Shown here: positions 1 to 64,000 of the stretch, one piece after another
How the letters are laid out: the number at the start of each line of letters is the position of its first letter
How positions within the stretch are numbered: the stretch's first letter is position 1
Assembly (NCBI GenBank): GCA_965249275.1
Contig: CBDFLQ010000006.1
Coordinates: 96,001-160,000 of the forward strand
Origin: Dehalococcoidia bacterium
GTDB taxonomy: Bacteria; Chloroflexota; Dehalococcoidia; Plut-88900
Direction of reading: 5' to 3'
Length of the DNA: 64,000 nt
Notes under the pieces: generated by a model
The model's input: only the letters and a program-made list of their open reading frames with translations
Told to the model about the DNA's origin: nothing
The model's database searches: none
Position numbers and translations under genes: made by a program

Positions 1-1001
1 TGGGCGATCACCCCATCCGCAAACAGCTTCAGTGACTCTTCAAGACTCGTGAACCTGCCGTTGGAAGCTTGTGTGTTCAGCACTACCGTATCGAACCCCG
101 ACACCGTCGCCATCCTCTCCACCTGTGCTCTAACCTCATGGGGTGTGCCTGCCAAGGCCAGCTGGTCGATGAATTTATCGGGCACGCCGCCCGCGTTCTT
201 AGGCGCGTTTGGGTCGTGTGGGTACGGAGAAAACCCCTTCTTAATCCGCTCGATGGCTTCCCTGTCTTCCTCTTCGAACAGGTCCGGGTTGACCCGCGAC
301 AGCAGACTGGCTACGTGCTTGGAGACGTGCTCCCGGGCCACTCCTCCCTCCTTCGCAATGGCGAAGGGCACCCACATTATCACGTCCGCCTCCGAAATAT
401 CCTTCCCCGCCTCCCCCATCCCCGCGTAGGTCTTGTCCAGCCCCTCCTGCACAAAAGCCGGCCCCGACCCAGCCATCAGTATGATGTTCGATGTCATGCT
501 TGTCGCCGCTCTTAGCATCTTCGGCCCCGTCCCTGCAACGTAAATCGGGATCCGGGTCGGGCTGTCCAGCCAGGAGATGCCGCCTCTCACACCGCCGTCG
601 AAGTCCGTGTCCCTGTTGTCCAGCAGGTCTGTCAGCTGCCCGACGTACTCCTCCATCTCCGCAATGCGTGCCGGCCTTCGCCCTATGGTCCTGACCAGGC
701 TGTTGCCCGTACTCACCCCCAGGATCACTCTGCCCGGCGCAAGTTCGTTCAACGAGGCAAAAGCGCCCGCCGTTACGCTCACGTGCCGGGTGTACGGCGC
801 CGTGACCCCCGCCCCCAGCTTTATCCGGCTCGTGCCCAAGGCGCAGGCGGTCAGGGTAACGTAAAGCTCCCGGCACAACACCTGGGAGTCGGCGATCCAC
901 AGACTGTCGTAGCCTAGCTCCTCCGCCAACTGCGCTATGCGCACTACCTCCGGCAGAGGTTGCTGCGCAAATATGCACGCCCCGAACTTCAGCTTTCTCA
1001 T
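1..1001 (-). CDS. LLM-class (luciferase-like, Mer-type, probably F420-dependent) oxidoreductase, truncated at the window edge
   Basis: Manual translation from ATG at 1001: MRKLKFGACIFAQQPLPEVVRIAQLAEELGYDSLWIADSQ...TSRIKLGAGVTAPYTRH...LNELAPGRVILG. The frame runs off the left end, so it is absent from the ORF track. Confidence 0.85.
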   Translation of the reverse strand, partial: MRKLKFGACIFAQQPLPEVVRIAQLAEELGYDSLWIADSQVLCRELYVTLTACALGTSRIKLGAGVTAPYTRHVSVTAGAFASLNELAPGRVILGVSTGNSLVRTIGRRPARIAEMEEYVGQLTDLLDNRDTDFDGGVRGGISWLDSPTRIPIYVAGTGPKMLRAATSMTSNIILMAGSGPAFVQEGLDKTYAGMGEAGKDISEADVIMWVPFAIAKEGGVAREHVSKHVASLLSRVNPDLFEEEDREAIERIKKGFSPYPHDPNAPKNAGGVPDKFIDQLALAGTPHEVRAQVERMATVSGFDTVVLNTQASNGRFTSLEESLKLFADGVIA

Positions 1002-1062
1002 AAACCGCCTTCCCACTAGTCTCGCCATTGTAACACCTGCTCCCACCATCTCTGATCCCCGT

Positions 1063-1091
1063 GTCATCCCGAGGCCCCGCGAGGGATCTAG
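1063..1091 (+). repeat. REP-like repeat family A, left half (split by IS5; right half 2292-2300)
   Basis: GTCATCCCGAGGCCCCGCGAGGGATCTAG|GACTTGCCC; matches the intact copy at 32538-32575. Confidence 0.85.
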
Positions 1092-2287
1092 GGAAGCTCT
1101 GAACAACTCACTGTAAACCAGCTTAGGTTGTCTTGCATGGAGTTTTGGGGAGAGGTTGGGTCGTAATGTTGCGTCTCGGTGGCTTATTTGCATCCTATGT
1201 TCTGGCCTGTCAGGGCATCCAGTCACCATCGACCCGGATTTGACCACACTGCTCCTCCGTCACACCGCTAAGTGGCGCTCGGCCCTTACCAAGTTGGCCA
1301 GCCCCAGCAGCATCGCCACCCGTTGCGTGTTCTTGTACAAGCCCCTGTAGCGGACCTTGGCGTAGCCGAAGTGCCGTTTCACGTACAGGAACGGATGCTC
1401 CACCTTAGCCCTGATGGATGATTTGCTCTTCTCCGCCAAGGCCTCGCAGCTCCCCGCCCTCAGTTTCCGACGCCGTCCAGGTCTCATCGCCACCCGCCAC
1501 TCCACATCCATATCCCGATTCTCCGCCCGCTTCTCCACTCCCTGATATCCCGCATCTCCCCACACTCGCCTCTCCCCTCCATGCAGCAGCCGGTGCGCCT
1601 CCGTCACGTCATGCACGTTCGCAGCTGTCGTACTCATACTGTGCACCACCCCCGTGTCAGCGTCTGCACCAATGTGCACTTTCATACCGAAGTGCCACTC
1701 CTTCCCCTTCTTCACCTGGTGCATATCGGGGTCTCGCTCTCCAGCACGGTTCTTCGTAGACGCCGGCGCCTCGATGATGCTCGCATCCACAATCGTACCC
1801 TCCCTGAGCCTCAGTCCCCGAGACTCCAGATGACGGTTGATCTCCTCGAACAGCCCCCGACCCAACTCCTGCTCTTCCAGCAGATGGCGGAAGTTCAGTA
1901 TCGTAGTCTCGTCAGGCAAGGGGCCGGACAGCCTCAGACCTGCGAACCGCCTCACCGACTCCACCTCGTAGAGCATGTCCTCCATGCCCGGATCGCTCAG
2001 GTTGTAGAACAGCTGCACGCAGTGTATCCGCAGCATCACCGACAACTCGTAGGGCCTCCGTCCACGGCCCGCCCTGGAATAGTAGGGCCGGATTCGCTCC
2101 TCTAACTTTCCCCATGGAACCAGGTCCTCCATCCGCTCCAGAAATATCTCCCGGCGGGTCTTTCGCTTCTTGCCCTCGTATTCCAAGTCTGCAAATGTCG
2201 GCTGCTCCATCAAATCTCACCTCAGCTTTGGCCTTACTCTCCCTATCTTACCTATTACCTATGCCCTTAGACTTGTTCAGAGGTTTC
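1092..2287 (-). mobile_element. IS5-family insertion sequence
   Basis: Terminal inverted repeats GGAAGCTCTGAACAA (1092-1106) and TTGTTCAGAGGTTTC (2273-2287), 13/15 match; CTAG target duplication at 1088-1091 and 2288-2291; encloses a transposase. Confidence 0.93.
1260..2210 (-). CDS. IS5-family DDE transposase
   Basis: MEQPTFADLEY...KRKTRREIFL, LSDPGMED, PDETTILNFRHLLE, IVDASII, WHFGMKVHIGAD, RAKVEHPF motifs. Confidence 0.95.
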   Translation of the reverse strand: MEQPTFADLEYEGKKRKTRREIFLERMEDLVPWGKLEERIRPYYSRAGRGRRPYELSVMLRIHCVQLFYNLSDPGMEDMLYEVESVRRFAGLRLSGPLPDETTILNFRHLLEEQELGRGLFEEINRHLESRGLRLREGTIVDASIIEAPASTKNRAGERDPDMHQVKKGKEWHFGMKVHIGADADTGVVHSMSTTAANVHDVTEAHRLLHGGERRVWGDAGYQGVEKRAENRDMDVEWRVAMRPGRRRKLRAGSCEALAEKSKSSIRAKVEHPFLYVKRHFGYAKVRYRGLYKNTQRVAMLLGLANLVRAERHLAV

Positions 2288-2369
2288 CTAGGACTTGCCC
2301 ACCCACATCCCACTATGCCATCCACCCCCTTGCGCCCCTACTCCCACCCCCCTTATCATCCCACCCGCT

Positions 2370-3365
2370 ATGGCCCCACCTCCAAACCCCAACTCTGCAA
2401 GAATAGTCGTCATAGGCGGCGGCACCGGTAACTATGTCGTCCTCAACGGGCTCAAGCACCACACTTCCAACCTCACCGCAATTGTCGCCATGACTGACAG
2501 CGGAGGCTCCTCCGGCCGGCTCCGAGACCAGCTCGGCCAGCTTCCTCCAGGGGATGTTCGCCAATGTCTCCTCGGCCTGAGCCCCGACAACCCCAACGAC
2601 TCAATCCTCCGCCGTCTCCTCGACTACCGCTTCGACCGCGGCCAAGACCTGCAGGGCCACAGCTTCGGCAACCTGATGCTCGCCGCCCTCACCGAGTTAA
2701 CCGGCAGCATGGCCCTCGCCATCATCGAGGCTGGGCGCATGCTACAGATCACTGGCCGCGTCCTCCCTGTGACCCTCACCAAGACCAACTTAAAGGCCCG
2801 GCTGGTCGATGGCACAGTCGTCTCCGGAGAGGCCAGCATCGACGTCCGCAGCATCAAGCCCGGCGTCCTAATCGATTATGTCTACCTCGATCCCCCTGCC
2901 CAGGTTTATGCTCCTGTGGTCGAGGCCATCCTTGAAGCCGACCTTGTAGTCATGGGCCCCGGCGACCTTTACACCAGCATCATCCCTAATCTGATGGTCG
3001 ACGGAGTTGGTGACGCAATAGCCCGCACCCGGGCCAAGGTTGTCTACACCTCCAACCTTATGACCAAACCCGGAGAGTCGGACTCGTTCAAAGTCTCCGA
3101 CTTCGTAAAGGAGGTGAAGGGTTACATGGGCCCGAGTGGGCGCATCGACTATCTTCTGGTCAACAGTGGTCCAATGCCAGAGGAGGTCGTGGACCGTTAC
3201 CGTTCTAGCAATGCCCACCCTGTCGAGTTGGATACTGAGGAATGCGCCGGCCTGGTTGGGCGGATAGTCCGTAGCCCGATAGTCGGGCATGGGGCACAGA
3301 TCAGACACGACTCCGACGCCTTGGCCAGGACGATCATGAGCGTGGCCGAGGATCAGGCCTCGTAG
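2370..3365 (+). CDS. yvcK: YvcK/CofD-like UDP-GlcNAc-binding gluconeogenesis factor
   Basis: IVVIGGGTG, DSGGSSGRLR, PPGDVRQCL, GHSFGNL, GPGDLYTSIIPNL, IRHD; start moved to ATG 2370. Confidence 0.9.
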   Translation: MAPPPNPNSARIVVIGGGTGNYVVLNGLKHHTSNLTAIVAMTDSGGSSGRLRDQLGQLPPGDVRQCLLGLSPDNPNDSILRRLLDYRFDRGQDLQGHSFGNLMLAALTELTGSMALAIIEAGRMLQITGRVLPVTLTKTNLKARLVDGTVVSGEASIDVRSIKPGVLIDYVYLDPPAQVYAPVVEAILEADLVVMGPGDLYTSIIPNLMVDGVGDAIARTRAKVVYTSNLMTKPGESDSFKVSDFVKEVKGYMGPSGRIDYLLVNSGPMPEEVVDRYRSSNAHPVELDTEECAGLVGRIVRSPIVGHGAQIRHDSDALARTIMSVAEDQAS

Positions 3366-4747
3366 CTGATTTCCCCCGACTGCGCCGTCACCTTGTTCAG
3401 CTTCCGGTTCAGGTGCAGCCCCTCCAGTATGAACTCCACCCCCGACGCAACTGCTGCCGGCTTCTTGTCGCACTCCAGCTTCTGCAGCCCCTTTTCGAAG
3501 CCCCCGAGCTTCTTGACGAGACGAGTGTGTGTCCGGGAGTGGGCCATGTCCGAAATGCCCACACTTGCCCCTTCCTGGAACTGCGTAAGTAACGCAGCGA
3601 AGTCGGTAACGTTGAAATAGCGGGCAAATACGTTGGACACGGCCCGGTCCACGAGTCCGTCCAGCACCTGCTCGCTCCGCTCGTCCTCCACGGTCTCCAG
3701 CTCCAGCTTACCCAGCGTCGACGCCTTAAGATAAGTCAGGTCCGAAATCCTCGGCGCCGCCGCCTTCTCACCAGTGTGGAGCGCCCTCCGCATGGCGTTA
3801 CCCATAATGCTTTCGTAGTTTGCCGTCGATATCCTGACACTGACACCCGACCTCTGATTCACGTCCGGGCTCTTCCGAGCCAACGCCGACACTTGCGCCA
3901 CGATCTCCTTCATAAAGTGCGGCACCAGTGTCGTACGCCCATCCTCGAATCGCCGCGCTTCACTTTCCATTATTGCAATTTCGACTTCCGGCGTCTGGGG
4001 ATAGTGCGTGCGTATCTGGGCCCCATACCTGTCCTTGAGCGGCGTGATAATCCGTCCCCGGTTCGTGTAGTCCTCCGGGTTGGCGCTTGCTACCACCAGG
4101 ATGTCCAAAGGCAGCCGGATCTGGTATCCCTTGACCTGGATGTCACGTTCCTGCATCAAGTTGAATAGCCCGACTTGTAACCTTTCCGCCAGGTCGGGAA
4201 GCTCGTTGATGCAGAAAATGCCGCGGTTGGTCCTCGGGACCAGACCGTAGTGAATGGTAAGCTCGTCGGATAGATACCGTCCCTCGGTGACCTTGATCGG
4301 GTCGATGTCCCCGATCAAGTCGGCCATGGTCACGTCGGGAGTGGCAAGCTTCTCAGCGTAGCGATCGTCCCGGTGAAGCCAAGTCACCGGCGTCCCATCC
4401 CCGAGCTCGCGCACCTTGTCCCTGCAGGTACGGCAGACCGGAGCGTATGGGTCGTCGTTGATCTCGCACCCCTCCACCACGGGAACTTCCTCGTCCAGAA
4501 GACTCACCAAGCCGCGGATCATCCGGCTCTTCGCCTGCCCTCGCTCTCCGAGCACGATGATGTCCTGACCCGCCAGCAGGGCATTTTCAAGCTGGGGCAT
4601 AACCGTGTCCTCGTACCCGAGGATCCCTTCGAACAGCGGCTCCCGCTCCTCTAGCTTGCGGACCAGGTTCCGCCTTAGCTCCGCCTTTATAGACAGCGTC
4701 TCGTACCCCGACTCCCTAAGCTCTCCAACCGTACTGGCCTTTACCAT
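3353..4747 (-). CDS. Magnesium chelatase ChlI-like AAA+ ATPase
   Basis: GERGQAKSR Walker A, INELPDL, ANPEDYTNRGRIITPLKDR; start at MVKAST (4747). Confidence 0.85.
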   Translation of the reverse strand: MVKASTVGELRESGYETLSIKAELRRNLVRKLEEREPLFEGILGYEDTVMPQLENALLAGQDIIVLGERGQAKSRMIRGLVSLLDEEVPVVEGCEINDDPYAPVCRTCRDKVRELGDGTPVTWLHRDDRYAEKLATPDVTMADLIGDIDPIKVTEGRYLSDELTIHYGLVPRTNRGIFCINELPDLAERLQVGLFNLMQERDIQVKGYQIRLPLDILVVASANPEDYTNRGRIITPLKDRYGAQIRTHYPQTPEVEIAIMESEARRFEDGRTTLVPHFMKEIVAQVSALARKSPDVNQRSGVSVRISTANYESIMGNAMRRALHTGEKAAAPRISDLTYLKASTLGKLELETVEDERSEQVLDGLVDRAVSNVFARYFNVTDFAALLTQFQEGASVGISDMAHSRTHTRLVKKLGGFEKGLQKLECDKKPAAVASGVEFILEGLHLNRKLNKVTAQSGEISYEA

Positions 4748-4802
4748 TTTTTCACCTTCGAATGAATTGATACCACTTCTTATCCCCTCTCCCTCCACCT
4801 CT

Positions 4803-4840
4803 GTCATTCCGAGGCCCCGCGAGGAATCTAGGACTTGCCC
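4803..4840 (+). repeat. REP-like repeat family A
   Basis: GTCATTCCGAGGCCCCGCGAGGAATCTAGGACTTGCCC. Confidence 0.85.
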
Positions 4841-4973
4841 CTACACCTTCTGCCATGCCCTACCCCTCCCACGACCCCTCAATCTTAACGTTGCTCATGT
4901 TCCCAAACCCCCATCCCCAATGTCAAATTCTCCCCACCTTGCGATACGCACGCCGCGAATGTAGGCTTTCATC

Positions 4974-6140
4974 ATGCCGACCCACACCCTTACGCTCGAC
5001 ACGCTTTCCCTCGACGGCGAAGTAGTCGCAACGCTCAACGGCGAGTCAATACCCATCCCCCTCGCCATCCCCGGGGAGACCGTAGAGATTGAGGTCCATG
5101 AAAATCGGCGAGGCATAAAAACTGGCGTTGTCACCCGGGTAATTGACCCCTCTCCCCACCGCGTCGAGCCCCCGTGCCCCTACTTCGGCGAATGTGGCGG
5201 CTGCCAGTGGCAGCACGTCGCCTATTCTCATCAGCTTGATATGAAGCGCGACGTTCTCAAGAGGCGCCTTGAAGAGGTAGCTGGCTTGAAGTCTCCCAAC
5301 GTATCCCCGACCATCGCCTCTCCTTCGCAGTCCGGATACCGGAATCACGCACGGTTCTCCGTGGACCGGAAAGGGAGCCTCGGATTCACCCGAACCGGTA
5401 CCCACCGTCCCCTCAAAATCGACCGCTGCCTTCTCATGCACGAAGATATAAATGCCGTCTTGGCCGAACTCCAGGGCAAGGGCAAAGGCCTACGTCAGGT
5501 CGCTGTCAGGTGTGGTGCCAACACCGGAAGTCTTCTCATCCAACCCTCCCTCAACATCCCAGGCGTCAACGTCGAGTCCGGCCAGTCCGACTTCACCGAG
5601 TCTCTCTTCGGCTACAGCTTCAAAGTCTCCAGCCCGTCCTTCTTCCAGGTCAACACGCCCCAGGCCGAGCGAATGACCGCCGAACTTAGGGACCGACTCT
5701 ACCCTACCGGAGATGAACTCCTTTTCGACGCCTACGGCGGCGTGGGAACTTTCGCTGTCCTCCTTGCCCCCTACTACCGGGAGATAGTCACCCTGGAGGA
5801 GTCTCCCTCAGCCATCGAGGACGCCTTGATAAACTGTCGACCCTTCTCCAACGTAACCGTTATGAAGGGAAAGGCAGAGGAGGTGCTTTCGGAGATTGAG
5901 GCCCTACCCGACACTGTAATTCTCGATCCTCCCCGCGTCGGCTGCCACCCCAGGATCTTGGAGGTGCTTACCTCCCTGCGGCCGCGGAAGATAGGCTACG
6001 TATCCTGTTCCCCGAGCACGTTGGCCCGGGATTTGGCATTCCTCACCGGCAACGGCTATTCTCTAAGGGAAGCCGTGCCCATCGATATGTTTCCCCAGAC
6101 CCACCACGTCGAGTCCATATCCATCCTCGAAAGGACCTGA
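4974..6140 (+). CDS. rlmD: 23S rRNA (uracil-5)-methyltransferase, RlmD/TrmA family
   Basis: TRAM-like N-terminus, CPYFGECGGCQWQH Fe-S motif, FFQVN, DPPR, YVSC, DMFPQTHHVE. Confidence 0.9.
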   Translation: MPTHTLTLDTLSLDGEVVATLNGESIPIPLAIPGETVEIEVHENRRGIKTGVVTRVIDPSPHRVEPPCPYFGECGGCQWQHVAYSHQLDMKRDVLKRRLEEVAGLKSPNVSPTIASPSQSGYRNHARFSVDRKGSLGFTRTGTHRPLKIDRCLLMHEDINAVLAELQGKGKGLRQVAVRCGANTGSLLIQPSLNIPGVNVESGQSDFTESLFGYSFKVSSPSFFQVNTPQAERMTAELRDRLYPTGDELLFDAYGGVGTFAVLLAPYYREIVTLEESPSAIEDALINCRPFSNVTVMKGKAEEVLSEIEALPDTVILDPPRVGCHPRILEVLTSLRPRKIGYVSCSPSTLARDLAFLTGNGYSLREAVPIDMFPQTHHVESISILERT

Positions 6141-6143
6141 CCA

Positions 6144-6803
6144 ATGGCTGCTAAAGACGGCCCGACCCTGGTCCTAGCCTCCCGCTCCCCGAGACGCCGG
6201 GAGATCATGGACGCGATCGGGGTGAGCTACGAAATCGTCCCTGCTGACATAGACGAGGCCTCACTCCTGGACCAGGCCGCTGGCCCGGAGGACGCAGCCC
6301 GCAGGCTAGCCCTGAGCAAGGCCGAGGCCGTAGCCAAACTCCGCCCCGAGGCCCACGTCCTCGCCGCCGATACCGTAGTCTGCCTGAGTCGTCGCATCTT
6401 CGGGAAGCCCGCTGACGAGCAGGAAGCCACCGACATGCTGAAAGCCCTGCGGGGAAAACCCCATCGGGTGGTCACGGGCCTCGCTCTTCTGCCACCTGGA
6501 CCCGCAGACCCTATTGTCGCCCACATCAACACCTCAGTCCTAATGCGTCCCTACACGGACGAGGAAATCGACGCCTATGTCGCCACCGGCTCCCCCATGG
6601 ACAAGGCAGGCGCATACGGAGTCCAGGACACTGAATTTCATCCCGCCGCCCCCGTCAACGGCTGCTACTTCAACGTAGTCGGACTTCCCCTCTGCGCCGC
6701 CTCGGAGATGCTCAGGCAGGCGGGTTTCCCGCCCGTAGTAGACTTGCGTGTCGCTGCGGCGTGCGTCAGCCACCGCTGCCCCTTCGCCGGGTTCGGTCAC
6801 TAG
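6144..6803 (+). CDS. maf: Maf nucleoside triphosphate pyrophosphatase
   Basis: LASRSPRRRE, ADTVV, GKP, DKAGAYGVQ, NVVGLP. Confidence 0.93.
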   Translation: MAAKDGPTLVLASRSPRRREIMDAIGVSYEIVPADIDEASLLDQAAGPEDAARRLALSKAEAVAKLRPEAHVLAADTVVCLSRRIFGKPADEQEATDMLKALRGKPHRVVTGLALLPPGPADPIVAHINTSVLMRPYTDEEIDAYVATGSPMDKAGAYGVQDTEFHPAAPVNGCYFNVVGLPLCAASEMLRQAGFPPVVDLRVAAACVSHRCPFAGFGH

Positions 6804-6825
6804 CGGGCAATACTTGGAGAGCCTA

Positions 6826-8073
6826 CTACTTCCCCCGGTTACCGCCCGACAGACCACCCCCCGCTCGGGGCGAAATCATCAGTCCCGCTAAAGAAACCGC
6901 TATTGGGCATAGAGCTGAGATTATCATGGCCAGGTGCAGGCTTCCCGTTGCCGTCTGCACCGCCCCCACCATCACCGGCCCGATGAAGCTCCCGACCCAC
7001 AACATTGTGAACATCACGCCTTGGATTACCGCTGCCTCCCGGGGCGTGATACCCGGAAGCTCGAACGGAAGCGACGTAAACGGTATCCAGAACGCCCCTC
7101 TAGCCAAGCCGTTGATTATGAAGGTCACAACCAGAATGGGCAGAGACCCGGTGAACAGTACGGCCAGCGATGTGACGGTTACCAAGACTCCTATCCCGAT
7201 GAGCGGGATCCGGTAACCCCCGAATCGGCTGATCACCGGCAACATCACGAATCCCCCCACCGCCACCACCACCCCTACCACTCCAATTATTAGCCCGGCC
7301 TGTACAAGAGACATGTCATATGTCTCTTGCATGAACTTAGGCCAGAAGGTGAATTGGGACATCTGGGCTATCGCATATCCCAGTATTCCTACGCCCAGTA
7401 ACCAGGGCTCTTTGTACTTGAACAGACTCCTAATCGGCGAGCCTTCTTGCGACTGCTCTACCTCTCGGTAATCCGCGGTGCGGTTTTCACGGCCAAGTAG
7501 CACCCAGGCTATCGCCATTCCGATACTGAAGAAGCCCCAGGCATATAGGGTCTTCCGCCAGTCGTTATCAAACGCCTCCAGCAGCATTGGTGCTACTACG
7601 AAGCTCACCGTAAGGCTCACCCCGAACACCGCGTTGAGTATCCCGCTCGAAAGCTGTATCTCTTTCCGTGGCAGCCATTGCCGCACAAGCAGCACCCGAG
7701 ACGCCTCCCGCGCCACCGGGGTAATCCCGAAAAGCACACGTCCAAGCAGCAGGACCACAAAGTTTGCGGCCTCTGCCTGCATGAACACGAAACCAGCCCC
7801 CAGAAACAGCGTTATCGCCGTCAGCAGCATCGGCCTGAACCGAGACATCCAAAGCCCGAAGGGTATCGAAAAGATAAGGCTGCCGATAATTGCCGAAGAG
7901 CCGAGCCACCCCTGCTCCAGGGGCGATAGCCCCAGGTCCTCCGCCATTGCGGGAAGGAGCACTCCCAGCACCAGCGCTCCCACCATCGCCGAGGCGTGCG
8001 CGATGTTAAACGTCATCATCACCACCCAGCGGTATGGTGATGGCGCAGTTATTTCTGCAGGTGGACTAATCAA
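6826..8073 (-). CDS. MFS transporter
   Basis: About 12 hydrophobic segments; LPAMAEDLGLS; LLGRVLFG; paralogue of the next gene. Confidence 0.85.
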   Translation of the reverse strand: MISPPAEITAPSPYRWVVMMTFNIAHASAMVGALVLGVLLPAMAEDLGLSPLEQGWLGSSAIIGSLIFSIPFGLWMSRFRPMLLTAITLFLGAGFVFMQAEAANFVVLLLGRVLFGITPVAREASRVLLVRQWLPRKEIQLSSGILNAVFGVSLTVSFVVAPMLLEAFDNDWRKTLYAWGFFSIGMAIAWVLLGRENRTADYREVEQSQEGSPIRSLFKYKEPWLLGVGILGYAIAQMSQFTFWPKFMQETYDMSLVQAGLIIGVVGVVVAVGGFVMLPVISRFGGYRIPLIGIGVLVTVTSLAVLFTGSLPILVVTFIINGLARGAFWIPFTSLPFELPGITPREAAVIQGVMFTMLWVGSFIGPVMVGAVQTATGSLHLAMIISALCPIAVSLAGLMISPRAGGGLSGGNRGK

Positions 8074-8137
8074 GCGGTCATTGACCCGGGTCCCGTCGTC
8101 CTTTCAGGCCGTCTCATAAATCAGGTCCTGTCCTCAT

Positions 8138-9436
8138 TCAGTTTTTCTCCGGCCTAGGTCTGTCTCTGAACAGCATGAGCCCCGCGGCGGCCATTGTAAG
8201 TCCAAAGAAAGAGCTTATCACCATCGGCCATACCCGATCTCCCGTCGCGTCCCACGCTATTCCTACAAACGCGGGGCCCATTACACCCCCCAGCCGCCCC
8301 ACCCCTTCGATAAACCCGGACGCCACCGCTATCTGCCTGTGCGTAACCCCAGGTATCTCGAACGGCACTGTCCAAATCAGCGACACGAAGGAAAACCCGA
8401 CGCCGTGAAGCGCCGCAAAAGTCCACAGGAGCGGTATGGCTGTACTCGCATTCATCCCTATCGCTGTGCCGACCAGCAGCAATGCCAGTATCGTCACTAT
8501 TGGACGCCGCATCCCTCTCGATATCCGTCCCATCAACATCGCCGACAAAGCCACGCTGCCTATACCCTCGCAAATCGCCCCCGTCAACAGCATCGCACCG
8601 GATATGGTCTCCTCTATGCCTCGTTCTCGCAGCATCAACGTCGGCCAGAGAGTAAGTATGGAGAATTCCATTACCAGCATCCCGGCCATTCCTACCCCCA
8701 CCACCCAAACATCCTTCTCCTTGAGCACCGACCAGAGGGATGTGTCACCCGAGCCCCCGCGCTCCTGCAAAGCGGGGACGGCTATCGGTTCCTCCGTTCT
8801 GCGTTCCTTGCCTATGGCGGCCCAAACCAGCGTGACTACTACGAATATTGCCCCGTATATCGTGAGTGTCCCCCGCCAGCTTTCGTCCAGCCATATTTGC
8901 AAGTATGGAGTCAGCAGAAGGGCAATCACCGCCGAGGCGCCGTAGGTGGTGTTGACCAGACCGTTCACCAGCACGATCTCCCGTCTCGGGAACCACTGGG
9001 CGGTCAGCATGGCACGCGCCGGCTGCCGAGCCACAATTGCAATGCCGAATGCCAGGCGCGCCAGCAGCAACACCGTATAGGTCGGGGCCCAGGCCTGGAC
9101 TATCACGAACGTCGTCCCGAAGGCCAGGGACCCCAATAAGACTTTGCTCGCGTCCGGCCGGGACAGCCACAGTCCTGCTGGCAGGGACATAATCATTGTC
9201 CCTATGAACATGGACGAACCCAGGAACCCCTGTTGTGCAGAGGAAAGCCCCAGGTCCTCGGAGATGTTGGGCAGCAGGATGCCCAGGGAGAGCATAATGA
9301 GGGAGTTGAGGATGTTGGATAGGCCCAAGAACGCCAACACCACAAACCTGAACCTTGATGGCGGCCTGTTACCAGGGTCTATGACAAACCCCTCCTCCGA
9401 GCAGGCGATGTGGACAACATTCTCACGTCTCCGCAC
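8138..9436 (-). CDS. MFS transporter (true start probably near 9385)
   Basis: LPNISEDLGLS, LLARLAFG, QWFPRRE; about 12 TM segments; GGAGG near 9395. Confidence 0.85.
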   Translation of the reverse strand: MRRRENVVHIACSEEGFVIDPGNRPPSRFRFVVLAFLGLSNILNSLIMLSLGILLPNISEDLGLSSAQQGFLGSSMFIGTMIMSLPAGLWLSRPDASKVLLGSLAFGTTFVIVQAWAPTYTVLLLARLAFGIAIVARQPARAMLTAQWFPRREIVLVNGLVNTTYGASAVIALLLTPYLQIWLDESWRGTLTIYGAIFVVVTLVWAAIGKERRTEEPIAVPALQERGGSGDTSLWSVLKEKDVWVVGVGMAGMLVMEFSILTLWPTLMLRERGIEETISGAMLLTGAICEGIGSVALSAMLMGRISRGMRRPIVTILALLLVGTAIGMNASTAIPLLWTFAALHGVGFSFVSLIWTVPFEIPGVTHRQIAVASGFIEGVGRLGGVMGPAFVGIAWDATGDRVWPMVISSFFGLTMAAAGLMLFRDRPRPEKN

Positions 9437-9574
9437 ATTCTAAAGTATTCTTTGATTGCGGCGGAGGTCTTCTGCCGCTCTATTGTTGGCCGCAAGCCCT
9501 TTTCGTATACTTTCGACGTATCCCCTCTTCTCACTCATCTTCCACGGCCTGGATTCAGAAATCCCAACTCTCAC

Positions 9575-10243
9575 GTGAACGACCTTACCGAGCCACAGGG
9601 CCTAGAGGCCCAAGAATCCCCTGCGCCTCCACAGCGTCACAACATGTTCTCGGGGGTTCAGCTCCTCCTGGAAAAGGCCGGCATCAAACGCCAACATCTG
9701 ATTGCCGGTGCAGCCGTCGCCGCCGCGGCCGCCAGTGTTGGGGCCTTCTTCCTCCACGATTTCCTCTTCGACCAGCAAAACCTGATCTCCCTGGGCTACG
9801 CCGGCGTATTCATCTTCACGTTTCTGGGTGCGGCTACCATTTTTCTGCCCAGCGCCAGCAGTCTGGTGGTCATTGGGGCCGGGGCATGGCTCAATCCCTT
9901 CCTTGTGGGACTCGTAGCTGGCACCGCCGCAAGCCTGGGCGAGTTTACCGGCTATGCCATTGGATACGAGGGCGGCGAGCTTCTCGAAAGGCGCAGCAGG
10001 GTTTTCCAACGGGCCAAAGGTTGGATGGAGAAACGCGGAAGCATCACCCTATTTCTCCTATCGATCTTACCCAATCCCTTCTTTGACGCCGCGGGTTTGG
10101 CCGCGGGCGCCAGCAAGTTCCCCATCAAGAGGTTCTTCGCCATCGTATGGGTGGGCAAGACCATCCAGGCAATCGTCGGCGCATACCTCGGGGAGCGTAC
10201 GTGGGACTGGCTTTCCGAGATAATCGACCGAATACTCTCCTGA
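9575..10243 (+). CDS. VTT/DedA (SNARE-associated) membrane protein
   Basis: LGYAGVF, GEFTGYAIG, PNPFFDAAGLAAG; start uncertain (GTG 9575). Confidence 0.8.
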   Translation: MNDLTEPQGLEAQESPAPPQRHNMFSGVQLLLEKAGIKRQHLIAGAAVAAAAASVGAFFLHDFLFDQQNLISLGYAGVFIFTFLGAATIFLPSASSLVVIGAGAWLNPFLVGLVAGTAASLGEFTGYAIGYEGGELLERRSRVFQRAKGWMEKRGSITLFLLSILPNPFFDAAGLAAGASKFPIKRFFAIVWVGKTIQAIVGAYLGERTWDWLSEIIDRILS

Positions 10244-10354
10244 CCCGTTCCGGCTCCCTCGACTGCTCAGATACAATCTCACCGGCATTCAGTGTAAAAT
10301 TAACGTTTGGATGCTCCTTTTTTATCAATAAAAACAGGTCTTTTAAATAGCCTT

Positions 10355-10999
10355 ATGCCAGTTTACTATCCAGCATTTCTCAGCATCGAGGGCCGACCCT
10401 GCCTCGTCGTCGGCGGTGGCCAGATCGCCGAGCGAAAGGTCAAGGGCCTCTTGGAGGCTGGGGGCAAGGTTACCCTGGTAAGTCCCACCGTCACCCCGAG
10501 ACTTCGCCGCCGCATAGACAAGGGTCAGGTCGAGTATTTCAACCGCGAGTTCCAGTCCTCGGACATGTACGGCATATACCTCCTCATCACCGCCACCGAC
10601 GACATGCCCCTCAACCGAGAGATCGGCATCGAAGGACGCAACCTTGGCCTCGTCGTCAACGTCGTCGACGATCCCGACTATTGCGACTTCATAGCCCCCT
10701 CCATCGTCCGCCGCGGCGAGATCACCTTCGCTATCTCTACAGCCGGGGCCAGTCCCGCATTGGCCCGTTGGCTCCGGCGCCAAATCGAGCAACAGTTCCC
10801 ACCCTCATACGCCGGTCTTGCCAAGGTCATGGCCAAGGTGCGTCTCCAGGTTAGAGGCGGAGGCCACGTCGTCAGTGCAACTAGGTGGCAAAAGTCCATA
10901 GATGAGAGTTTCTTAACCCTGGTCAAGCAACGCAGACTCGCCGAGGCCAGGCGTCACCTATTTGCTGCGTTGACCGGCAGTCGGTCCACAGCGAAATGA
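10355..10999 (+). CDS. Precorrin-2 dehydrogenase/sirohydrochlorin ferrochelatase (CysG N-terminal type)
   Basis: YYPAFL, VVGGGQIAERK, VNVVDDPDYCDF, AISTAGASPALA. Confidence 0.9.
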   Translation: MPVYYPAFLSIEGRPCLVVGGGQIAERKVKGLLEAGGKVTLVSPTVTPRLRRRIDKGQVEYFNREFQSSDMYGIYLLITATDDMPLNREIGIEGRNLGLVVNVVDDPDYCDFIAPSIVRRGEITFAISTAGASPALARWLRRQIEQQFPPSYAGLAKVMAKVRLQVRGGGHVVSATRWQKSIDESFLTLVKQRRLAEARRHLFAALTGSRSTAK

Positions 11000-11015
11000 A
11001 CGAGCCGCGACGGTG

Positions 11016-11936
11016 ATGAACACCATAAAGCTGGGTACGCGGGCCAGTGATCTCGCTATGGAGCAGGCCCGAGAAACGTCTCGGGCCCTCACGAGAGCCT
11101 ACCCGAGCCTTAACGTCGAAATCGTCCCCGTCCATGCCCTCGGAGACCATGACAAGGTGTCTCCTATCGCCAAGCTGGGCGCTCGGGGCGTCTTCGTATC
11201 TACATTGGAAGACCGGCTCCTCTCCGGCGAGATCGACTCCGCTGTCCACAGCCTTAAGGACATGCCCACTGATACCGCCGAGGGATTCGTACTCGCCGCA
11301 GTACTGGAACGCCTCGATCCCCGGGACGTCCTGCTCACCTCCAACGGCCGCGGCTTGAAAGAACTGGCCCCCGATTCCCGTGTCGGCACCGGAAGCCCCC
11401 GACGCGCCGTTCAGATCAAGGCCGCTCGCCCCGATATTGAAATCACCGGCATACGCGGCAACATCGACACGCGTATCCGCAAACTCTACAACGGTGACTA
11501 CGATGCCATAGTCCTCGCCGCCGCGGGTCTCATCCGCATGGGTTGGCAGGACCGTATTGCAGAGTACCTCCCAGTTGAGACCTGCCTTCCTTCCATGGGC
11601 CAGGGCGCACTCGCCATCGAGACCCTCGCCACCAACACGGAGGTCACCCAACTCTTCGCTGAAATCGAGCACACCCCCACCCGCCAGGCCGTCGACGCCG
11701 AGCGGTCCTTCTTAAGGCAACTTGGCAGCGGCTGCCTCGCCCCGGTCACCGCTCATGCTACATTGAATGGCGATACATTGGCCTTGTCCGGACTAGTCGG
11801 CCACCCCGAAACTTATCAAATTATGACTGATTCCATAAAAGGAAGCCCTGAAGATCCCGAGGGTCTGGGAATACTTCTCGCCGAAAGGCTCAAGGCCCAA
11901 GGCGCAGAAGCCTTGCTCGCAGGAGTTGTATCTTGA
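11016..11936 (+). CDS. hemC: Hydroxymethylbilane synthase
   Basis: GTRAS, AVHSLKDMP, GTGSPRR, RGNIDTR, LGSGCLAP. Confidence 0.95.
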   Translation: MNTIKLGTRASDLAMEQARETSRALTRAYPSLNVEIVPVHALGDHDKVSPIAKLGARGVFVSTLEDRLLSGEIDSAVHSLKDMPTDTAEGFVLAAVLERLDPRDVLLTSNGRGLKELAPDSRVGTGSPRRAVQIKAARPDIEITGIRGNIDTRIRKLYNGDYDAIVLAAAGLIRMGWQDRIAEYLPVETCLPSMGQGALAIETLATNTEVTQLFAEIEHTPTRQAVDAERSFLRQLGSGCLAPVTAHATLNGDTLALSGLVGHPETYQIMTDSIKGSPEDPEGLGILLAERLKAQGAEALLAGVVS

Positions 11937-13459
11937 GCGGCGTCGGGTTGGTGGCCCTGGTCGGCGCTGGCCCCGGAGACCCGGGCCTCATCACCGTAAA
12001 GGCCTTGGAATACATCAAGCGCGCCGATGTCATCGTCTACGATAGGCTGGTAAACCCTGTCCTCCTGGACCATGCCCCCGAGACCTGTGAACTGGTCTAC
12101 GTGGGCAAAACTCCGAAGCATCACACAAAGACCCAGGACGAGATCAACAACATCCTGGTCGCCCAGGCCAAACAGGGCAAGCTCGTCGTCAGGCTCAAGG
12201 GCGGAGACCCCTTCCTCTTCGGCAGGGGTGGGGAGGAGGCCGAGATCCTCGCCGCCAAAGACCTGCCTTTTGAGGTCATACCCGGCGTTTCCTCCGCAAT
12301 CGCTGCTCCCGCTTACGCCGGCATCCCGGTCACCCACCGAGACCTCTCCTCCTCCGTGGCCGTGGTCACCGGCCACGAGGACCCTGAAAAGTCCCGGGTC
12401 TCCGTTGACTGGGCTGCCCTCGCCCACGGCCCCGATACCCTTGTCATCCTTATGGGCCTCGGCAATCTTCAGTCGATTACCGACTGGCTCATTGAGGCCG
12501 GTAAGGCCCCCAACACTCCTGTCGCACTCATACAGGACGCCACCACTCCCGACCAGAAAACTGTCACCGGCACACTTGCCGATATCGCCCGGAAAGCCAA
12601 TGAAGCGGGCCTCAAACCCCCCGCCGTCGCCGTAATAGGAAACGTGGTAGGCCTCCGAGATCAGATCTCGTGGCACGAGACCCGGCCCCTTTCCAACCGT
12701 CGCATCCTCGTAACCCGTGCCCGCAAGCAGGCCAGCGCCCTATCTTTCAGGCTCGCCACGCTCGGTGCGGAGGTAATCGAGCTTCCCGCTATTGAAATTA
12801 CCCAGTCGTCTGATCACCGGAAAGCCCTTGAAGAGGCGGTCGGCAGTGTGCACGAATACGACTGGGCTATCTTCACCAGCGTGAACGGTGTCTCCCTATT
12901 TTTTGACCGATGGCGCACCCTCGGGGCCCGACCCGACTCCCTGAACGGCTTGAAACTTGCCGCCATCGGCCCCGAGACCGCCAAGGCCATCAAGAGCTAC
13001 GGTTTCCCGGTATCCGTCACCGCCTCTACCTATACCGCCGAAGGACTCCTGGATTCCCTCGCCACCCTGGACATGCAAGGGACCAGAGTCATGCTCCCAA
13101 GAGCCGAGGGTTCCAGGCCCGTGCTTCCCGCAGGGCTGACAAAAATGGGCGCAACTGTGGAGGAGTTCCTTACCTACGGCGCCTCGGGCCCACAGAGAAA
13201 GCCCGAGCAGGCGATCAAACGGCTCCGGGCCGGAGAGGTGGATATCGCCACCTTCGCCAGCTCGTCCACGGTCAAGAACCTTGTTAGTATGCTGGAAGGC
13301 GACGTCGCCCCACTGAAGAACACCTGCGTGGCCTGCATAGGCCCCGTGACCGCTGCAACCGCCGAGGAACTGGGCCTGAATGTCGCTATTGTGGCCCGTG
13401 AACACACCATACCCGGTCTCGTAGACGCTATACTTGAGGGCAAAGGAGGTCTGACATGA
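11933..13459 (+). CDS. cobA: Uroporphyrinogen-III C-methyltransferase/synthase fusion (CobA-HemD)
   Basis: VGAGPGDPGLIT, RLKGGDP, then HemD domain ILVTRA, FTSVNGV, FASSSTV, IGPVTA. Confidence 0.93.
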   Translation: MSGVGLVALVGAGPGDPGLITVKALEYIKRADVIVYDRLVNPVLLDHAPETCELVYVGKTPKHHTKTQDEINNILVAQAKQGKLVVRLKGGDPFLFGRGGEEAEILAAKDLPFEVIPGVSSAIAAPAYAGIPVTHRDLSSSVAVVTGHEDPEKSRVSVDWAALAHGPDTLVILMGLGNLQSITDWLIEAGKAPNTPVALIQDATTPDQKTVTGTLADIARKANEAGLKPPAVAVIGNVVGLRDQISWHETRPLSNRRILVTRARKQASALSFRLATLGAEVIELPAIEITQSSDHRKALEEAVGSVHEYDWAIFTSVNGVSLFFDRWRTLGARPDSLNGLKLAAIGPETAKAIKSYGFPVSVTASTYTAEGLLDSLATLDMQGTRVMLPRAEGSRPVLPAGLTKMGATVEEFLTYGASGPQRKPEQAIKRLRAGEVDIATFASSSTVKNLVSMLEGDVAPLKNTCVACIGPVTAATAEELGLNVAIVAREHTIPGLVDAILEGKGGLT

Positions 13460-14475
13460 CCAGTTTGCTTGAGCAGATGGTACCAACTCAGGGTTCTGGA
13501 TTCCCCATTCAGAGGCTCCGACGTTTACGCCGAACCCAGGCTATGCGGGACCTGATCAAGGAAACTACCCTGAGTCCCAGCGACTTCATTTACCCTATGT
13601 TCGTCACCCAGGACTCGGGCCAAAAGCGTGAAGTCCCCTCCATGCCTGGTGTCTACCAGATGTCCCCCGACATCGCCGCTAAGGAGACGGAGGAAGTTGC
13701 GGCGCTCGGTATAAAGGCAGTGCTCCTTTTCGGCCTGCCCAACGAAAAAGACTCCGTCGGCACTGGGGCCTACGACCCCAACGGAGTTATTCAAGAAGCG
13801 GTCGCCAGCATAAAAAACGCCTCCCCCGACACCCTCGTCATCACTGATGTCTGCCTCTGCGAATACACCGACCACGGCCACTGCGGCGTCATCGTCGACG
13901 AATACGTCGACAACGACCGGACACTGGAACTCTTGAGCAGTACGGCCCTCTCCCACGCCGAGGCCGGCGCCGACATCGTCGCTCCTTCCAACATGATGGA
14001 CGGCGCCGTCGCCTCCATCCGGGACATCCTCAACAGAAACGACCTCGACCTCACTCCCATCATGGCCTACTCGGCCAAGTACGCCTCCTCCTTCTACGGG
14101 CCCTTCAGGGACGCCGCGAACTCCACTCCCTCCTTCGGAGACCGTAAGTCCTATCAAATGGACCCCCGAAACTCTCGAGAGGCCCTTGTGGAGATAGATT
14201 TGGACATCCAGGAAGGCGCCGATATAATCATGGTCAAGCCCGCGCTGGCCTTTCTGGACGTAATATCCAAGGCCCGAGGAGCCTTCCGCCAACCCCTCGG
14301 GGCCTACAACGTCAGCGGCGAATACGCTATGGTCAAGGCCGCGGGCCGCAACGGCTGGCTCGACGAGAAGAAAGTCACCATGGAAATCCTGACCGGCATC
14401 AAACGGGCGGGCGCCGACCTCATCCTTAGCTACCACGCCAAAGAGGTCTCTCGCTGGCTTAGGGAACAGGAGTAG
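13456..14475 (+). CDS. hemB: Porphobilinogen synthase
   Basis: RLRRLR, DVCLCEYTDHGHCG, SAKYASSFYGPFRDA, MVKP, YNVSGEY. Confidence 0.97.
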   Translation: MTSLLEQMVPTQGSGFPIQRLRRLRRTQAMRDLIKETTLSPSDFIYPMFVTQDSGQKREVPSMPGVYQMSPDIAAKETEEVAALGIKAVLLFGLPNEKDSVGTGAYDPNGVIQEAVASIKNASPDTLVITDVCLCEYTDHGHCGVIVDEYVDNDRTLELLSSTALSHAEAGADIVAPSNMMDGAVASIRDILNRNDLDLTPIMAYSAKYASSFYGPFRDAANSTPSFGDRKSYQMDPRNSREALVEIDLDIQEGADIIMVKPALAFLDVISKARGAFRQPLGAYNVSGEYAMVKAAGRNGWLDEKKVTMEILTGIKRAGADLILSYHAKEVSRWLREQE

Positions 14476-14484
14476 TCACACCCA

Positions 14485-15066
14485 ATGAGTTTCGTATCCC
14501 TGGCCCTGAAGGAATGGGCAGTCATCACCCGGGCCTTGGCCCGCGGTGAACAATTCCTTGTCCTCCGCAAGGGCGGCATCCGTGAACAGCAAAAGCGTTT
14601 CGTCCTGGAGGGCACCCGATTCCTCCTATATCCCACCTACGAGCACCAGAGCGCCGATCTCCTCAAGCCCCAGTGGCACGACTCCCTCGCCCAAACCTTG
14701 ACCCAAGCCCCGTCACCCGACACCGTTATCATCGATACCCTCGCCGAGGTCGTAGAAATACTAGAAATCACCGAGCCTGAACGCGTAACCGCACTCACCG
14801 ACTTCTACATCTGCACTGACGACTACGCTCAATATCGGCTCAAGTGGCGACCCAAGCACGCCCTGTCGATCATCCTTCTCCGGGCAATGAAGCTGAAGCG
14901 CCCTCAGGCCATCCCGGTTCTGCCTCGATATGGCGGTTGCACCTCCTGGGTGGAGCTTGAAGAGCCTGTCAACGTTACCGGAGCCAGCGCCGTAGTGCCC
15001 GACGAAACCCTCCGCTCCGAAATCATCCGCATAAAGGAGGCCGTGGGCACGGTAGTCCCAGTATGA
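14485..15066 (+). CDS. DUF1802 family protein
   Basis: ALKEWAV...LRKGGIRE, FLLYPTYEHQ, YGGCTSWV. Confidence 0.8.
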   Translation: MSFVSLALKEWAVITRALARGEQFLVLRKGGIREQQKRFVLEGTRFLLYPTYEHQSADLLKPQWHDSLAQTLTQAPSPDTVIIDTLAEVVEILEITEPERVTALTDFYICTDDYAQYRLKWRPKHALSIILLRAMKLKRPQAIPVLPRYGGCTSWVELEEPVNVTGASAVVPDETLRSEIIRIKEAVGTVVPV

Positions 15067-16058
15067 AATACCGTACGATACCCAACACCGACCTATCTGT
15101 ATCCGAGACCGGTTTCGGCACCTGGACCCTGGTCAGTAACTGGTGGGGCAACGTCAGCGAAGAGGATTCCGTCAAACTCATCCACAAAGCCCTCGACCTT
15201 GGCATCAACCTCTTCGATACCGCCGACCAGTACAGCTCCGGTGCTAACGAGGAAGTCGTAGCCAAGGCCCTCAAGGGCCAGCGCAACGACGTCGTTCTTT
15301 GCACCAAGGTCGGCTACGACTTCTATACTTTCACCGCCCGCATCCGACACAAGGAGAAACCGCAGAACTTCGAGCCTCAGTTCATCAGAGATGCCTGCGA
15401 AAAGAGCCTTCAACGTCTTCAGACCGACTGGATAGACGTCTACCAGCTCCACAACCCCCGTATAAATGTCATTGAGCGGGACGACGTTTTCGAAACCCTG
15501 GAAGACTTGAAGAAAGAAGGCAAGATTCGCCACTATGGCGTGGGCCTCGGCCCCGACATCGGCTGGTTCGAAGAGGGCCAGGCCACCATGCAGGAGCGAT
15601 CTGTCTCCACCCTACAAATCATCTACAGCATCCTCGAGCAGGACCCGGCCCAGGACTTCTTCCCCATAGCCAAGGATTGCGGCACGGGCCTTTTCGTGCG
15701 CGTGCCCCACGCCAGCGGGTTGTTGGATGGCACCGTCAACCGGGACACCGTATTCCCGGAGACCGACCACCGCAGTTACCGCAAGCGTGAGTGGCTCGAC
15801 GAAAGCATGCTCAAAGTCGATCAGATCGGCTTCCTCACCGAGGACACAGGCCTGACCATAGGCCAGGCGGCCATCAAATTCTCCCTCGGTCAGGACACCG
15901 TATCCTCCGTCCTGATCACAGTAACCGACCCCGTTCAGCTCGAAGAGTTCGCCAACGCCCCGGACCTTCCCGACCTTCCCCAGGAATACCTTGACCGAGT
16001 TTACGAGCTATATCGAAATAACTTTGGCATAACGCCGGCTCCCACCGCCGCAAGTTAA
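15063..16058 (+). CDS. Aldo/keto reductase
   Basis: GINLFDTADQY, TKVG, SLQRLQTDWIDVYQLH. Confidence 0.92.
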   Translation: MKYRTIPNTDLSVSETGFGTWTLVSNWWGNVSEEDSVKLIHKALDLGINLFDTADQYSSGANEEVVAKALKGQRNDVVLCTKVGYDFYTFTARIRHKEKPQNFEPQFIRDACEKSLQRLQTDWIDVYQLHNPRINVIERDDVFETLEDLKKEGKIRHYGVGLGPDIGWFEEGQATMQERSVSTLQIIYSILEQDPAQDFFPIAKDCGTGLFVRVPHASGLLDGTVNRDTVFPETDHRSYRKREWLDESMLKVDQIGFLTEDTGLTIGQAAIKFSLGQDTVSSVLITVTDPVQLEEFANAPDLPDLPQEYLDRVYELYRNNFGITPAPTAAS

Positions 16059-16095
16059 CCCAAACCCGGCCCAAATCGACTTACCAGGAGCAAGA

Positions 16096-17097
16096 ATGGT
16101 CGCCAAGACTGCCACGGAACTCACTACAACCCAGAAGGAGCTTCTAAACACCCTGCAGTGGGACTTTCCTCTGGTAGAAGAGCCATTCTCCGCGATTGGC
16201 GCGAAGCATGGCTTGACTGAGGAAGAGGTAATCGGTCAAATCGCCACGCTCAAGGACGAGGCCATAATCAGGGAGCTAAACGCCATATTCGACACCCGGA
16301 GGCTGGGTTACAAGAGCTCCCTCGTAGCCGTCCGTGCCCCCGAGGACCGCATCGACGACGTAGCAGCCGTAATCAGCGAACACCCCGGAGTCAGCCACAA
16401 CTACAAGCGCGACCACTATTTCAACATCTGGTTCACCCTCGCCGTACCGCCGGAAAGCGACCTGGAATCGGAGCTCGACTCCCTTGCCACCCGCGCCGGC
16501 GCAGAGAAGTACCGCCTGCTGCCCACCAAGCACCTGTTTAAGATCGGTGTGAAGCTGGACATGACCAAGGATGAGGTAAAGCTGGAACCCGAGAAGCGCG
16601 CAGCCAAAAAGACTAGGCCGACCGCTGGGCCCTTAACCGACGAAGACCGGGCCTTCGTTCGGGAACTTCAGGAAGACGTCCCCTTGGTCCCGCGCCCCTT
16701 TGACGGCATGGCCAAAAGGCTGGGTATGACGGTTCCTGCGCTGTTGGAGAAAATCCAGTGGTTTCAGGATGTGGGACTAATGCGCCGGTTCGCCGCAGTG
16801 CTCAGGCACCAGAACGCCGGCTTCACTTCCAACGGTATGGTCTGCTGGAAAGTGCCGGAAGAGCAGATCAGGAGCGTGGGGGAGATTGCGGCTTCATTCC
16901 CTCAAGTGAGCCACTGCTACCAGAGGCCCACCTACCCCGACTGGCCCTACAGCCTCTTCAGCATGGTTCACTCGCGGTCCGACGATAAGTGCCGCAAGAT
17001 TGCTGAGCAGATATCTGAAAAGACCGGTATAACCGAGTACGAGATCCTGTTCAGCACCAAGGAATACAAGAAGGAGCGGGTCAGGTATTTCGTTTAA
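16096..17097 (+). CDS. ahbAB: Fused siroheme decarboxylase AhbA/AhbB (NirDL-like)
   Basis: Two Lrp/AsnC-like halves: GVSHNYKR and VSHCYQRPTYPDWPYSLFSMVH. Confidence 0.88.
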   Translation: MVAKTATELTTTQKELLNTLQWDFPLVEEPFSAIGAKHGLTEEEVIGQIATLKDEAIIRELNAIFDTRRLGYKSSLVAVRAPEDRIDDVAAVISEHPGVSHNYKRDHYFNIWFTLAVPPESDLESELDSLATRAGAEKYRLLPTKHLFKIGVKLDMTKDEVKLEPEKRAAKKTRPTAGPLTDEDRAFVRELQEDVPLVPRPFDGMAKRLGMTVPALLEKIQWFQDVGLMRRFAAVLRHQNAGFTSNGMVCWKVPEEQIRSVGEIAASFPQVSHCYQRPTYPDWPYSLFSMVHSRSDDKCRKIAEQISEKTGITEYEILFSTKEYKKERVRYFV

Positions 17098-17130
17098 CCC
17101 GTACCCGCGCCTGACTGATTCAGAGGGTCA

Positions 17131-17156
17131 TCCCAAGGGGGCTAGCCGCCTTGGGA
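17131..17156. terminator. Hairpin between convergent genes
   Basis: TCCCAAGG...CCTTGGGA. Confidence 0.55.
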
Positions 17157-17179
17157 CCGTGCTTAAAGGGACAGCGCCG

Positions 17180-17284
17180 CTAGTCGGCCTCCGCGTCCTT
17201 GCTGCCCATTCGGCCCCTCAGTATCTTGGCTGCAGCGCCTATCACTGCGGCAACCAGCGCAACCAATATAAACTTTTTCTTCAT
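17180..17284 (-). CDS. Small 34-aa putative membrane peptide
   Basis: MKKKFILVALVAAVIGAAAKILRGRMGSKDAEAD*, with GAGGTG RBS upstream. Confidence 0.6.
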   Translation of the reverse strand: MKKKFILVALVAAVIGAAAKILRGRMGSKDAEAD

Positions 17285-17565
17285 CTTGTACACCTCTTAC
17301 CCGGGACTCGAGGATCGGAGAAATTCACGACCCTCTCTATAAATTATATTGATTTGCGCTTCCCTTTAGCAAGTAGTCACTTAGGAGCGTCTGCCAACCC
17401 TATCCCCGAGGCCGTTAACTAATGCACAGAAACCTTCCGAACGCCTCGCTTTAATCGGATATTCGTATAAACGGTTGCCCAAGGAGGTCGGGCGAGGCTA
17501 CCATATACCCTGAATGATCTCCCTCTTAGACCTCGCATAATTCCCAAGCAAGATACGGAGTAAAC

Positions 17566-18264
17566 ATGTCCGCCCAATTGACGCCAACCCAACTCCAGAC
17601 CCTCCGAACCATCACCTCTCCCACAATTGCCAACGCCATTGAGACTTTCGATATCCAATCCAGAAGCATCGGCTTCATGGGCCCCGAGATCAAGTGCATC
17701 CTCCCGAGCCTAGGAAACATGGCCGCCTACGCCTGCACAGCAGTCCTCAGCGCCCGCGCCCCGGCCTTCAAAGGACAGGGGCCAACAGCCCGAGACCTCT
17801 GGGAGCACGCCCTGAGCATCCCGGAGCCCCGTGTTGTAGTCATCAAGGACCTGGACTACCCCAACACTATTGGCTCCTTCTGGGGCGAAGTCAACGGCAA
17901 CGTCCACAAGGCATTGGGGTGCGTGGGCACGGTTACCGACGGTGGAGTGCGCGACTTGGACGAAGTCGAGGAGCTAGGCTTCCACTTCTTCGCTTCTGAG
18001 GTACTGGTCTCCCACGCCTACGTCCACTTGGAAGCCGTGGGCTGTCCCGTCACCGTCGGAGGAGTGGAGGTCCGACCCGGCGACCTGATTCACGGTGACA
18101 AGCACGGGGTCATCAGCATCCCCTCTGAGATCGCCGCCCGTGTCGCCGAGGCCTCTCAACAGATGGAAGACTGGGAGCGCCCTGTCATTGAGTATTGCAA
18201 GTCCCCCGACTTCAACATAGACAAGCTGCAGGAGCTTATGTCGAGGCCCCGTCCCTCCAACTAG
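17566..18264 (+). CDS. RraA/HMG aldolase family protein
   Basis: FWGEVN, VTDGGVRD, VRPGDLIHGDKHGV. Confidence 0.9.
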   Translation: MSAQLTPTQLQTLRTITSPTIANAIETFDIQSRSIGFMGPEIKCILPSLGNMAAYACTAVLSARAPAFKGQGPTARDLWEHALSIPEPRVVVIKDLDYPNTIGSFWGEVNGNVHKALGCVGTVTDGGVRDLDEVEELGFHFFASEVLVSHAYVHLEAVGCPVTVGGVEVRPGDLIHGDKHGVISIPSEIAARVAEASQQMEDWERPVIEYCKSPDFNIDKLQELMSRPRPSN

Positions 18265-19098
18265 CTACAACCCCGACCTGTTGGCCTCCGACTGCCGCTG
18301 CGCTGCGATCAGGCACTCCTGGTACGCCGCTTCCACTCCTCGCCTTTCGAGCGCCTTTATGCCTGCAAAAGTCATGTTGTTCGGCACCCGGGCGTAGTCC
18401 AACAGCTTCTCCAGCCCTTCGGGTGTACAGTCCTCGTCGTCTAACACCCTGGAAGTGCATCTAAGCGTGGCAAGCGACACTGCCTGAGCGTCCGCCACCG
18501 ACAACCCCGCCTCCCGACCATAGGCCACCATCGCCTTTATGACTGGAAACAGAAAGAACTGGCTGCACGCCTGCAACACCGTAAACGCGTCCAGCCCCCC
18601 GTCCTCGACTACCATGATTTCGTTGCCGAACCTGCCCCAATATTCCTTCAGAGCCTCAACGTGTTTCGCCGGCGTCCCAGGCTCGAAGGTCATGGCGATA
18701 TAGCCCTCTCCACTCCCCATGAAGACCGGGGTAAACACCCATGCCAGGGTACAAGGGGACTTGAGAAACTGCCGGTACCACGTTAGGGGAATCGACGCTG
18801 CACCAGTCGCTACGATTTGATCCTCACCAATCACCGGCCCGACCTCCTCCATCAGTGCGGCCATCTGTTCCGGCCTCACCAGGGGAATGATCATGTCCGC
18901 ACCCTCGCAAGCCTCCCGGTTGGAAGCCAGCACCCTGATTCCGAACCGCTCAGATACTTCCGCCCGACGCTCCACCCGCCTGTGCGTCGCGACTACCTCC
19001 ACTCCTCCCGCCTTCTCTTCATCCGAGGCCATGACCTCCAAAAGCAATTCTGAGTATCGACCCGCGCCCAGTATCGCAATTCTCTTTATTCTTCCCAT
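18265..19098 (-). CDS. Divergent pyrroline-5-carboxylate reductase-like NAD(P)-binding protein
   Basis: IAILGAGR Rossmann start, SNREACEGAD...VRP, ProC-like helical C-terminus. Confidence 0.65.
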   Translation of the reverse strand: MGRIKRIAILGAGRYSELLLEVMASDEEKAGGVEVVATHRRVERRAEVSERFGIRVLASNREACEGADMIIPLVRPEQMAALMEEVGPVIGEDQIVATGAASIPLTWYRQFLKSPCTLAWVFTPVFMGSGEGYIAMTFEPGTPAKHVEALKEYWGRFGNEIMVVEDGGLDAFTVLQACSQFFLFPVIKAMVAYGREAGLSVADAQAVSLATLRCTSRVLDDEDCTPEGLEKLLDYARVPNNMTFAGIKALERRGVEAAYQECLIAAQRQSEANRSGL

Positions 19099-19118
19099 CG
19101 CTCTCCTAAAGCCCTATC

Positions 19119-19267
19119 GAGGGATTTGTATAACAGTTGCTCCCGCTCCCGAGTCGGATCCATCCTCACGGGCGGGGCATTCCGCTCGCCCTGAGCCGAG
19201 TCGAAGGGTCTCAAGAGTGGAATGGGCGGGGTGGCTCAGACCTGATCTGGAGTTATACAAAGGCTCC
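19119..19267. mobile_element. Probable MITE containing a REP family D copy
   Basis: Inverted ends GAGGGATTTGTATAAC and GTTATACAAAGGCTCC (10-bp perfect core); internal GCTCGCCCTGAGCCGAGTCGAAGGGTC. Confidence 0.55.
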
Positions 19268-20359
19268 TTATCCGGCATCAACCGCAGCCAACTTAGGAGT
19301 TGGAAACTCGATACCAAACTCCTCGGAATAGGCCCGTAACGCCTCCACAACTTCCGTATGAAGAGGCACCCCATCCCGAAGACGCGTCAACCGAACCTCG
19401 TGCTCCTTCTGTCCTGGAATCAGCACTGGTTGGTCAGGCTCGACCCGTGGCGTCGACCTCAGGTCCCGTATCATCTCGTCCATCATTGACTTGAACTCCG
19501 CTACAGGCCGGAAACCGTCCACCCGGAACGCCCCTAAAAAGTGCCCGACCACCCGTTTCTCCCTCGACATCGTAGCCCCAAACCCCACCCCCGTCAGCAC
19601 CCCGGCAAGAATGTCCACCAGCATGCCCAGCCCGAAACCCTTGTAACTGCTCAGCTCCGGCATTGAGCCCAGGGGCACCAGAGCGCCCCCATTCCAGTAG
19701 TCGTTGGGGTCCGTCGTGTCCCGGCCCTCCGAGTCCACAGCCCACCCCACTGGTATCGGTTCTGACTTTCTCCTCGCGAGCTCCAGCTTCCCGACAGCCA
19801 CCGCACTGGTAGCCATATCCAACACGTAAGGGGGCTCCTCTCCTGCGGGGATTGCATAGCTCATCGCATTCGTCCCGATTTTCCGTTTCGCTCCGAATGT
19901 AGGCAGCACTGCCGGAGACGCCTGGGTCATCGAGATTCCGATCATGTCATGGGGTAACGCCATCTCCGCATAGTATCCCGCCGATCCATAGTGTCGGCTG
20001 TTCGAGACCCCCACCAGCCCCACCCCCGTGGCCCGCGCCTTCTGAATCGCCATCTCCATCGCACGGTGACCCACCACCGGCCCTAACCCACCGTCCCCAT
20101 CGACCATCGCTATCGTCGAGCTGCCGCTAATCGTCTTCAGTTTGGGCCGCGGGTTAACATTTCCGTTCCTCAGCCCTTTTACGTAGGACTGATGCGCTGA
20201 GAGATGAGCAACACCGTGGGAGTCGATCCCTCGCAGGTCGGCATATAACAGGACGTCTGCGCCGATGTCGGCCTCTTCCCCCCTCATCCCACACCCCTCC
20301 AAAATCAAGCTGGCCAGCCGATGCAGTTCACCGGCGTCAAAATAGGTGTATTCGTTCAT
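19268..20359 (-). CDS. Ldh_2 family oxidoreductase (malate/sulfolactate/ureidoglycolate dehydrogenase-like)
   Basis: ADLRGIDSHG, NSRHYG, GTNA, LDMATS, YKGFGL, IPG. Confidence 0.9.
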   Translation of the reverse strand: MNEYTYFDAGELHRLASLILEGCGMRGEEADIGADVLLYADLRGIDSHGVAHLSAHQSYVKGLRNGNVNPRPKLKTISGSSTIAMVDGDGGLGPVVGHRAMEMAIQKARATGVGLVGVSNSRHYGSAGYYAEMALPHDMIGISMTQASPAVLPTFGAKRKIGTNAMSYAIPAGEEPPYVLDMATSAVAVGKLELARRKSEPIPVGWAVDSEGRDTTDPNDYWNGGALVPLGSMPELSSYKGFGLGMLVDILAGVLTGVGFGATMSREKRVVGHFLGAFRVDGFRPVAEFKSMMDEMIRDLRSTPRVEPDQPVLIPGQKEHEVRLTRLRDGVPLHTEVVEALRAYSEEFGIEFPTPKLAAVDAG

Positions 20360-20604
20360 CTTTTACCTCAAGTTTCGGACCGTCGGCATTCTACCCCTTT
20401 GGCTGAACCCTTGTGTAGAAGGGCCCGATCACTGTAGTGGAGCTTGTCTTGCTTACACTTTCCCTCACCCCTTATGCAGCACGGCCTTGCACCTTGAATA
20501 GCCCCCGACAGCCGGGGGCTGGTATACTGAGATGCGTAGCCCACTCGAGCCCCTGCCCGGCATTCCTTGGATCCTCCCCTCCTCAACACTGATAGGAAAC
20601 CTCA

Positions 20605-21477
20605 ATGAGCAACATCATTTTCTCGGAATCCCCCGAGCTTAGGAAACCCAAGGTTGTTGCTGGATTTTCCGGCTGGGCCAATGCTGGCGAGGTGTCATCC
20701 GGTACTGTTGCCTATCTGAAAAGCAAGCTGAACCCCACCAAGTACGCCGAGTTTGACCCCGAACCCTTTTATGATTTCACCAACGCCCGACCTCATGGCG
20801 TCATCACCGACGGTGTAGTAAAAAGCCTGAAGTTCGTATCTAACGAGTTCTTCTACTGGGAAAACGCCAAGGGAGAGCACGACCTCATCCTATTCCTCGG
20901 CACCGAGCCCCACCTCATGTGGCGCCAGTTCTCCGAGGACTTCTTCTCCGCCTTCCAGGACAGCGACCCCGACGAGCTGATCCTCCTCGGCAGCTTCTAC
21001 GACTCAACACCCCACACCCGGGACCCCATCGTCTCCGCCGCCGTCAACGACAGTGGCATGCGCGACACGTTGGCGGAGTTCGATCTGCAGTTTACGGACT
21101 ACGAAGGGCCCACCTCCATCCACTCCGTCCTGGAGCATGCCTGCGTGGAGATGGGGATACCCAGCATTAGCCTTTGGACCGGCACTCCCCACTATCTCCC
21201 CACCGCTAATCCCAAGGCCTGGCGCGCAGTCCTGGACCGACTCCTGCCCATCCTCGGCATAGACCTCGACCTCCGAGACCTCAACCGCCGCGAAGACCGC
21301 CTCATCAAGCAGGTCGAGCAGGCTTTATCCCAGAATCCAAAGCTGCAACGCTACGTCCGCCAGCTTGAGAATGCCCTTGAGGTCAAAGAGGATGACGATT
21401 CCTTCCAGTCTGAGGAGATCATCAAGAGTTTGGAGGACTTCCTTAGGCAGCGCCAACATGACGGGCCCGAGGACTAG
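20605..21477 (+). CDS. PAC2 family protein
   Basis: GFSGWANAG, FYDF..ARP, EPHLMW, YEGPT, PHYL..NPKA. Confidence 0.88.
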   Translation: MSNIIFSESPELRKPKVVAGFSGWANAGEVSSGTVAYLKSKLNPTKYAEFDPEPFYDFTNARPHGVITDGVVKSLKFVSNEFFYWENAKGEHDLILFLGTEPHLMWRQFSEDFFSAFQDSDPDELILLGSFYDSTPHTRDPIVSAAVNDSGMRDTLAEFDLQFTDYEGPTSIHSVLEHACVEMGIPSISLWTGTPHYLPTANPKAWRAVLDRLLPILGIDLDLRDLNRREDRLIKQVEQALSQNPKLQRYVRQLENALEVKEDDDSFQSEEIIKSLEDFLRQRQHDGPED

Positions 21478-21489
21478 ACGCCGCCTGTC

Positions 21490-21813
21490 CTAAACGTACG
21501 GCCCCAGGAACCTGCCCCCTATCACGTGCAGATGCCCATGCTCTTGGCTCTGCATGGCATCATCTCCAAAATTCGACACTAGCCGAAACCCGTCCGGGCA
21601 GTACCTCATCCCCATCTCTACCGCAATCCTCCCTGCCTCCGACATGTCCTGCCAGTATTCCTCCTGGTCCATGTGTTGTTTCCGCATCACCAGCATCATC
21701 ACTGGCGCCCAGGTAAGCTTGTTGTCGAAGACTATGAAGTTCTCATCCTCGTACCGCACGTTGGACGACTCTATCCCGGAGATGATGTCACAGAAAACGC
21801 AGGAAGATGCCAT
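21490..21813 (-). CDS. HIT-domain nucleotide-binding protein
   Basis: CVFC, GFRLVSN, QSQEHGHLHVIGG. Confidence 0.9.
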   Translation of the reverse strand: MASSCVFCDIISGIESSNVRYEDENFIVFDNKLTWAPVMMLVMRKQHMDQEEYWQDMSEAGRIAVEMGMRYCPDGFRLVSNFGDDAMQSQEHGHLHVIGGRFLGPYV

Positions 21814-21859
21814 GTTAGTGATTGAGTGAAATTGGTGATCGAGAGGAGCCTAAAACCTG

Positions 21860-23269
21860 TTAACGGCGGTCTCTCATGGACTGCCCCCTGCGGGGACGCA
21901 AAACCCTGGTCTCCCCGCTCCGGTAGTCCGGGGCTTCGTCGATTCCGTAGAACATTGTTAGGCTCGGGTCAGCCAGCCGGGAGCTTATTCTCTCGTCCAT
22001 CTCGTCCAGCGCGAGCGCCGTGGTTATTACTGTCGGCAGCTTGCTGTTATAGCGGTAGTTTATGATCTGGTACAACTTTTCCTTGGCCCAGGGCGTAGCC
22101 GCCTGCTCCCCGTAGTCGTCCAAAACCAGCAAAGCAACTGTCCGTACTTTGTTGAACAGCTCGTCATATGTGATTTTCGCGTCCAGGGAATATGTGGATC
22201 GCAGGTAGTCAAGCAAGTCCGGCACAAGGATGAATAGGCCCTCTTTGCCCCGACTCCGATGGTAGTGAGCGATGGACGCAGCGAGGTGTGTCTTCCCTCG
22301 GCCCGGCGGCCCCATCAACACCATCCACCCGTCCAGCGACTCTGCGAAATTGATCGCCGCCCTGTACGCTCCTTCCAGGTTCTGCTTGGCGTCCCCGCGC
22401 AAGCCCCTCCCTCCGGGCTTAAACGACTCGAACGTCATGCCTGCTGGTAGAGCCAGACGCAGGCTGTCCATGGAACTGAGCACCGATGACCGCCGCTCCA
22501 CCTCAACTACCGTGGAAAGGGCAGGGTCCGTCAGTCGACTTTGAAGGCTTTCGTTCAAGCGGTCCAGAGGAACGTTCGTGGTCACCACCGTGGGAAGCTG
22601 GGCGTTGAACCGATGGTTCAGGACCTGGAACAGCTTTTCGGTTGCCCACGGGCTGCTTGTCTGCGCCCCAAGGTCATCAAGTATCAGCAGCGGCACGTTC
22701 CTCACTTGCTCGAACAATTCGTCGTAGGTGACCTCGCTGTTCGGGCCGAAAGTAGCCCTCAGGTGATCAAGAAGGTCCGGGACGACCATGAAGAACGTTC
22801 TGACCCGTAGGCCGATGCAATAGTTGGCTACCGCCGCCGCTATATGCGTCTTCCCGCCGCCGCTGTTTCCGGTAAGTACCAGCCAGCCCCGAGGCTCCAT
22901 CGCGTAACGCTTTGCCGCTTCGTAGGCCGCATGAAACAGCCGCCGATTGTCCTCATCGGGACTCCGGCCTTGTGGAATCAGGTTGTCGAAGGTCAGCCTT
23001 GCCAGCGGCCCGAGGTTGCTGTAGCGCTCTAGGCGCTGAGGGATTCCGGCATCCCATTGCACCTGCAGGCACCTGCAGGGCAGCGCCTTACCAAAGTCGG
23101 CGTGGCCAAAGGGAACGTCAGATGTCACCCACCCGACGCCGCCACAGATCTCGCATTCCGGGTCACCGCTGTCTTTAGTCGAATCTGCGGCGGACGAGAT
23201 GCCCGTATCTCCCCTGGAAATACCTGTCCGTATCTTCTCTTGATTTAGTATGTCCCCGATCCGTTCCAC
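21860..23269 (-). CDS. DnaC/IstB-like helicase loader with Zn finger and two tandem ATPase domains
   Basis: CEICGG..PCRC; GNSGGGKTH/LILDDLG and GPPGRGKTH/LVLDDYG. Confidence 0.85.
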   Translation of the reverse strand: MERIGDILNQEKIRTGISRGDTGISSAADSTKDSGDPECEICGGVGWVTSDVPFGHADFGKALPCRCLQVQWDAGIPQRLERYSNLGPLARLTFDNLIPQGRSPDEDNRRLFHAAYEAAKRYAMEPRGWLVLTGNSGGGKTHIAAAVANYCIGLRVRTFFMVVPDLLDHLRATFGPNSEVTYDELFEQVRNVPLLILDDLGAQTSSPWATEKLFQVLNHRFNAQLPTVVTTNVPLDRLNESLQSRLTDPALSTVVEVERRSSVLSSMDSLRLALPAGMTFESFKPGGRGLRGDAKQNLEGAYRAAINFAESLDGWMVLMGPPGRGKTHLAASIAHYHRSRGKEGLFILVPDLLDYLRSTYSLDAKITYDELFNKVRTVALLVLDDYGEQAATPWAKEKLYQIINYRYNSKLPTVITTALALDEMDERISSRLADPSLTMFYGIDEAPDYRSGETRVLRPRRGQSMRDRR

Positions 23270-23891
23270 CGCTCCTGCCTTCCGTCTTCCATTTCTTCAG
23301 AATGGCCTCGATGTATCTCCAGCTCCGAGCCTCGTACTTGACTGCTTCCTGGATCGCCTCGGCAATCCATTCTTCCGAATAACTTTCCAGGGCATCGTTG
23401 AGTTCGTCGGACACCAGAGGCGTAAGAGGCCCAATATTGTCCTCGTATAGCGAGAAGATATTGGGCCGAGCTTCACCGCCCGTAACGTCGACGGGCACCC
23501 TTCCGAAATCAATGTCTCTGCTCTGTATCCGTGTGAGGTCCCTGGCAGCCGTGGGAGTATTCAGCATATACAGTTGATTCCTCAGTCCCTCGGCCTCGAC
23601 TTCCGTCGTAATCAATATCCCCTTCTCCACCACCCCCCTCAGTCCCTTCTCCAATACCTCGACTCGTTCCGTTATGTCCTCTCCCAGACCTGGTGCCAAA
23701 GTCTTGTCTCCCAGCAGTTCCCTGAACGTCACAAAACGCGGCGACGCCTTCTTCTGTTGGAGGGCCCAGAAGACGTGCAGGACTATCTTCAGTTCTCCTG
23801 CGTCCTTGATCAACGGCATAAGCCGGGTGAAAAAGACGTTGGGGATTGCCGTCTTCTGAGAGTTTGGTTGAAAACCCTCGAACGCCGTCAT
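23175..23891 (-). CDS. DnaD-domain primosomal protein
   Basis: NIFSLYEDNIGPLTP...WIAEAIQEAV...SWRYIEAILKKW; lies between dnaB and the loader. Confidence 0.85.
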   Translation of the reverse strand: MTAFEGFQPNSQKTAIPNVFFTRLMPLIKDAGELKIVLHVFWALQQKKASPRFVTFRELLGDKTLAPGLGEDITERVEVLEKGLRGVVEKGILITTEVEAEGLRNQLYMLNTPTAARDLTRIQSRDIDFGRVPVDVTGGEARPNIFSLYEDNIGPLTPLVSDELNDALESYSEEWIAEAIQEAVKYEARSWRYIEAILKKWKTEGRSGGTDRGHTKSREDTDRYFQGRYGHLVRRRFD

Positions 23892-23898
23892 CGGACGT

Positions 23899-25254
23899 CT
23901 ATGCCACGCCTACCGGTAAGGGCTCGAACTTCGCGAGATGGTCGATAAACCGCAGCTGTACTGTGCCCGTAGGCCCGTTCCTGTGCTTCCCGACTATGAT
24001 GTCCGCTATCCCCTTCGGATACATCTGGTCGGGGAAGAGCTTGGCCCACTGATCCTCGGTGTAGTATCGGTCTCCCTTGTAAATGAACATCACCACGTCC
24101 GCATCCTGTTCGATGCTCCCACTTTCCCGCAGATCCGAAAGCATGGGCCGGTGGTCATTACGCAGCTCCGGCGCTCGGCTGAGCTGCGATAACGCCAGTA
24201 GGGGCACGTCTAGGTCCCTCGCCAGCAGCTTCAGAGACCTGGATATCTCGCTCATCTCCGCCACGTTATTGTCACCCCGTTGAAGCATCAAACCTATGTA
24301 GTCCACGATGATCAGATCAACGGGGTATTCCAGGTGCAGCCGTTTCGCCTTGCTGCGAAGCTCAACGATGTTCAGCAAGGCCGAGTCGTCTATGTAGATC
24401 GGAGCCTGGGCCAGCTTACCCGTCGCCTCGATGACGTTGGCCTCTTCGTCCGCCGTGAACTCCCCAAGCCTGAACTTCCGAGTATCGACCCCCGACTCAC
24501 TCGAAAGCAGACGCTGCACCACCTGCTGCTTACCCATCTCCAGGCTGAATACCGCCACCCGAGCCCCCTGCTCCAATGCCGCCGTGCGGGCAATGTTTAG
24601 CGCCAGGCTGCTCTTCCCCAGGCTGGGCCTCGCTGCCAGTATGATCAGATCCGAACGGTGCAGACCACCCAGCAGTGTGTCCAGGTTGTGGAAACCCGTC
24701 AAAGCCACTGACAGGGGCTCTGCCTCGGCATCGGGCCCGAACCCGCTCTCGTCGAGGTATTGGTCCAGGATTTCCCGGATGTGGACGAAGTCCCGAGATC
24801 CCTGCCCGCTCCTAAGTTGGAACAGGATATCCTCGGCCTTGCTGAGCGCCTCATCTTCGTCAGGGCCCGCTTCATACCCGATCTTGGATATCTGGCCGGC
24901 CGACTCGATAATCCGGCGCATCATCGCCATCCGGTGAACGATCCGGGCGTAATGCTCAATGTGCGCCGACGTCGGCACCACCGAGATCAGTTGACTCAGG
25001 TACGCCGCCCCGCCTGCATTGGTCAGTCTCTCCAGCCGTGACAGCTCATTCTCCACCGAGACCTGGTCAATCGCCACCCCACGGTCGTACAACCCTATGC
25101 AGGCCTGATAGCACCACCGGTTCGACTCCCGGTAGAAATCCTCGGGATTCAGAATAGGCGCGACCTCCGGCATCGCATCGCCGTTAATCAGCAGCGACCC
25201 TAAGACCGAGTCCTCCGCATCTATATCGTGTGGTGGCAGTCTTTCCGCGTACAT
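23899..25254 (-). CDS. dnaB: Replicative DNA helicase
   Basis: PPHDIDAE, AARPSLGKS, FSLEM, LSQLSR, SDLRESGSIEQDAD, KHRNGPTG. Confidence 0.97.
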   Translation of the reverse strand: MYAERLPPHDIDAEDSVLGSLLINGDAMPEVAPILNPEDFYRESNRWCYQACIGLYDRGVAIDQVSVENELSRLERLTNAGGAAYLSQLISVVPTSAHIEHYARIVHRMAMMRRIIESAGQISKIGYEAGPDEDEALSKAEDILFQLRSGQGSRDFVHIREILDQYLDESGFGPDAEAEPLSVALTGFHNLDTLLGGLHRSDLIILAARPSLGKSSLALNIARTAALEQGARVAVFSLEMGKQQVVQRLLSSESGVDTRKFRLGEFTADEEANVIEATGKLAQAPIYIDDSALLNIVELRSKAKRLHLEYPVDLIIVDYIGLMLQRGDNNVAEMSEISRSLKLLARDLDVPLLALSQLSRAPELRNDHRPMLSDLRESGSIEQDADVVMFIYKGDRYYTEDQWAKLFPDQMYPKGIADIIVGKHRNGPTGTVQLRFIDHLAKFEPLPVGVA

Positions 25255-25291
25255 CTATCCCTGATGTCGTTTGGGCGCTTAAGGCCCGAGA

Positions 25292-26494
25292 CTATTCGGA
25301 TTCGTCGGATTGCTCGGACGGCATCCTTCGCTTGGCCCGCCGGACCGCAGCTGCCGCAGCCGATTCCTTGCCTGCCGCAGACCTTCTTTGTGTTGCGGCA
25401 GCCTCACCCTCTTCCTCCGACTCCTCCGCCTCGGCAGAATCATCCTCTGCGGCGGCACTCTCCTCCGCTGTCGATTCGTCTGCAGTTTCCTCGGCTACCG
25501 GTTCTTCGGCCACTTCCACCTCGGCCTCAGCGACAGACGTTTCTTCCGCCACGGGGGCCTCTTCCTCTACCTCAGCTACTGGAGCTTCTTCTGCCACCGC
25601 CACTGCGGCTTCTTCTTCCATCTCAGCAACAGGAGTCTCTTCCTCTGCCTCTGCTACTGGAGCCTCCGCCGCCATTTCCGCCACAGGGGCTTCTTCTTCC
25701 ATCTCAGCAACAGGTGTCACTTCCTCTACCACTGCTACTGGAGCCTCTTCTATCTCCGCCACGGGGGCTTCCTCTTCCACTTCAGCAACAGGGGCCTCTT
25801 CTTCTACCTCAGCTACTGGAGCTTCTTCAATCTCCGCCGCCGGGGCTACTTCTTCCATCTCCGCAACAGGAGGTTCTTCCACCTCAGCAACAGGAGCCTC
25901 TTCGACTACTTCAGCCACCACCGCCTCTTCCTGCACCTCAGCTACAGGTGCTGTTTCCGTCGTCTCCTCAACAGCCGGCGCCGACACACTCGCCGTTTCC
26001 CTACTCTTAGGTGTTCTCGCCTTTCGCTTGACCGCTGGCTTTGCAGGCGCAGCCTCGACAACCTGTACGGTCACCACGGGTTCAACCTCTTCAGCCAGCC
26101 TGAAAGTGACCTGATAGTCGCCTACGGCCTTAATTGGCTCTGCCAGATCAAGATCCCGTGCCTCGATCTTTTCTCCCGTAGCCTCGGCAATCGCCTCTGC
26201 AACCCTCGCCGACGATACCGACCCGTACAATCGACCCGTAGGCCCGCTCCTCGCTTCGATGATGACCGTCAGGCCCTCCAGCTTGGGTGCAAGCTGTGCT
26301 GCCCGTGCCCCAGAAATACCGTGCCGCAGAGCCTCGGCTCGCTTCAGGGCATCTACTCTTCGCAGCTGGTCCGGGGTGGCCAGCACTGCTAGGTCCTTCG
26401 GGAACAGGTAGTTCCGCGCGAACCCGTTTTTCACTTCTTTTACGTCACCCGTTTTGGCGACATTCTCGACTTCTTCCAGGAATATAACTCTCAC
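25292..26494 (-). CDS. rplI: 50S ribosomal protein L9 with a long acidic repetitive tail
   Basis: MRVIFLEEV...VKNGFARNYLFP, RLYGSV; about 250 extra aa with EEEAPVAE repeats. Confidence 0.9.
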   Translation of the reverse strand: MRVIFLEEVENVAKTGDVKEVKNGFARNYLFPKDLAVLATPDQLRRVDALKRAEALRHGISGARAAQLAPKLEGLTVIIEARSGPTGRLYGSVSSARVAEAIAEATGEKIEARDLDLAEPIKAVGDYQVTFRLAEEVEPVVTVQVVEAAPAKPAVKRKARTPKSRETASVSAPAVEETTETAPVAEVQEEAVVAEVVEEAPVAEVEEPPVAEMEEVAPAAEIEEAPVAEVEEEAPVAEVEEEAPVAEIEEAPVAVVEEVTPVAEMEEEAPVAEMAAEAPVAEAEEETPVAEMEEEAAVAVAEEAPVAEVEEEAPVAEETSVAEAEVEVAEEPVAEETADESTAEESAAAEDDSAEAEESEEEGEAAATQRRSAAGKESAAAAAVRRAKRRMPSEQSDESE

Positions 26495-26609
26495 TTCGAA
26501 CCCGAACCTTTCTATCGACGCTTATTTGGCGATGTTGATTGGGCATTCAGCCCAAGGCAATTATATACTGCTGGCTGGGCGGGACAAGAACGTCAGCAAG
26601 AAAAACATA

Positions 26610-28808
26610 CTATCCCGTGGCATCCGACAGACCGTTTCTCCAAACCCGCTCTACTTCCTTTAACGGTAGGTCTATGTAATTCCCTATCGTCAGCCGGTCT
26701 CCCCCCACCACCCCCAGCTCCGTAACCGTCACCCCCGACTCCTCCGCCATCTTCCCCACTCCTTCAACGTCCCCCGAAGCAATCGATACTACTATACGGG
26801 ACTGCATCTCCCCGAAAAGCGCTGCATCCCACCGCCCCTCCACCCCAATCTCCCCGTTGAACCCGACCTGTCCACGCACTGCACACAATGCCAGGGCAAC
26901 CCCCAGCCCACCCATCGAGCAATCGTGCGCCGAACGAAGGAGGCCCTTTTCTATAAGTGAGATGCAAAGGTCTTGTACCCGTTTCTCAATTTCCAAGTTT
27001 ATCGATGGTTTTCCGGCAACAGTCCCGTGCATGACCTCTAGGTACTCGCTTCCACCCAGTCCGTCGGCAGTTGGTGGCGTGCCCAAAAGCAGCACCTCGT
27101 CCCCCGGCTCTTGGAATCCCATCCGGCAGCCGAGGGAAACGTCTTCCAGGAGACCAAGCACACCGGCCACCGGGGTCGGGTAAATCGGCTCGTTCATCGT
27201 TTCGTTGTAAAGGCTGACGTTGCCGCTTATCACCGGAATGCCGAAGGTATTGCAGGCCTCAGTCATACCTTTGATGCACTGCTCCAGCTGGTAGTACACC
27301 TCCGGCTTCTCCGGGTTTCCGAAGTTGAGACAGTCGGTCACCGCTATCGCCCGTGCCCCGACACACGCCACGTTCCTGGCCGCCTCCGCCACCGCTATCG
27401 CACCCCCTGCATATGGGTCAAGGTAGCAGTATCGCCCGTTCCCGTCCGTCGAGAGAGCAATGGCCTTCCGAGTCCCCTTTATTCGTAGCAGCGCAGCGTC
27501 TCCGCCGGGCGGCACTACGGTGTTGGTCATCACCTGGTGGTCATATTGCCTGTACACTGACTCCTTGCTAGCCACATTCGGCGAGGCCAGCAGCCGAAGC
27601 AAGACCTCATCCGGCAATGAGTCCGGCATTGGCAATGAATCAAAGTCGAACTCCTGAAGCTCCGTTAGCCCCTCCGGCTTGGTGGCTTCAATCGTGTATA
27701 GCGGAGGGTTCGTCAGCACTCCAACCGGCAGATCAGAGACCAGTATTCCTTCATCCCTCACCTTGACCCGACCATCATCCGTGACCTTCCCAATGACATC
27801 GGAGTGAAGGTCCCACTTTTCGGTTATCTCGTCGACTTCTGCTTTCCTATCCGGGGTCACGACGAGCAGCATCCTCTCCTGCGATTCGGAGAGCATGACT
27901 TCGTAGGGAGTCATGCCTTCCTCGCGTCTCGGCACCCGTGCCACGTCTATATCGACACCGCTCCCCGCCCGACCCGCACTCTCAACCACCGAGCTGGTCA
28001 ATCCCGCTGCCCCTAGGTCCGCAAGCCCCACCAGCAGTCCCGCCTCCGATAGCTCCAGGCACGCCTCGATCAAAACCTTTTCCAGGAACGGGTTTCCCAC
28101 TTGGACCGTGGGCCTAAGCTCCCTCTCCTCCTCGAAAGTCCGGGACGCCAGCCCCGAGGCTCCATGAATTCCGTCCCTCCCCGTGTCCGCACCGACCAGA
28201 ATTAGCAGATTGCCGGTGCCCTCTGCCCGTGCCTTCAACAGCCCCTCACTCCGCACAATTCCTACACACATTGCATTCACCAACGGGTTCCCCGAATACG
28301 TCGGTGAAAACACCACCTCACCCCCGACGTTCGGTATCCCGAGACAGTTGCCATACCCGCTTATACCGCTCACCACACCGTTGAACAGGTATCGGTTCCG
28401 CGCCGAGTCCAGGGGCCCGAATCGAAGAGAATTCATAAGGGCGATTGGCCTTGCCCCCATCGTGAATATATCCCTAACTATGCCCCCCACCCCCGTCGCC
28501 GCCCCCTCGTACGGCTCGATGGCCGAGGGATGGTTATGAGACTCGATTTTCATCACCACCGCCAACCCGTCTCCAATATCGACGGCGCCCGCGTTTTCCG
28601 CACCCGGCTCCACCAGCACCCTTTCACCACCCGATGGGAACATCCTCAGCAATGGTTTGGAGTGCTTGTAACTGCAATGCTCACTCCAAAGAGAACCGAT
28701 AATCCCCAGTTCGACCAGGTTAGGCTCTCTCCCGAGTTTATCCACGGCCAACGCATACTCCTCGGGGGAGATGGCAAGCTGGTCAAGGGCCTCGGAGGAC
28801 ACGTTCAT
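26610..28808 (-). CDS. purL: Phosphoribosylformylglycinamidine synthase subunit PurL
   Basis: [31 protein letters not shown]. Confidence 0.97.
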
Positions 28809-28843
28809 CCTAGGCTTCCCTCGACCCGTGCTTCAGATTTCTG

Positions 28844-29704
28844 TCAGTAAGGATCGGCAAACAGCACCCCCACGGCAATGGCGTTGTTCAATAAGTGGAC
28901 GAGCATCGGAGCCCACAGCGCCCTCGTCCTATGATATAGCCATGCGAGCAGTAGGCCCAAGACGAAGAGCGGTGGAAACCTCAGCGGTTCAAGGTGCGCC
29001 CCCATGAAGAGCAGGGAGCTAATACCTGCTGCCCATATCGGCCCCCACCGACCCGACAACCCTGCAAACACGAATCCCCTGAAAAACAGCTCCTCTGCGA
29101 ACGGCGCGACCGCAACGGCCAAAATGGCAAGCCCTATGAGGTACTCCGTACCGCCCTCTAGGAAGGGAGTCGGGGACAAGTTGTCCGTGTCGACACCCGT
29201 CGCCTCCAGGATCAGGTAATAGACTGCCTGCACCACCAACTCGGCAATAAGAACGACTATCCCCCACCCCACATCCCGAAGAGCGGGTTTTCGCCAGAAT
29301 CCCAGCGCGCTCCAACGTACCCGTCGTCGAGACACAGCAAAGAACCAGACCGTAACCGGCAGTGCTAGCTGCGCAAGCAGCATCCCCACCAGCAGGGGAA
29401 CCCCCGTGTACTCTATTTCCGCCACCCTCGTTACCACCAGGACAATTGCGAAGATAGATATAGCCTGGATGATGTAGAAGCCCGTGCCCAGCGCCACATC
29501 CCCAACTCCCCACGCCACCCTTCTCCCCGGCCCCTGGGGTTCAGTCGCTGCAGATCCGACCGATGTCTCGGTTACGACAGGAGGGATATGGGCCCCGCAC
29601 CGGGTGCAAAATTGCCAATCGGGCTGTAAGCGCTGTCCGCAGGTGCTGCAGAACACAGGTGGGGGATGGGAAGTTTGCGCGGAAGGTTCGTCGGAGGAGT
29701 ACAT
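28844..29704 (-). CDS. CPBP (Abi/CAAX) intramembrane metalloprotease with N-terminal zinc ribbon
   Basis: FCSTCG..FCTRCG; APFAEELFFRG, FMGAH, HLLNN. Confidence 0.88.
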   Translation of the reverse strand: MYSSDEPSAQTSHPPPVFCSTCGQRLQPDWQFCTRCGAHIPPVVTETSVGSAATEPQGPGRRVAWGVGDVALGTGFYIIQAISIFAIVLVVTRVAEIEYTGVPLLVGMLLAQLALPVTVWFFAVSRRRVRWSALGFWRKPALRDVGWGIVVLIAELVVQAVYYLILEATGVDTDNLSPTPFLEGGTEYLIGLAILAVAVAPFAEELFFRGFVFAGLSGRWGPIWAAGISSLLFMGAHLEPLRFPPLFVLGLLLAWLYHRTRALWAPMLVHLLNNAIAVGVLFADPY

Positions 29705-29763
29705 CGGGCGAATTTCCTACTCTGTACCGCGTCGTGCGGGAAGCAAGAGAGAAGAGAGGAGAA

Positions 29764-30459
29764 TCATCGACGCACGGCAGCCCCGACTATCGACTCGAAG
29801 ATATACAGCCCATCCGTTCCCCCGAGCACCGGTTCGCAGCAACGTTCAGGGTGTGGCATCATCCCCAGAACGTTCCCTTCTCGATTCATGATTCCCGCAA
29901 TCCCATTCAACGAGCCATTGGGATTCGCTTCCGGGCTTACGGCGCCATCCTCTGCGCAATAGCGGAACAGGACGCGGCCTTCTTCGTCCAGTGTGCTCAG
30001 CATAACGTCATCGGCGTAGTAGCGGCCCTCTCCGTGAGAGATTGGCACCCGAAGCCTCTGCCCCGACTCGCAGTGCCCCGTAAACACCGACTCCGAGTTA
30101 TCCACCCTTAGATTCACCCATTCGCACCGAAACTCCAGGCTGTCGTTTCTCAACAGCGCTCCCGGCAGAAGCCCTGCTTCACAAAGGACCTGAAAGCCGT
30201 TGCATATCCCAATCACCAGGCCCCCGCGTCCGGCAAAATCAACCACAGCCTCCATCACAGGAGAAAACCGCGCGATAGCCCCGCATCTCAAATAGTCGCC
30301 ATACGAAAAACCGCCCGGCAGAACTACGCAGTCATAGGACGACAGGTCCGTATCCTTGTGCCAGACGTAGCTGACCTCTTGACCAAGCACTTCATCCAGT
30401 ACGTGGTAACAATCGACATCGCTCCACGTCCCCGGAAATACAACTACTCCAAATCTCAT
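29764..30459 (-). CDS. purQ: FGAM synthase glutaminase subunit PurQ
   Basis: [30 protein letters not shown]. Confidence 0.97.
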
Positions 30460-30471
30460 CGCCGATCCTGT

Positions 30472-30509
30472 CCCCTCTCCCTCGATGGGAGAGGGCTAGG
30501 GTGAGGGTG
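30472..30509. repeat. REP-like family B (CCCTCTCCC..GGGAGAGGG..GGGTGAGGGT)
   Basis: Related copies at about 32727-32766, 45348-45387, 45603-45643 and 52011-52059. Confidence 0.8.
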
Positions 30510-30554
30510 TTCCTGGATCTTCAACAACTCTCCTGCCCCAAAACGCCACTTGCA

Positions 30555-30600
30555 AACTAAAGCCCGGTTCCTTGATTAATCATAACCCAGGACCGGGCCC
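30555..30600 (-). terminator. Rho-independent terminator after yqeY
   Basis: Minus strand GCCCGGTCCTG...GGAACCGGGC followed by TTTAGTTT. Confidence 0.6.
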
Positions 30601-30623
30601 CGTGACCCCATATATGCCTATGC

Positions 30624-31079
30624 TCAATCTGATTTCCCGGCCAGCAACTCTCCTACTATCTGGCTTACCAGCTTCCCGTCCGCCTTGCCCTTCACCTGAG
30701 GCATAAGCTTCCCCATCACCTTACCTCTATCGCCAGCCCCCCCGGCGCCGGTTTCCTCTATCACCGAACGTGCGATCTCAGTGATCTCCTCGGCGCTGAG
30801 CTGCTGGGGCAGGTAGCTGGAGATAAGAGCCAGCTCAGCCTCTTCCTTTTCCACCAGGTCGGGCCTATTGCCCTTCTGGAAAGCATCAATGCTCTCCCTC
30901 CGCCGTTTCGCCTCTCGAGACAGGATTTGAATCACGCCATCATCACCCAGGGCCTTTCCCAGGGACTTCTCCTCGGCCTGCAGACTGGCCTTAATAAGAC
31001 GTAAGGCGGAGCGCCGTAATTCATCCTTACTGCGCACCGCCTTAAGCAGGTCGGCGTCTAGTTGTTCTCGTAGAGACAT
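30624..31079 (-). CDS. yqeY: GatB/YqeY domain protein
   Basis: REAKRRRESI...YLPQQLS...GKVMG...GKADG; follows rpsU. Confidence 0.92.
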   Translation of the reverse strand: MSLREQLDADLLKAVRSKDELRRSALRLIKASLQAEEKSLGKALGDDGVIQILSREAKRRRESIDAFQKGNRPDLVEKEEAELALISSYLPQQLSAEEITEIARSVIEETGAGGAGDRGKVMGKLMPQVKGKADGKLVSQIVGELLAGKSD

Positions 31080-31106
31080 CAGCCCATCCGGTTACGGGAC
31101 CCGGGG

Positions 31107-31292
31107 CTACCTTCGCGCGGTACGCCGTTTCCGGGCTGCCGCTGCGATTTTCTTCTTCCGCTTGATGCTTGGCTTTTCGTAGTATTCACGACGCCTGGCC
31201 TCGGAAAGTATGCCGTTCTGCTGCACTTTCTTATTGAACCGCTTCAGCAGACTTTCGAAGTTTTCGTCTCGCCCCAACTTTACCTCGGACAA
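31107..31292 (-). CDS. rpsU: 30S ribosomal protein S21
   Basis: [10 protein letters not shown]...[10 protein letters not shown]. Confidence 0.95.
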
Positions 31293-31421
31293 ACTGGAAG
31301 CCTCCCACCTGTGCTATCTAATCGATACCGGATTAACTATAGAAACGGATTCTGATTATATGGACGCCCCAATTGAGTGTCAACAAAACCCCTCCAGAAT
31401 CTCCCCAACCCTCCTCACCCC

Positions 31422-31616
31422 GTCATACCGAAGCCCCGCGAGGAATCTGGGCCCTGCCCTCTCACCCCCTTCCTCCCCTCCCTCATTCCGCCAGAGCCAG
31501 TTCCGTACTTGATACGGGGGCCGGAACCTGAATGGTATGCGCGGAAACCGACGTCCCTGCACGCCTACCATCGTCCCCCTCTTTTCTTCGTCATCCCCGC
31601 GTCGGCGGGGACCCAC
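31422..31616. repeat. Cluster of REP-like palindromes
   Basis: Family A variant at 31422-31459, CCGTACTTGATACGG near 31503, GTCATCCCCGCGTCGGCGGGGACCCA near 31590. Confidence 0.7.
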
Positions 31617-31656
31617 ACGATCATTCGGGCACAGCGCACGCCTGCCGTACGAACCC

Positions 31657-32187
31657 TCACCCGGTAGGACCGGCGGGCGGGAGAGGGCCGGGGGAGCGGT
31701 CGGTTCCGGGGGTCGGCCAGATACGCAGGAGGACGGTCTCCGCTGGCGGGACGGGCATCATGGCGCGGCGCGGGAGGTCGCGGGACGCGAGCGCGCGCCT
31801 GACCGCCTCGGCGCTCGCCTCGGGCTCGGTAGAAGCACACGCCAGCACGACATCGACGCGCGCGGGAACGGCACGTCCCCAATGAACGACCGTCGCAAGT
31901 GCGCCGGGCTCGAGGTTCCGCCACCACGCGCCGTGGACGCTGGTCAACGCCTCGAGCGCGCCGTCGTCCGCGCGGCGGTAGGCGACGGGTGTCTCGTAGC
32001 GCTTGCCGGTGCGCCTGCCCTCGAAGCACAGGACGATGACGTGCCGGCTCATCAGTCCGTGCAGTGGTGAGCGGAGTAGGGCGCGCGCGAGGGGGTTGAT
32101 CTTGGGGAAAACGGCAGGCACGAGCCGCCGCGCCACCCACCTCGCGATGGCCGTCCTGAGCGAGTACGTCTTGATACGCGTTCTCAC
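31657..32187 (-). CDS. Deazaflavin (F420)-dependent nitroreductase-like split-barrel protein
   Basis: NPLARALLRSPLHG...GRRTGKRYETPVAY...WWRNL; visibly higher GC than its flanks. Confidence 0.7.
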   Translation of the reverse strand: MRTRIKTYSLRTAIARWVARRLVPAVFPKINPLARALLRSPLHGLMSRHVIVLCFEGRRTGKRYETPVAYRRADDGALEALTSVHGAWWRNLEPGALATVVHWGRAVPARVDVVLACASTEPEASAEAVRRALASRDLPRRAMMPVPPAETVLLRIWPTPGTDRSPGPLPPAGPTG

Positions 32188-32390
32188 TCGCCGGACCGCC
32201 CGTTTACCGCTCTCAAGCCAAGCATGCCGATGAGAGTAGCGGAGACGGCGGGGGCGTGTCTATCATCGGCGGGGCACTTGGCGAGGCCCGCTTCCCCTCC
32301 AGCGCGTAGCGCTCGAGCAGTTGATAGGCGGTCGGGGCGAAACCCCGTTGCGCGAACGAATCCCGCCTCTCTACCCTACCCCTTCCCTCC

Positions 32391-32766
32391 GTCATCCCGG
32401 CCCCCGAGAGCCGGAATCCATCCCCAGGTGCGGCGGGGCCGCTCACCCTGAGCCCCGTCGAAGGGTCGAGCGTGGGGTGGCACACGTACTGCCAATCCGT
32501 CAAGCCTGCCTTCATCCCAACCCACCCCCTTTACACTGTCATCCCGAGGCCCCGCGAGGGATCTAGGACTTGCCCTCTCACACCCTTCCTCGCCTTTCCT
32601 CCCCCTCCCCACTTGGTAACGATATATCAGCCATGTTGCTCTGCAACATGGCTGATATATCAATAAAACAGGGCGGGTGGGCGGGACTCAACTTATCCCG
32701 GCGGGGTCGGGAGGGGCGTGTCCTACCCCCTCTCCCTCTGATGGGAGAGGGTTGGGGTGAGGGTGA
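32391..32766. repeat. Mosaic of REP families C, D, A and B, duplicated at about 45292-45643
   Basis: GTCATCCCGGCCCCCGAGAGCCGGAATCC; GCTCACCCTGAGCCCCGTCGAAGGGTCGAGCG; family A at 32538-32575; AACGATATATCAG..TAAAACAGGG; family B. Confidence 0.8.
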
Positions 32767-32798
32767 TCCTCTTCCCGGGTAGGTGTGGCATAATCCCC

Positions 32799-32828
32799 TT
32801 GACCTTATATGAACACTTGTGCTATATT
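32799..32828 (+). promoter_or_regulatory. Sigma70 promoter with LexA-like operator (element 1)
   Basis: TTGACC-N18-TATATT with GAACACTTGTGC (32811-32822) in the spacer. Confidence 0.7.
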
Positions 32829-33071
32829 AGCCTCCAGGTCCCGACACCCCACGTCGGCCCTAATCAGGAAAAGGACCAAGGAGTTCCATGAGTCGCATGG
32901 CCCACACATCGGCCCGTCGTTACCGAGCGGTATGGGACCGCCCGGCCACCGACACGCGCCTCCTCCCCAATCCCTATTCGCCCTGTCCCCATCTCAACAC
33001 CCACTACAAGCGCTGCCCAAAGGCCCAACGCCTGTGCCTTCGCAGCGATCAATCATCGTCCCGCCCCCTGC

Positions 33072-33636
33072 ATGGAAGGTCCCCGGACAAATCAAGGCAC
33101 GCCCTGCTGCAGGGCAGCCGCCTCCGCATCAGCGCCCCCGTCGAGGGGCATACTTACGTCGCCGACGTAGTCCTTGCCGGCGAATCCCAACAGTCGGATG
33201 AGCGCCGACTCAAAACCAACGCACCATTTAAGGATTCCACCGTCGTCACAACCGGAGAACTTCCGACTACGAACGCCGGTCACTGGTCCACGCTCCTATC
33301 CCTTGGGATGGTCGAGCACTTCTGGTGGACGGGACTGCCCCACAGCGAGAATTTCTCGCGTCTCGTCCACATCCCCTCAGAAGTTAGGGGCTATCGCACA
33401 GCCGTCGCCGATGTCAAACCTCCGTTGAGGCGGACACCGCGCATCGGTGCAATGGCTGGGCGCTTCTGGTGGTCGAGACTGCCCCACACCGAGATTCCCT
33501 CGCGTCTCCTCCACGTCCTCTCAGAAGCTCGGGGCTGTCGCAGAGTCGTCGCCGATGTGGAACATCCGCTGTGGCGGACAATAGGCATCGGTGCAGGCGT
33601 CGCCGTCTTCTTGCGCAACCGTCCGGGACCTTCCAT
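33072..33636 (+). ncRNA. Candidate large structured RNA, copy 1
   Basis: Closing stem ATGGAAGGTCCCCGGAC / GTCCGGGACCTTCCAT, many internal hairpins, 144-nt tandem domain duplication. Confidence 0.55.
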
Positions 33637-33728
33637 CCCCTCCCCCTCTGCCCCTCTAACAACCAAAACAGGTGTATACTCCCTCCATCCGGCATCCGGC
33701 CTTAGTCACCGACACGGGAGCAAGCGCC

Positions 33729-35057
33729 ATGACGAAGCTGAAGGTCGCTCACTACCTGAACCAGTTCTTCGCCGGCATCGGCGGCGAGGACAAGGCCAAC
33801 ACTCCACCGGGCACCGAACCCCGGCCCCTCGGCCCCGGCAACTCCCTCCACCAGACCCTGACCTCCTCTGGCGATGGAGCCGTCGTCGCAACCGTATTCT
33901 GCGGCGACACCTATTTCACCGAAAATGAAGAGGAAGCCCTCGACCGCATCGTCGAACTCGTCCGGGACTCCGGTGCCGACGTTCTCGTCGCCGGGCCCGC
34001 TTTCGGGTCGGGACGCTACGGCCTCGCCTGCGCCCAAGTCTGCCAAAAAGTTGCTTCTTCCCTCGGAATTCCCGTTGTAGCCGGAATGCACCCCGCCAGC
34101 CCCGGCGCCGAGCAGTACAAGGGCCAAGTCTACATCGCCTCCACCGCCGAGACCGCGGTCGGCATGCCAGCCGCCATCTCGGTCATGGCAAAACTCGCCT
34201 TGAAGCTCGGGCGCGGTGAGGAGCTCGGCCCCGCCGACGAGGACGGCTACATCCCAACCGGCCGGGTGAAGACCCAGGTCCACGAAAAGACCATGGCCCA
34301 GAGACTTGTCGACATGGCCCTCAAGAAGGTCAGAGGCGAGCCTTTCGAGACCGAGTGGCCCCTCCCCACCATGGAAAAGATAGCCCCGGCGCCCGCCATT
34401 GACTCCCTGGCCGGAGCCCGTATCGCCCTTGTAACCGAGGGCGGTGTCGTCCCCAGGGGCAACCCCGACAAGATTCCCAGCGGTTGGGCCCGCCACTGGG
34501 CCCGCTACGACATCGGCGACACTTCAGACCTCACCGCCGAGGAATGGCAGTCGGTCCACGGCGGCTTCGACACCACCACGCTGAACCGTGATCCGGACAG
34601 AGTAGTGCCCCTTGACGTGATGCGTGACCTTGAGGAGGAGAAGGCCATAGGCAAGGTCCATGAGTATATGTACTCGACCGTCGGGAACCTTGGCTACGTT
34701 GCCAACATGAAGCAGTTCGGCCAGGACATCGCCGCCGAGCTTCAGGCCGCCGGCGTCCAGGGGGTGATCCTCACCGGCACCTGAGGCACGGGTACGCGTA
34801 GCGGCGCTACGCTCGCCAAAGAGTTGGAACGGGCCGGACTGCCCACCGCCTTCATCACTGCAATGGTCCCCTTGGCTCAGAGCATCGGTGCAAACCGCAT
34901 CGTCCAGGGCAAGTCGGTAACAACGACTACAGGAGACCCCAGTCTCCCCCCCGACGAAGAAAAGGCTTTCCGCCGAAGACTCGTCGAGAGGGCTCTTAAG
35001 TCCCTCCAGTCTACTCCACAGGACCAGGAAGTCGTCTGGGGCGAGGACCGGGGCTAG
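33729..35057 (+). CDS. grdB: Glycine/betaine/sarcosine reductase selenoprotein B (GrdB-like), Sec at TGA 34782-34784
   Basis: HYLNQFFAGIGGEDKA, AGPAF..GRYG, HGGFD...DPDRVVPLD, then GT-U-GTGTRSGATLAKELERAG...IGANRIV continuing in frame; SECIS-like hairpin follows. Confidence 0.9.
34785..34817 (+). promoter_or_regulatory. Bacterial SECIS-like hairpin
   Basis: GCGTAGC-GGC-GCTACGC (34796-34812), starting 12 nt after the UGA, with G in the loop. Confidence 0.75.
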
Positions 35058-36592
35058 ACCGCCACCCGCTCCAGGTCTTTCAGTATCGCCTTTGCTGCGT
35101 TGTGTCCCGGGGCCCCAGTGATCTCTCCGCCCGGGTGCGTCCCCGACCCACACATGTAGAACCGGGAGATGTTCGACCGGTACGGCATCCGCCCCGAGAA
35201 AATCTGTTTAGTCGTTATGTCTATGTGCCGGATGTTGCCGTCCGTGAGAAATTGCCTGATCTCGATGTCCTCCGGCGTCTGCAATGTACAGTCAACTATC
35301 GACTCCCGGAAGTTGGGCGCGTAGGTCGTCAGTATGTCTATAAGCTGCTCCCCGACCTTCGGCCCCTCCACGTCCCAGGAACCATCCTTAAGCTCCGCTG
35401 GCGCGTACAGCGTCCACGAAGAGAGCACGTGGTGGCCTGCCGGAGTCAACGACTTGTCGTAGATCGAGGGCATTTGCACATTCATTACCGGACAGCTTGA
35501 TGGATAGCCGTTCTTGGCATCGTCCCAGCTCTGCTGGAAGTAGTCCACTGAGGGACAGATGCGGAAGTAGGCGGTCAGCCGAGGGTCGTACCCTTCTCCC
35601 AGGTAACTGCTGAAGTCAGGAAGTTCCCTAAGCGCCACCAGCAGCTTGACACAGTTCGCCCGAGTACTAAGCCCGTCCACCTTTGTCTTCGTTGCCGCAT
35701 CTACGTCCGCCGGGTCCACCAGGTCCCGATAAGTGCGCTTCGGGTCGGCGTTGGACACGACCATGAAGCTCCTGATCTCTTCACCGTTCTCCAGCCTCAC
35801 CCCAACCGCCGTCCCGTCTTCGACAATTACTTTGTCGACTACAGTGTTCAACCTGATCTCGACCCCGAGGGACTCGGCGTACCGCGCCATTGCGAATGGC
35901 AGTTGGCTCATGCCTCCGCGCGGGATCCCGTAATTCTCCGGCTTGGTGAATGCATTCACCCTCAGGTAGGCAAGGCTTAGTATGCTGCCCGGTGCGCTCG
36001 GGTCACCGGCGTCCTGGGCATCGATGAAGTGCGCCTTCACCTGCGGATGCTCGAAGTGCCTGTCTACAAGGTCTCTCATGCTGACGGTGAGCATGGTCTC
36101 CCATACTTCCTCGTCGCTGGTGCCTCTTACGTCCTGGTACACCTCCGCAATCGTCGGAGGCTCCCGGAACCAGTACCTGTGCAGGATCGCTGAGGCCCGC
36201 TCCCAGAAGCTCGTCCATTCCGGGAACGCCCGGGCATCCCGCTCCGAGAATCGGGCCAGCTCCGCCGCGTTCCGGTGATTCTCCCGGTACGTCATGATGT
36301 AGTTGCCGTCCGGGAACGGATCGAACCGGAACGTCGTGAACGGTATTATGTCTAGCCCGTTGTCCCTCAGCTTCAGGTCGTCTATCACCCGGCCCTGCAT
36401 GATGTGCAGAATGTAGGCGCAGTAGGGGATGGTGAAGCCCGGGGCAAGCTCGTCACTGACCACGGCGCCGCCCACCATTTCAAGCCGTTCCAGCACCAGG
36501 ACTTTCAGTCCTTCCTGGGCCAGGTATCCCGCCGTGACGAGACCATTATGCCCCGCCCCGATGATGATGGCGTCGTATTCGTGTTGCTGCAT
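35054..36592 (-). CDS. Phytoene desaturase-like FAD-dependent oxidoreductase
   Basis: IIGAGHNGLV, PRGGM, VVSNAD, CGSGTHPGGEITGAPGHNAA. Confidence 0.88.
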   Translation of the reverse strand: MQQHEYDAIIIGAGHNGLVTAGYLAQEGLKVLVLERLEMVGGAVVSDELAPGFTIPYCAYILHIMQGRVIDDLKLRDNGLDIIPFTTFRFDPFPDGNYIMTYRENHRNAAELARFSERDARAFPEWTSFWERASAILHRYWFREPPTIAEVYQDVRGTSDEEVWETMLTVSMRDLVDRHFEHPQVKAHFIDAQDAGDPSAPGSILSLAYLRVNAFTKPENYGIPRGGMSQLPFAMARYAESLGVEIRLNTVVDKVIVEDGTAVGVRLENGEEIRSFMVVSNADPKRTYRDLVDPADVDAATKTKVDGLSTRANCVKLLVALRELPDFSSYLGEGYDPRLTAYFRICPSVDYFQQSWDDAKNGYPSSCPVMNVQMPSIYDKSLTPAGHHVLSSWTLYAPAELKDGSWDVEGPKVGEQLIDILTTYAPNFRESIVDCTLQTPEDIEIRQFLTDGNIRHIDITTKQIFSGRMPYRSNISRFYMCGSGTHPGGEITGAPGHNAAKAILKDLERVAV

Positions 36593-36615
36593 TTAATGTG
36601 CTCCCGGACCCCGGA

Positions 36616-37707
36616 TTAGTCGTACATGATCACGCTTCGAGCTATGTGCGCGTCCCTCATGTCGTCGAAAGCCTCGTTGATGTCTTCCAGCTTGATCCTC
36701 TTGGAAATTATCTCGTCCAGCTTCAGCCGACCCTGTCGGTACAGCTCCATGTACTGTGGCATATCCACCCGGAAGTGATTGGAGCCCATGTTGCTTCCCT
36801 GGATTCGGCGCCCGTCCAGCATGGATGGACCATCTATCGTGATCTTCGTCCCCTGCGGGATCATGCCGATAACAGTCGCCGTGCCCCCCTTGTCTAGCAT
36901 GTCGTAGCACTGCTCCGCCGTCACGGCCTTCCCGATCGCCTCGAAGGCATAGTCGACTCCCAGGCCTCCCGTGAGCGACTTTACCTTTTCAACTACCCCG
37001 CCCTTAGACGCATCTATTACGTTAGTTGCCCCAACCCTCTGCGCAAATCCCAGCTTGTCTTCCACGGCGTCTATCGCTATAACTTTCGCCGCCCCGGCAA
37101 TGATCGCTCCATTGATCGCGCTCAGCCCCACCCCGCCACACCCAACAACCGCCACCGTGCTCCCCGGCCTCACCCTGGCTGTCCTCATCGCCGCCCCGAC
37201 TCCCGTGGTCACACCACAGCCAATCAACGCCTGTACTTCGATTGGCACGTCCTCTTCCACAACCACCGCCGCATTCTCATGGACTAGCATATATTCCGCA
37301 AAGGAGGACAGGTTCATCGCTTGGTGGATAACCTCGTCGCCCTTGTGCAGGCGTGGCGACTCGTTACGCCCCCTCTTGAGGCCTACTCCCCTGCAGTTCA
37401 CCATTTCACCCTGGATGCACTTGTCGCAGGTGCCACAGAACACGGAAAGGCAGGTTATGACCCTGTCTCCTGGCTGATGGTACGTCACCTGAGACCCGAC
37501 CGCTGCCACCGTCCCCGCAGCCTCGTGTCCCAGGATAGTCGGCAGAGGGCACTTGTACAGCCCGTCTATATAGTGCAGGTCGCTGTGGCAGACGCCGGAG
37601 GCGCCGGTCTTTATCAGGATCTCTCGGGGTCCGGGCTCTCCAACGTCAACCTCTTCGATCGTTACGGGCTCGAAGGGCGCTCTCATGACAGCTGCTTTCA
37701 TCTTCAT
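36616..37707 (-). CDS. Zn-dependent alcohol dehydrogenase (class III-like)
   Basis: GVCHSD, GHEAAG, CGTCDKC, GCGGVG. Confidence 0.92.
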   Translation of the reverse strand: MKMKAAVMRAPFEPVTIEEVDVGEPGPREILIKTGASGVCHSDLHYIDGLYKCPLPTILGHEAAGTVAAVGSQVTYHQPGDRVITCLSVFCGTCDKCIQGEMVNCRGVGLKRGRNESPRLHKGDEVIHQAMNLSSFAEYMLVHENAAVVVEEDVPIEVQALIGCGVTTGVGAAMRTARVRPGSTVAVVGCGGVGLSAINGAIIAGAAKVIAIDAVEDKLGFAQRVGATNVIDASKGGVVEKVKSLTGGLGVDYAFEAIGKAVTAEQCYDMLDKGGTATVIGMIPQGTKITIDGPSMLDGRRIQGSNMGSNHFRVDMPQYMELYRQGRLKLDEIISKRIKLEDINEAFDDMRDAHIARSVIMYD

Positions 37708-37771
37708 TTCAGGGGTCCTCCTATGGATTGGGTCAATCGGCCTTGGTTATTCGTGTCGTCGTATGGTCAGG

Positions 37772-38854
37772 CTAATTAAAAGTGAGCACGCTGCGGGCCA
37801 CGTGACCTTCCTTCATATCGTCGAAGGCTTTGTTAACTTCGTCCAGACTGAGCTCTTGGGAGATCATCTCCTTCAGCTTCAATCGCCCTTGTAGGTACAG
37901 CTCTATGTAGCGGGGCATGTCGATCCGGAATCTGTTGGAGCCCATGCTGCTCCCGCCAATCCTTTTCTCGCTCAATAGCGAGGGGCCGTCCAGGTGGATC
38001 ATGGTCCCTTCCGGGATCATCCCGATAACCGTGGCCAAGCCCCCGGAATCGAGCATGTTGTACGCCTGCTCCGCCGTCTCTTTCAGCCCGATAGCCTCGA
38101 ATGAGTAATCTACGCCCCTCGGCGAGAGTGAAAACACCTTATCCACAGTCCCCCCACCCGAGGCGTCAATCACGTCGGTCGCCCCAAGCTCTCTCGCCAG
38201 CGCCAGCTTCGTCTCTATGGTATCGATGGCTATAATCCGCTCCGCACCCGCAAGCACCGCTCCCTGCAATGCGCTCAGACCGATGCCCCCCAACCCCAGC
38301 ACCGCAACCGTGCTTCCAGGTGCAACCTTTGCAGTGTTCAGGGCAGCGCCCACACCCGTCGTAACCGCACACCCGATCAACGCCACCTCTTCCAGGGGAA
38401 CGTCCTTCCGTATCTTGCAGGTGGCGTTTTCGTGGACCAGCATGTACTCGGCGAACGTGGACAGGGACGAAAACTGGTGCATGATGTCCCCGTTCTGTCG
38501 CAGGCGGGGCGGCTCGGTGGGGAGACGTTCCATTCCCTTACTACGGCATAGGTTAGGATGCCCGCTAAGGCACTTGTCGCATACGCCGCAGAATACCGAC
38601 AGGCAGGTGATCACATGGTCTCCCGGCTTGACGTAGGTCACCATCGAGCCTACGGCCTCTATCACCCCCGCTGCCTCGTCACCCAACACAGTGGGCAAGG
38701 GAAACGTGTACTTGCCTTCCATATAGTGGAGGTTGCTGTGGCACACCCCCGAGGCTACCGTCCGCACCACCACCTCGTTCGGCCCCGGATCGTCGATCTG
38801 TACGTCCTCAATGGTTAGCGGGGTATCGACCTCGCGTAGTACGGCTGCTTTCAT
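37772..38854 (-). CDS. Zn-dependent alcohol dehydrogenase (tandem paralogue)
   Basis: GVCHSN, GDEAAG (His replaced by Asp), CGVCDKC, GLGGIG. Confidence 0.9.
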   Translation of the reverse strand: MKAAVLREVDTPLTIEDVQIDDPGPNEVVVRTVASGVCHSNLHYMEGKYTFPLPTVLGDEAAGVIEAVGSMVTYVKPGDHVITCLSVFCGVCDKCLSGHPNLCRSKGMERLPTEPPRLRQNGDIMHQFSSLSTFAEYMLVHENATCKIRKDVPLEEVALIGCAVTTGVGAALNTAKVAPGSTVAVLGLGGIGLSALQGAVLAGAERIIAIDTIETKLALARELGATDVIDASGGGTVDKVFSLSPRGVDYSFEAIGLKETAEQAYNMLDSGGLATVIGMIPEGTMIHLDGPSLLSEKRIGGSSMGSNRFRIDMPRYIELYLQGRLKLKEMISQELSLDEVNKAFDDMKEGHVARSVLTFN

Positions 38855-39116
38855 GGGTCACCTCCCTATCGTGGGTCTCAATGCGGTGTAAGTTTAGTTA
38901 GCGGCACACAATGCGGGTCACGGGTGAGTTTATTATCCCCCGTCGCATGGCGTCAACACGTCTATCCTGCGTCAGAAAATACGTCCACGCCCGTGGTCCA
39001 CCCGCTGTCTTCCTCAATTCACCGAGGCTTATTGATGTAAGATGTACGAACGGAGCTGGTTACACAAGTAAGCACATTACTATTCCATATGCCAGTTTCC
39101 CACTAGGAGCTTGCCC

Positions 39117-39659
39117 ATGACGTCGCCATCGGGTTCCAAGATCATCATGGAAGGCCAATTTGACACGCGCTACATTGGATACTACCGCATTTGGGTGTCC
39201 ATGTTCCTTGTCATCACCGTAGTCGGCATTCTCTTCATACCGTTCTGGCTGATTTTCAGCCTGTGGTACGGCCCCGAGTCCATACGCCGCCTCTCCGTTC
39301 GGCTCACCCCAACCACCCTCGAAATCGGGAAAGGCGTCTACTTCCGTAAAGAAATCACCATTCCCCTGAGCCGCATCACCGACGTCCGGCTCCACGATGG
39401 CCCCCTGATGCGATTCTTCCGCATCCGCGGCCTTAAGGTCGAGACCGCAGGCCAGTCCGGGCAGACCTCCGGCACCGAGGGCGATCTGTTAGGCGTCATA
39501 GACGCAGTAGAGTTCCGGGACGCCATCCTGCGTGAACGGGAAAGGTCGGTGGAAGGTGTTCAGCCCGCTGTTGCCCCCTCCCCTGCCACTACCGGTGACG
39601 CCGACTCCGTCCTAACCGAAATCCGTGACATCCTCGCCCGCATAGAGTCAAAGGGCTGA
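39117..39659 (+). CDS. Bacterial PH-domain (bPH_2) membrane protein
   Basis: N-terminal TM hairpin, then GVYFRKEITIPLSRITDV..GPLMR..LKVETAG. Confidence 0.8.
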   Translation: MTSPSGSKIIMEGQFDTRYIGYYRIWVSMFLVITVVGILFIPFWLIFSLWYGPESIRRLSVRLTPTTLEIGKGVYFRKEITIPLSRITDVRLHDGPLMRFFRIRGLKVETAGQSGQTSGTEGDLLGVIDAVEFRDAILRERERSVEGVQPAVAPSPATTGDADSVLTEIRDILARIESKG

Positions 39660-39716
39660 ATGGCTTAAGACTAACCGGAGCGCGGCGCACTCCACTCACT
39701 TCCTCCCTTCAAACAC

Positions 39717-39762
39717 AAAAGGAATCGGCGAAAGCGCTGGCCGCTTTCGCCGATTCCTTTTT
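39717..39762. terminator. Bidirectional intrinsic terminator
   Basis: AAAAGGAATCGGCGAAAGCG-CTGGC-CGCTTTCGCCGATTCCTTTT between convergent genes. Confidence 0.85.
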
Positions 39763-39781
39763 CTGCAAAATAGTTGGGCAG

Positions 39782-40240
39782 CTACTCCGTAGTTACCTTC
39801 TCCCCCTCACCAAGTAGAGCGGCCTTCAGGGTATGCCAGGCCAGGCTTGCGCACTTGACTCGCATCGGGAATTGGCTGACCCCAGTTAGCGCCGCTAACT
39901 TGCCCAGCCTATCGATGGCCTCCATCATACCCATGTCGGTCTCCCCGGTCACCGACTGGTGGAACAGTTCAAACAGCTCCCCGGCTTCCTCTTTATTCAG
40001 ACCCTTCACCAACTCCGTCATCATCGATGCCGACGCCTTGGAAATAGCGCACCCATCCCCCTGAAACCCGACCGCCCTGATAGTTTCCCCGTCCAGCACG
40101 ACTTCCACGTTTATTATGTCCCCGCACAGCGGGTTGTACCCTTGCGCCGAGCCGTTGGCGTTTTCAAGAGGCCCGAAGTTTCGGGGCCGGTTGTTATGGT
40201 CCAGCACGGCTTGCTGATACAGGTCTGAAAGATCGCTCAT
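39782..40240 (-). CDS. sufU: SUF system NifU-type scaffold/sulfur transfer protein
   Basis: NPLCGD, GCAISKASAS, RVKCA. Confidence 0.93.
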   Translation of the reverse strand: MSDLSDLYQQAVLDHNNRPRNFGPLENANGSAQGYNPLCGDIINVEVVLDGETIRAVGFQGDGCAISKASASMMTELVKGLNKEEAGELFELFHQSVTGETDMGMMEAIDRLGKLAALTGVSQFPMRVKCASLAWHTLKAALLGEGEKVTTE

Positions 40241-41499
40241 GTACCAAAGACCTCTATTACTTTGTCTAGTCCCTTGACCAGGGCGTCAATGTCAGACTTG
40301 GTGTTATAGAAAGCTAGCGACGCCCTGGCCGTCGCCGCAATCCCGAAGTGCTGCATCACCGGCTGGGCGCAGTGGTGCCCCGTCCGGATCGCCACCCCTT
40401 CCGTGTCCAGTATCGTTCCCACGTCATGGGCGTGAATGCCGTCCAGCAGGAAAGATACTACCCCCGCCTTCTTACGCGCCGTCCCCAGAATCCGCACCCG
40501 TTCTATCGATGATAGCGCCTCGTGGGCGTAGCTCAACAACGAGCTTTCATACTCTGAGATGCGTCCCATCCCCACTTCCTGCACATAGTCAATTGCCGCG
40601 CCCAACCCTATAGCTCCGGCTATGTTCGGCGTCCCAGCCTCGAATTTGTAGGGCAAGTCGTTGTACACGGTCTTTTCAAAAGTCACCGACTTGATCATGT
40701 CCCCACCGCCCTGGTAGGGAGGCATCGATTCAAGCAGGTCGGCTTTGCCGTAAAGCACTCCCATCCCCGTCGGCCCGAACACCTTGTGGGAGGAAAATGC
40801 CAGGAAGTCACAGTCGATGTCCTGCACGTCCACCGGGCCATGAGGCACGGCCTGCGCCGCGTCGATAAGCACTGGAATGCCCCGACTGTGGGCCATCTCA
40901 ACTATCGTCTTCACAGGGTTAACGGTTCCCAGCGCATTCGACGTGTGCGCCATGGACACCAGCTTCGTCCGAGGCCCCAGGATCCGCTCATACTCGTCTA
41001 TGAGCAGTTCCCCGTCCTCGTTGAAGGGAACAACCTTCAACACGGCCCCCGTCTGCTCGCACACCACCTGCCACGGCACAATGTTCGAGTGGTGCTCCAT
41101 CTCCGAGATCACGATCTCGTCCCCCGCCCCGACCCGGTCCCGGCCGTAGCTCGCAGCCACTAGGTTTATCCCGTCAGTCGTGCCCTTTACGAAGATGATT
41201 TCACGGTCCTCGGCTGCGTTTATGAACTTCCGCACCTTGGTTCGTGACCCTTCGTACTCTGCGGTCGCCATCTCGCTTAGAGCATGGAGCCCGCGGTGAA
41301 CATTGGAATTGTAGCGAGAGTAGTAATCGCTGATCGTGTCTATGACGGCTTGGGGTTTCTGGCTCGTGGCCGCATTGTCGAGATATACCAGCGGCTTGCC
41401 CCTGACCTCCTGGTTAAGGGCCGGGAACTCGCTTCTGAGCTTTGCGACCTCCCGCTCGTCCAGGGGCCTGGCGAGGTCTCTAGACACGGATGTGCTCAC
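40237..41499 (-). CDS. sufS: Cysteine desulfurase
   Basis: YLDNAATSQKP, EHHSN, SSHK, FEAGTP, RTGHHCA. Confidence 0.95.
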   Translation of the reverse strand: MSTSVSRDLARPLDEREVAKLRSEFPALNQEVRGKPLVYLDNAATSQKPQAVIDTISDYYSRYNSNVHRGLHALSEMATAEYEGSRTKVRKFINAAEDREIIFVKGTTDGINLVAASYGRDRVGAGDEIVISEMEHHSNIVPWQVVCEQTGAVLKVVPFNEDGELLIDEYERILGPRTKLVSMAHTSNALGTVNPVKTIVEMAHSRGIPVLIDAAQAVPHGPVDVQDIDCDFLAFSSHKVFGPTGMGVLYGKADLLESMPPYQGGGDMIKSVTFEKTVYNDLPYKFEAGTPNIAGAIGLGAAIDYVQEVGMGRISEYESSLLSYAHEALSSIERVRILGTARKKAGVVSFLLDGIHAHDVGTILDTEGVAIRTGHHCAQPVMQHFGIAATARASLAFYNTKSDIDALVKGLDKVIEVFGT

Positions 41500-42824
41500 C
41501 GGGCCTCCTCGAATGCGCCGGACTCGGCGAACTTGGCGAACTCTCCGTCCACCAGGGTCATCAGGTGGTCTCTGATGCGGGAGTCGGCCACTTTCGCTAC
41601 AATCGATGTCGCAAAACCGTACGTCAATATTCGTTTTGCCTGCCCCGGCCCGATGCCACGGCTGGCCAAATAGAATATCTGCTCAGCGTCCAACTGGCCC
41701 ACCGTCGCTCCGTGGGAACACTTCAGGTCGTCTGCGAATATTTCCAGCTGGGGCTTGGTGTCGACCATCGCCTTGTCTGAAATCAAAAGGTTGTTATTGG
41801 CCTGCTGCGCGTCGACCTGATGAGTCCCGCGCCGCGCTATCACCTTGCCGTTGAACACTCCCCTGGCGCTGCCTGCCAAAACTCCCTTATACAGCTGCCG
41901 ACTTGGCGTGAACGAACTCCTGTGGTCCACCGACGTATGGTTGTCCACGTGACAGTTTTCCGAGGCTATGTACAGCCCGTTCATTTCGCACGTCGCTCCC
42001 TCTCCATCCAGCCTCACCGATAGATCATTCCGCCCTATCTTGGCCCCTATGTCCAGTGAAAAAGAAGAGAGCTCGCTGTTTCTCGCAAGCGTCGCGTTGG
42101 TCGTCCCGACGTGATAGGCCTTAGTCCCCTCTGCCTGTACCTTGAAATAATCTAGTCGAGCCCCGGGCCCTATCACAATTTCTGTAACCGCATTGGTCAG
42201 GTAAACGCCGTCACCGCCGCCGTACTGCTCTATCATCGTGGCCCGGGCGCCCTCCCCCAAGACGATCAGATTGTACGGATTGGCCATGCACGGAGTCGGC
42301 CCCGAGTCCGCAGCGAATGAGAGCACAATAGGCGAAGGCGCCGCTGCACCGGCGGGCACGTGTACGAATCCACCGTCCCTGAGGAAAGCATTGTTAAGTG
42401 CGACAAACCCGTTGGGTCGCTCGGCGGACTGCCTGTTCAGGTGCGGTTCTATCAGCTCCGGCGAATCTCGCAGCGCCGAGGCCAGACTCATCACCCGAAT
42501 CGAATCTGGCAACCCTTCCCCCGATAGTGCCCGGCCAACGCACAGCCCTCCGCAGAAGATTAGTCCAGGAAAGTCTGGTACCAGCGACGAAGCCGCATCC
42601 GCTCCTGTCCTGCCCGCCAGCGCAAAGCTCTGCCTGGCTATCGGCGCGACGTTCGTGTATTTCCAGTCCTCGTTCCGAGTTGTGGGGAAGCCCAGCGTCT
42701 CGAATTCACGGAAGGCTTCTCGGCGGAGCGATTTCAGCCAAGCCGGGGCCCGATCGTCTTCTGACGATTGAAGGGACTCCAACTGACCGGCATATGAGTA
42801 GTCGCTGCTACGGACCTGCACCAA
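41496..42824 (-). CDS. sufD: Fe-S assembly protein SufD
   Basis: EDWKYT, KPQLEIFADDLKCSHGAT, FYLASRG. Confidence 0.93.
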   Translation of the reverse strand: MVQVRSSDYSYAGQLESLQSSEDDRAPAWLKSLRREAFREFETLGFPTTRNEDWKYTNVAPIARQSFALAGRTGADAASSLVPDFPGLIFCGGLCVGRALSGEGLPDSIRVMSLASALRDSPELIEPHLNRQSAERPNGFVALNNAFLRDGGFVHVPAGAAAPSPIVLSFAADSGPTPCMANPYNLIVLGEGARATMIEQYGGGDGVYLTNAVTEIVIGPGARLDYFKVQAEGTKAYHVGTTNATLARNSELSSFSLDIGAKIGRNDLSVRLDGEGATCEMNGLYIASENCHVDNHTSVDHRSSFTPSRQLYKGVLAGSARGVFNGKVIARRGTHQVDAQQANNNLLISDKAMVDTKPQLEIFADDLKCSHGATVGQLDAEQIFYLASRGIGPGQAKRILTYGFATSIVAKVADSRIRDHLMTLVDGEFAKFAESGAFEEAR

Positions 42825-42856
42825 TGTGGGTTTCTCCCTGGGGATTGGAGGGCCGG

Positions 42857-43612
42857 TTAAGCCTTGGCTGCCTGATCACGCACCCAGTCGTAGCCCTGCT
42901 CTTCCAGGTGGTGGGCCAGGCTCCCGTCGCCCGACTCTACAATGCGTCCGTCCATCAGCACGTGAACGTAGTCCGGGTCAACGTAATCTAGCATCCTCTG
43001 ATAGTGGGTAATGAGGACTACGGCCTTCGAGGGGCTCCGAAGCTGGTTGATCCCCTCGGCTACGATTCTGAGGGCGTCGATGTCCAGGCCGGAGTCCGTC
43101 TCGTCCAGCACTGCCAGATCGGGCTCAAGAACGGCCATCTGGAGAATTTCATTCCTCTTCTTTTCACCGCCGGAAAAGCCGTCGTTCAGGGGTCGCGACA
43201 GATATGCCGAGTCCATCTCGACCACCTTCAGCTTGTCCTGAAGGAAGCGGTAGAACTCCACGGCGTCCATCTCAGGCAGGCCCCTGTACTGCTGCAGTGA
43301 GTTGTACGCGGTCTTCAAAAACTCCTGGTTTGATACCCCCGGAATCTCGTATGGGTACTGGAAAGCCATGAATACGCCTTCCCTGGCCCGGTCTTCCGGT
43401 GGCACGTCCAGCAGAGACTTGCCTTTGTATAGAATCTCACCCTTGGTGCAGGTGTACGAATGGTGCCCGGCTAATACACGAGCCAAGGTGCTCTTACCGG
43501 AGCCGTTCGGCCCCATGATGGCATGAAATTCCCCGGCCTTGACCGTGAGGTTTATACCCTTGAGGATAGGTACGTCCCCGACTCCCGCGTGAAGGTCTTT
43601 GATCTCGAGCAA
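42857..43612 (-). CDS. sufC: Fe-S assembly ATPase SufC
   Basis: GPNGSGKST, FQYP, FSGGEKKRNE, DETDSGLDID. Confidence 0.96.
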   Translation of the reverse strand: MLEIKDLHAGVGDVPILKGINLTVKAGEFHAIMGPNGSGKSTLARVLAGHHSYTCTKGEILYKGKSLLDVPPEDRAREGVFMAFQYPYEIPGVSNQEFLKTAYNSLQQYRGLPEMDAVEFYRFLQDKLKVVEMDSAYLSRPLNDGFSGGEKKRNEILQMAVLEPDLAVLDETDSGLDIDALRIVAEGINQLRSPSKAVVLITHYQRMLDYVDPDYVHVLMDGRIVESGDGSLAHHLEEQGYDWVRDQAAKA

Positions 43613-43629
43613 GTCGGTTCCGCCTCCGC

Positions 43630-45066
43630 CTACCCCGTCGACCCTTCGAGACTCACCCCGAGAAGCCGACTCGCCTCCACCGCAAACTCAAAAGGTAGTT
43701 TCTTCACCACGTCCCGGCAGAACCCGCTGACTATCAGCCCTACGGCATTCTCCAGCGAGATGCCCCTCTGCTGGCAGTAAAACAGCTGCTCCTCGTTTAT
43801 CTTGGAGGTGGTTGCCTCGTGCTCCATGTTGGAGGAGCTGTTCTTAACTTCCACGTATGGGAAGGTGTGGGCACCGCACTGGTCCCCGATAAGCAGGGAG
43901 TCGCACTGGGTGTAGTTCTTGGAACCCCCCGCCCTTGGCCCGATTCGCACCAAGCCCCGGTACGTGTTGTTCCCGTGCCCCGCCGATATGGCCTTGGACA
44001 CTATTGTGCTTTTCGTGTCCCGGCCCAGGTGGATCATCTTCGTGCCCGTGTCCGCCTGCTGGTAGTTGTTGGTCAGCGCTATCGAGTAGAACTCACCAAC
44101 GGACCGGTCTCCCTGCAAAATAACACCCGGGTACTTCCAGGTTATCGCCGATCCCGTCTCAACCTGCGTCCACGATATCCGAGAGTCATCTCCCGCACAC
44201 TTGCCCCGCTTCGTGACGAAATTATAGATGCCGCCCTTGCCATTCTTGTCACCAGGGTACCAGTTCTGTACGGTCGCGTACTTGATCTCGGCGTTCCCGA
44301 GAGCCACCAGTTCGACAACTGCGGCATGAAGCTGGTTCTCATCCCGCATCGGCGCCGTGCAGCCTTCCAGGTAGCTCACGTAGCTGCCCTCGTCGGCCAC
44401 GATCAGCGTTCTCTCGAACTGCCCTGTGTCCCGAGCGTTGATCCTGAAATAGGTGGAAAGCTCGACAGGACACCTGACTCCCTTCGGGATATAACAGAAT
44501 GACCCATCGCTGAATACTGCCGAGTTGAGCGTCGCGAAGAAGTTGTCGGTATAAGGCACCACAGACCCCAGATACTTCTTAATCAGATCCGGGTATTTGT
44601 GCACAGCCTCAGAGAAGGAGCAGAAAATGATACCTATCTTGGCCAGCCGCTCCTGGTGAGTCGTGGCCACCGACACGCTGTCGAACACCGCGTCCACCGC
44701 GACTCCAGCCAACCACTTCTGCTCATCCAGGGAAATGCCCAGCTTTTCGTAGGTCTCCAGAAGCTCGGGGTCCACTTCGTCCAGGCTGTTGGGAGCCTTC
44801 TTGGGTGCGGCAAAGTAAACAATATCTTGATAGTCGATTGGCGGATAGGTGACATTCTGCCAGGAGGGTTCCTTCATCGTGAGCCAATGCCGGTAGGCTC
44901 GCAGCCGCCATTCCAGCATGAATTCGGGCTCGCCCTTTTTCGCCGAGATCCACCGGACTACGTCTTCACTAAGGCCGGGCGCCAACCTATCCTGTTCAAT
45001 ATCAGTGACGAAACCGTACTTGTATTCTTGGTCGGCTATTGCCTGGATTGTGGCCTTGCTTGCCAT
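43630..45066 (-). CDS. sufB: Fe-S assembly protein SufB
   Basis: [30 protein letters not shown]. Confidence 0.96.
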
Positions 45067-45121
45067 CTGTATTATCCGTCTCGACTTAGTATTTGGGTAT
45101 GCGAGGCTGGTCTATTACATC

Positions 45122-45158
45122 AAAAACCGGGGCCTGCCGGTAAAGCGGGGGCCCCGGT
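45122..45158 (-). terminator. Intrinsic terminator-like hairpin about 55 nt upstream of sufB
   Basis: Minus strand ACCGGGGCC...GGCCCCGGT followed by TTTT. Confidence 0.55.
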
Positions 45159-45291
45159 GAGCCACCGAGTTGAATGTCTAGGGGAATTATAATCTGTTTT
45201 GTTATAAAAATCCATTGAACCCCCTCAGTCAGTCTCACCGCCGAGGCGTGAATCCACCCCCAGTGGCACACCCGCTCACCTGAATGCCTCC

Positions 45292-45643
45292 GTCATTCCG
45301 GCCGGCGAGAGCCGGAATCCATCCCCGGTGGCGGGGCCGTGTCCGGTCCCCTCTCCCGTCGGAGGGAGAGGGGTAGGGTGAGGGTGATTCTCCCACCCCT
45401 CCCCCCGAGCCCCGGAATCCATCTCCAGTGGCAGGGCCGCTCACCCTGAGCGCCGTCGAAGGGTCGAGCGGGGGGGGGAGGCCCCGCACTGCCAAACCGT
45501 CGCACCCGTCCAACACCCCCCTCCCCCCTTGGCAACGATATATCAGTAAAACAGGGTGGGTGGGCGGGTACCAATTAAACGGGGTGGCCGGGAGGCGTCC
45601 TACCCCCTCTCCCTCCGATGGGAGAGGGGTGGGGTGAGGGTGA
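45292..45643. repeat. REP mosaic paralogous to 32391-32766
   Basis: Families C, B, D and B plus AACGATATATCAGTAAAACAGGG. Confidence 0.8.
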
Positions 45644-45670
45644 CCTTTCCCCAAAAGTGACACGAACCCC

Positions 45671-45700
45671 TTGACCCAATCGAAACACATGTACTATATT
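45671..45700 (+). promoter_or_regulatory. Sigma70 promoter with LexA-like operator (element 2)
   Basis: TTGACC-N18-TATATT with AAACACATGTAC in the spacer. Confidence 0.65.
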
Positions 45701-45882
45701 CGCCCCAGGCTCCGACCTTGTACGTCGGCCCTAATAAGGAAAGGACTAAAGGAGTCCCATGAGTCGCACCAGCCTAATCAGGCCCCGTCACACCCGAGCG
45801 GTATGGAACCGCCCGGCGCCCGACACGCGCCTCCTCCCGAGTCCCTCTTTCAACACCGTGTCCCTCGGATTCCCTCTACCAA

Positions 45883-46285
45883 GCGATGGAAGGTCCTTCG
45901 ACTGTCGGCGGCATTCTCCCTCTAAGGGCCTTTGCCGATATATCGCCCCCTCATCCGGGCGTTTGCTCCTCGCCGACTTTACCCTCGCCGAGGATATATC
46001 CGCGTCTTTTGACGCGTTTGCCAGGGCCTTAGTGCCCTTATCCGGCTCCACCACCCGCTGTAACTGGAGATTCTCCTTCGGTCCACCGCGGCATCGAGTC
46101 GTTATGCCGTCCCACGCAGCGGTCGAGCGCTGCCGCCGGACGGATAATCCCCACCCAGAGACGCCCTCGACTTCGGTATGTCTCCTCCGACATGCGTGGG
46201 GATATCGCAGGACAGCCGTCGACGCCACCGGCGTCGGCGCAGGTGTCGTCGTCTTCCTGCTTACCAGTCCCGGACCTTCCATCGC
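45883..46285 (+). ncRNA. Candidate large structured RNA, copy 2
   Basis: Perfect 14-bp closing stem GCGATGGAAGGTCC / GGACCTTCCATCGC; homologous to copy 1. Confidence 0.55.
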
Positions 46286-46302
46286 CTCCCCTTCCTTTGC
46301 CC

Positions 46303-46338
46303 CATTCCCAGGCTCCGTGAGGAATCTCGGACTTGCCC
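46303..46338 (+). repeat. REP-like family A, degenerate
   Basis: CATTCCCAGGCTCCGTGAGGAATCTCGGACTTGCCC. Confidence 0.65.
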
Positions 46339-46793
46339 ACTCACCTATCTCTGCCCTCCCAGCCACTCAGCCGAAATCCAGGTGGGGAGGCCCCTCACCC
46401 CGCCACCCACGAAAGGAACCCGCCTATCTGCTCACATCCCCCACTCTCCCAACCGAGCAGCCAAAGAAAACGTCCCTTTTCCAAAACAATCAAAATTCGT
46501 GTCTCTAACCGAAATTCAATCAACCCCCCCATCGGGACAACCCCCACAAAAGGAGACCGCCTGCTAGCCCATACCCCCCACTCACCCCCCACAATCGAAG
46601 ATCCGCCTCAGGAGGACTAAATATCGCACCTTCCGGGGCCTGGCATCTGGCCCTCACTGAACGGGTCAAAGGGACAGCGTACTGGCGAGAAGGCACCCTT
46701 TACCCTCATCAACCTTCCCCTCCCGGTTGACGCCCACGCACCCGCTTATTACAGTTGTCTCCCGAGACGACCATCCCGAAGGGAGTACCCGAC

Positions 46794-48191
46794 TTGACCT
46801 CTGAACAACCCACCCGAATAGAAAAAGACTCCATGGGCCCAATGGAGGTCCCCGCCGACGCCTACTACGGCGCTTCGACCATGCGGGCTGTCCTCAATTT
46901 TCCCATCAGTGACCTGAGGTTCCCCCGTTCCTTCATCCGAGCCCTCGGCCTTATAAAGCTCACCGCCGCCGAGGTTAACTCCAGCCTCGGATTGCTGGAA
47001 CCCGACAAGAAAGACGCCATCGTCCAGGCCGCCCAGGAAGTCGTCGACGGCAAACTTGACGACCATTTCGTCCTCGATGTCTTCCAGACTGGCTCCGGCA
47101 CCTCCACGAACATGAACGCCAACGAGGTCATCGCCAACCGAGCCTCCGAGATCATGGGCGGCGATATCGGCTCCCGTATCGTCCATCCCAACGACCACGT
47201 AAACAAGGGCCAGTCTTCCAACGACGTCATCCCCACAACAATGCACCTCGCTGCCCTTACCGAAATCGAGACCAATCTCATCCCCGCCCTCCAGCGCACA
47301 CAGGCCGCCCTTGAATCCAAGTCCCGAGAGTTCTGGGACATCATCAAGACTGGTCGCACTCACCTGCAGGACGCGACCCCCGTGCGGCTCGGGCAGGAGT
47401 TTCTTGGTTACGCAGGCCAGATCCAGCTCGGCATCCGACGCCTCTCCCACGCCCGAGAAGAGCTTTCACAGGTCGCCCTCGGCGGCACCGCTGTCGGCAC
47501 GGGGGTCAACACCCACCCCGAGTTCTCAGCAAGAGTCACCGCCCGCGTCTCCGAGCTCGGCGGTGTGGAAATTCGAGAAACCGAGAACCACTTCCAGGCC
47601 CAGAACACCCTCGACGCCGTCGTCGAGTCCAGCGCCGTCCTACGCACCATCGCCATCAGCCTTACCAAGATAGCCAACGACATCCGGTGGATGGGCTCAG
47701 GCCCGAGGGCTGGCATCGGAGAGCTTGCCCTGCCGGAAGTTCAGCCCGGAAGCTCCATCATGCCCGGCAAGGTCAACCCGGTCATTCCGGAATCCGTCAT
47801 CCAGGTCTGCGCCCAGGTCAAAGGCAACGATACGGCCATCGCCGCTGCGGCCCAGGACAGCTACTTCGAGATCAACCTGATGATGCCCGTCGCCGCCTAC
47901 AATCTCCTGCAGTCAATCTCCATACTCGCCGCCGCCGCGGACAACTTCACCGGCCAGTGCATCGAGGGCCTCCAGGCCACCGACCGGGGCCCCCAAACCG
48001 TGGAGCGAGGCCTTATGATCGGCACCTCCCTGGCCCCCGTCATCGGCTACGACCTCGCCGCCCAAATCGCCAAGGAAGCCGCGAAGAGTGACCGCACCAT
48101 CCGTGAGGTCGCCCGAGAGCTCACCAACCTCTCCGAGGAAGACCTCTCCCGCATCCTAGACCCCAAAACCATGGTCGAACCCCGCGCCTAG
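46794..48191 (+). CDS. fumC: Class II fumarate hydratase
   Basis: RIEKDSMG, QTGSGTSTNMNANE, HPNDHVN, GRTHLQDATP, GSSIMPGKVNP; start taken as TTG after AAGGGAG. Confidence 0.95.
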   Translation: MTSEQPTRIEKDSMGPMEVPADAYYGASTMRAVLNFPISDLRFPRSFIRALGLIKLTAAEVNSSLGLLEPDKKDAIVQAAQEVVDGKLDDHFVLDVFQTGSGTSTNMNANEVIANRASEIMGGDIGSRIVHPNDHVNKGQSSNDVIPTTMHLAALTEIETNLIPALQRTQAALESKSREFWDIIKTGRTHLQDATPVRLGQEFLGYAGQIQLGIRRLSHAREELSQVALGGTAVGTGVNTHPEFSARVTARVSELGGVEIRETENHFQAQNTLDAVVESSAVLRTIAISLTKIANDIRWMGSGPRAGIGELALPEVQPGSSIMPGKVNPVIPESVIQVCAQVKGNDTAIAAAAQDSYFEINLMMPVAAYNLLQSISILAAAADNFTGQCIEGLQATDRGPQTVERGLMIGTSLAPVIGYDLAAQIAKEAAKSDRTIREVARELTNLSEEDLSRILDPKTMVEPRA

Positions 48192-48202
48192 AGTTTCTCC
48201 AG

Positions 48203-48240
48203 AAAAGAAAGCGTCGGCGCAATGCGCCGACGCTTTTCCT
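48203..48240. terminator. Intrinsic terminator after fumC, probably bidirectional
   Basis: AAAGCGTCGGCGC-AAT-GCGCCGACGCTTTT. Confidence 0.85.
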
Positions 48241-48326
48241 ATCCTATTACGCCCCTATTCCATCCGTCATTCCCGAGAAATCGGGCTCACGAAGTACGGC
48301 CTATCCAGAGTTAAATGTTCAGGTAG

Positions 48327-49421
48327 CTACCCCGGAAACTGGATCACAGACCGCAACACCTCACCCCTCTCCATCTCCTCAAAAGCCTCCTCCACGTCCT
48401 CCAGCTTGATCAGCTTCGTCACCGCCCTGTCCAGGTCCAGCTTGCCCTGCAGGTACCAGTTGGCCAGCATCGGGAAGTCCCGAGACGGCAGGTTGTCCCC
48501 GTACCAGCTAACCTTCAAAGACCCCCCGAGCCCAAAGAACTGCAGCATAGGTAGTTCCATCACCATCGTCGGGTCCGGCACCCCGATCAGCGTGCACGTC
48601 CCCGCCAAGTCCCGAGACCACAGCGCCTGCAGCAACGTCGCCGGTGTCCCGACAGCCTCGAAGGAGTGGTCGACACCGTGGCCTCCCGTTATCTCCTTGA
48701 TCGCTTCAACCGGGTCGCCCTTGGTCGCATCGACTACGTGAGTAGCCCCGAAATCCTTGGCCCATGCCAGCTTGTTATCGGCTATGTCCACCCCGATGAT
48801 CGTCTTTGCATTAGCCAACTTGGCGCCCATGATCACGCTGCAACCCACCCCCCCGCATCCATAGACCGCCACCGTGCTCCCCCGACGCACGCCCCCCGTA
48901 TAAAGCGCCGCCCCGACTCCCGTGGTCACTCCGCAGCCGAGAAGACAGGCCTGCTCCGGCGGACATTCCCGGGGCACGGGTATAGCCTGCTTAGCCGACA
49001 CAACCGTATGCGAGCAAAACCCTCCGATTCCCAGCGCGGGCGAAAGCTGCTTCCCGTCGCTCTTGGCGAACATCCGAGGTTTCGCATTCAGGCTCGCCGA
49101 GCACAAATGCGGCTGCCCTATAGCGCAAAACCGGCAGTTGCCGCACGGCGCCCGCCAGGCGATCACCACGTATGCGCCTACAGCCGGAGATTCCACCCCC
49201 TCCCCCACCGACTCCACGATACCCGCAACCTCGTGCCCGAGCAGGAAGGGAAACTCATCGTTAATTTTGCCCAGCTTATAGTGGAGGTCGGTATGGCACA
49301 CCCCACTGGCCTGAATTCTTACCAGCACCTCACCGGGCCCCGGGTCCTCAACCACCATCTCCTCCACCCGTGTAGGCACACCCGCCTCCCTCGAAATCAC
49401 CGCCTGCGCTATCGTAGACAT
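48327..49421 (-). CDS. S-(hydroxymethyl)mycothiol dehydrogenase-like Zn-ADH (MscR type)
   Basis: GVCHTDLHY..INDEFPFLLGHE, RDLAGT, SWYGD.LPSRDFP. Confidence 0.8.
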   Translation of the reverse strand: MSTIAQAVISREAGVPTRVEEMVVEDPGPGEVLVRIQASGVCHTDLHYKLGKINDEFPFLLGHEVAGIVESVGEGVESPAVGAYVVIAWRAPCGNCRFCAIGQPHLCSASLNAKPRMFAKSDGKQLSPALGIGGFCSHTVVSAKQAIPVPRECPPEQACLLGCGVTTGVGAALYTGGVRRGSTVAVYGCGGVGCSVIMGAKLANAKTIIGVDIADNKLAWAKDFGATHVVDATKGDPVEAIKEITGGHGVDHSFEAVGTPATLLQALWSRDLAGTCTLIGVPDPTMVMELPMLQFFGLGGSLKVSWYGDNLPSRDFPMLANWYLQGKLDLDRAVTKLIKLEDVEEAFEEMERGEVLRSVIQFPG

Positions 49422-49495
49422 GTACAACCTCCGCGAAAGCTGAAATGTCCGAGTATCCTAACACAGTCCTCAGGAAAGCATCAGCAAAATCATAG

Positions 49496-51808
49496 TCAAG
49501 GCCTAGCTTGATTGAATTTTGAGAGCCATGCAAGATCACTCTCTAATGCGGGGCGACGCCAATATATGCGTCTCACTTCCGATACAAATATCGGATCCGT
49601 ACTTGATACCGCGTGCCAGATTCTTAATGTTTCTGTGAGTGCTTGAATGTCCTCCAATTCATCATATGCGAGAGCAAGTCCCCGGTAGATTCGCGAACGT
49701 GGAACTGAATATTCTTCTGGAGGAGCCTTTAGTGCCCGCCGGAATAAATCTACCGCAGCGTATCGAGCGCTCTTCGCCTGTGAGAATTGGTTGAGATTGT
49801 CCAAGGTCTTGGCTTCTCGCGACCTTAGGTAGCCCGCGCGGTGGCAACGTCCATCTGATTCCTCACACCTTTCGAGTGCCAGTTGCGAAACTTTGATCGC
49901 GTTCCTCCACAGCCCTAGAAGATTCTCCTCAGTATCCCTCCAAACCGCTTCCTCCGCAGAACGGATTTCCAATTCCGTCCAGTGGAAATACATCTCTGGT
50001 TTTCTGGGCCCGAACTTATGGGCGTTCTTGAAAGCCTCCTGAGCCTCTGACCGGAATTGTTGAGGGTTCCTAGCATATATCCATCCTAGCATTCCATACA
50101 GGTCAGGATCGTCTCTTAGCTCTCCAGTCATTGCTAACACTAATTTGTTGGTGGCAGCCTCTATTCCAGAGTGATCGTGTTCCTCTTTAGCATCCCTAAT
50201 CGCCTTCCCTATCGCCAGACGCTTTGCTTCCGTTGTTCGCTCTCCTGTTAGGCCCTTATATGCTGACACCGCCGATAGTAACTTCGGGTGCTTCGCGAAT
50301 GTGCTTCGAACTAAACGCCGCGTATTGGAATTGATGCTGTAAGCAGGCTCGGAAGTCTCTTTATTATCCACGCGGTGTATCAGTCCACTACTTAATAAGG
50401 TAGTGACACCGCTTTCCACATCATCGTCTGCCAGCCCCCCCACCTGGCTAATCTCAACAACGCGCAGAGGCCGATTGCCCACTGCAATTGAGATAAGCGT
50501 ATCTTCAGTCACACCTCCAAGGCGTTCCAACTGCCGTCGCAACGCATAAACGCGGGCCCCATCTCCTTTGCGGTGCTCCCATTCTTCAATTGCCTTCTTA
50601 ACCCCTACCAGTGCCGCATAACGGATGAGGTCATCGACGAACAGGGGATAGCCTTGTGTGACAGCTCGGATTCTAACAATGTTCTTTAGACATACATTTT
50701 CGTCGACGCCATATTCACCTGCGCGCCCAGCAATGAAGTTTTGGAGAGTCTCGTCGTCAAACGGAGGTACCTCCATGTAACGTATTCCTGGAATCTGTTG
50801 CCGCGAGGTAAACAAAACCTTGCTTGCGGTAGGGCGCAACTCGAACAGCAACATTTCCGCAGTATCCTGATCGTCAATCACTGTATCTAGATCGTCAACG
50901 ATCAGCAGACAGCGTGTATTCCTCAGTTCGGAGAGCATTTCATCTTTCGACACGTCGTAGCGATCACTTCCGTATAGTGCATTCACAATGCGATTACAGA
51001 ATGTAGGCACATCCTCAAAATCAGGTATCCGCTCTTTAGTAGAACGATCTACGTATTCAATCTTCTTTGCAGTGAGCCACACGATCGCGTCAATGTAATC
51101 AGACGCGATGTCTCGTATTTCCTGAGCGAACTTATGGGCCAGAGCGCTCTTCCCAACGCCACCATATCCCCACACCATGCGCTGTTTAGAGTCACTGGTA
51201 AACCAGTCCAACAACTCCCTCAATTGCTCTGATCTTCCTAGGAATTCGTCATAGATTTCGTCATGCGGGGGCAATTGAACCTCAATGGGTCTACCGCCCC
51301 AAGGATCAACTCCCGAAAGTAACGAGTCCAGAATGTCGTGAAACTCTTTCCCTATCGGGGAATTGATTGCATCCAGTAGTATTTGTGCGTTTTGGATAAA
51401 CCGGATTAAATCCACGCGGCGAATGATGTGTTCTTTGCGGCGATGCGCAAGGTTATGTCTGAGTTCTGTAATCTCTCCCAGATATACTTTCACTCGCTCT
51501 TGCTGACCCAATAAGCAGGAGAAAATCTTCCAATTACCAATGACAATGTTAGAGAGATGCTCAATGCCGAACAGTTCTTCATCAGATTTTCCCATGTCTA
51601 CGACCCGCATAGGGTTGTTCAACATCTTCTCTACGCGTAGGAACTCTTCCTCCTTAAAGTGTCTTCGCACTCCCTCCTTTAGCCAGTCATCTCCAATGGC
51701 CATCTGTAAGTTCTTTACTATCGGCTCATGGAATCCATCTAAGAAATCCAGTAGTTTCTCGTTGGCAAAGTCATTTATGTTCAAGATTGTTAGCCCCCTA
51801 TACCACAA
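49496..51808 (-). CDS. Swt1-like HEPN + NB-ARC/STAND ATPase + TPR protein (candidate antiphage defence)
   Basis: RHNLAH (RX4H), Walker A GYGGVGKS, Walker B LLIVDDLD, TSR, GYPL, helical repeat C-terminus; visibly lower GC. Confidence 0.8.
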   Translation of the reverse strand: MWYRGLTILNINDFANEKLLDFLDGFHEPIVKNLQMAIGDDWLKEGVRRHFKEEEFLRVEKMLNNPMRVVDMGKSDEELFGIEHLSNIVIGNWKIFSCLLGQQERVKVYLGEITELRHNLAHRRKEHIIRRVDLIRFIQNAQILLDAINSPIGKEFHDILDSLLSGVDPWGGRPIEVQLPPHDEIYDEFLGRSEQLRELLDWFTSDSKQRMVWGYGGVGKSALAHKFAQEIRDIASDYIDAIVWLTAKKIEYVDRSTKERIPDFEDVPTFCNRIVNALYGSDRYDVSKDEMLSELRNTRCLLIVDDLDTVIDDQDTAEMLLFELRPTASKVLFTSRQQIPGIRYMEVPPFDDETLQNFIAGRAGEYGVDENVCLKNIVRIRAVTQGYPLFVDDLIRYAALVGVKKAIEEWEHRKGDGARVYALRRQLERLGGVTEDTLISIAVGNRPLRVVEISQVGGLADDDVESGVTTLLSSGLIHRVDNKETSEPAYSINSNTRRLVRSTFAKHPKLLSAVSAYKGLTGERTTEAKRLAIGKAIRDAKEEHDHSGIEAATNKLVLAMTGELRDDPDLYGMLGWIYARNPQQFRSEAQEAFKNAHKFGPRKPEMYFHWTELEIRSAEEAVWRDTEENLLGLWRNAIKVSQLALERCEESDGRCHRAGYLRSREAKTLDNLNQFSQAKSARYAAVDLFRRALKAPPEEYSVPRSRIYRGLALAYDELEDIQALTETLRIWHAVSSTDPIFVSEVRRIYWRRPALESDLAWLSKFNQARP

Positions 51809-51957
51809 ATTAACTTACCCTGTGATTCTAAGAACAAGATATCATCTGTATGCACAGCATGAGTAGCCTCCACCCCCAATTGACCCCCACCCCCTCCGTC
51901 ATTCCAGCCGCCGAGAGCCGAAATCCATCCCATCTCCCTTCTACCCAGTACTGAACT

Positions 51958-51997
51958 AGAGGCAGAGGTTGGCGCAGAAGCGCCAACCTCTGCCTCT
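51958..51997. terminator. 18-bp perfect hairpin
   Basis: AGAGGCAGAGGTTGGCGC-AGAA-GCGCCAACCTCTGCCTCT. Confidence 0.6.
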
Positions 51998-52110
51998 GTT
52001 CTTATCTCTCCCTCTCCCTTAATGGCCCTAAGGGAGAGGGGGATAAAGGGGGTGAGGGTTCCCCGGTGGGGTTGGGGCGTTGTCCCCCGCCTAGGTGTGC
52101 AATCAACCCC

Positions 52111-52140
52111 TTGACCTTACCTGAACATCCGTGCTACTAT
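52111..52140 (+). promoter_or_regulatory. Sigma70 promoter with LexA-like operator (element 3)
   Basis: TTGACC-N18-TACTAT with GAACATCCGTGC (52123-52134). Confidence 0.7.
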
Positions 52141-52347
52141 CCCCACCGTTCGAACACCACCCTAACTATCTCAAGGAGGAACCAAAAACCCAGGGAAGCC
52201 CACCCGACCCACCCGAGGACTCAACGTCCAAGCCCATCCCAATGGCCCTCACACGGGGCCCGCGGCTCAAGCGAAAGCGGAACGTCCGCCTATGGAGAAA
52301 CGCCATCTCCTCACTCCATCGGGTCCCGTGCCCCTTCCCTACCCCCA

Positions 52348-52775
52348 GGCGATGGAAAGACGCCCTGGTTCGCTATCGTTCCATGTGAGGCTCCTAACGG
52401 AGATGCCGCTCCTTCAAGCGGAATAGCGGTCGGATAGGCCCGGCGCCGAGGTCCTCTCGGTACACCGTCCGCTTAATGAAGCCGGGAGCCGGTGGTCTAC
52501 GCGCTCCGGGTCGCACCGGCAAACTTGAACACACTACGCCTGCAGAGGCCCGGCATCGGACGCTGGACGGGCCTCCTGGCCGCCCTATAGCGGTGCAGCC
52601 AACCCCCGGAGTCGGGCTCGGACCTGCTGGCCCTGAAGGTCCCTGCCCATGTCCAGTGTATACAGGGCCAAAGGCCGCAGCAGCGGCAAAAGCGGGCCGG
52701 CGCCCTTGCCCCAGGGCGTCGGAGCGCCCGAAGCACATGAACAGGGGCAGCGTCCAGCAAGCGTCTTCCATCGCC
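52348..52775 (+). ncRNA. Candidate large structured RNA, copy 3
   Basis: Closing stem GGCGATGGAAAGACGC / GCGTCTTCCATCGCC; nested helices GCTGGACG/CGTCCAGC, CTGCCC/GGGCAG, CCCGGC/GCCGGG, GCCGGTG/CACCGGC. Confidence 0.6.
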
Positions 52776-52864
52776 AACCTCCCAGACAGAACAATCAAAA
52801 CCCTACCCCCCACAACTGAATAGAAACCCGGCGTGTCACTAATCTACTGGACGAGTTCCCCCAA

Positions 52865-52893
52865 TTGACCCCCCACCCCCGACATGCTACCAT
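52865..52893 (+). promoter_or_regulatory. Probable ribF promoter
   Basis: TTGACC-N17-TACCAT. Confidence 0.55.
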
Positions 52894-52938
52894 CCCACCT
52901 AGTGACCCCTATCCCGTGGTAGGGGTCGCATTCGGATA

Positions 52939-53874
52939 TTGAGCCACCCTGTGCTGGAAGAGCTAACCGCCCCCCCACCTGAGAGACACACCGCCGTCGC
53001 CATCGGGGTGTTCGACGGTGTGCACCTTGGACACCAGGCCCTCTTCCGAAGCACCATCGCCCAAGCCCAGGCCCGTGGCCTCGACTCAGCAGTCGTAACC
53101 TTTCGAAACCACCCCCTTACCGTCCTCTCGCCCACCTTCCAACCCCGCTACCTCATGGACCTGCAAACTCGCCTTGAAGCAATCTCATCCTTCGGCATCG
53201 ACCATACCGTCGCCATCAACTTCACCCGGGAAGTGTCACAGCTAAGGGCGAGAGAGTTCGTGCAGCGACTTTCCGAAGGCCTCAACATGAATGTCCTCGT
53301 CTGCGGGCAGGACTTCGCCCTTGGCAAGAACCGCGAGGGAGACCTTGAGACCCTGACAAAGCTGGGAGAGGACTACGGTTACCAGGTCGTCTGCCAGGAC
53401 GTAATCCAGGACGGAAGCCTTACCGTCAGCAGCACCGCCATCCGGCAAGCCCTCGCCGAGGGAAACATCGAATTGGCCATGCGCCTCATGAGCAGACCCT
53501 TCCGACTCTCGGGGCCCGTGGTGATCGGCGACAAGCGGGGCCGGCTCCTCGGCTTCCCCACCGCCAACGTCGATGTCCCTCCCGACCGCGCCCTTCTAGC
53601 CGACGGCATATACGCCACCCGCGCCCTTGTCAAAGACCGAACCTTGGACTCCATAACTTACATCGGCAACAAGCCCACCTTCGACGGCGAGAAGCGTGCC
53701 ACTGAGGTCTACATCTTCGATTTCGACGAAGACATATACGGCCAGTCCATCGATGTAGATTTCCTGGCCAAGATCAGGGGCGACATGCGCTTCTCCGGCG
53801 CCCAGGAGTTGATCGACCGGATGAACATTGACGTAGAAATGGCCCGAAATGCCCTCTCATCAAGCCTCAGCTAA
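52939..53874 (+). CDS. ribF: Bifunctional riboflavin kinase/FAD synthetase
   Basis: GVFDGVHLGHQ, VSSTAIR, GFPTAN, GNKPTF. Confidence 0.96.
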   Translation: MSHPVLEELTAPPPERHTAVAIGVFDGVHLGHQALFRSTIAQAQARGLDSAVVTFRNHPLTVLSPTFQPRYLMDLQTRLEAISSFGIDHTVAINFTREVSQLRAREFVQRLSEGLNMNVLVCGQDFALGKNREGDLETLTKLGEDYGYQVVCQDVIQDGSLTVSSTAIRQALAEGNIELAMRLMSRPFRLSGPVVIGDKRGRLLGFPTANVDVPPDRALLADGIYATRALVKDRTLDSITYIGNKPTFDGEKRATEVYIFDFDEDIYGQSIDVDFLAKIRGDMRFSGAQELIDRMNIDVEMARNALSSSLS

Positions 53875-55082
53875 TGACTACCGGCAAATACGACTACATA
53901 TTCAACCGCGGAGTCACCGAGGTAATCCGTCGCGAGGAGTTGGAACAACTCCTCGATGCTGGTAAACCTCTCCGACTCAAAATGGGGTTCGACCCCAGCC
54001 GCGCCGACATCCACCTCGGCCACACCGTCGGGCTCCGCAAGCTGCGCCAGTTCCAGGAGCTCGGCCACCGGGTCATCCTCATCGTTGGCGACTGGACAGC
54101 CCAGATCGGCGACCCCAGCGGCCAGTCCGCCACACGGCAGATGCTCTCCGCGGAGACCGTCCGAGAAAACGCCCAGACCTACATGGACCAGTTCTTCAAG
54201 GTAGTCGACCGGAACCGCACCGACGTCCGATGGCAGAGCGAGTGGTTCGGCAACTTCACCCTCACCGAGGTCATATCCCTCACCAGCCGCTTCACCGTCG
54301 CCCAGATCCTCGCCCGTGAGGACTTCTCCAACCGCTTCAAGGCCAAACGGCCCATCGCCATCACCGAGCTCCTCTACCCACTCCTCCAGGCCTACGACTC
54401 CACAGTCATTGAGGCCGACGTCGAGTTCGGCGGCACCGACCAGAAGTTCAATCTGCTCCTCGGCCGCGAGCTCCAGTCCATGGTAGGCCAACGGCCTCAG
54501 CAGTGTCTGCTCGTGCCCATCCTTGTAGGCACCGACGGCGTACAGCGCATGAGCAAGAGCCTCGACAACTACATCGGCGTCGCTGAGTCCCCCAAGGACA
54601 CCTATTTCAAGGTCATGCGCCTGAACGACGACCTCATCCCCAATTACCTGGAACTCGTCACAGACATCCCGGACACCGATATCTCCGAAGTCAAAGAGGC
54701 GATGGCATCCCGCTCCGTCAACCCCATCGAGATCAAGAAGCGCCTCGCCCGTGATATAGTCTCCCAGTTTCACTCCACCGAGGCCGCTGCCTCCGCCGAG
54801 ACCGAGTTCGAACGCATCGTCCAACGCAAAGAGGCCGACGACCTCGTAACCGAAGTACCCTTGGCCTCCCTCAATGCCGGAGATACCGCTTTCATCCCCC
54901 GACTTCTCGTCAAATATAAGGCCGCTTCCTCCACCGGCGAGGCCCGACGTCTAATCGACGGCGGCGGAGTCGAGATCGGCGGAGACAGGCTCTCCGAATA
55001 CACTGTTGACCGCTCGAAGCTGGTGCCCGGCACCCGTATGAAGGTCGGTAAGCGCCGTACCCTTATCTTCATCGATGGCTAG
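53874..55082 (+). CDS. tyrS: Tyrosine--tRNA ligase
   Basis: GFDP..IHLGH, IGDPSG, YPLLQAYD, GGTDQKFN, RMSKS, S4-like C-terminus. Confidence 0.96.
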   Translation: MTTGKYDYIFNRGVTEVIRREELEQLLDAGKPLRLKMGFDPSRADIHLGHTVGLRKLRQFQELGHRVILIVGDWTAQIGDPSGQSATRQMLSAETVRENAQTYMDQFFKVVDRNRTDVRWQSEWFGNFTLTEVISLTSRFTVAQILAREDFSNRFKAKRPIAITELLYPLLQAYDSTVIEADVEFGGTDQKFNLLLGRELQSMVGQRPQQCLLVPILVGTDGVQRMSKSLDNYIGVAESPKDTYFKVMRLNDDLIPNYLELVTDIPDTDISEVKEAMASRSVNPIEIKKRLARDIVSQFHSTEAAASAETEFERIVQRKEADDLVTEVPLASLNAGDTAFIPRLLVKYKAASSTGEARRLIDGGGVEIGGDRLSEYTVDRSKLVPGTRMKVGKRRTLIFIDG

Positions 55083-55132
55083 CGGCCTTCTCCTCGGTGC
55101 TTAATCCGCTAAAATCTATTCAAGAAAGTGCT

Positions 55133-58304
<3,172 letters not shown>

Positions 58305-58919
58305 ATGTGGCCCTTTAAGAGGAGTAAGTGGTTGGGCGAGCGCTACGACCTCGCTGTCGTCGGTCTGGGCAACCCCGGCCCCGAGTACGACGGCACCCGA
58401 CACAACGTCGGCTTCGACTGCGTCGACAAGTTCGCCTCCGAGCACGGTCTGAAGTGGACGGGTCGTCGCGGCCCCCTCAAGTGGGCCGAGGGCCGGGTAA
58501 CTATTGAAGGGTCAGCCAAGCGTATCCTCCTCGCCAAGCCCCGCACCTTCATGAACCTCAGCGGCGAGGCCGTACGCTACATCACCACCCGCTGGTCCGT
58601 CCCCGAGGACAAGCTGCTGATCATCTACGACGACATGGACTTGACCTTGGGCACAATCCGCATCCGCATGCAAGGGAGTGCCGGGGGCCATAATGGGATC
58701 AAGTCCATCATCCGCGCTCTCGGCACCGAAAACGTGCCCCGCATAAGGGTCGGCATCGGGCGGGATGCCACCGGCCGGACTGGTGCCATCGCCCGGGTCC
58801 TCAGCCGCTTTTCTGCCGACGAAAGACAGGCTATGGACAACTCAGTCTCCACCGTCTCCGAGGCCGTAGCCTGCATCCTGTCCAAGGACCTGGATGCGGC
58901 CATGTCCCAATACAACTAG
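58305..58919 (+). CDS. pth: Peptidyl-tRNA hydrolase
   Basis: GLGNPG..TRHNVGF, KPRTFMNLSG, GGHNGIKS. Confidence 0.96.
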   Translation: MWPFKRSKWLGERYDLAVVGLGNPGPEYDGTRHNVGFDCVDKFASEHGLKWTGRRGPLKWAEGRVTIEGSAKRILLAKPRTFMNLSGEAVRYITTRWSVPEDKLLIIYDDMDLTLGTIRIRMQGSAGGHNGIKSIIRALGTENVPRIRVGIGRDATGRTGAIARVLSRFSADERQAMDNSVSTVSEAVACILSKDLDAAMSQYN

Positions 58920-58956
58920 CAGAAGCTTCCTCATTGGCGGCATTCGCCGCACCCTG

Positions 58957-59214
58957 CTATGGGACAACAACCTCCATAGCTTCCACCTCACCTTCCTCGC
59001 CATAATCTGAGCGGGACTCTGCAACCCCGTAATGCCGTGGGTCCGGCAGGGGAAGGCCATCTTTCCTCATCTCTTCGACATACAGTCCCACAGCCTCCTC
59101 AATGAGCTTGCACACCTCCTCCTTGGACTCCGCGGCAGCTATGCACCCCGGCAAATCCGGCGCATACGCACTGTAACTGGTAGTCCCTTTCTCTATTATG
59201 ACTATGTATTGCAT
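58957..59214 (-). CDS. HicB-family antitoxin-like protein
   Basis: MQYIVIIEK..YSAYAPDLPGC...EEAV...DGLPLP. Confidence 0.8.
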   Translation of the reverse strand: MQYIVIIEKGTTSYSAYAPDLPGCIAAAESKEEVCKLIEEAVGLYVEEMRKDGLPLPDPRHYGVAESRSDYGEEGEVEAMEVVVP

Positions 59215-59256
59215 AGCAGCTCTAACTTTTGGCATGTACCCCGATCCAATGACCCC

Positions 59257-60033
59257 CTACCATATGCTCCAACCCCCATCCACCATGATCGTTTGCCCAG
59301 TTATGTAGCTGGAGTTCTCCGAGGCCAGAAGCAGCAAAAGCCCAACCAACTCCTCCGGCTGCCCGACCCTGTTCATCGGCGAAAGGGCCTCGAGTTCCGC
59401 CTTCACGTCGGGTAGCTTAAGGAAACGGTCGGTCAGCTCAGTGTGGAAAAATCCTGGCCCGATTTGATTAACGGTTACACCCCTCTTGGCCCACTGCTTC
59501 GCTGTCTCCCGGGTCAGTCCCGCCATCGCGTGCTTGGCCGTGCAGTATCCAATGCTGGGATCGTTCTCCGGCGCGGCCTGCACCCCCTCCACCGAGGAGA
59601 TGTTGATAATCCTGCCCCATCCCCGGTCGAGCATCACCCGACCCGCCTTCTGCGTCAGCATGAACACTCCGAAAAGGTTGGTGTCCAGAATGATGCGGTA
59701 CTCTTCAAGGGTCGTGGTTTCGGTCCACATCGCCATGCCGCCCCGAGCCGCGTTGTTCACCACGATGTCTATCCTGCCAAACTCCTCCATCGTCTTCGCC
59801 ACCAGTTCGTCTATCTGGTCCTCCTGCGAAACGTCGGTCTGCATCACGAGGCACCGCCGTCCCCGCTCCCTCACCCCCTCGGCAGTCTGTTCCAGCCGCT
59901 CTTTCCGCCTCGCTGCCACCACAACGTCCGCCCCCGCCTCTGCGAGCGCGTGGGCGAACACCACCCCGAACCCCGAGGATGCACCCGTCACTATAGCTAC
60001 CCTATCCGTCAGATCGAACAATTTCTCAATCAT
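59257..60033 (-). CDS. SDR oxidoreductase
   Basis: TGASSGFG, NNA, YCTAK, VDGGW. Confidence 0.93.
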   Translation of the reverse strand: MIEKLFDLTDRVAIVTGASSGFGVVFAHALAEAGADVVVAARRKERLEQTAEGVRERGRRCLVMQTDVSQEDQIDELVAKTMEEFGRIDIVVNNAARGGMAMWTETTTLEEYRIILDTNLFGVFMLTQKAGRVMLDRGWGRIINISSVEGVQAAPENDPSIGYCTAKHAMAGLTRETAKQWAKRGVTVNQIGPGFFHTELTDRFLKLPDVKAELEALSPMNRVGQPEELVGLLLLLASENSSYITGQTIMVDGGWSIW

Positions 60034-60053
60034 GGCTTCTCCCTTCTTAACGC

Positions 60054-60090
60054 GAAACGGCAACCTGCGCGCTGCGCAGGTTGCCGTTTC
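60054..60090. terminator. 17-bp perfect hairpin downstream of glnA
   Basis: GAAACGGCAACCTGCGC-GCT-GCGCAGGTTGCCGTTTC. Confidence 0.65.
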
Positions 60091-60101
60091 CTAGTCCGTC
60101 T

Positions 60102-61520
60102 CTAAGCGTGGTAGTACAGAGCAAACTCGAACGGGTGCGGCCTCATTCTAACCGGGTCGACTTCGTTGATCCGCTTGTATTCGATCCACGTCTCTATCAA
60201 GTCCGGCGTGAAGACGCCGCCCTTCAACAGGAATTCGTGGTCGGCCTCCAGAGCGTTCAATGATTCTTCCAGGCTGCCAGGTACTTGGGGAATTCCCTTG
60301 GCCTCTTCCGCGGAGAGTTCGTACAGATCCACGTCCATCGGTTCTCCGGGGTCCATCTTCTTCTCTATCCCGTCCAGACCCGCCATCAGCAGAGCCGAGA
60401 AGGCCAGGTACGGGTTTGCGGTAGGGTCAGGAGGTCGGAACTCGATGCGTACCGCGTTGGGCAAAGTCGAGTAAGCCGGAATCCTGATACAGGCGCTCCG
60501 GTTCCTGCGAGAGTAAATCAGGTTTACCGGTGCCTCGTACCCGGGGACTAGACGCTTGTAGGAGTTGGTGCCGGGAGCGCAGAAGGCCATCAAGGCCGGA
60601 GCGTGGGCCAGCAGACCGGCTATGTAGTGTCGGCACATGTCGCTGGTGAAGGCGTAGCCGTCCCCGTAGAAGAGGTTGATGTCGTCTTTCCTCAGGCTCT
60701 GGTGGACGTGCATTCCCGTACCGTTGTCCCCGAAGATCGGCTTGGGCATGAAGGTCACCGTCTTTCCGTGCCGCTTGGCCACGTTCTTGGCGATGTATTT
60801 GTACAGCAGTGCCTTGTCGCCCATCTTGGTGAGCGTGTCGAACCGGATGCTGATCTCGCTCTGGCCCCCGGTTGCCACCTCATGATGGTGCATCTCCACC
60901 CGGATCCCGACCTTCATCAGTTCCGTTGCTATATCGTTCCGGATGTCCGTGAGCGAATCCATGGGTGGAGCTGGTGAGTAACCCATTTTGGCCGGAGGTC
61001 TGTGTCCCAGGTTCGGCGAAGGGGCTCCCCTATTCCAAACGGCCTCCTGTGAGTCTATGTAGTAGTACGCCGCATTTGGCTGGTTGTCGTACCGGATGTC
61101 GTCCAGGATAAAGAACTCCAGTTCCGGCCCCCATGCGCTGGAATCGGCGATACCCGTGCTCTTCAGGTAGGCTTCCGCCTTCTTCGCTACATACCTCGGG
61201 TCCCGGGGATACCCATTACCCAGAACCGGGTCCCGTATGTCGCAAAGCAGGCTCAGAGTCGGGCGCTCGAATACCGTGTCAATGAACGCGGACGCCGGGT
61301 CGGGCACTATAAGCATGTCGCTTTCATTGATTGCTTGAAAGCCTCTGATGCTCGAACCGTCGAATCCCATACCCTCTTCGAACAATGCTTCATCCACTTC
61401 TACGGACGGCACCGAGAAATGTTGAAGCCGCCCGAACAGGTCGGTGAACTTCAGGTCCACGTACTCTATCCCCTCGTCCTTACACCTCTTTATTATGTCT
61501 TTACCGCTGGTCTCCGCCAT
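60102..61520 (-). CDS. glnA: Type I glutamine synthetase
   Basis: FDGSSI, HHEVA, TFMPKP..NGTGMHVH, NSYKRLVPGYEAP, RNRSA. Confidence 0.97.
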   Translation of the reverse strand: MAETSGKDIIKRCKDEGIEYVDLKFTDLFGRLQHFSVPSVEVDEALFEEGMGFDGSSIRGFQAINESDMLIVPDPASAFIDTVFERPTLSLLCDIRDPVLGNGYPRDPRYVAKKAEAYLKSTGIADSSAWGPELEFFILDDIRYDNQPNAAYYYIDSQEAVWNRGAPSPNLGHRPPAKMGYSPAPPMDSLTDIRNDIATELMKVGIRVEMHHHEVATGGQSEISIRFDTLTKMGDKALLYKYIAKNVAKRHGKTVTFMPKPIFGDNGTGMHVHQSLRKDDINLFYGDGYAFTSDMCRHYIAGLLAHAPALMAFCAPGTNSYKRLVPGYEAPVNLIYSRRNRSACIRIPAYSTLPNAVRIEFRPPDPTANPYLAFSALLMAGLDGIEKKMDPGEPMDVDLYELSAEEAKGIPQVPGSLEESLNALEADHEFLLKGGVFTPDLIETWIEYKRINEVDPVRMRPHPFEFALYYHA

Positions 61521-61714
61521 GGGTCCTCCTTTAATCGTGTGGTAACTCTCTTGCTCTTCTCTTGCTTGGTTACGTTATGTCTCCTGTTGTACGGTTCACA
61601 CCGCGCAATCTCCAGGAATATGTATTGTCGGTTTGGCGCGAGGCCGCAGGGGAATATACCAACTTGCGAACTCACACACAACGGACAAACGCCCCACGGG
61701 CCCTGAAGTTAGAG

Positions 61715-61743
61715 AGGGCGCCCCCCGGATTGGAGGGCGCCCT
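61715..61743 (-). terminator. Hairpin after moeB
   Basis: AGGGCGCCC...GGGCGCCCT. Confidence 0.5.
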
Positions 61744-61785
61744 ATACAAGACGTGTCCATTTCTCTTTGCGTACAGGTCGAGCGG

Positions 61786-62604
61786 TTAGGCGTGGGCCAG
61801 CACGCCGCAAAAGGCCTCGTAGTCGATTAGTTCCGTGACCGTGGGGTTGTCTCCGCACACCGGGCAGTCCGGGTCACGACGCACCTTCACCTGCCTGAAC
61901 TCCATGTCTAGCGCATCGAAGATCATCAGCCGGCCCGTCAGCGGTTCACCAAGCCCGAGCAGCAACTTTATCGTCTCGATTGCCTGGATAGTTCCTATGA
62001 TGCCAGGAAGAACGCCCAGCACTCCGGCCTCGGCGCAACTGGGCACCATGCCGGGGGGAGGGGGGTCCGGGTAGAGGCAGCGGTAGCAGCCCTTGTCATG
62101 GGTGAACACCGAGGCCTGTCCCTCGAACAGGAATATGCTGCCGTGCACGTTCGGCTTCTTGGTCATCACACAGGCGTCATTGACCAGGTACCGCGTGGGG
62201 AAGTTGTCCGTGCCATCCACGATAACGTCGTAGTCGGCCATTATCTCGAAGATATTCTCGGAAGTGAGGCGTACGGGGTGGGATATGACGTTGACGTCCG
62301 GGTTGATGCCCTTGAGCGTGTCCGTCGCCGAGTCCACCTTTGGCCTCCCCACGTCACTGTTTCGATGCAGTATCTGCCTCTGCAGGTTGGTGAGGTCTAC
62401 TACGTCGAAATCTACGATCCCCAAAGTCCCGACCCCCGCAGCTGCCAAGTACAGCGCTGTCGGCGATCCAAGACCCCCTGCCCCGATCAGAAGCACCTTT
62501 GAGTCAAGCAGTTTTCTCTGCCCTTTGCTCCCGACCTGCGGCATTATAAGATGTCTGCTGTATCTCTGGACTTGTTCTTTAGTGAAAGCGAGCGATGTTG
62601 CCAT
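61786..62604 (-). CDS. moeB: MoeB/ThiF adenylyltransferase
   Basis: RYSRH, GAGGLG, NLQRQ, DNFPTRY, CYRC, CPVC. Confidence 0.9.
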   Translation of the reverse strand: MATSLAFTKEQVQRYSRHLIMPQVGSKGQRKLLDSKVLLIGAGGLGSPTALYLAAAGVGTLGIVDFDVVDLTNLQRQILHRNSDVGRPKVDSATDTLKGINPDVNVISHPVRLTSENIFEIMADYDVIVDGTDNFPTRYLVNDACVMTKKPNVHGSIFLFEGQASVFTHDKGCYRCLYPDPPPPGMVPSCAEAGVLGVLPGIIGTIQAIETIKLLLGLGEPLTGRLMIFDALDMEFRQVKVRRDPDCPVCGDNPTVTELIDYEAFCGVLAHA

Positions 62605-62759
62605 TAAGACAATTCCTCCGAGGGATTCATGCCTGTTTTTTCGGCCTGTCCATCCCCTTTTCCGCTATCCAAGGACGATATATGATAACATAGCGTTCGC
62701 TCCCCTTCAATTTGGGGGCTAGCTAAGAAACGATAACACTGACCGGAGATACCGATCCC

Positions 62760-63401
62760 ATGGACACCATACAGTTAGCCGTAGATGTTCGCGAAGCGAT
62801 GGGCAAGAAGGCCCGATTCCTGAGGCGTGACGGCCTCACCCCCGCCAATATCTACGGCCGAAACCTCGATTCCGTCGCCCTCCAACTCCCCTCCGCCGAC
62901 CTTATCCAGGCACTGTCCCAGGGAGGCCAAAACGCTGTCCTGGACGTCAAGGTTAAGGGTGAGAAAACTGCCAGAACTGCCGTTATTCGCAACATCCAAC
63001 GCAATCCCGTCACCGACGTGGTAATCCACGTTGACTTCCTCCAGGTGGACGTAACGAGGGCCATAACCTCCGACGTGCCTCTGGTGTTCGTCGGAGAGTC
63101 TCCCTTGCCCAAGACGCAGACAGTGATATCTCAGATACTCGCATCCATACAGGTCTCCGGGCTGCCCATGCAAATCCCGAACTCAATTGAGGTAGACGTT
63201 TCGGTGCTGGAGGAAATAGATCAGTCGATATTCGTGCGTGACCTCAACCTCCCCGACGACATTGAGGTCCTCACAGACGGTGATCAGATGATAGTCAGGG
63301 CCACTCCGGGCCGCGTCGCCGAGGTGCTCCCCGGAGAGGAAACGGAGGACGCCGAAGCCGGGATTCCCACCGAGGACGCCCCCGAATCCGAAGAATCCTA
63401 A
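62760..63401 (+). CDS. rplY: 50S ribosomal protein L25/Ctc
   Basis: LRRDGLTPANIYG, HVDF, IPNSIEVDVS. Confidence 0.93.
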   Translation: MDTIQLAVDVREAMGKKARFLRRDGLTPANIYGRNLDSVALQLPSADLIQALSQGGQNAVLDVKVKGEKTARTAVIRNIQRNPVTDVVIHVDFLQVDVTRAITSDVPLVFVGESPLPKTQTVISQILASIQVSGLPMQIPNSIEVDVSVLEEIDQSIFVRDLNLPDDIEVLTDGDQMIVRATPGRVAEVLPGEETEDAEAGIPTEDAPESEES

Positions 63402-63443
63402 CCCCCTGCCCTTGTCCTCCTGTCAATCTGAGGCTCCTTCTCT

Positions 63444-63480
63444 GTAATTCCGAGGCTCCGCGAGGAATCTGGGACTTGCC
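63444..63480 (+). repeat. REP-like family A
   Basis: GTAATTCCGAGGCTCCGCGAGGAATCTGGGACTTGCC. Confidence 0.75.
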
Positions 63481-63533
63481 TAGCTTCGTCTCTCCTCTGT
63501 ATGTCGCGCCCCATCCACCCTTTCTCGCCCCCA

Positions 63534-63581
63534 TTGACACCCTCTGTCTACTTTGTTATTATTTCCTTAGAACGCCCGTTC
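63534..63581 (+). promoter_or_regulatory. lexA promoter and SOS box
   Basis: TTGACA-N17-TATTAT, then GAACGCCCGTTC (63570-63581). Confidence 0.85.
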
Positions 63582-63596
63582 CCAACAGAGGTGCGC

Positions 63597-64000
63597 ATGA
63601 AAGCTTTGTCAAAAAAACGTAAGCAAGTCCTTGACGCTATCACCGGCTTTATGGACCGGCACAAGTATCCTCCCAGCGTCCGGGACGTCGTCCAGATTTG
63701 CAGTATGAGTTCTACCTCAGTGGCCGACTACCACCTTAAGGCCCTCGAGAGGGAGGGCTACATCCGTAGGGAGTCGGGCGTGTCCCGGGGAATAGAAGTC
63801 ATCGGCTACGACGGTCGGGACGCCGACATCTTCAGGGCCCCACTCCTGGGTTATATCGCCGCCGGCGAGCCTCTTCCAGTTCCCACCTCAGAACCCTGGG
63901 CTTCCCTTGAAACCCTCGAAATTCCCGAGGACATGGTTGGCGGCAGGGAGAATGTCTACGCCCTCAAAGTCAAGGGCACTTCAATGATCGACGCCCTCAT
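63597..64000 (+). CDS. lexA: SOS repressor LexA, truncated at the window edge
   Basis: Manual translation: MKALSKKRKQVL...YPPSVRD...STSVADYHLKALEREGYIRR...SRGI...IAAGEP...LKVKGTSMIDA. Confidence 0.95.
   Translation, partial: MKALSKKRKQVLDAITGFMDRHKYPPSVRDVVQICSMSSTSVADYHLKALEREGYIRRESGVSRGIEVIGYDGRDADIFRAPLLGYIAAGEPLPVPTSEPWASLETLEIPEDMVGGRENVYALKVKGTSMIDAL

Follow-up and report, generated by a model that had tools for sequence, protein, structure and literature searches.

Three loci in the window, the 64,000-nt stretch of a Dehalococcoidia contig analyzed here, carry a promoter with a LexA-like box and a domain closed by a long-range stem, and the question is whether such loci are genes for a structured RNA or the remains of something else. 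An earlier note regarded them as a set of three paralogous noncoding RNAs or, alternatively, as MITE-like units. Judging from the evidence given below, they are probably internally deleted copies of an orphan phage-type terminase operon, composed of a gene in the TerS position and terL.

The architecture described in the earlier note was present in all three copies, each on the forward strand. In copy 1, the head (32784..32828) consists of an upstream motif, GTG(G)CA, and a promoter in which the −35 hexamer TTGACC (32799-32804) is followed by an 18-nt spacer and the −10 hexamer TATATT (32823-32828), adjoined by the dyad GAACACTTGTGC (32811-32822). Behind AAGGAG (32878-32883), an open frame of 346 codons (32888-33928) enters the downstream gene. 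The terL-homologous segment (32975..33646; aa ~166-342 of a 437-aa query, 47% identity) includes a tandem duplication of 144 bp (33308-33451 and 33452-33595). The 5' arm ATGGAAGGTCCCCGGAC (33072-33088) lies over codons aligning with terL G-K-G-R-F and the 3' arm GTCCGGGACCTTCCAT (33621-33636) over codons aligning with G-P-S-I, and the C-rich, G-poor tail contains AACAACCAAAAC (33658..33669). The head of copy 2 (45660..45700) begins with GTGACAC, followed by TTGACC (45671-45676), the dyad AAACACATGTAC (45683-45694), and the adjoining TATATT (45695-45700); AAGGAG (45749-45754) precedes a frame of 249 codons (45759-46508). Its terL-collinear segment (45843..46292; aa 192-342, 34% identity) is stop-free in one frame, the long-range arms pair 45883-45896 with 46272-46285, and the tail motif AACAATCAAAA lies at 46486..46496. 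A separate REP-like insert is located between the 3' arm and the tail motif of this copy.

Copy 3 has a head (52100..52140) with TTGACC (52111-52116), the dyad GAACATCCGTGC (52123-52134), and the adjoining −10 hexamer TACTAT (52135-52140), and its AAGGAGG (52173-52179) has no start codon behind it. This motif opens a leader (52173..52347) that continues with GAGGACTCAACG and is common to 53 elements. The body (52348..52775, "B-type"), closed by the arms GGCGATGGAAAGACGCC (52348-52364) and GCGTCTTCCATCGCC (52761-52775), is without a conserved frame, and the tail (52790..52840) is made up of AACAATCAAAA, CCCACAACTGAATAG, and then GTGTCACTAA, upstream of the ribF promoter (52865-52893). The downstream AACAA(C/T)CAAAA was thus found in every copy, at 33658, 46486, and 52790. 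The leader hairpin, which had been taken to be shared, was not: that of copy 3 is not homologous and belongs to a mini-insert of ~22 nt (~52277-52300) occurring in only two of ten close paralogues, and the leader hairpins are additions unrelated to the family. The loci had been called intergenic; copies 1 and 2, with their long frames, are not simply so.

The three loci are members of a genus-specific dispersed family of ~70 copies per genome rather than a three-member set. A genome-wide nhmmer search of the 2.9-Mb MAG found 73 promoter heads, which fall by leader into 13 of type A (including copies 1 and 2), 53 of L type (including copy 3), and 7 others. Copy-3 DNA had matches in each of the eight further genus genomes, whereas 32 genomes from outside the genus gave none (0/3 other genera of the family, 0/29 other families of the class). 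No description of a terminase-derived promoter-bearing repeat was found in the literature searched. The REP, which the earlier note had included in the unit, has 433 copies genome-wide and is an unrelated addition; only 22/73 heads have one in the 200 nt upstream of them.

Two heads (C7:110677 and C5:2112) precede an intact operon of a 137-146-aa gene and a 462-aa gene. The 462-aa protein matches PHROG terminase-large-subunit families (E 2.6e-6, 3.8e-6, and 2.5e-4), and the best PDB matches of its model are nuclease domains of large terminases, with G20c at E 3.7e-6 and TM 0.60-0.69 followed by T4 gp17 and HK97; these matches suggest that the operon encodes a small TerS-position protein and TerL. 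In three other genera, the gene lies within a terS-x-terL-y-portal-like cluster. Intact terS-terL is present in all nine genus genomes, in one to four full-length stop-free copies each, and is under protein-level constraint (differences by codon position in terL: 81, 58, and 140). By tblastn, terL aa ~169-342 was found in 12 type-A elements, copy 1 among them, eleven at 42-52% identity and one as a shorter match (aa 280-339), and six L-type elements matched terL at 29-36% identity. The short elements look like internal-deletion derivatives of this operon in which the promoter and 5' leader survive together with codons ~170-375 of terL, and their closing stem coincides with the terL codons G-x-G-R-F/S and G-P-S-I. 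The frame ATG of copies 1 and 2 would be the terS start, while the terS origin of the leader is suggested by a weak similarity judged by eye. What had been read as the domain of an independent RNA is a remnant of terL.

A promoter scan gave one to two sites per locus at the three loci versus 0.1-0.3 in shuffles, and the LexA-like box of the earlier note is a GAAC-N4-GTTC-like dyad adjoining each −10. GAAC-N4-GTTC is given in one published account as the Gram-positive LexA motif (PMC3323433). As the reference for the dyad in this organism we took the perfect box GAACGCCCGTTC upstream of lexA (63570..63581, forward strand, hand-counted; lexA ATG at about 63597); recA carries the box GAACACATATCC. 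Across the heads, the consensus reads G/A-A/T-A-C-A-N-N-T-G-T-N-C and abuts TATATT; the commonest dyad is GTAC/GAAC-N4-GTAC. Most dyads are one or two bases away from GAAC-N4-GTTC, and the element dyads depart from the perfect lexA box to the same extent. The genome yielded no S24-type repressor other than LexA, and LexA control of the element promoters is plausible. By the gene calls of a crude in-house codon-usage caller, the downstream gene is co-directional in 58/73 cases (about 56% expected) and 38/73 elements lie in divergent intergenic regions (about 28% expected). The terminator scan gave no convincing terminator behind the three elements. The elements are probably transcribed, and a weak hint of this comes from metatranscriptome contigs on 52187-52760 in 4/4 runs of one study, although these could stem from carried-over DNA and the repeat has many copies.

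The closing stem is conserved beyond the three copies: the arm duplex reaches −20 kcal/mol or lower in 55/64 elements versus 48/640 shuffled arms, and pairing scores were −33.2 for own arms, −27.1 for arms swapped between elements, and −14.2 kcal/mol for shuffled arms. Its co-variation likewise held up, in the form of three arm-sequence classes whose two halves change together. The interiors fold better than shuffles. For the three copies themselves, folding against shuffles was uneven, with z of −3.5 in copy 1, −7.6 in copy 2, and only −2.1 in copy 3. Without arms, mean z was −2.25 for L-type interiors (26/50 below −2) and −3.12 for type-A interiors (8/10 below −2). The arm-to-arm segment of intact terL gave −4.61 in the genus (14/14 below −2) and −0.2 in other Dehalococcoidia genera (1/12), and random host coding DNA gave +0.06 (2/35); within intact terL, this segment had z −3.83 versus −0.42, −1.5, and −0.35 in the other three. 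Because terL of the genus already folds strongly, this property did not first arise in an RNA gene standing on its own. The structured segment has 0.665 identical codons versus 0.71-0.84 elsewhere in terL, and its hairpin richness could come from mutation or recombination and not selection, because synonymous sites are not extra-conserved.

A trans-acting structured RNA family exapted from terL, with a damage-induced RNA of 0.5-0.8 kb and a functional arm-closed domain, is an unlikely reading, and equally doubtful is its extension that the domain binds orphan TerS/TerL or another partner while the 5' AAGGAGG acts as a ribosome-binding stabilizer. The promoter kept in 73 copies, the conserved and covarying arms, the well-folding interiors, and the RNA-library contigs over the body all agree with it. 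In an alignment of 41 B-type bodies from seven genomes, the consensus fold was better in sense than in antisense (−101.5 versus −77.3), although single-sequence energies favored antisense in 63/64 elements and 14/15 intact genes, and the strand signal is contradictory. The covariation for which the earlier note had proposed a test exists in the body, with double changes in 7/83 pairs versus 2.2 in shuffles, but is modest (RNAalifold covariation term −2.1). The orthologous interiors of genomes G002 and G008 differ by hairpin changes that, judged by eye, are apparently compensatory. While the ribF locus is occupied in 8/9 genus genomes, at least five unalignable interior types are found there, and a single RNA function predicts otherwise. 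Equal folding potential within intact protein-coding terL, the open frame of type A, and an Rfam search that matched no known family, as the earlier note had it, also weigh against this reading.

Under the deletion-derivative reading that we prefer, copies persist long at some loci and swap interiors by recombination. The copy-1 locus is occupied in 4/9 genomes and the copy-2 locus in 3/9, and the copy 1 orthologues are mosaics. The MITE-like idea is borne out in the internal-deletion origin and the presence or absence between species, but neither target duplications nor a transposase were seen, and no terminal inverted repeats beyond a 7-bp GTGACAC/GTGTCAC in some copies; the analysis thus turned up no mechanism by which the family spreads. 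A role at the DNA level is quite improbable. In this case, the hairpin-rich module, perhaps with the promoter/terS 5' region, would be a pac-like or cruciform site for recognition or cleavage by TerS/TerL. Just as improbably, the ~70 dispersed sites would allow an SOS-induced terminase to cut, package into helper capsids, or move DNA, and the short elements, on a similarly slim chance, would serve the intact cassette as its non-autonomous partners. In several pac-type phages, the pac site is located within terS or next to it, and of the cassette just the promoter/5' part and the structured segment survive in the short elements. The intact, protein-constrained operon in every genus genome, the RuvC/RNase H-like terminase nuclease fold predicted for the TerL C-terminal domain, the strong folding of both strands, as expected for a cluster of DNA palindromes, and the variable occupancy of the copy-1 and copy-2 loci are consistent with such a role. 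However, no portal or major-capsid families were found in the genome (87% complete), defined termini were not seen, the tendency of elements to face the downstream gene speaks for a constraint related to transcription, and the copy at ribF is an old one that has stayed in place.

It is also very unlikely that type A elements, copies 1 and 2 included, are real fast-evolving genes encoding a TerS N-terminal peptide fused to a truncated TerL nuclease domain, and we give little more credence to the alternative that they act as stop-free cassettes donating sequence to intact terL by gene conversion. Their ATG lies 5-6 nt behind AAGGAG, the frame is open in 13/13 copies of the genome (216-409 codons) and in 4/4 copy 1 orthologues (346, 455, 363, and 257 codons), indels between copies are in frame, the orthologues are mosaics, and intact terL varies most between the arms (0.73 amino-acid identity). 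In simulation, the probability that a copy remains open was 0.44 at 5% and 0.11 at 15% random substitution, and the 13 open frames are at odds with plain decay. Type A is, however, without amino-acid constraint: differences by codon position are flat (1223, 1326, and 1241), and among codons with a single difference 484 are synonymous versus 1078 non-synonymous. The frames lack a conserved end, that of copy 1 extending 257 nt into the next gene; they were left uncalled by the codon-usage gene caller, and those of copies 1 and 2 had no Pfam or PHROG match. The 53 L-type copies have the same architecture with the frame lost, with stops in most copies and arm-to-arm distances leaving remainders of 0, 1, and 2 modulo 3 in 21, 24, and 17 cases. 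A free-standing noncoding RNA gene family of a known kind is not favored.

As internally deleted terminase operons, the copies would be non-autonomous derivatives retaining the cis-acting parts of the cassette, that is, the promoter/leader and the structured module. Each keeps a sigma-70-type promoter with the dyad against its −10, a leader with a strong Shine-Dalgarno sequence, and a part of terL, mostly nuclease domain, that is bracketed by an inverted repeat and has abnormally high hairpin potential. A dimeric repressor, probably LexA, would occupy the dyad, and the promoter would fire on loss of the repressor, giving a sense transcript of 0.6-0.9 kb without an intrinsic terminator that runs towards the usually co-directional downstream gene. 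The decayed frame may still be translated in type A, while in L type, with start codon and frame gone, the RNA would be non-coding; the two arms would fold the variable interior into a single large hairpin-rich domain. If this is true, the present effect of the family would be damage-type inducible transcription beside host genes.

The three loci that the earlier note had described as sharing one architecture (copies 1, 2, and 3, at about 32.8-33.67, 45.67-46.3, and 52.11-52.80 kb of the window) do share it, as was borne out by reading the loci, by a promoter scan, and by alignment. Each consists, in this order, of a -35 hexamer TTGACC, an 18-nt spacer, and a -10 hexamer (TATATT, TATATT, and TACTAT, respectively), with a 12-nt dyad directly against the -10 (GAACACTTGTGC in copy 1, AAACACATGTAC in copy 2, and GAACATCCGTGC in copy 3), followed 3' of the promoter by AAGGAG(G), a long-range inverted repeat around 400-560 nt, and an AACAA(C/T)CAAAA tail. 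The scan returned one or two promoter sites per locus versus 0.1-0.3 in shuffled sequence, and the mean column identity of the three aligned copies was 63%, contributed mostly by the head (the promoter region with the -35, the dyad, and the -10), the arms (the two halves of the internal inverted repeat), and the tail. When 10 close relatives of copy 3 were aligned with their flanks, similarity extended from GTGACAC just 5' of the -35 to shortly past CCCACAACTGAATA, and the elements are 0.6-0.9 kb long.

The family is real, is larger than first described, and fits no known RNA family. In the genome as searched (2.9 Mb, seven contigs, 87% complete), blastn with the three copies gave dozens of matches with every large contig represented, and an nhmmer profile of the head, used instead of an earlier fuzzy search whose 776 matches were too unspecific, counted 73 heads, so that the supposed three-member set has to be replaced by a genome-wide one. 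Thirteen heads, including those of copies 1 and 2, are followed by AAGGAG and then ATGAGTCGCA (type A); 53, including that of copy 3, by AAGGAGG and, without a start codon, GAGGACTCAACG (L type); and seven by a different sequence. Extension of the search to relatives, as had been proposed, found copy-3 DNA in 8/8 other genomes of the genus and in 0/32 outside it.

Two features that had been counted as parts of the unit were rejected. The upstream REP accompanies only 22 of the 73 heads and occurs in 433 copies genome-wide, and the leader hairpin of copy 3 is an approximately 22-nt mini-insert present in 2 of its 10 close paralogs rather than a conserved structure. The REP family (CCCTCTCCC-loop-GGGAGAGGG, then GGGGTGAGGGT) lies at 32716-32775, 45598-45645, and 52007-52060 of the window; REPs frequently occupy the same spacers as the elements, yet are independent of them. 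The position of the palindromic mini-insert (GGAACRTCCGCC..GGAGGA; window ~52277-52300) within elements varies, and it is tandemly repeated in some cases; it was also seen in the tails and leaders at C7:805296, C5:477200, C6:293573, and C7:586261 (contigs of this genome). It resembles a very small independent unit that is mobile or arises by slippage. GTGACAC is also found 5' of the -35 in some unrelated promoters and perhaps serves this organism as a general upstream element of promoters. At C5:231918, a head whose box is near-perfect (GAACATATGTTG) precedes a series of short CAATCAA-type repeats, which the element tail motif AACAATCAAAA resembles, and no obvious gene follows. Another head, on the minus strand at C7:349002, precedes tandem ~57-bp repeats (GATGCCTGCGGCAATGCGCCGCGGAAGAA...) in a 376-codon frame and then a gene of integrase/transposase type; the element at the copy-2 locus of another genome of the genus (G003) is filled with repeats of a similar kind.

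Two of the heads, at C7:110677 and C5:2112, drive an intact two-gene operon encoding a 137-146-aa protein and then a 462-aa protein. These long copies, at C7:110677-112614 (L003; followed 3' by REPs and then an rpmH-like gene) and C5:3-2112 (L004), encode only this pair. The 462-aa protein matched three PHROG families of terminase large subunits (E-values of 2.6e-6, 3.8e-6, and 2.5e-4), with no Pfam match and no match in a PDB sequence search. Its AlphaFold model, built from 18 homologs, is of low confidence overall (mean pLDDT 49.8; 10-residue blocks over residues 251-400 average 39-89), and only its nuclease-domain match was used: in a Foldseek search of the PDB the best matches were nuclease domains of large terminases (G20c, E-value of 3.7e-6, TM 0.60-0.69), followed by T4 gp17, HK97, and RB49, with 34 matches at E ≤ 0.001. 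Judging from the profile matches, the predicted nuclease fold, and the packaging context in other genera, the protein is most probably a terminase large subunit (TerL). The small protein, which matched no Pfam or PHROG family, is called TerS by the position of its gene only.

Among the 41 genomes of the class that were sampled, 33 encode the large protein, generally in a single full-length copy, and related database records are titled as Dehalococcoidia MAGs. In three other genera (L027, L028, and L029), the gene sits in a cluster encoding a small protein, a second small protein, TerL, a small HTH-like protein, and a portal-like protein; this terS-x-terL-HTH-portal-like cluster could represent a conserved, widely distributed module of prophage or GTA type. 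The terminase operon stands alone in this genome, where a portal-like query from another genus and the Phage_capsid, SPP1_portal, and Phage_portal families found no packaging hardware, a non-detection that does not establish absence at 87% completeness. A further head at C6:411196 (L005), which has a GTTC-N4-GTTC dyad, drives only a 135-aa homolog of the small TerS-position protein and adjoins a DNA-methyltransferase-like gene on the opposite strand.

Within the genus, each genome holds 1-4 full-length terL copies and 8-36 matches to TerL, mainly fragments. Our tblastn search with TerL showed that 12 type-A elements, including copy 1, correspond to about residues 169-342, 11 of them at 42-52% identity and one over a shorter stretch (residues 280-339). 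Copy 2 matched residues 192-342 at 34% identity in a single frame without a stop, and six L-type elements matched at 29-36%. Copy 1, which holds a 144-bp tandem duplication, is 87% identical to the intact gene at the DNA level across 319 nt. The 5' arm falls on codons aligned with the G-K/D-G-R-F/S motif of terL and the 3' arm on those for G-P-S-I, and complementarity at these positions amounts to 6-13 bp in the intact genes and 12-20 bp in the derived copies. The head and terL residues ~170-375 are thus common to the elements and to the intact terS-terL cassette, which is what would be expected if the elements arose by internal deletion from a longer element. The type-A ATG and first codons resemble, by eye, the start of a TerS-position gene from a congeneric genome (MSRK...), and the L-type leader would be the same region with the ATG lost, again going by visual similarity. 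No terL similarity was detectable in the copy-3-type body, whose derivation we base on the shared head, leader, arms, and tail. The best-supported reading is that the elements descend by deletion from an orphan terminase operon and form a family, spread through the genus, whose members carry a promoter and retain a hairpin-rich module also embedded in the intact terL genes.

The two types differ in what became of the reading frame. The arm-to-arm distances of L-type elements leave remainders of 0, 1, and 2 on division by three in 21, 24, and 17 cases, most copies have stops in the terL frame, and indels of 1-2 nt separate the 41 copy-3-type bodies that were aligned; as judged from these sequences, L-type elements are non-coding and have the lost frame and the stops of decayed pseudogenes. 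That description suits copies 1 and 2 in part, which have the neutral codon-position pattern but open frames. The type-A frame is open from the ATG in 13/13 copies (216-409 codons), and in all four copy-1 orthologs, while in a simulation the probability that a copy stays open was 0.44 to 0.11 at 5-15% substitution. Type-A differences are spread evenly over the codon positions (1223, 1326, and 1241), with 484 synonymous to 1078 non-synonymous changes; the corresponding counts for intact terL are 81, 58, and 140. Because open frames persist against these simulated chances with flat codon positions, it seems that in type A selection acts against stops and not on the amino-acid sequence. A Pfam search of the frames of copies 1 and 2 gave nothing useful.

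All three copies fold better than their dinucleotide shuffles (z-scores of -3.5, -7.6, and -2.1 for copies 1, 2, and 3), and the proposed closing stem is conserved. Of 64 elements, 55 have an arm duplex at or below -20 kcal/mol, a level reached by 48 of 640 shuffled arms; pairing is stronger between the two arms of one element than after exchange of arms among elements (-33.2 vs. -27.1 kcal/mol), and three arm classes covary. Among 41 copy-3-type (B-type) bodies from seven genomes, the covariation signal is modest: double changes occur in 7 of 83 pairs versus 2.2 ± 1.0 in shuffles, with 0/500 shuffles reaching 7. The strand signal is contradictory, since the RNAalifold consensus of these bodies favors the sense strand (-101.5 kcal/mol, covariation term -2.1) over the antisense strand (-77.3, covariation term -0.8), whereas single-sequence energies favor the antisense strand in 63/64 elements, an advantage attributable to the C-rich sense strand.

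The high pairing potential of diverging interiors (the arm-to-arm stretches) is also real. With the arms removed, the mean z-score was -2.25 for L-type interiors (26/50 below -2) and -3.12 for type-A interiors (8/10). The arm-to-arm segment of intact terL from other genomes of the genus gave -4.61 (14/14), compared with -0.2 for the equivalent segment in other Dehalococcoidia (1/12) and +0.06 for random host coding segments (2/35). Across the 15 intact terL genes of the genus this segment alone stands out (-3.83), compared with -0.42 and -1.5 for two upstream segments and -0.35 for the downstream one; it is also the most variable part of the TerL protein, and no extra synonymous-site conservation was found in it. 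High pairing potential is therefore a genus-specific property of this part of terL, which the relics kept. Since the signal is present inside an intact protein-coding gene as well, it cannot tell an RNA gene apart from a feature of the DNA itself, and the hairpin richness could come from selection or from a mutation or recombination process that favors palindromes.

The dyad of the heads has the consensus G/A-A/T-A-C-A-N-N-T-G-T-N-C and directly abuts the -10; among the 73 heads, A (34), G (15), C (13), and T (11) occur as the third base of its right half-site. LexA is the sole S24-type repressor found in the genome, the lexA gene at the end of the window (~63597) has a perfect box (GAACGCCCGTTC), and the box of recA is GAACACATATCC. 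The Gram-positive LexA motif is given as GAAC-N4-GTTC (PMC3323433), and from its sequence the head dyad would be LexA-like, with one or two departures from that motif. By a crude gene calling of our own, which gave 2396 genes, 58 of 73 elements have a downstream gene in the same orientation, against ~56% expected, and 38 of 73 lie in divergent spacers, against ~28% expected, an orientation bias that provides indirect evidence that the element promoters are active. No convincing intrinsic terminator was seen 3' of the elements; the candidates found are weak or internal. Contigs from four metatranscriptome runs of one study cover window positions 52187-52760 of copy 3, with none from RNA libraries on 51900-52186 or 52761-52965; these coverage limits are not taken as transcript ends, and we regard the contigs as a weak hint of transcription only. 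Tails ending in GTGTCACTAA (window 52840-52893 and five other loci) are followed about 25 nt on by the downstream gene's own -35 (ribF, a tRNA gene, and others). The 5' leader of ribF has a hairpin (GTGACCCCTATC..GGTAGGGGTC, window 52895-52935) that is conserved in 9/9 genomes of the genus (orthologous loci L031-L038) and could be a regulatory leader structure.

Elements are polymorphic in presence at orthologous sites. Of nine genomes of the genus, eight have an element at the copy-3 (ribF) locus, four at the copy-1 locus, and three at the copy-2 locus; exact empty-site junctions were not definable, as these spacers also contain REPs and other inserts. At the ribF locus, the head, leader, arms, and tail are conserved, but there are at least five kinds of interior that do not align with one another. 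The whole copy-2 spacer (window 45660-46760) is 97% identical to that of a second genome of the genus (G002, L120), with 399/400 interior positions matching, despite a 21% difference at third codon positions (79% identity) in the flanking aspartase-like gene, which suggests recent exchange between lineages. The copy-1 orthologs are mosaics in which ~98%-identical windows adjoin ~45%-identical ones, pointing to frequent exchange between copies or lineages.

The closest known systems include MITEs and other non-autonomous deletion derivatives of mobile elements, such as the promoter-carrying Correia elements of Neisseria. As in such families, many short dispersed copies stand beside a few long protein-coding ones, the short elements look like internal deletions that kept their ends or cis parts, and they are intergenic, promoter-bearing, and variably present between related genomes. 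The long copy here, however, encodes a terminase pair and not a transposase, and no transposase was linked to the family; the elements have their strong inverted repeat inside, on terL codons, instead of at the ends, and a 3' GTGTCAC of 7 bp is present in some copies only; no target-site duplication appeared when 10 copies were aligned with their flanks; and the copies are 0.6-0.9 kb long, with at least one locus stably occupied across the genus. The pac sites of SPP1- and P22-type phages lie in or beside the small-terminase gene, and the head and leader of the elements likewise match the promoter of the TerS-position gene together with the 5' end of that gene. Unlike pac sites, the elements number ~70 in one chromosome, have a second conserved module inside terL, and occur in an 87%-complete genome where packaging machinery was not found. 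REP13E12 of Mycobacterium tuberculosis is a LexA-regulated dispersed repeat with a Gram-positive-type SOS box at the promoter of each copy, and our family is likewise dispersed, with a putative box of this type at its promoters. REP13E12 is protein-coding and has few copies, whereas most elements here are non-coding relics of a terminase operon and their LexA box is predicted.

The silent cassettes pilS and vls, which serve gene conversion, resemble the elements in that a portion of a single gene exists in numerous incomplete copies, which are highly variable and free of stops, and in having mosaic orthologs; the elements differ in carrying strong promoters, in that 53 of 66 have lost the frame, and in that a terminase gene has no evident reason for variation. 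Large structured bacterial ncRNAs such as OLE, GOLLD, ROOL, and HEARO are, like our elements, several hundred nucleotides long and hairpin-rich with a long-range closing stem and their own promoter; they differ in having Rfam families, whereas here ~70 copies per genome, many with unalignable interiors, are derived from a protein-coding gene and are still present within it. A known RNA family as the identity of the elements was rejected, in keeping with the earlier impression, since Rfam 15 gave 0 matches on the 64-kb window at gathering thresholds (the only Rfam scan covering copies 1 and 2), and an E-value-mode scan of 52000-52950 at copy 3 gave 10 weak, spurious matches far below threshold, the best on the REP hairpin at 52004-52050.

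A bolder reading joins the orphan, damage-controlled TerS/TerL and the ~70 elements into one system, in which the arm-flanked hairpin-rich module, part of terL and also dispersed over the chromosome, would be the terminase's cognate nucleic-acid site. An enzyme for packaging phage DNA would then act as the nuclease or motor of a new mobile or chromosome-processing element, for example in terminase-driven transposition, or in an SOS response that cuts DNA at many chromosomal sites and packages it into helper capsids. We consider this improbable. If the reading of the elements as deletion derivatives holds, the structured segment is genus-specific, is localized within a still-functional terminase gene, and is the very part that the relics retain, which suggests an undescribed cis-acting nucleic-acid module tied to terminase biology. 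No comparable repeat family was found in a search of the literature outside subscription journals and supplementary files. Gene callers may be misled by the long open frames of repeats like these, and screens for ncRNAs by their good folding scores. If the derivation is correct, approximately 1-2% of the genome would consist of promoter-bearing relics of a terminase operon across a genus of uncultured Dehalococcoidia, which would be an unusual origin for a bacterial repeat family and would place ~70 damage-type promoters beside host genes.

Follow-up and report, generated by a model that had tools for sequence, protein, structure and literature searches.

Bacterial MITEs and other non-autonomous IS derivatives, of which Correia, ERIC and MITEAba12 are examples, can carry promoters and fold as RNA. 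Tn7-like and CRISPR-associated transposons have TG...CA ends, generate a 5-bp duplication and insert in one orientation at a fixed distance from their target, with the right end proximal. The promoter-targeting eukaryotic retrotransposons Ty3, Ty1 and Tf1 are tethered by transcription factors or the Pol III machinery. Insertion sequences can also bear RNAs of 100-400 nt with defined guide roles (the IS200 5'UTR RNA, the omega RNA of IS605/IscB and the bridge RNA of IS110), and these sit in autonomous elements beside a transposase or nuclease. Finally, the stalks of rRNA and tRNA operons are cut by RNase III. We know of no bacterial transposon that uses the edge of promoters as a 'safe harbour', and none is described in the titles and abstracts returned by a full-text literature search.

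Here we consider positions 52348-52775 of the window, the whole 64-kb stretch of DNA that was analysed. In our view it is probably the folded, non-coding core of one copy of a non-autonomous transposon family that homes to promoters, carries a structured RNA as cargo and exchanges its cores between copies. The family is MITE-like but large, at 740-900 bp, and is confined to one Dehalococcoidia genus. The initial annotation had read the segment as the third copy of a non-coding RNA fold; the non-coding fold stands, yet it is the cargo of a mobile repeat and not a lone RNA gene, and 'copy 3' is one of at least ten core types in a family that targets promoters.

Architecture and distribution of the repeated unit

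The segment forms the core of a repeated unit of roughly 0.8 kb (window positions about 52092-52859), which consists of a sigma70-type promoter, a leader of about 200 nt, a closing stem of 15-25 bp, a branched core of about 400 nt and a C/A-rich tail. The features of the window copy, all on the plus strand, are as follows.

52092-52110, plus strand: inner remnant of the left end, GGTGTGCAATCAACCCC, from alignment with copies that have TGATCCCGTTCACATAGAGGGGTGACATCA-CCCC-TTGAC
52111-52140, plus strand: the element's own sigma70-type promoter (TTGACC, 18 nt, TACTAT, with TG upstream)
52148-52347, plus strand: conserved 5' leader module of about 200 nt, weakly structured overall
52173-52179, plus strand: AAGGAGG in the leader
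52244-52260, plus strand: covarying hairpin in the leader
About 52277-52301, plus strand: optional small hairpin insert in the leader
52302-52312, plus strand: GCCATCTCCTC in the leader
52348-52368, plus strand: 5' strand of the closing stem, GGCGATGGAAAGACGCCCTGG, whose outer GGCGATGGAAG is invariant in the family
52369-52753, plus strand: variable multibranch core, of the type termed group 2
52754-52775, plus strand: 3' strand of the closing stem, CCAGCAAGCGTCTTCCATCGCC
52776-52823, plus strand: C/A-rich 3' tail, ending in CCACAACTGAATAG
52827-52859, plus strand: degenerate right terminal inverted repeat, CCCGGCGTGTCACTAATCTACTGGACGAGTTCC (canonical form GGTGTGTCACTAATCTACCGAACGAGTACA)
52860-52864, plus strand: five bases, CCCAA, that separate the right end from the host -35 and occupy the place of the target-site duplication
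52865-52893, plus strand: host promoter of the ribF-like gene (TTGACC, 17 nt, TACCAT), the insertion target, outside the element

The remnant GGTGTGCAATCAACCCC is a GTGACA-type motif immediately upstream of the -35 hexamer; the outer 18 nt or so of the left terminal inverted repeat are absent from the window copy and REP-like repeats stand in their place. Promoter-like sites within 51800-53000 number two, against 0.3 expected. Across the family the -35 and -10 hexamers of the element promoter are at least 90% conserved while the spacer is variable, and TTGACn-N16-19-TAnnnT is found at the expected position in 136 of 163 copies. The copies share one plan, in which a TTGAC -35 at a fixed place and a TAnnnT -10 are followed by the conserved leader, a variable core of 350-500 nt between the invariant GGCGATGGAAG and the equally invariant CTTCCATCGCC, and a C/A-rich tail that ends in CCACAA-CTGAATAA, with small extra hairpin units in some copies. 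No intrinsic terminator was found at the 3' end of the element.

An alignment of 106 distinct leaders contains 35 invariant columns. The leader hairpin at 52244-52260 occurs with at least four compensating versions of its stem (GGCCC/GGGCC, GGTCGC/GCGACC, GGGCGGC/GCCGCCC and GGGCAGC/GCTGCCC) and its loop tolerates insertion; over the same 106 leaders RNAalifold reports no covarying pairs and a consensus fold of only -10.6 kcal/mol, and the folding z-score of the leader is -1.98. A closing stem occurs in 165 distinct copies, drawn from nine genomes, and its inner part varies on both strands with the core type (GACGC/GCGTC against GGTCC/GGACC; CTGG/CCAG against ACTA/TAGT). Compensatory changes can be seen clearly in both the closing stem and the hairpin of the leader, but are sparse within the core.

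Within its own 2.9-Mb assembly, 751 bases around the fold match 58 places, ten of them near full-length with 78-100% identity, and a BLAST search yields 54 copies with the region that precedes the fold in common. A second leader type, that of window copies 1 and 2, accounts for 13 additional copies; these two window copies (32798-33650 and 45700-46300) represent a sister subfamily, in which the different leader has AAGGAG followed by ATG. Pairs of closing-stem anchors number 98 in this genome as an uncurated upper count; at about 0.8 kb apiece they could amount to some 2-3% of the genome, provided that all of them are genuine. Grouped by similarity, the cores of this genome fall into sets of 13, 12, 10, 6, 4, 3, 2, 2, 1 and 1 copies. 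The core at 52348-52775 belongs to group 2, which has the ten copies of the third set and 38 distinct copies in the whole data set. At least ten core types can be distinguished, mutually unrelated in sequence and alike in size range and closing stem. Two other kinds of repeat were noticed in the window: one with a 24/27-nt period, present in about 12 copies at 25543-25982 and apparently in frame within a gene, and direct repeats 1153-1156 nt apart at 36627-38374 (families D3, D4 and D7; 67-73% identical), possibly a tandem gene duplication.

The family was found in all eight sister species, and hence in all nine species of one Dehalococcoidia genus; it is absent from the three other genera of the same family and the 29 other families sampled. 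A class-wide search with the leader, in which the best two candidates per genome were scored, placed it in 9 of 401 genomes, all from one genus of 222, and did not find it in the other 392 sampled genomes of the class. The exact leader pattern occurs at 80 or more loci in six chromosomes titled 'MAG: Dehalococcoidia bacterium' and nowhere in viral contigs, and BLAST against a plasmid collection gave no match to the family.

Folding and coding potential of the core

All eight helices proposed in the initial annotation were located, each in its place or a few bases off. On the plus strand they are the following.

52348-52363 with 52761-52775, plus strand: closing stem, with a single bulged A
52562-52569 with 52751-52758, plus strand: long-range helix GCTGGACG/CGTCCAGC
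52643-52647 with 52746-52750 and 52648-52652 with 52735-52739, plus strand: helix CTGCC/GGCAG plus long-range CATGT/ACATG
52371-52376 with 52423-52428, plus strand: helix CGCTAT/ATAGCG
52439-52444 with 52481-52486, plus strand: helix CCCGGC/GCCGGG
52488-52494 with 52514-52520, plus strand: helix GCCGGTG/CACCGGC
52620-52625 with 52637-52642, plus strand: helix GGACCT/AGGTCC
52697-52706 with 52713-52722, plus strand: helix CCGGCGCCCT/AGGGCGTCGG

A conserved multibranch fold with a long closing stem is borne out. These helices are kept in 82-100% of cells in an alignment of 38 distinct homologous group-2 cores from nine genomes. RNAfold gives 52348-52775 an energy of -204.1 kcal/mol, compared with -186.7 +/- 6.6 kcal/mol for 100 dinucleotide shuffles, of which one folds as well (z -2.65). 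In the z-score check suggested in the initial annotation the segment folds modestly better than its shuffles, and the opposite strand does equally well: the reverse complement has a z-score of -3.35, so the fold signal does not identify the strand. The fold of 52348-52775 is real but modest. The core of window copy 2 (45882-46286) reaches a z-score of -7.68.

Double-sided changes within the proposed helices are few, amounting to 7, 4 and 7 cells in three helices of the 38 cores; covariation among the group-2 cores is sparse because the copies are similar. For two of the long-range helices, GCTGGACG/CGTCCAGC and CATGT/ACATG, the minimum free energy (MFE) and RNAalifold predictions select competing pairings, and covariation in these cores does not settle the choice. 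The RNAalifold consensus for the group-2 core comprises 142 pairs. Consensus helices of the plus strand contain 427 G.U cells against 140 A.C cells, a count that is biased toward the strand folded. By MFE the minus strand is the more stable in 147 of 165 copies, which is probably an effect of G+U composition; an assignment of the strand by folding energy was rejected, since the minus strand folds better.

In size and branched fold the core resembles the large bacterial non-coding RNAs, and it might accordingly belong to a known family such as OLE, GOLLD, ROOL, HEARO/omega RNA, group II introns or 6S RNA. We give this next to no credence: no Rfam family reaches its gathering score anywhere in the 64-kb window, a permissive scan of 52050-52900 returned two chance-level matches only (13.6 and 12.6 bits), and equally permissive scans of seven loci with other core types gave nothing above chance.

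The initial annotation had also pointed to the early end of the reading frame in this copy, and the frame that contains the ATG at 52242 does stop at 52388 (ORF 52131-52388). Its view of the copy as the best evidence for a non-coding function was right in direction; the real evidence comes from the comparison of many copies, which shows 52348-52775 to be non-coding. The ATG at 52242 is ACG, AAG or GTA in sister copies. Among the 38 distinct group-2 cores the variable columns are distributed over the three codon phases as 70/78/71 (chi-square 0.52), and a length not divisible by three is found in 234 of 254 indels. Pfam has no match to any of the four longest ORFs across the element, and ORFs differ between copies in frame and length and translate into strings rich in P, R, S and G. 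These observations bear on the reading that the unit is a decayed or fast-evolving family of small-protein genes with a conserved promoter, ribosome-binding site and N-terminus. The conserved AAGGAGG, the ORFs of 150-250 aa in some copies and the AAGGAG followed by ATG in window copies 1 and 2 speak in its favour. We nevertheless hold it to be highly improbable, given the non-conserved ATG, the shifting frames and lengths, the absence of codon periodicity and of a Pfam match, and a leader type in the window copy in which no start codon follows AAGGAGG.

Transposition and promoter targeting

In the genome that carries the window, 17 copies are bounded by imperfect inverted repeats of about 30 bp, with TGATCCCGTTCACATAGAGGGGTGACATCA at the left and GGTGTGTCACTAATCTACCGAACGAGTACA at the right; the left end pairs with TGTACTCGTTCGGTAGATTAGTGACACACC, the reverse complement of the right end, and the ends are of the TG...CA type. 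One repeat of about 30 bp per end was noticed by eye. The distance from end to end is 739-1199 bp, and 739-902 bp in all save two copies (1029 and 1199 bp). Terminal inverted repeats and 5-bp duplications are retained by about a third of copies, and the outer left repeat is missing from two thirds, the window copy included. The 5-bp target duplication is exact in 10 of the 17 pairs of this genome, and in 16 of 32 rows once loci from sister genomes are added.

We compared 89 element copies in sister-genome loci with this genome in search of empty sites. Three clean pairs were obtained, occupied in a sister species and empty here, and in each the five bases are single-copy when the site is empty. 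At the first, GCCTCCCA-element-TCCCT-TAGCAT corresponds to GCCTCCCT-TAGCAT; at the second, GCTTTCG-element-TTTCG-TTGACA corresponds to GCTTTCG-TTGACA; and at the third, CCAAAA-element-CTCAA-TTGAGC corresponds to CCCAAAA-TTGAGC. These three comparisons confirm transposition. The family has the inverted repeats, fixed-length duplication and presence/absence polymorphism of a MITE or non-autonomous DDE transposon and contains no internal transposase ORF, while exceeding the miniature size of tens to a few hundred base pairs. We also considered an invertible segment, with a core that flips between inverted repeats, and rejected it as no reversed core occurs among 54 copies.

Two further arrangements of the element and its ends were seen. 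At one locus (L059 of G002, compared with G000:C7:434679-435886) the sister genome has two head-to-tail elements where this genome has the distal one only; in the tandem, the older copy and the host promoter stand on either side of the newer copy. Outside the window, on the minus strand at G000:C6:~928790-928830, a left terminal repeat, TGATCCCGTTCACATAGAGGGGTGACATCAACCCC, stands alone. It directly precedes a TTGCGA-17-TAAAAT promoter, downstream of which come a CIRCE-like inverted repeat and groES-groEL, and it may be a vestige that has become the upstream portion of a heat-shock promoter.

The element would be mobilised in trans by a putative DDE (rve-type) transposase. This genome encodes three IS-sized rve families (381, 401 and 329 aa) with ends unlike those of the element, all rve frames in the genus are of 530 aa or less, and no TnsB-sized protein was seen. 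TniQ (PF06527) was found in none of the nine genomes, but the same search also failed in all 14 control genomes. No transposase with matching ends was present in this genome (87% complete) or in the 8-kb loci, and no inverted pair of end motifs encloses a gene in this genome, where the end motif outside the family amounts to scattered single matches and the solo left end at groES.

Every bounded copy has a -35-like hexamer immediately after its right-hand duplication, and a -10 another 17-18 nt downstream. Among 42 distinct right flanks, a promoter-like site begins at offset +5 from the right end in 20 and at offsets 0-4 or 6-12 in none; the same test applied to random genome positions succeeds in 14 of 20000. 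TTG stands at +5 in 25 of the 42, and a -10-like hexamer lies at the right spacing in 30, flanks with a poor -35 among them; several of the remaining 12 flanks are spurious matches to the motif with three mismatches. The element has the orientation of the host promoter, its right end lies 5 bp upstream of the -35, and downstream of most copies, no more than a few hundred bases away, lies a co-oriented ORF. The window copy conforms to this pattern, with its right end followed by CCCAA, TTGACC-17-TACCAT and the ribF-like gene at 52939. The target may be chosen via the whole promoter, with the -10 at a fixed distance, possibly through bound RNA polymerase.

The ribF locus has further repeats of its own. 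In one sister genome (G003) unrelated DNA joins the same promoter at ...ACCATT-CCCCAATTGACC; since it makes up the upstream side of the junction, we rejected the locus as a clean empty site. A 22-nt stretch, CCCCCAATTGACCCCC(C)ACCCCC, which includes the ribF -35, occurs at both 51873-51895 and 52862-52886 of the window and so flanks a block of repeats and element of about 990 bp, which suggests a longer duplication or repeated insertions at the ribF promoter. Between 51893 and 52090, upstream of the element, lie three other types of short repeat or hairpin: a unit of the CCGTCATTCC..GAGAGCCGGAATCC type at 51893-51940, a perfect, terminator-like 19-bp hairpin at 51957-51998, and a CTCCCTCTCCC...GGGAGAGGG hairpin at about 52010-52060. 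The genome as a whole is rich in REP-like units, and IS copies lie inside them. Downstream, the ribF leader hairpin GACCCCTATCCCGTGGTAGGGGTC (window 52895-52935; loci L149-L156) is conserved in all nine species of the genus and has no Rfam match; it may be a regulatory element of this riboflavin kinase/FAD synthetase gene.

The promoter of the family has itself been a target. An rve-type IS with a frame of 423-438 aa occupies the same spot in all nine copies examined (L089:3331-4650 and the eight loci L157-L164), with GTGACAnnnACCCC on one side and, on the other, CCCC-TTGAC from the promoter of the family itself. This is a second mobile element, an autonomous one, whose insertion site is the upstream edge of a -35 hexamer.

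Selection on the cores, their likely role and comparison with known systems

We defined orthologous copies as those with the same flanks in this genome and a sister species. At four loci, in five species pairs, orthologous cores are 91-98% identical, compared with 80-86% for the third codon positions of adjacent genes, and the leaders at these loci are 81-97% identical. At three other orthologous loci the cores are unrelated (45-53%) between flanks that are 97-100% identical. Upstream of ribF the element is present in eight of the nine species, and none of the seven sister copies matches the core of the window copy. Retained cores diverge less than the neighbouring third codon positions, so selection keeps them; entire cores are also exchanged, presumably when copies recombine through the leader and tail that they have in common.

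There is little connection between the type of a core and the protein cluster encoded downstream of it. The ten group-2 copies precede seven different clusters, out of 40 in all, and the sole recurring cluster is amidohydrolase-like, with seven members, four of them behind one core type. This cluster (motif D.DxH..EP) was named by eye only; other downstream genes resemble FAD-dependent oxidoreductases. A riboswitch-like tie of core type to downstream gene was rejected on these grounds, together with the swapping of cores at orthologous genes.

Contigs from RNA libraries match 52193-52772 over up to 209 nt with 93-100% identity. They come from four runs of one study labelled sponge metagenome and carry no strand, start, end or level, and DNA carry-over is possible for this multi-copy element, so that they weakly suggest its transcription. 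These contigs do not cover 51969-52169, 52773-52973 or the neighbouring genes, barring short conserved pieces at about 52989-53026, and the uncovered parts prove nothing.

Several roles for the core can be weighed against these data. The unit could be a mobile cis-regulatory module, whose promoter reads through the fold into the downstream gene so that the fold acts as a long 5' leader, be it a riboswitch-like sensor, a stabiliser or an attenuator. Every element lies directly upstream of a host promoter and gene and is co-oriented with them, no intrinsic terminator was found at its 3' end, and distinct core types could sense distinct signals. However, a single core type precedes unrelated genes (the ten group-2 copies and their seven clusters), the downstream host promoter stays intact and core swaps are tolerated at orthologous genes, and we regard this reading as unlikely.

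We find it unlikely, too, that the fold has no RNA function, the family being an ordinary selfish MITE and its helices either features of the DNA (binding sites for transposase or host factors, hairpins in single-stranded DNA) or chance pairing in GC-rich sequence. Consistent with such an origin, the folding score is equal on both strands, the z-score of the window copy is modest, double-sided changes are few and good folding is common among MITEs. Set against this, the retained cores are conserved above third codon positions, their own leader and their flanks; 136 of 163 copies have a conserved promoter directed into the core; at least ten unrelated cores share their size range and closing stem; and the core of window copy 2 folds far better than its shuffles (z -7.68).

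For the function of the core RNA we infer, and purely infer, a processed stable RNA, and we favour such an RNA, delimited by the closing stem, over both a cis-acting leader and a functionless fold. The element's own promoter would drive a plus-strand RNA of about 0.65 kb, in which the closing stem might mark off a stable structured core, as a stalk for its processing or stabilisation. RNA, rather than protein, would then be the selected cargo, and it would act regardless of the downstream gene, either in the maintenance and spread of the element or as a trans-acting host RNA.

A more far-reaching proposal is that bacteria have their own form of promoter-targeted integration. The transcription machinery itself may lead the element to sigma70 promoters, as a -10 at a fixed distance counts even in sites with a poor -35. 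Large RNAs of a new class, with one scaffold and interchangeable cores of about 400 nt, would be the cargo, and these RNAs could act in trans as decoys for RNA polymerase or other proteins, or as a cofactor in transposon targeting or maintenance. We advance this combination as speculation and consider it improbable as a whole.

If our preferred reading of a promoter-homing transposon with structured-RNA cargo is true, the transposon finds promoters with single-base precision and always settles just outside them, and the transposase responsible would become a candidate for tools that insert DNA close to promoters. As cargo there would be a large structured-RNA family, with one scaffold and many swappable, selected cores, in uncultured Dehalococcoidia. 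The elements would also offer a testable entry to the roles of large bacterial non-coding RNAs and to the effects of repeats on gene regulation.

Among the described systems, the bacterial MITEs share with the element the lack of a transposase gene, terminal inverted repeats, a fixed-length duplication, dispersed copies and presence/absence between relatives. It differs from them in its larger size (740-900 bp), in its ten or more exchangeable cores of about 400 nt, which are under purifying selection, and in an insertion that is oriented and base-pair-precise at promoters; the parent IS was not found. With the Tn7-like transposons it has in common the 5-bp duplication, the TG...CA ends and an insertion in one orientation that places the right end nearest the target, at a set distance, whereas its target is a whole class of sites, promoters, and not one attachment site or guide-specified site. 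Like Ty3, Ty1 and Tf1 it integrates at the upstream edge of transcription units and avoids the disruption of genes, but it is a bacterial DNA element with inverted repeats. As with the IS-borne RNAs, a mobile element carries a structured RNA with its own promoter, here a predicted one; in contrast to them, the element has no protein gene and combines a constant scaffold with variable cores. Finally, its closing stem recalls the stalks of rRNA processed by RNase III, in that sequences flanking a large structured RNA form a long, near-perfect helix; the RNA that it encloses is non-ribosomal, and a role as a stalk is suggested by analogy.
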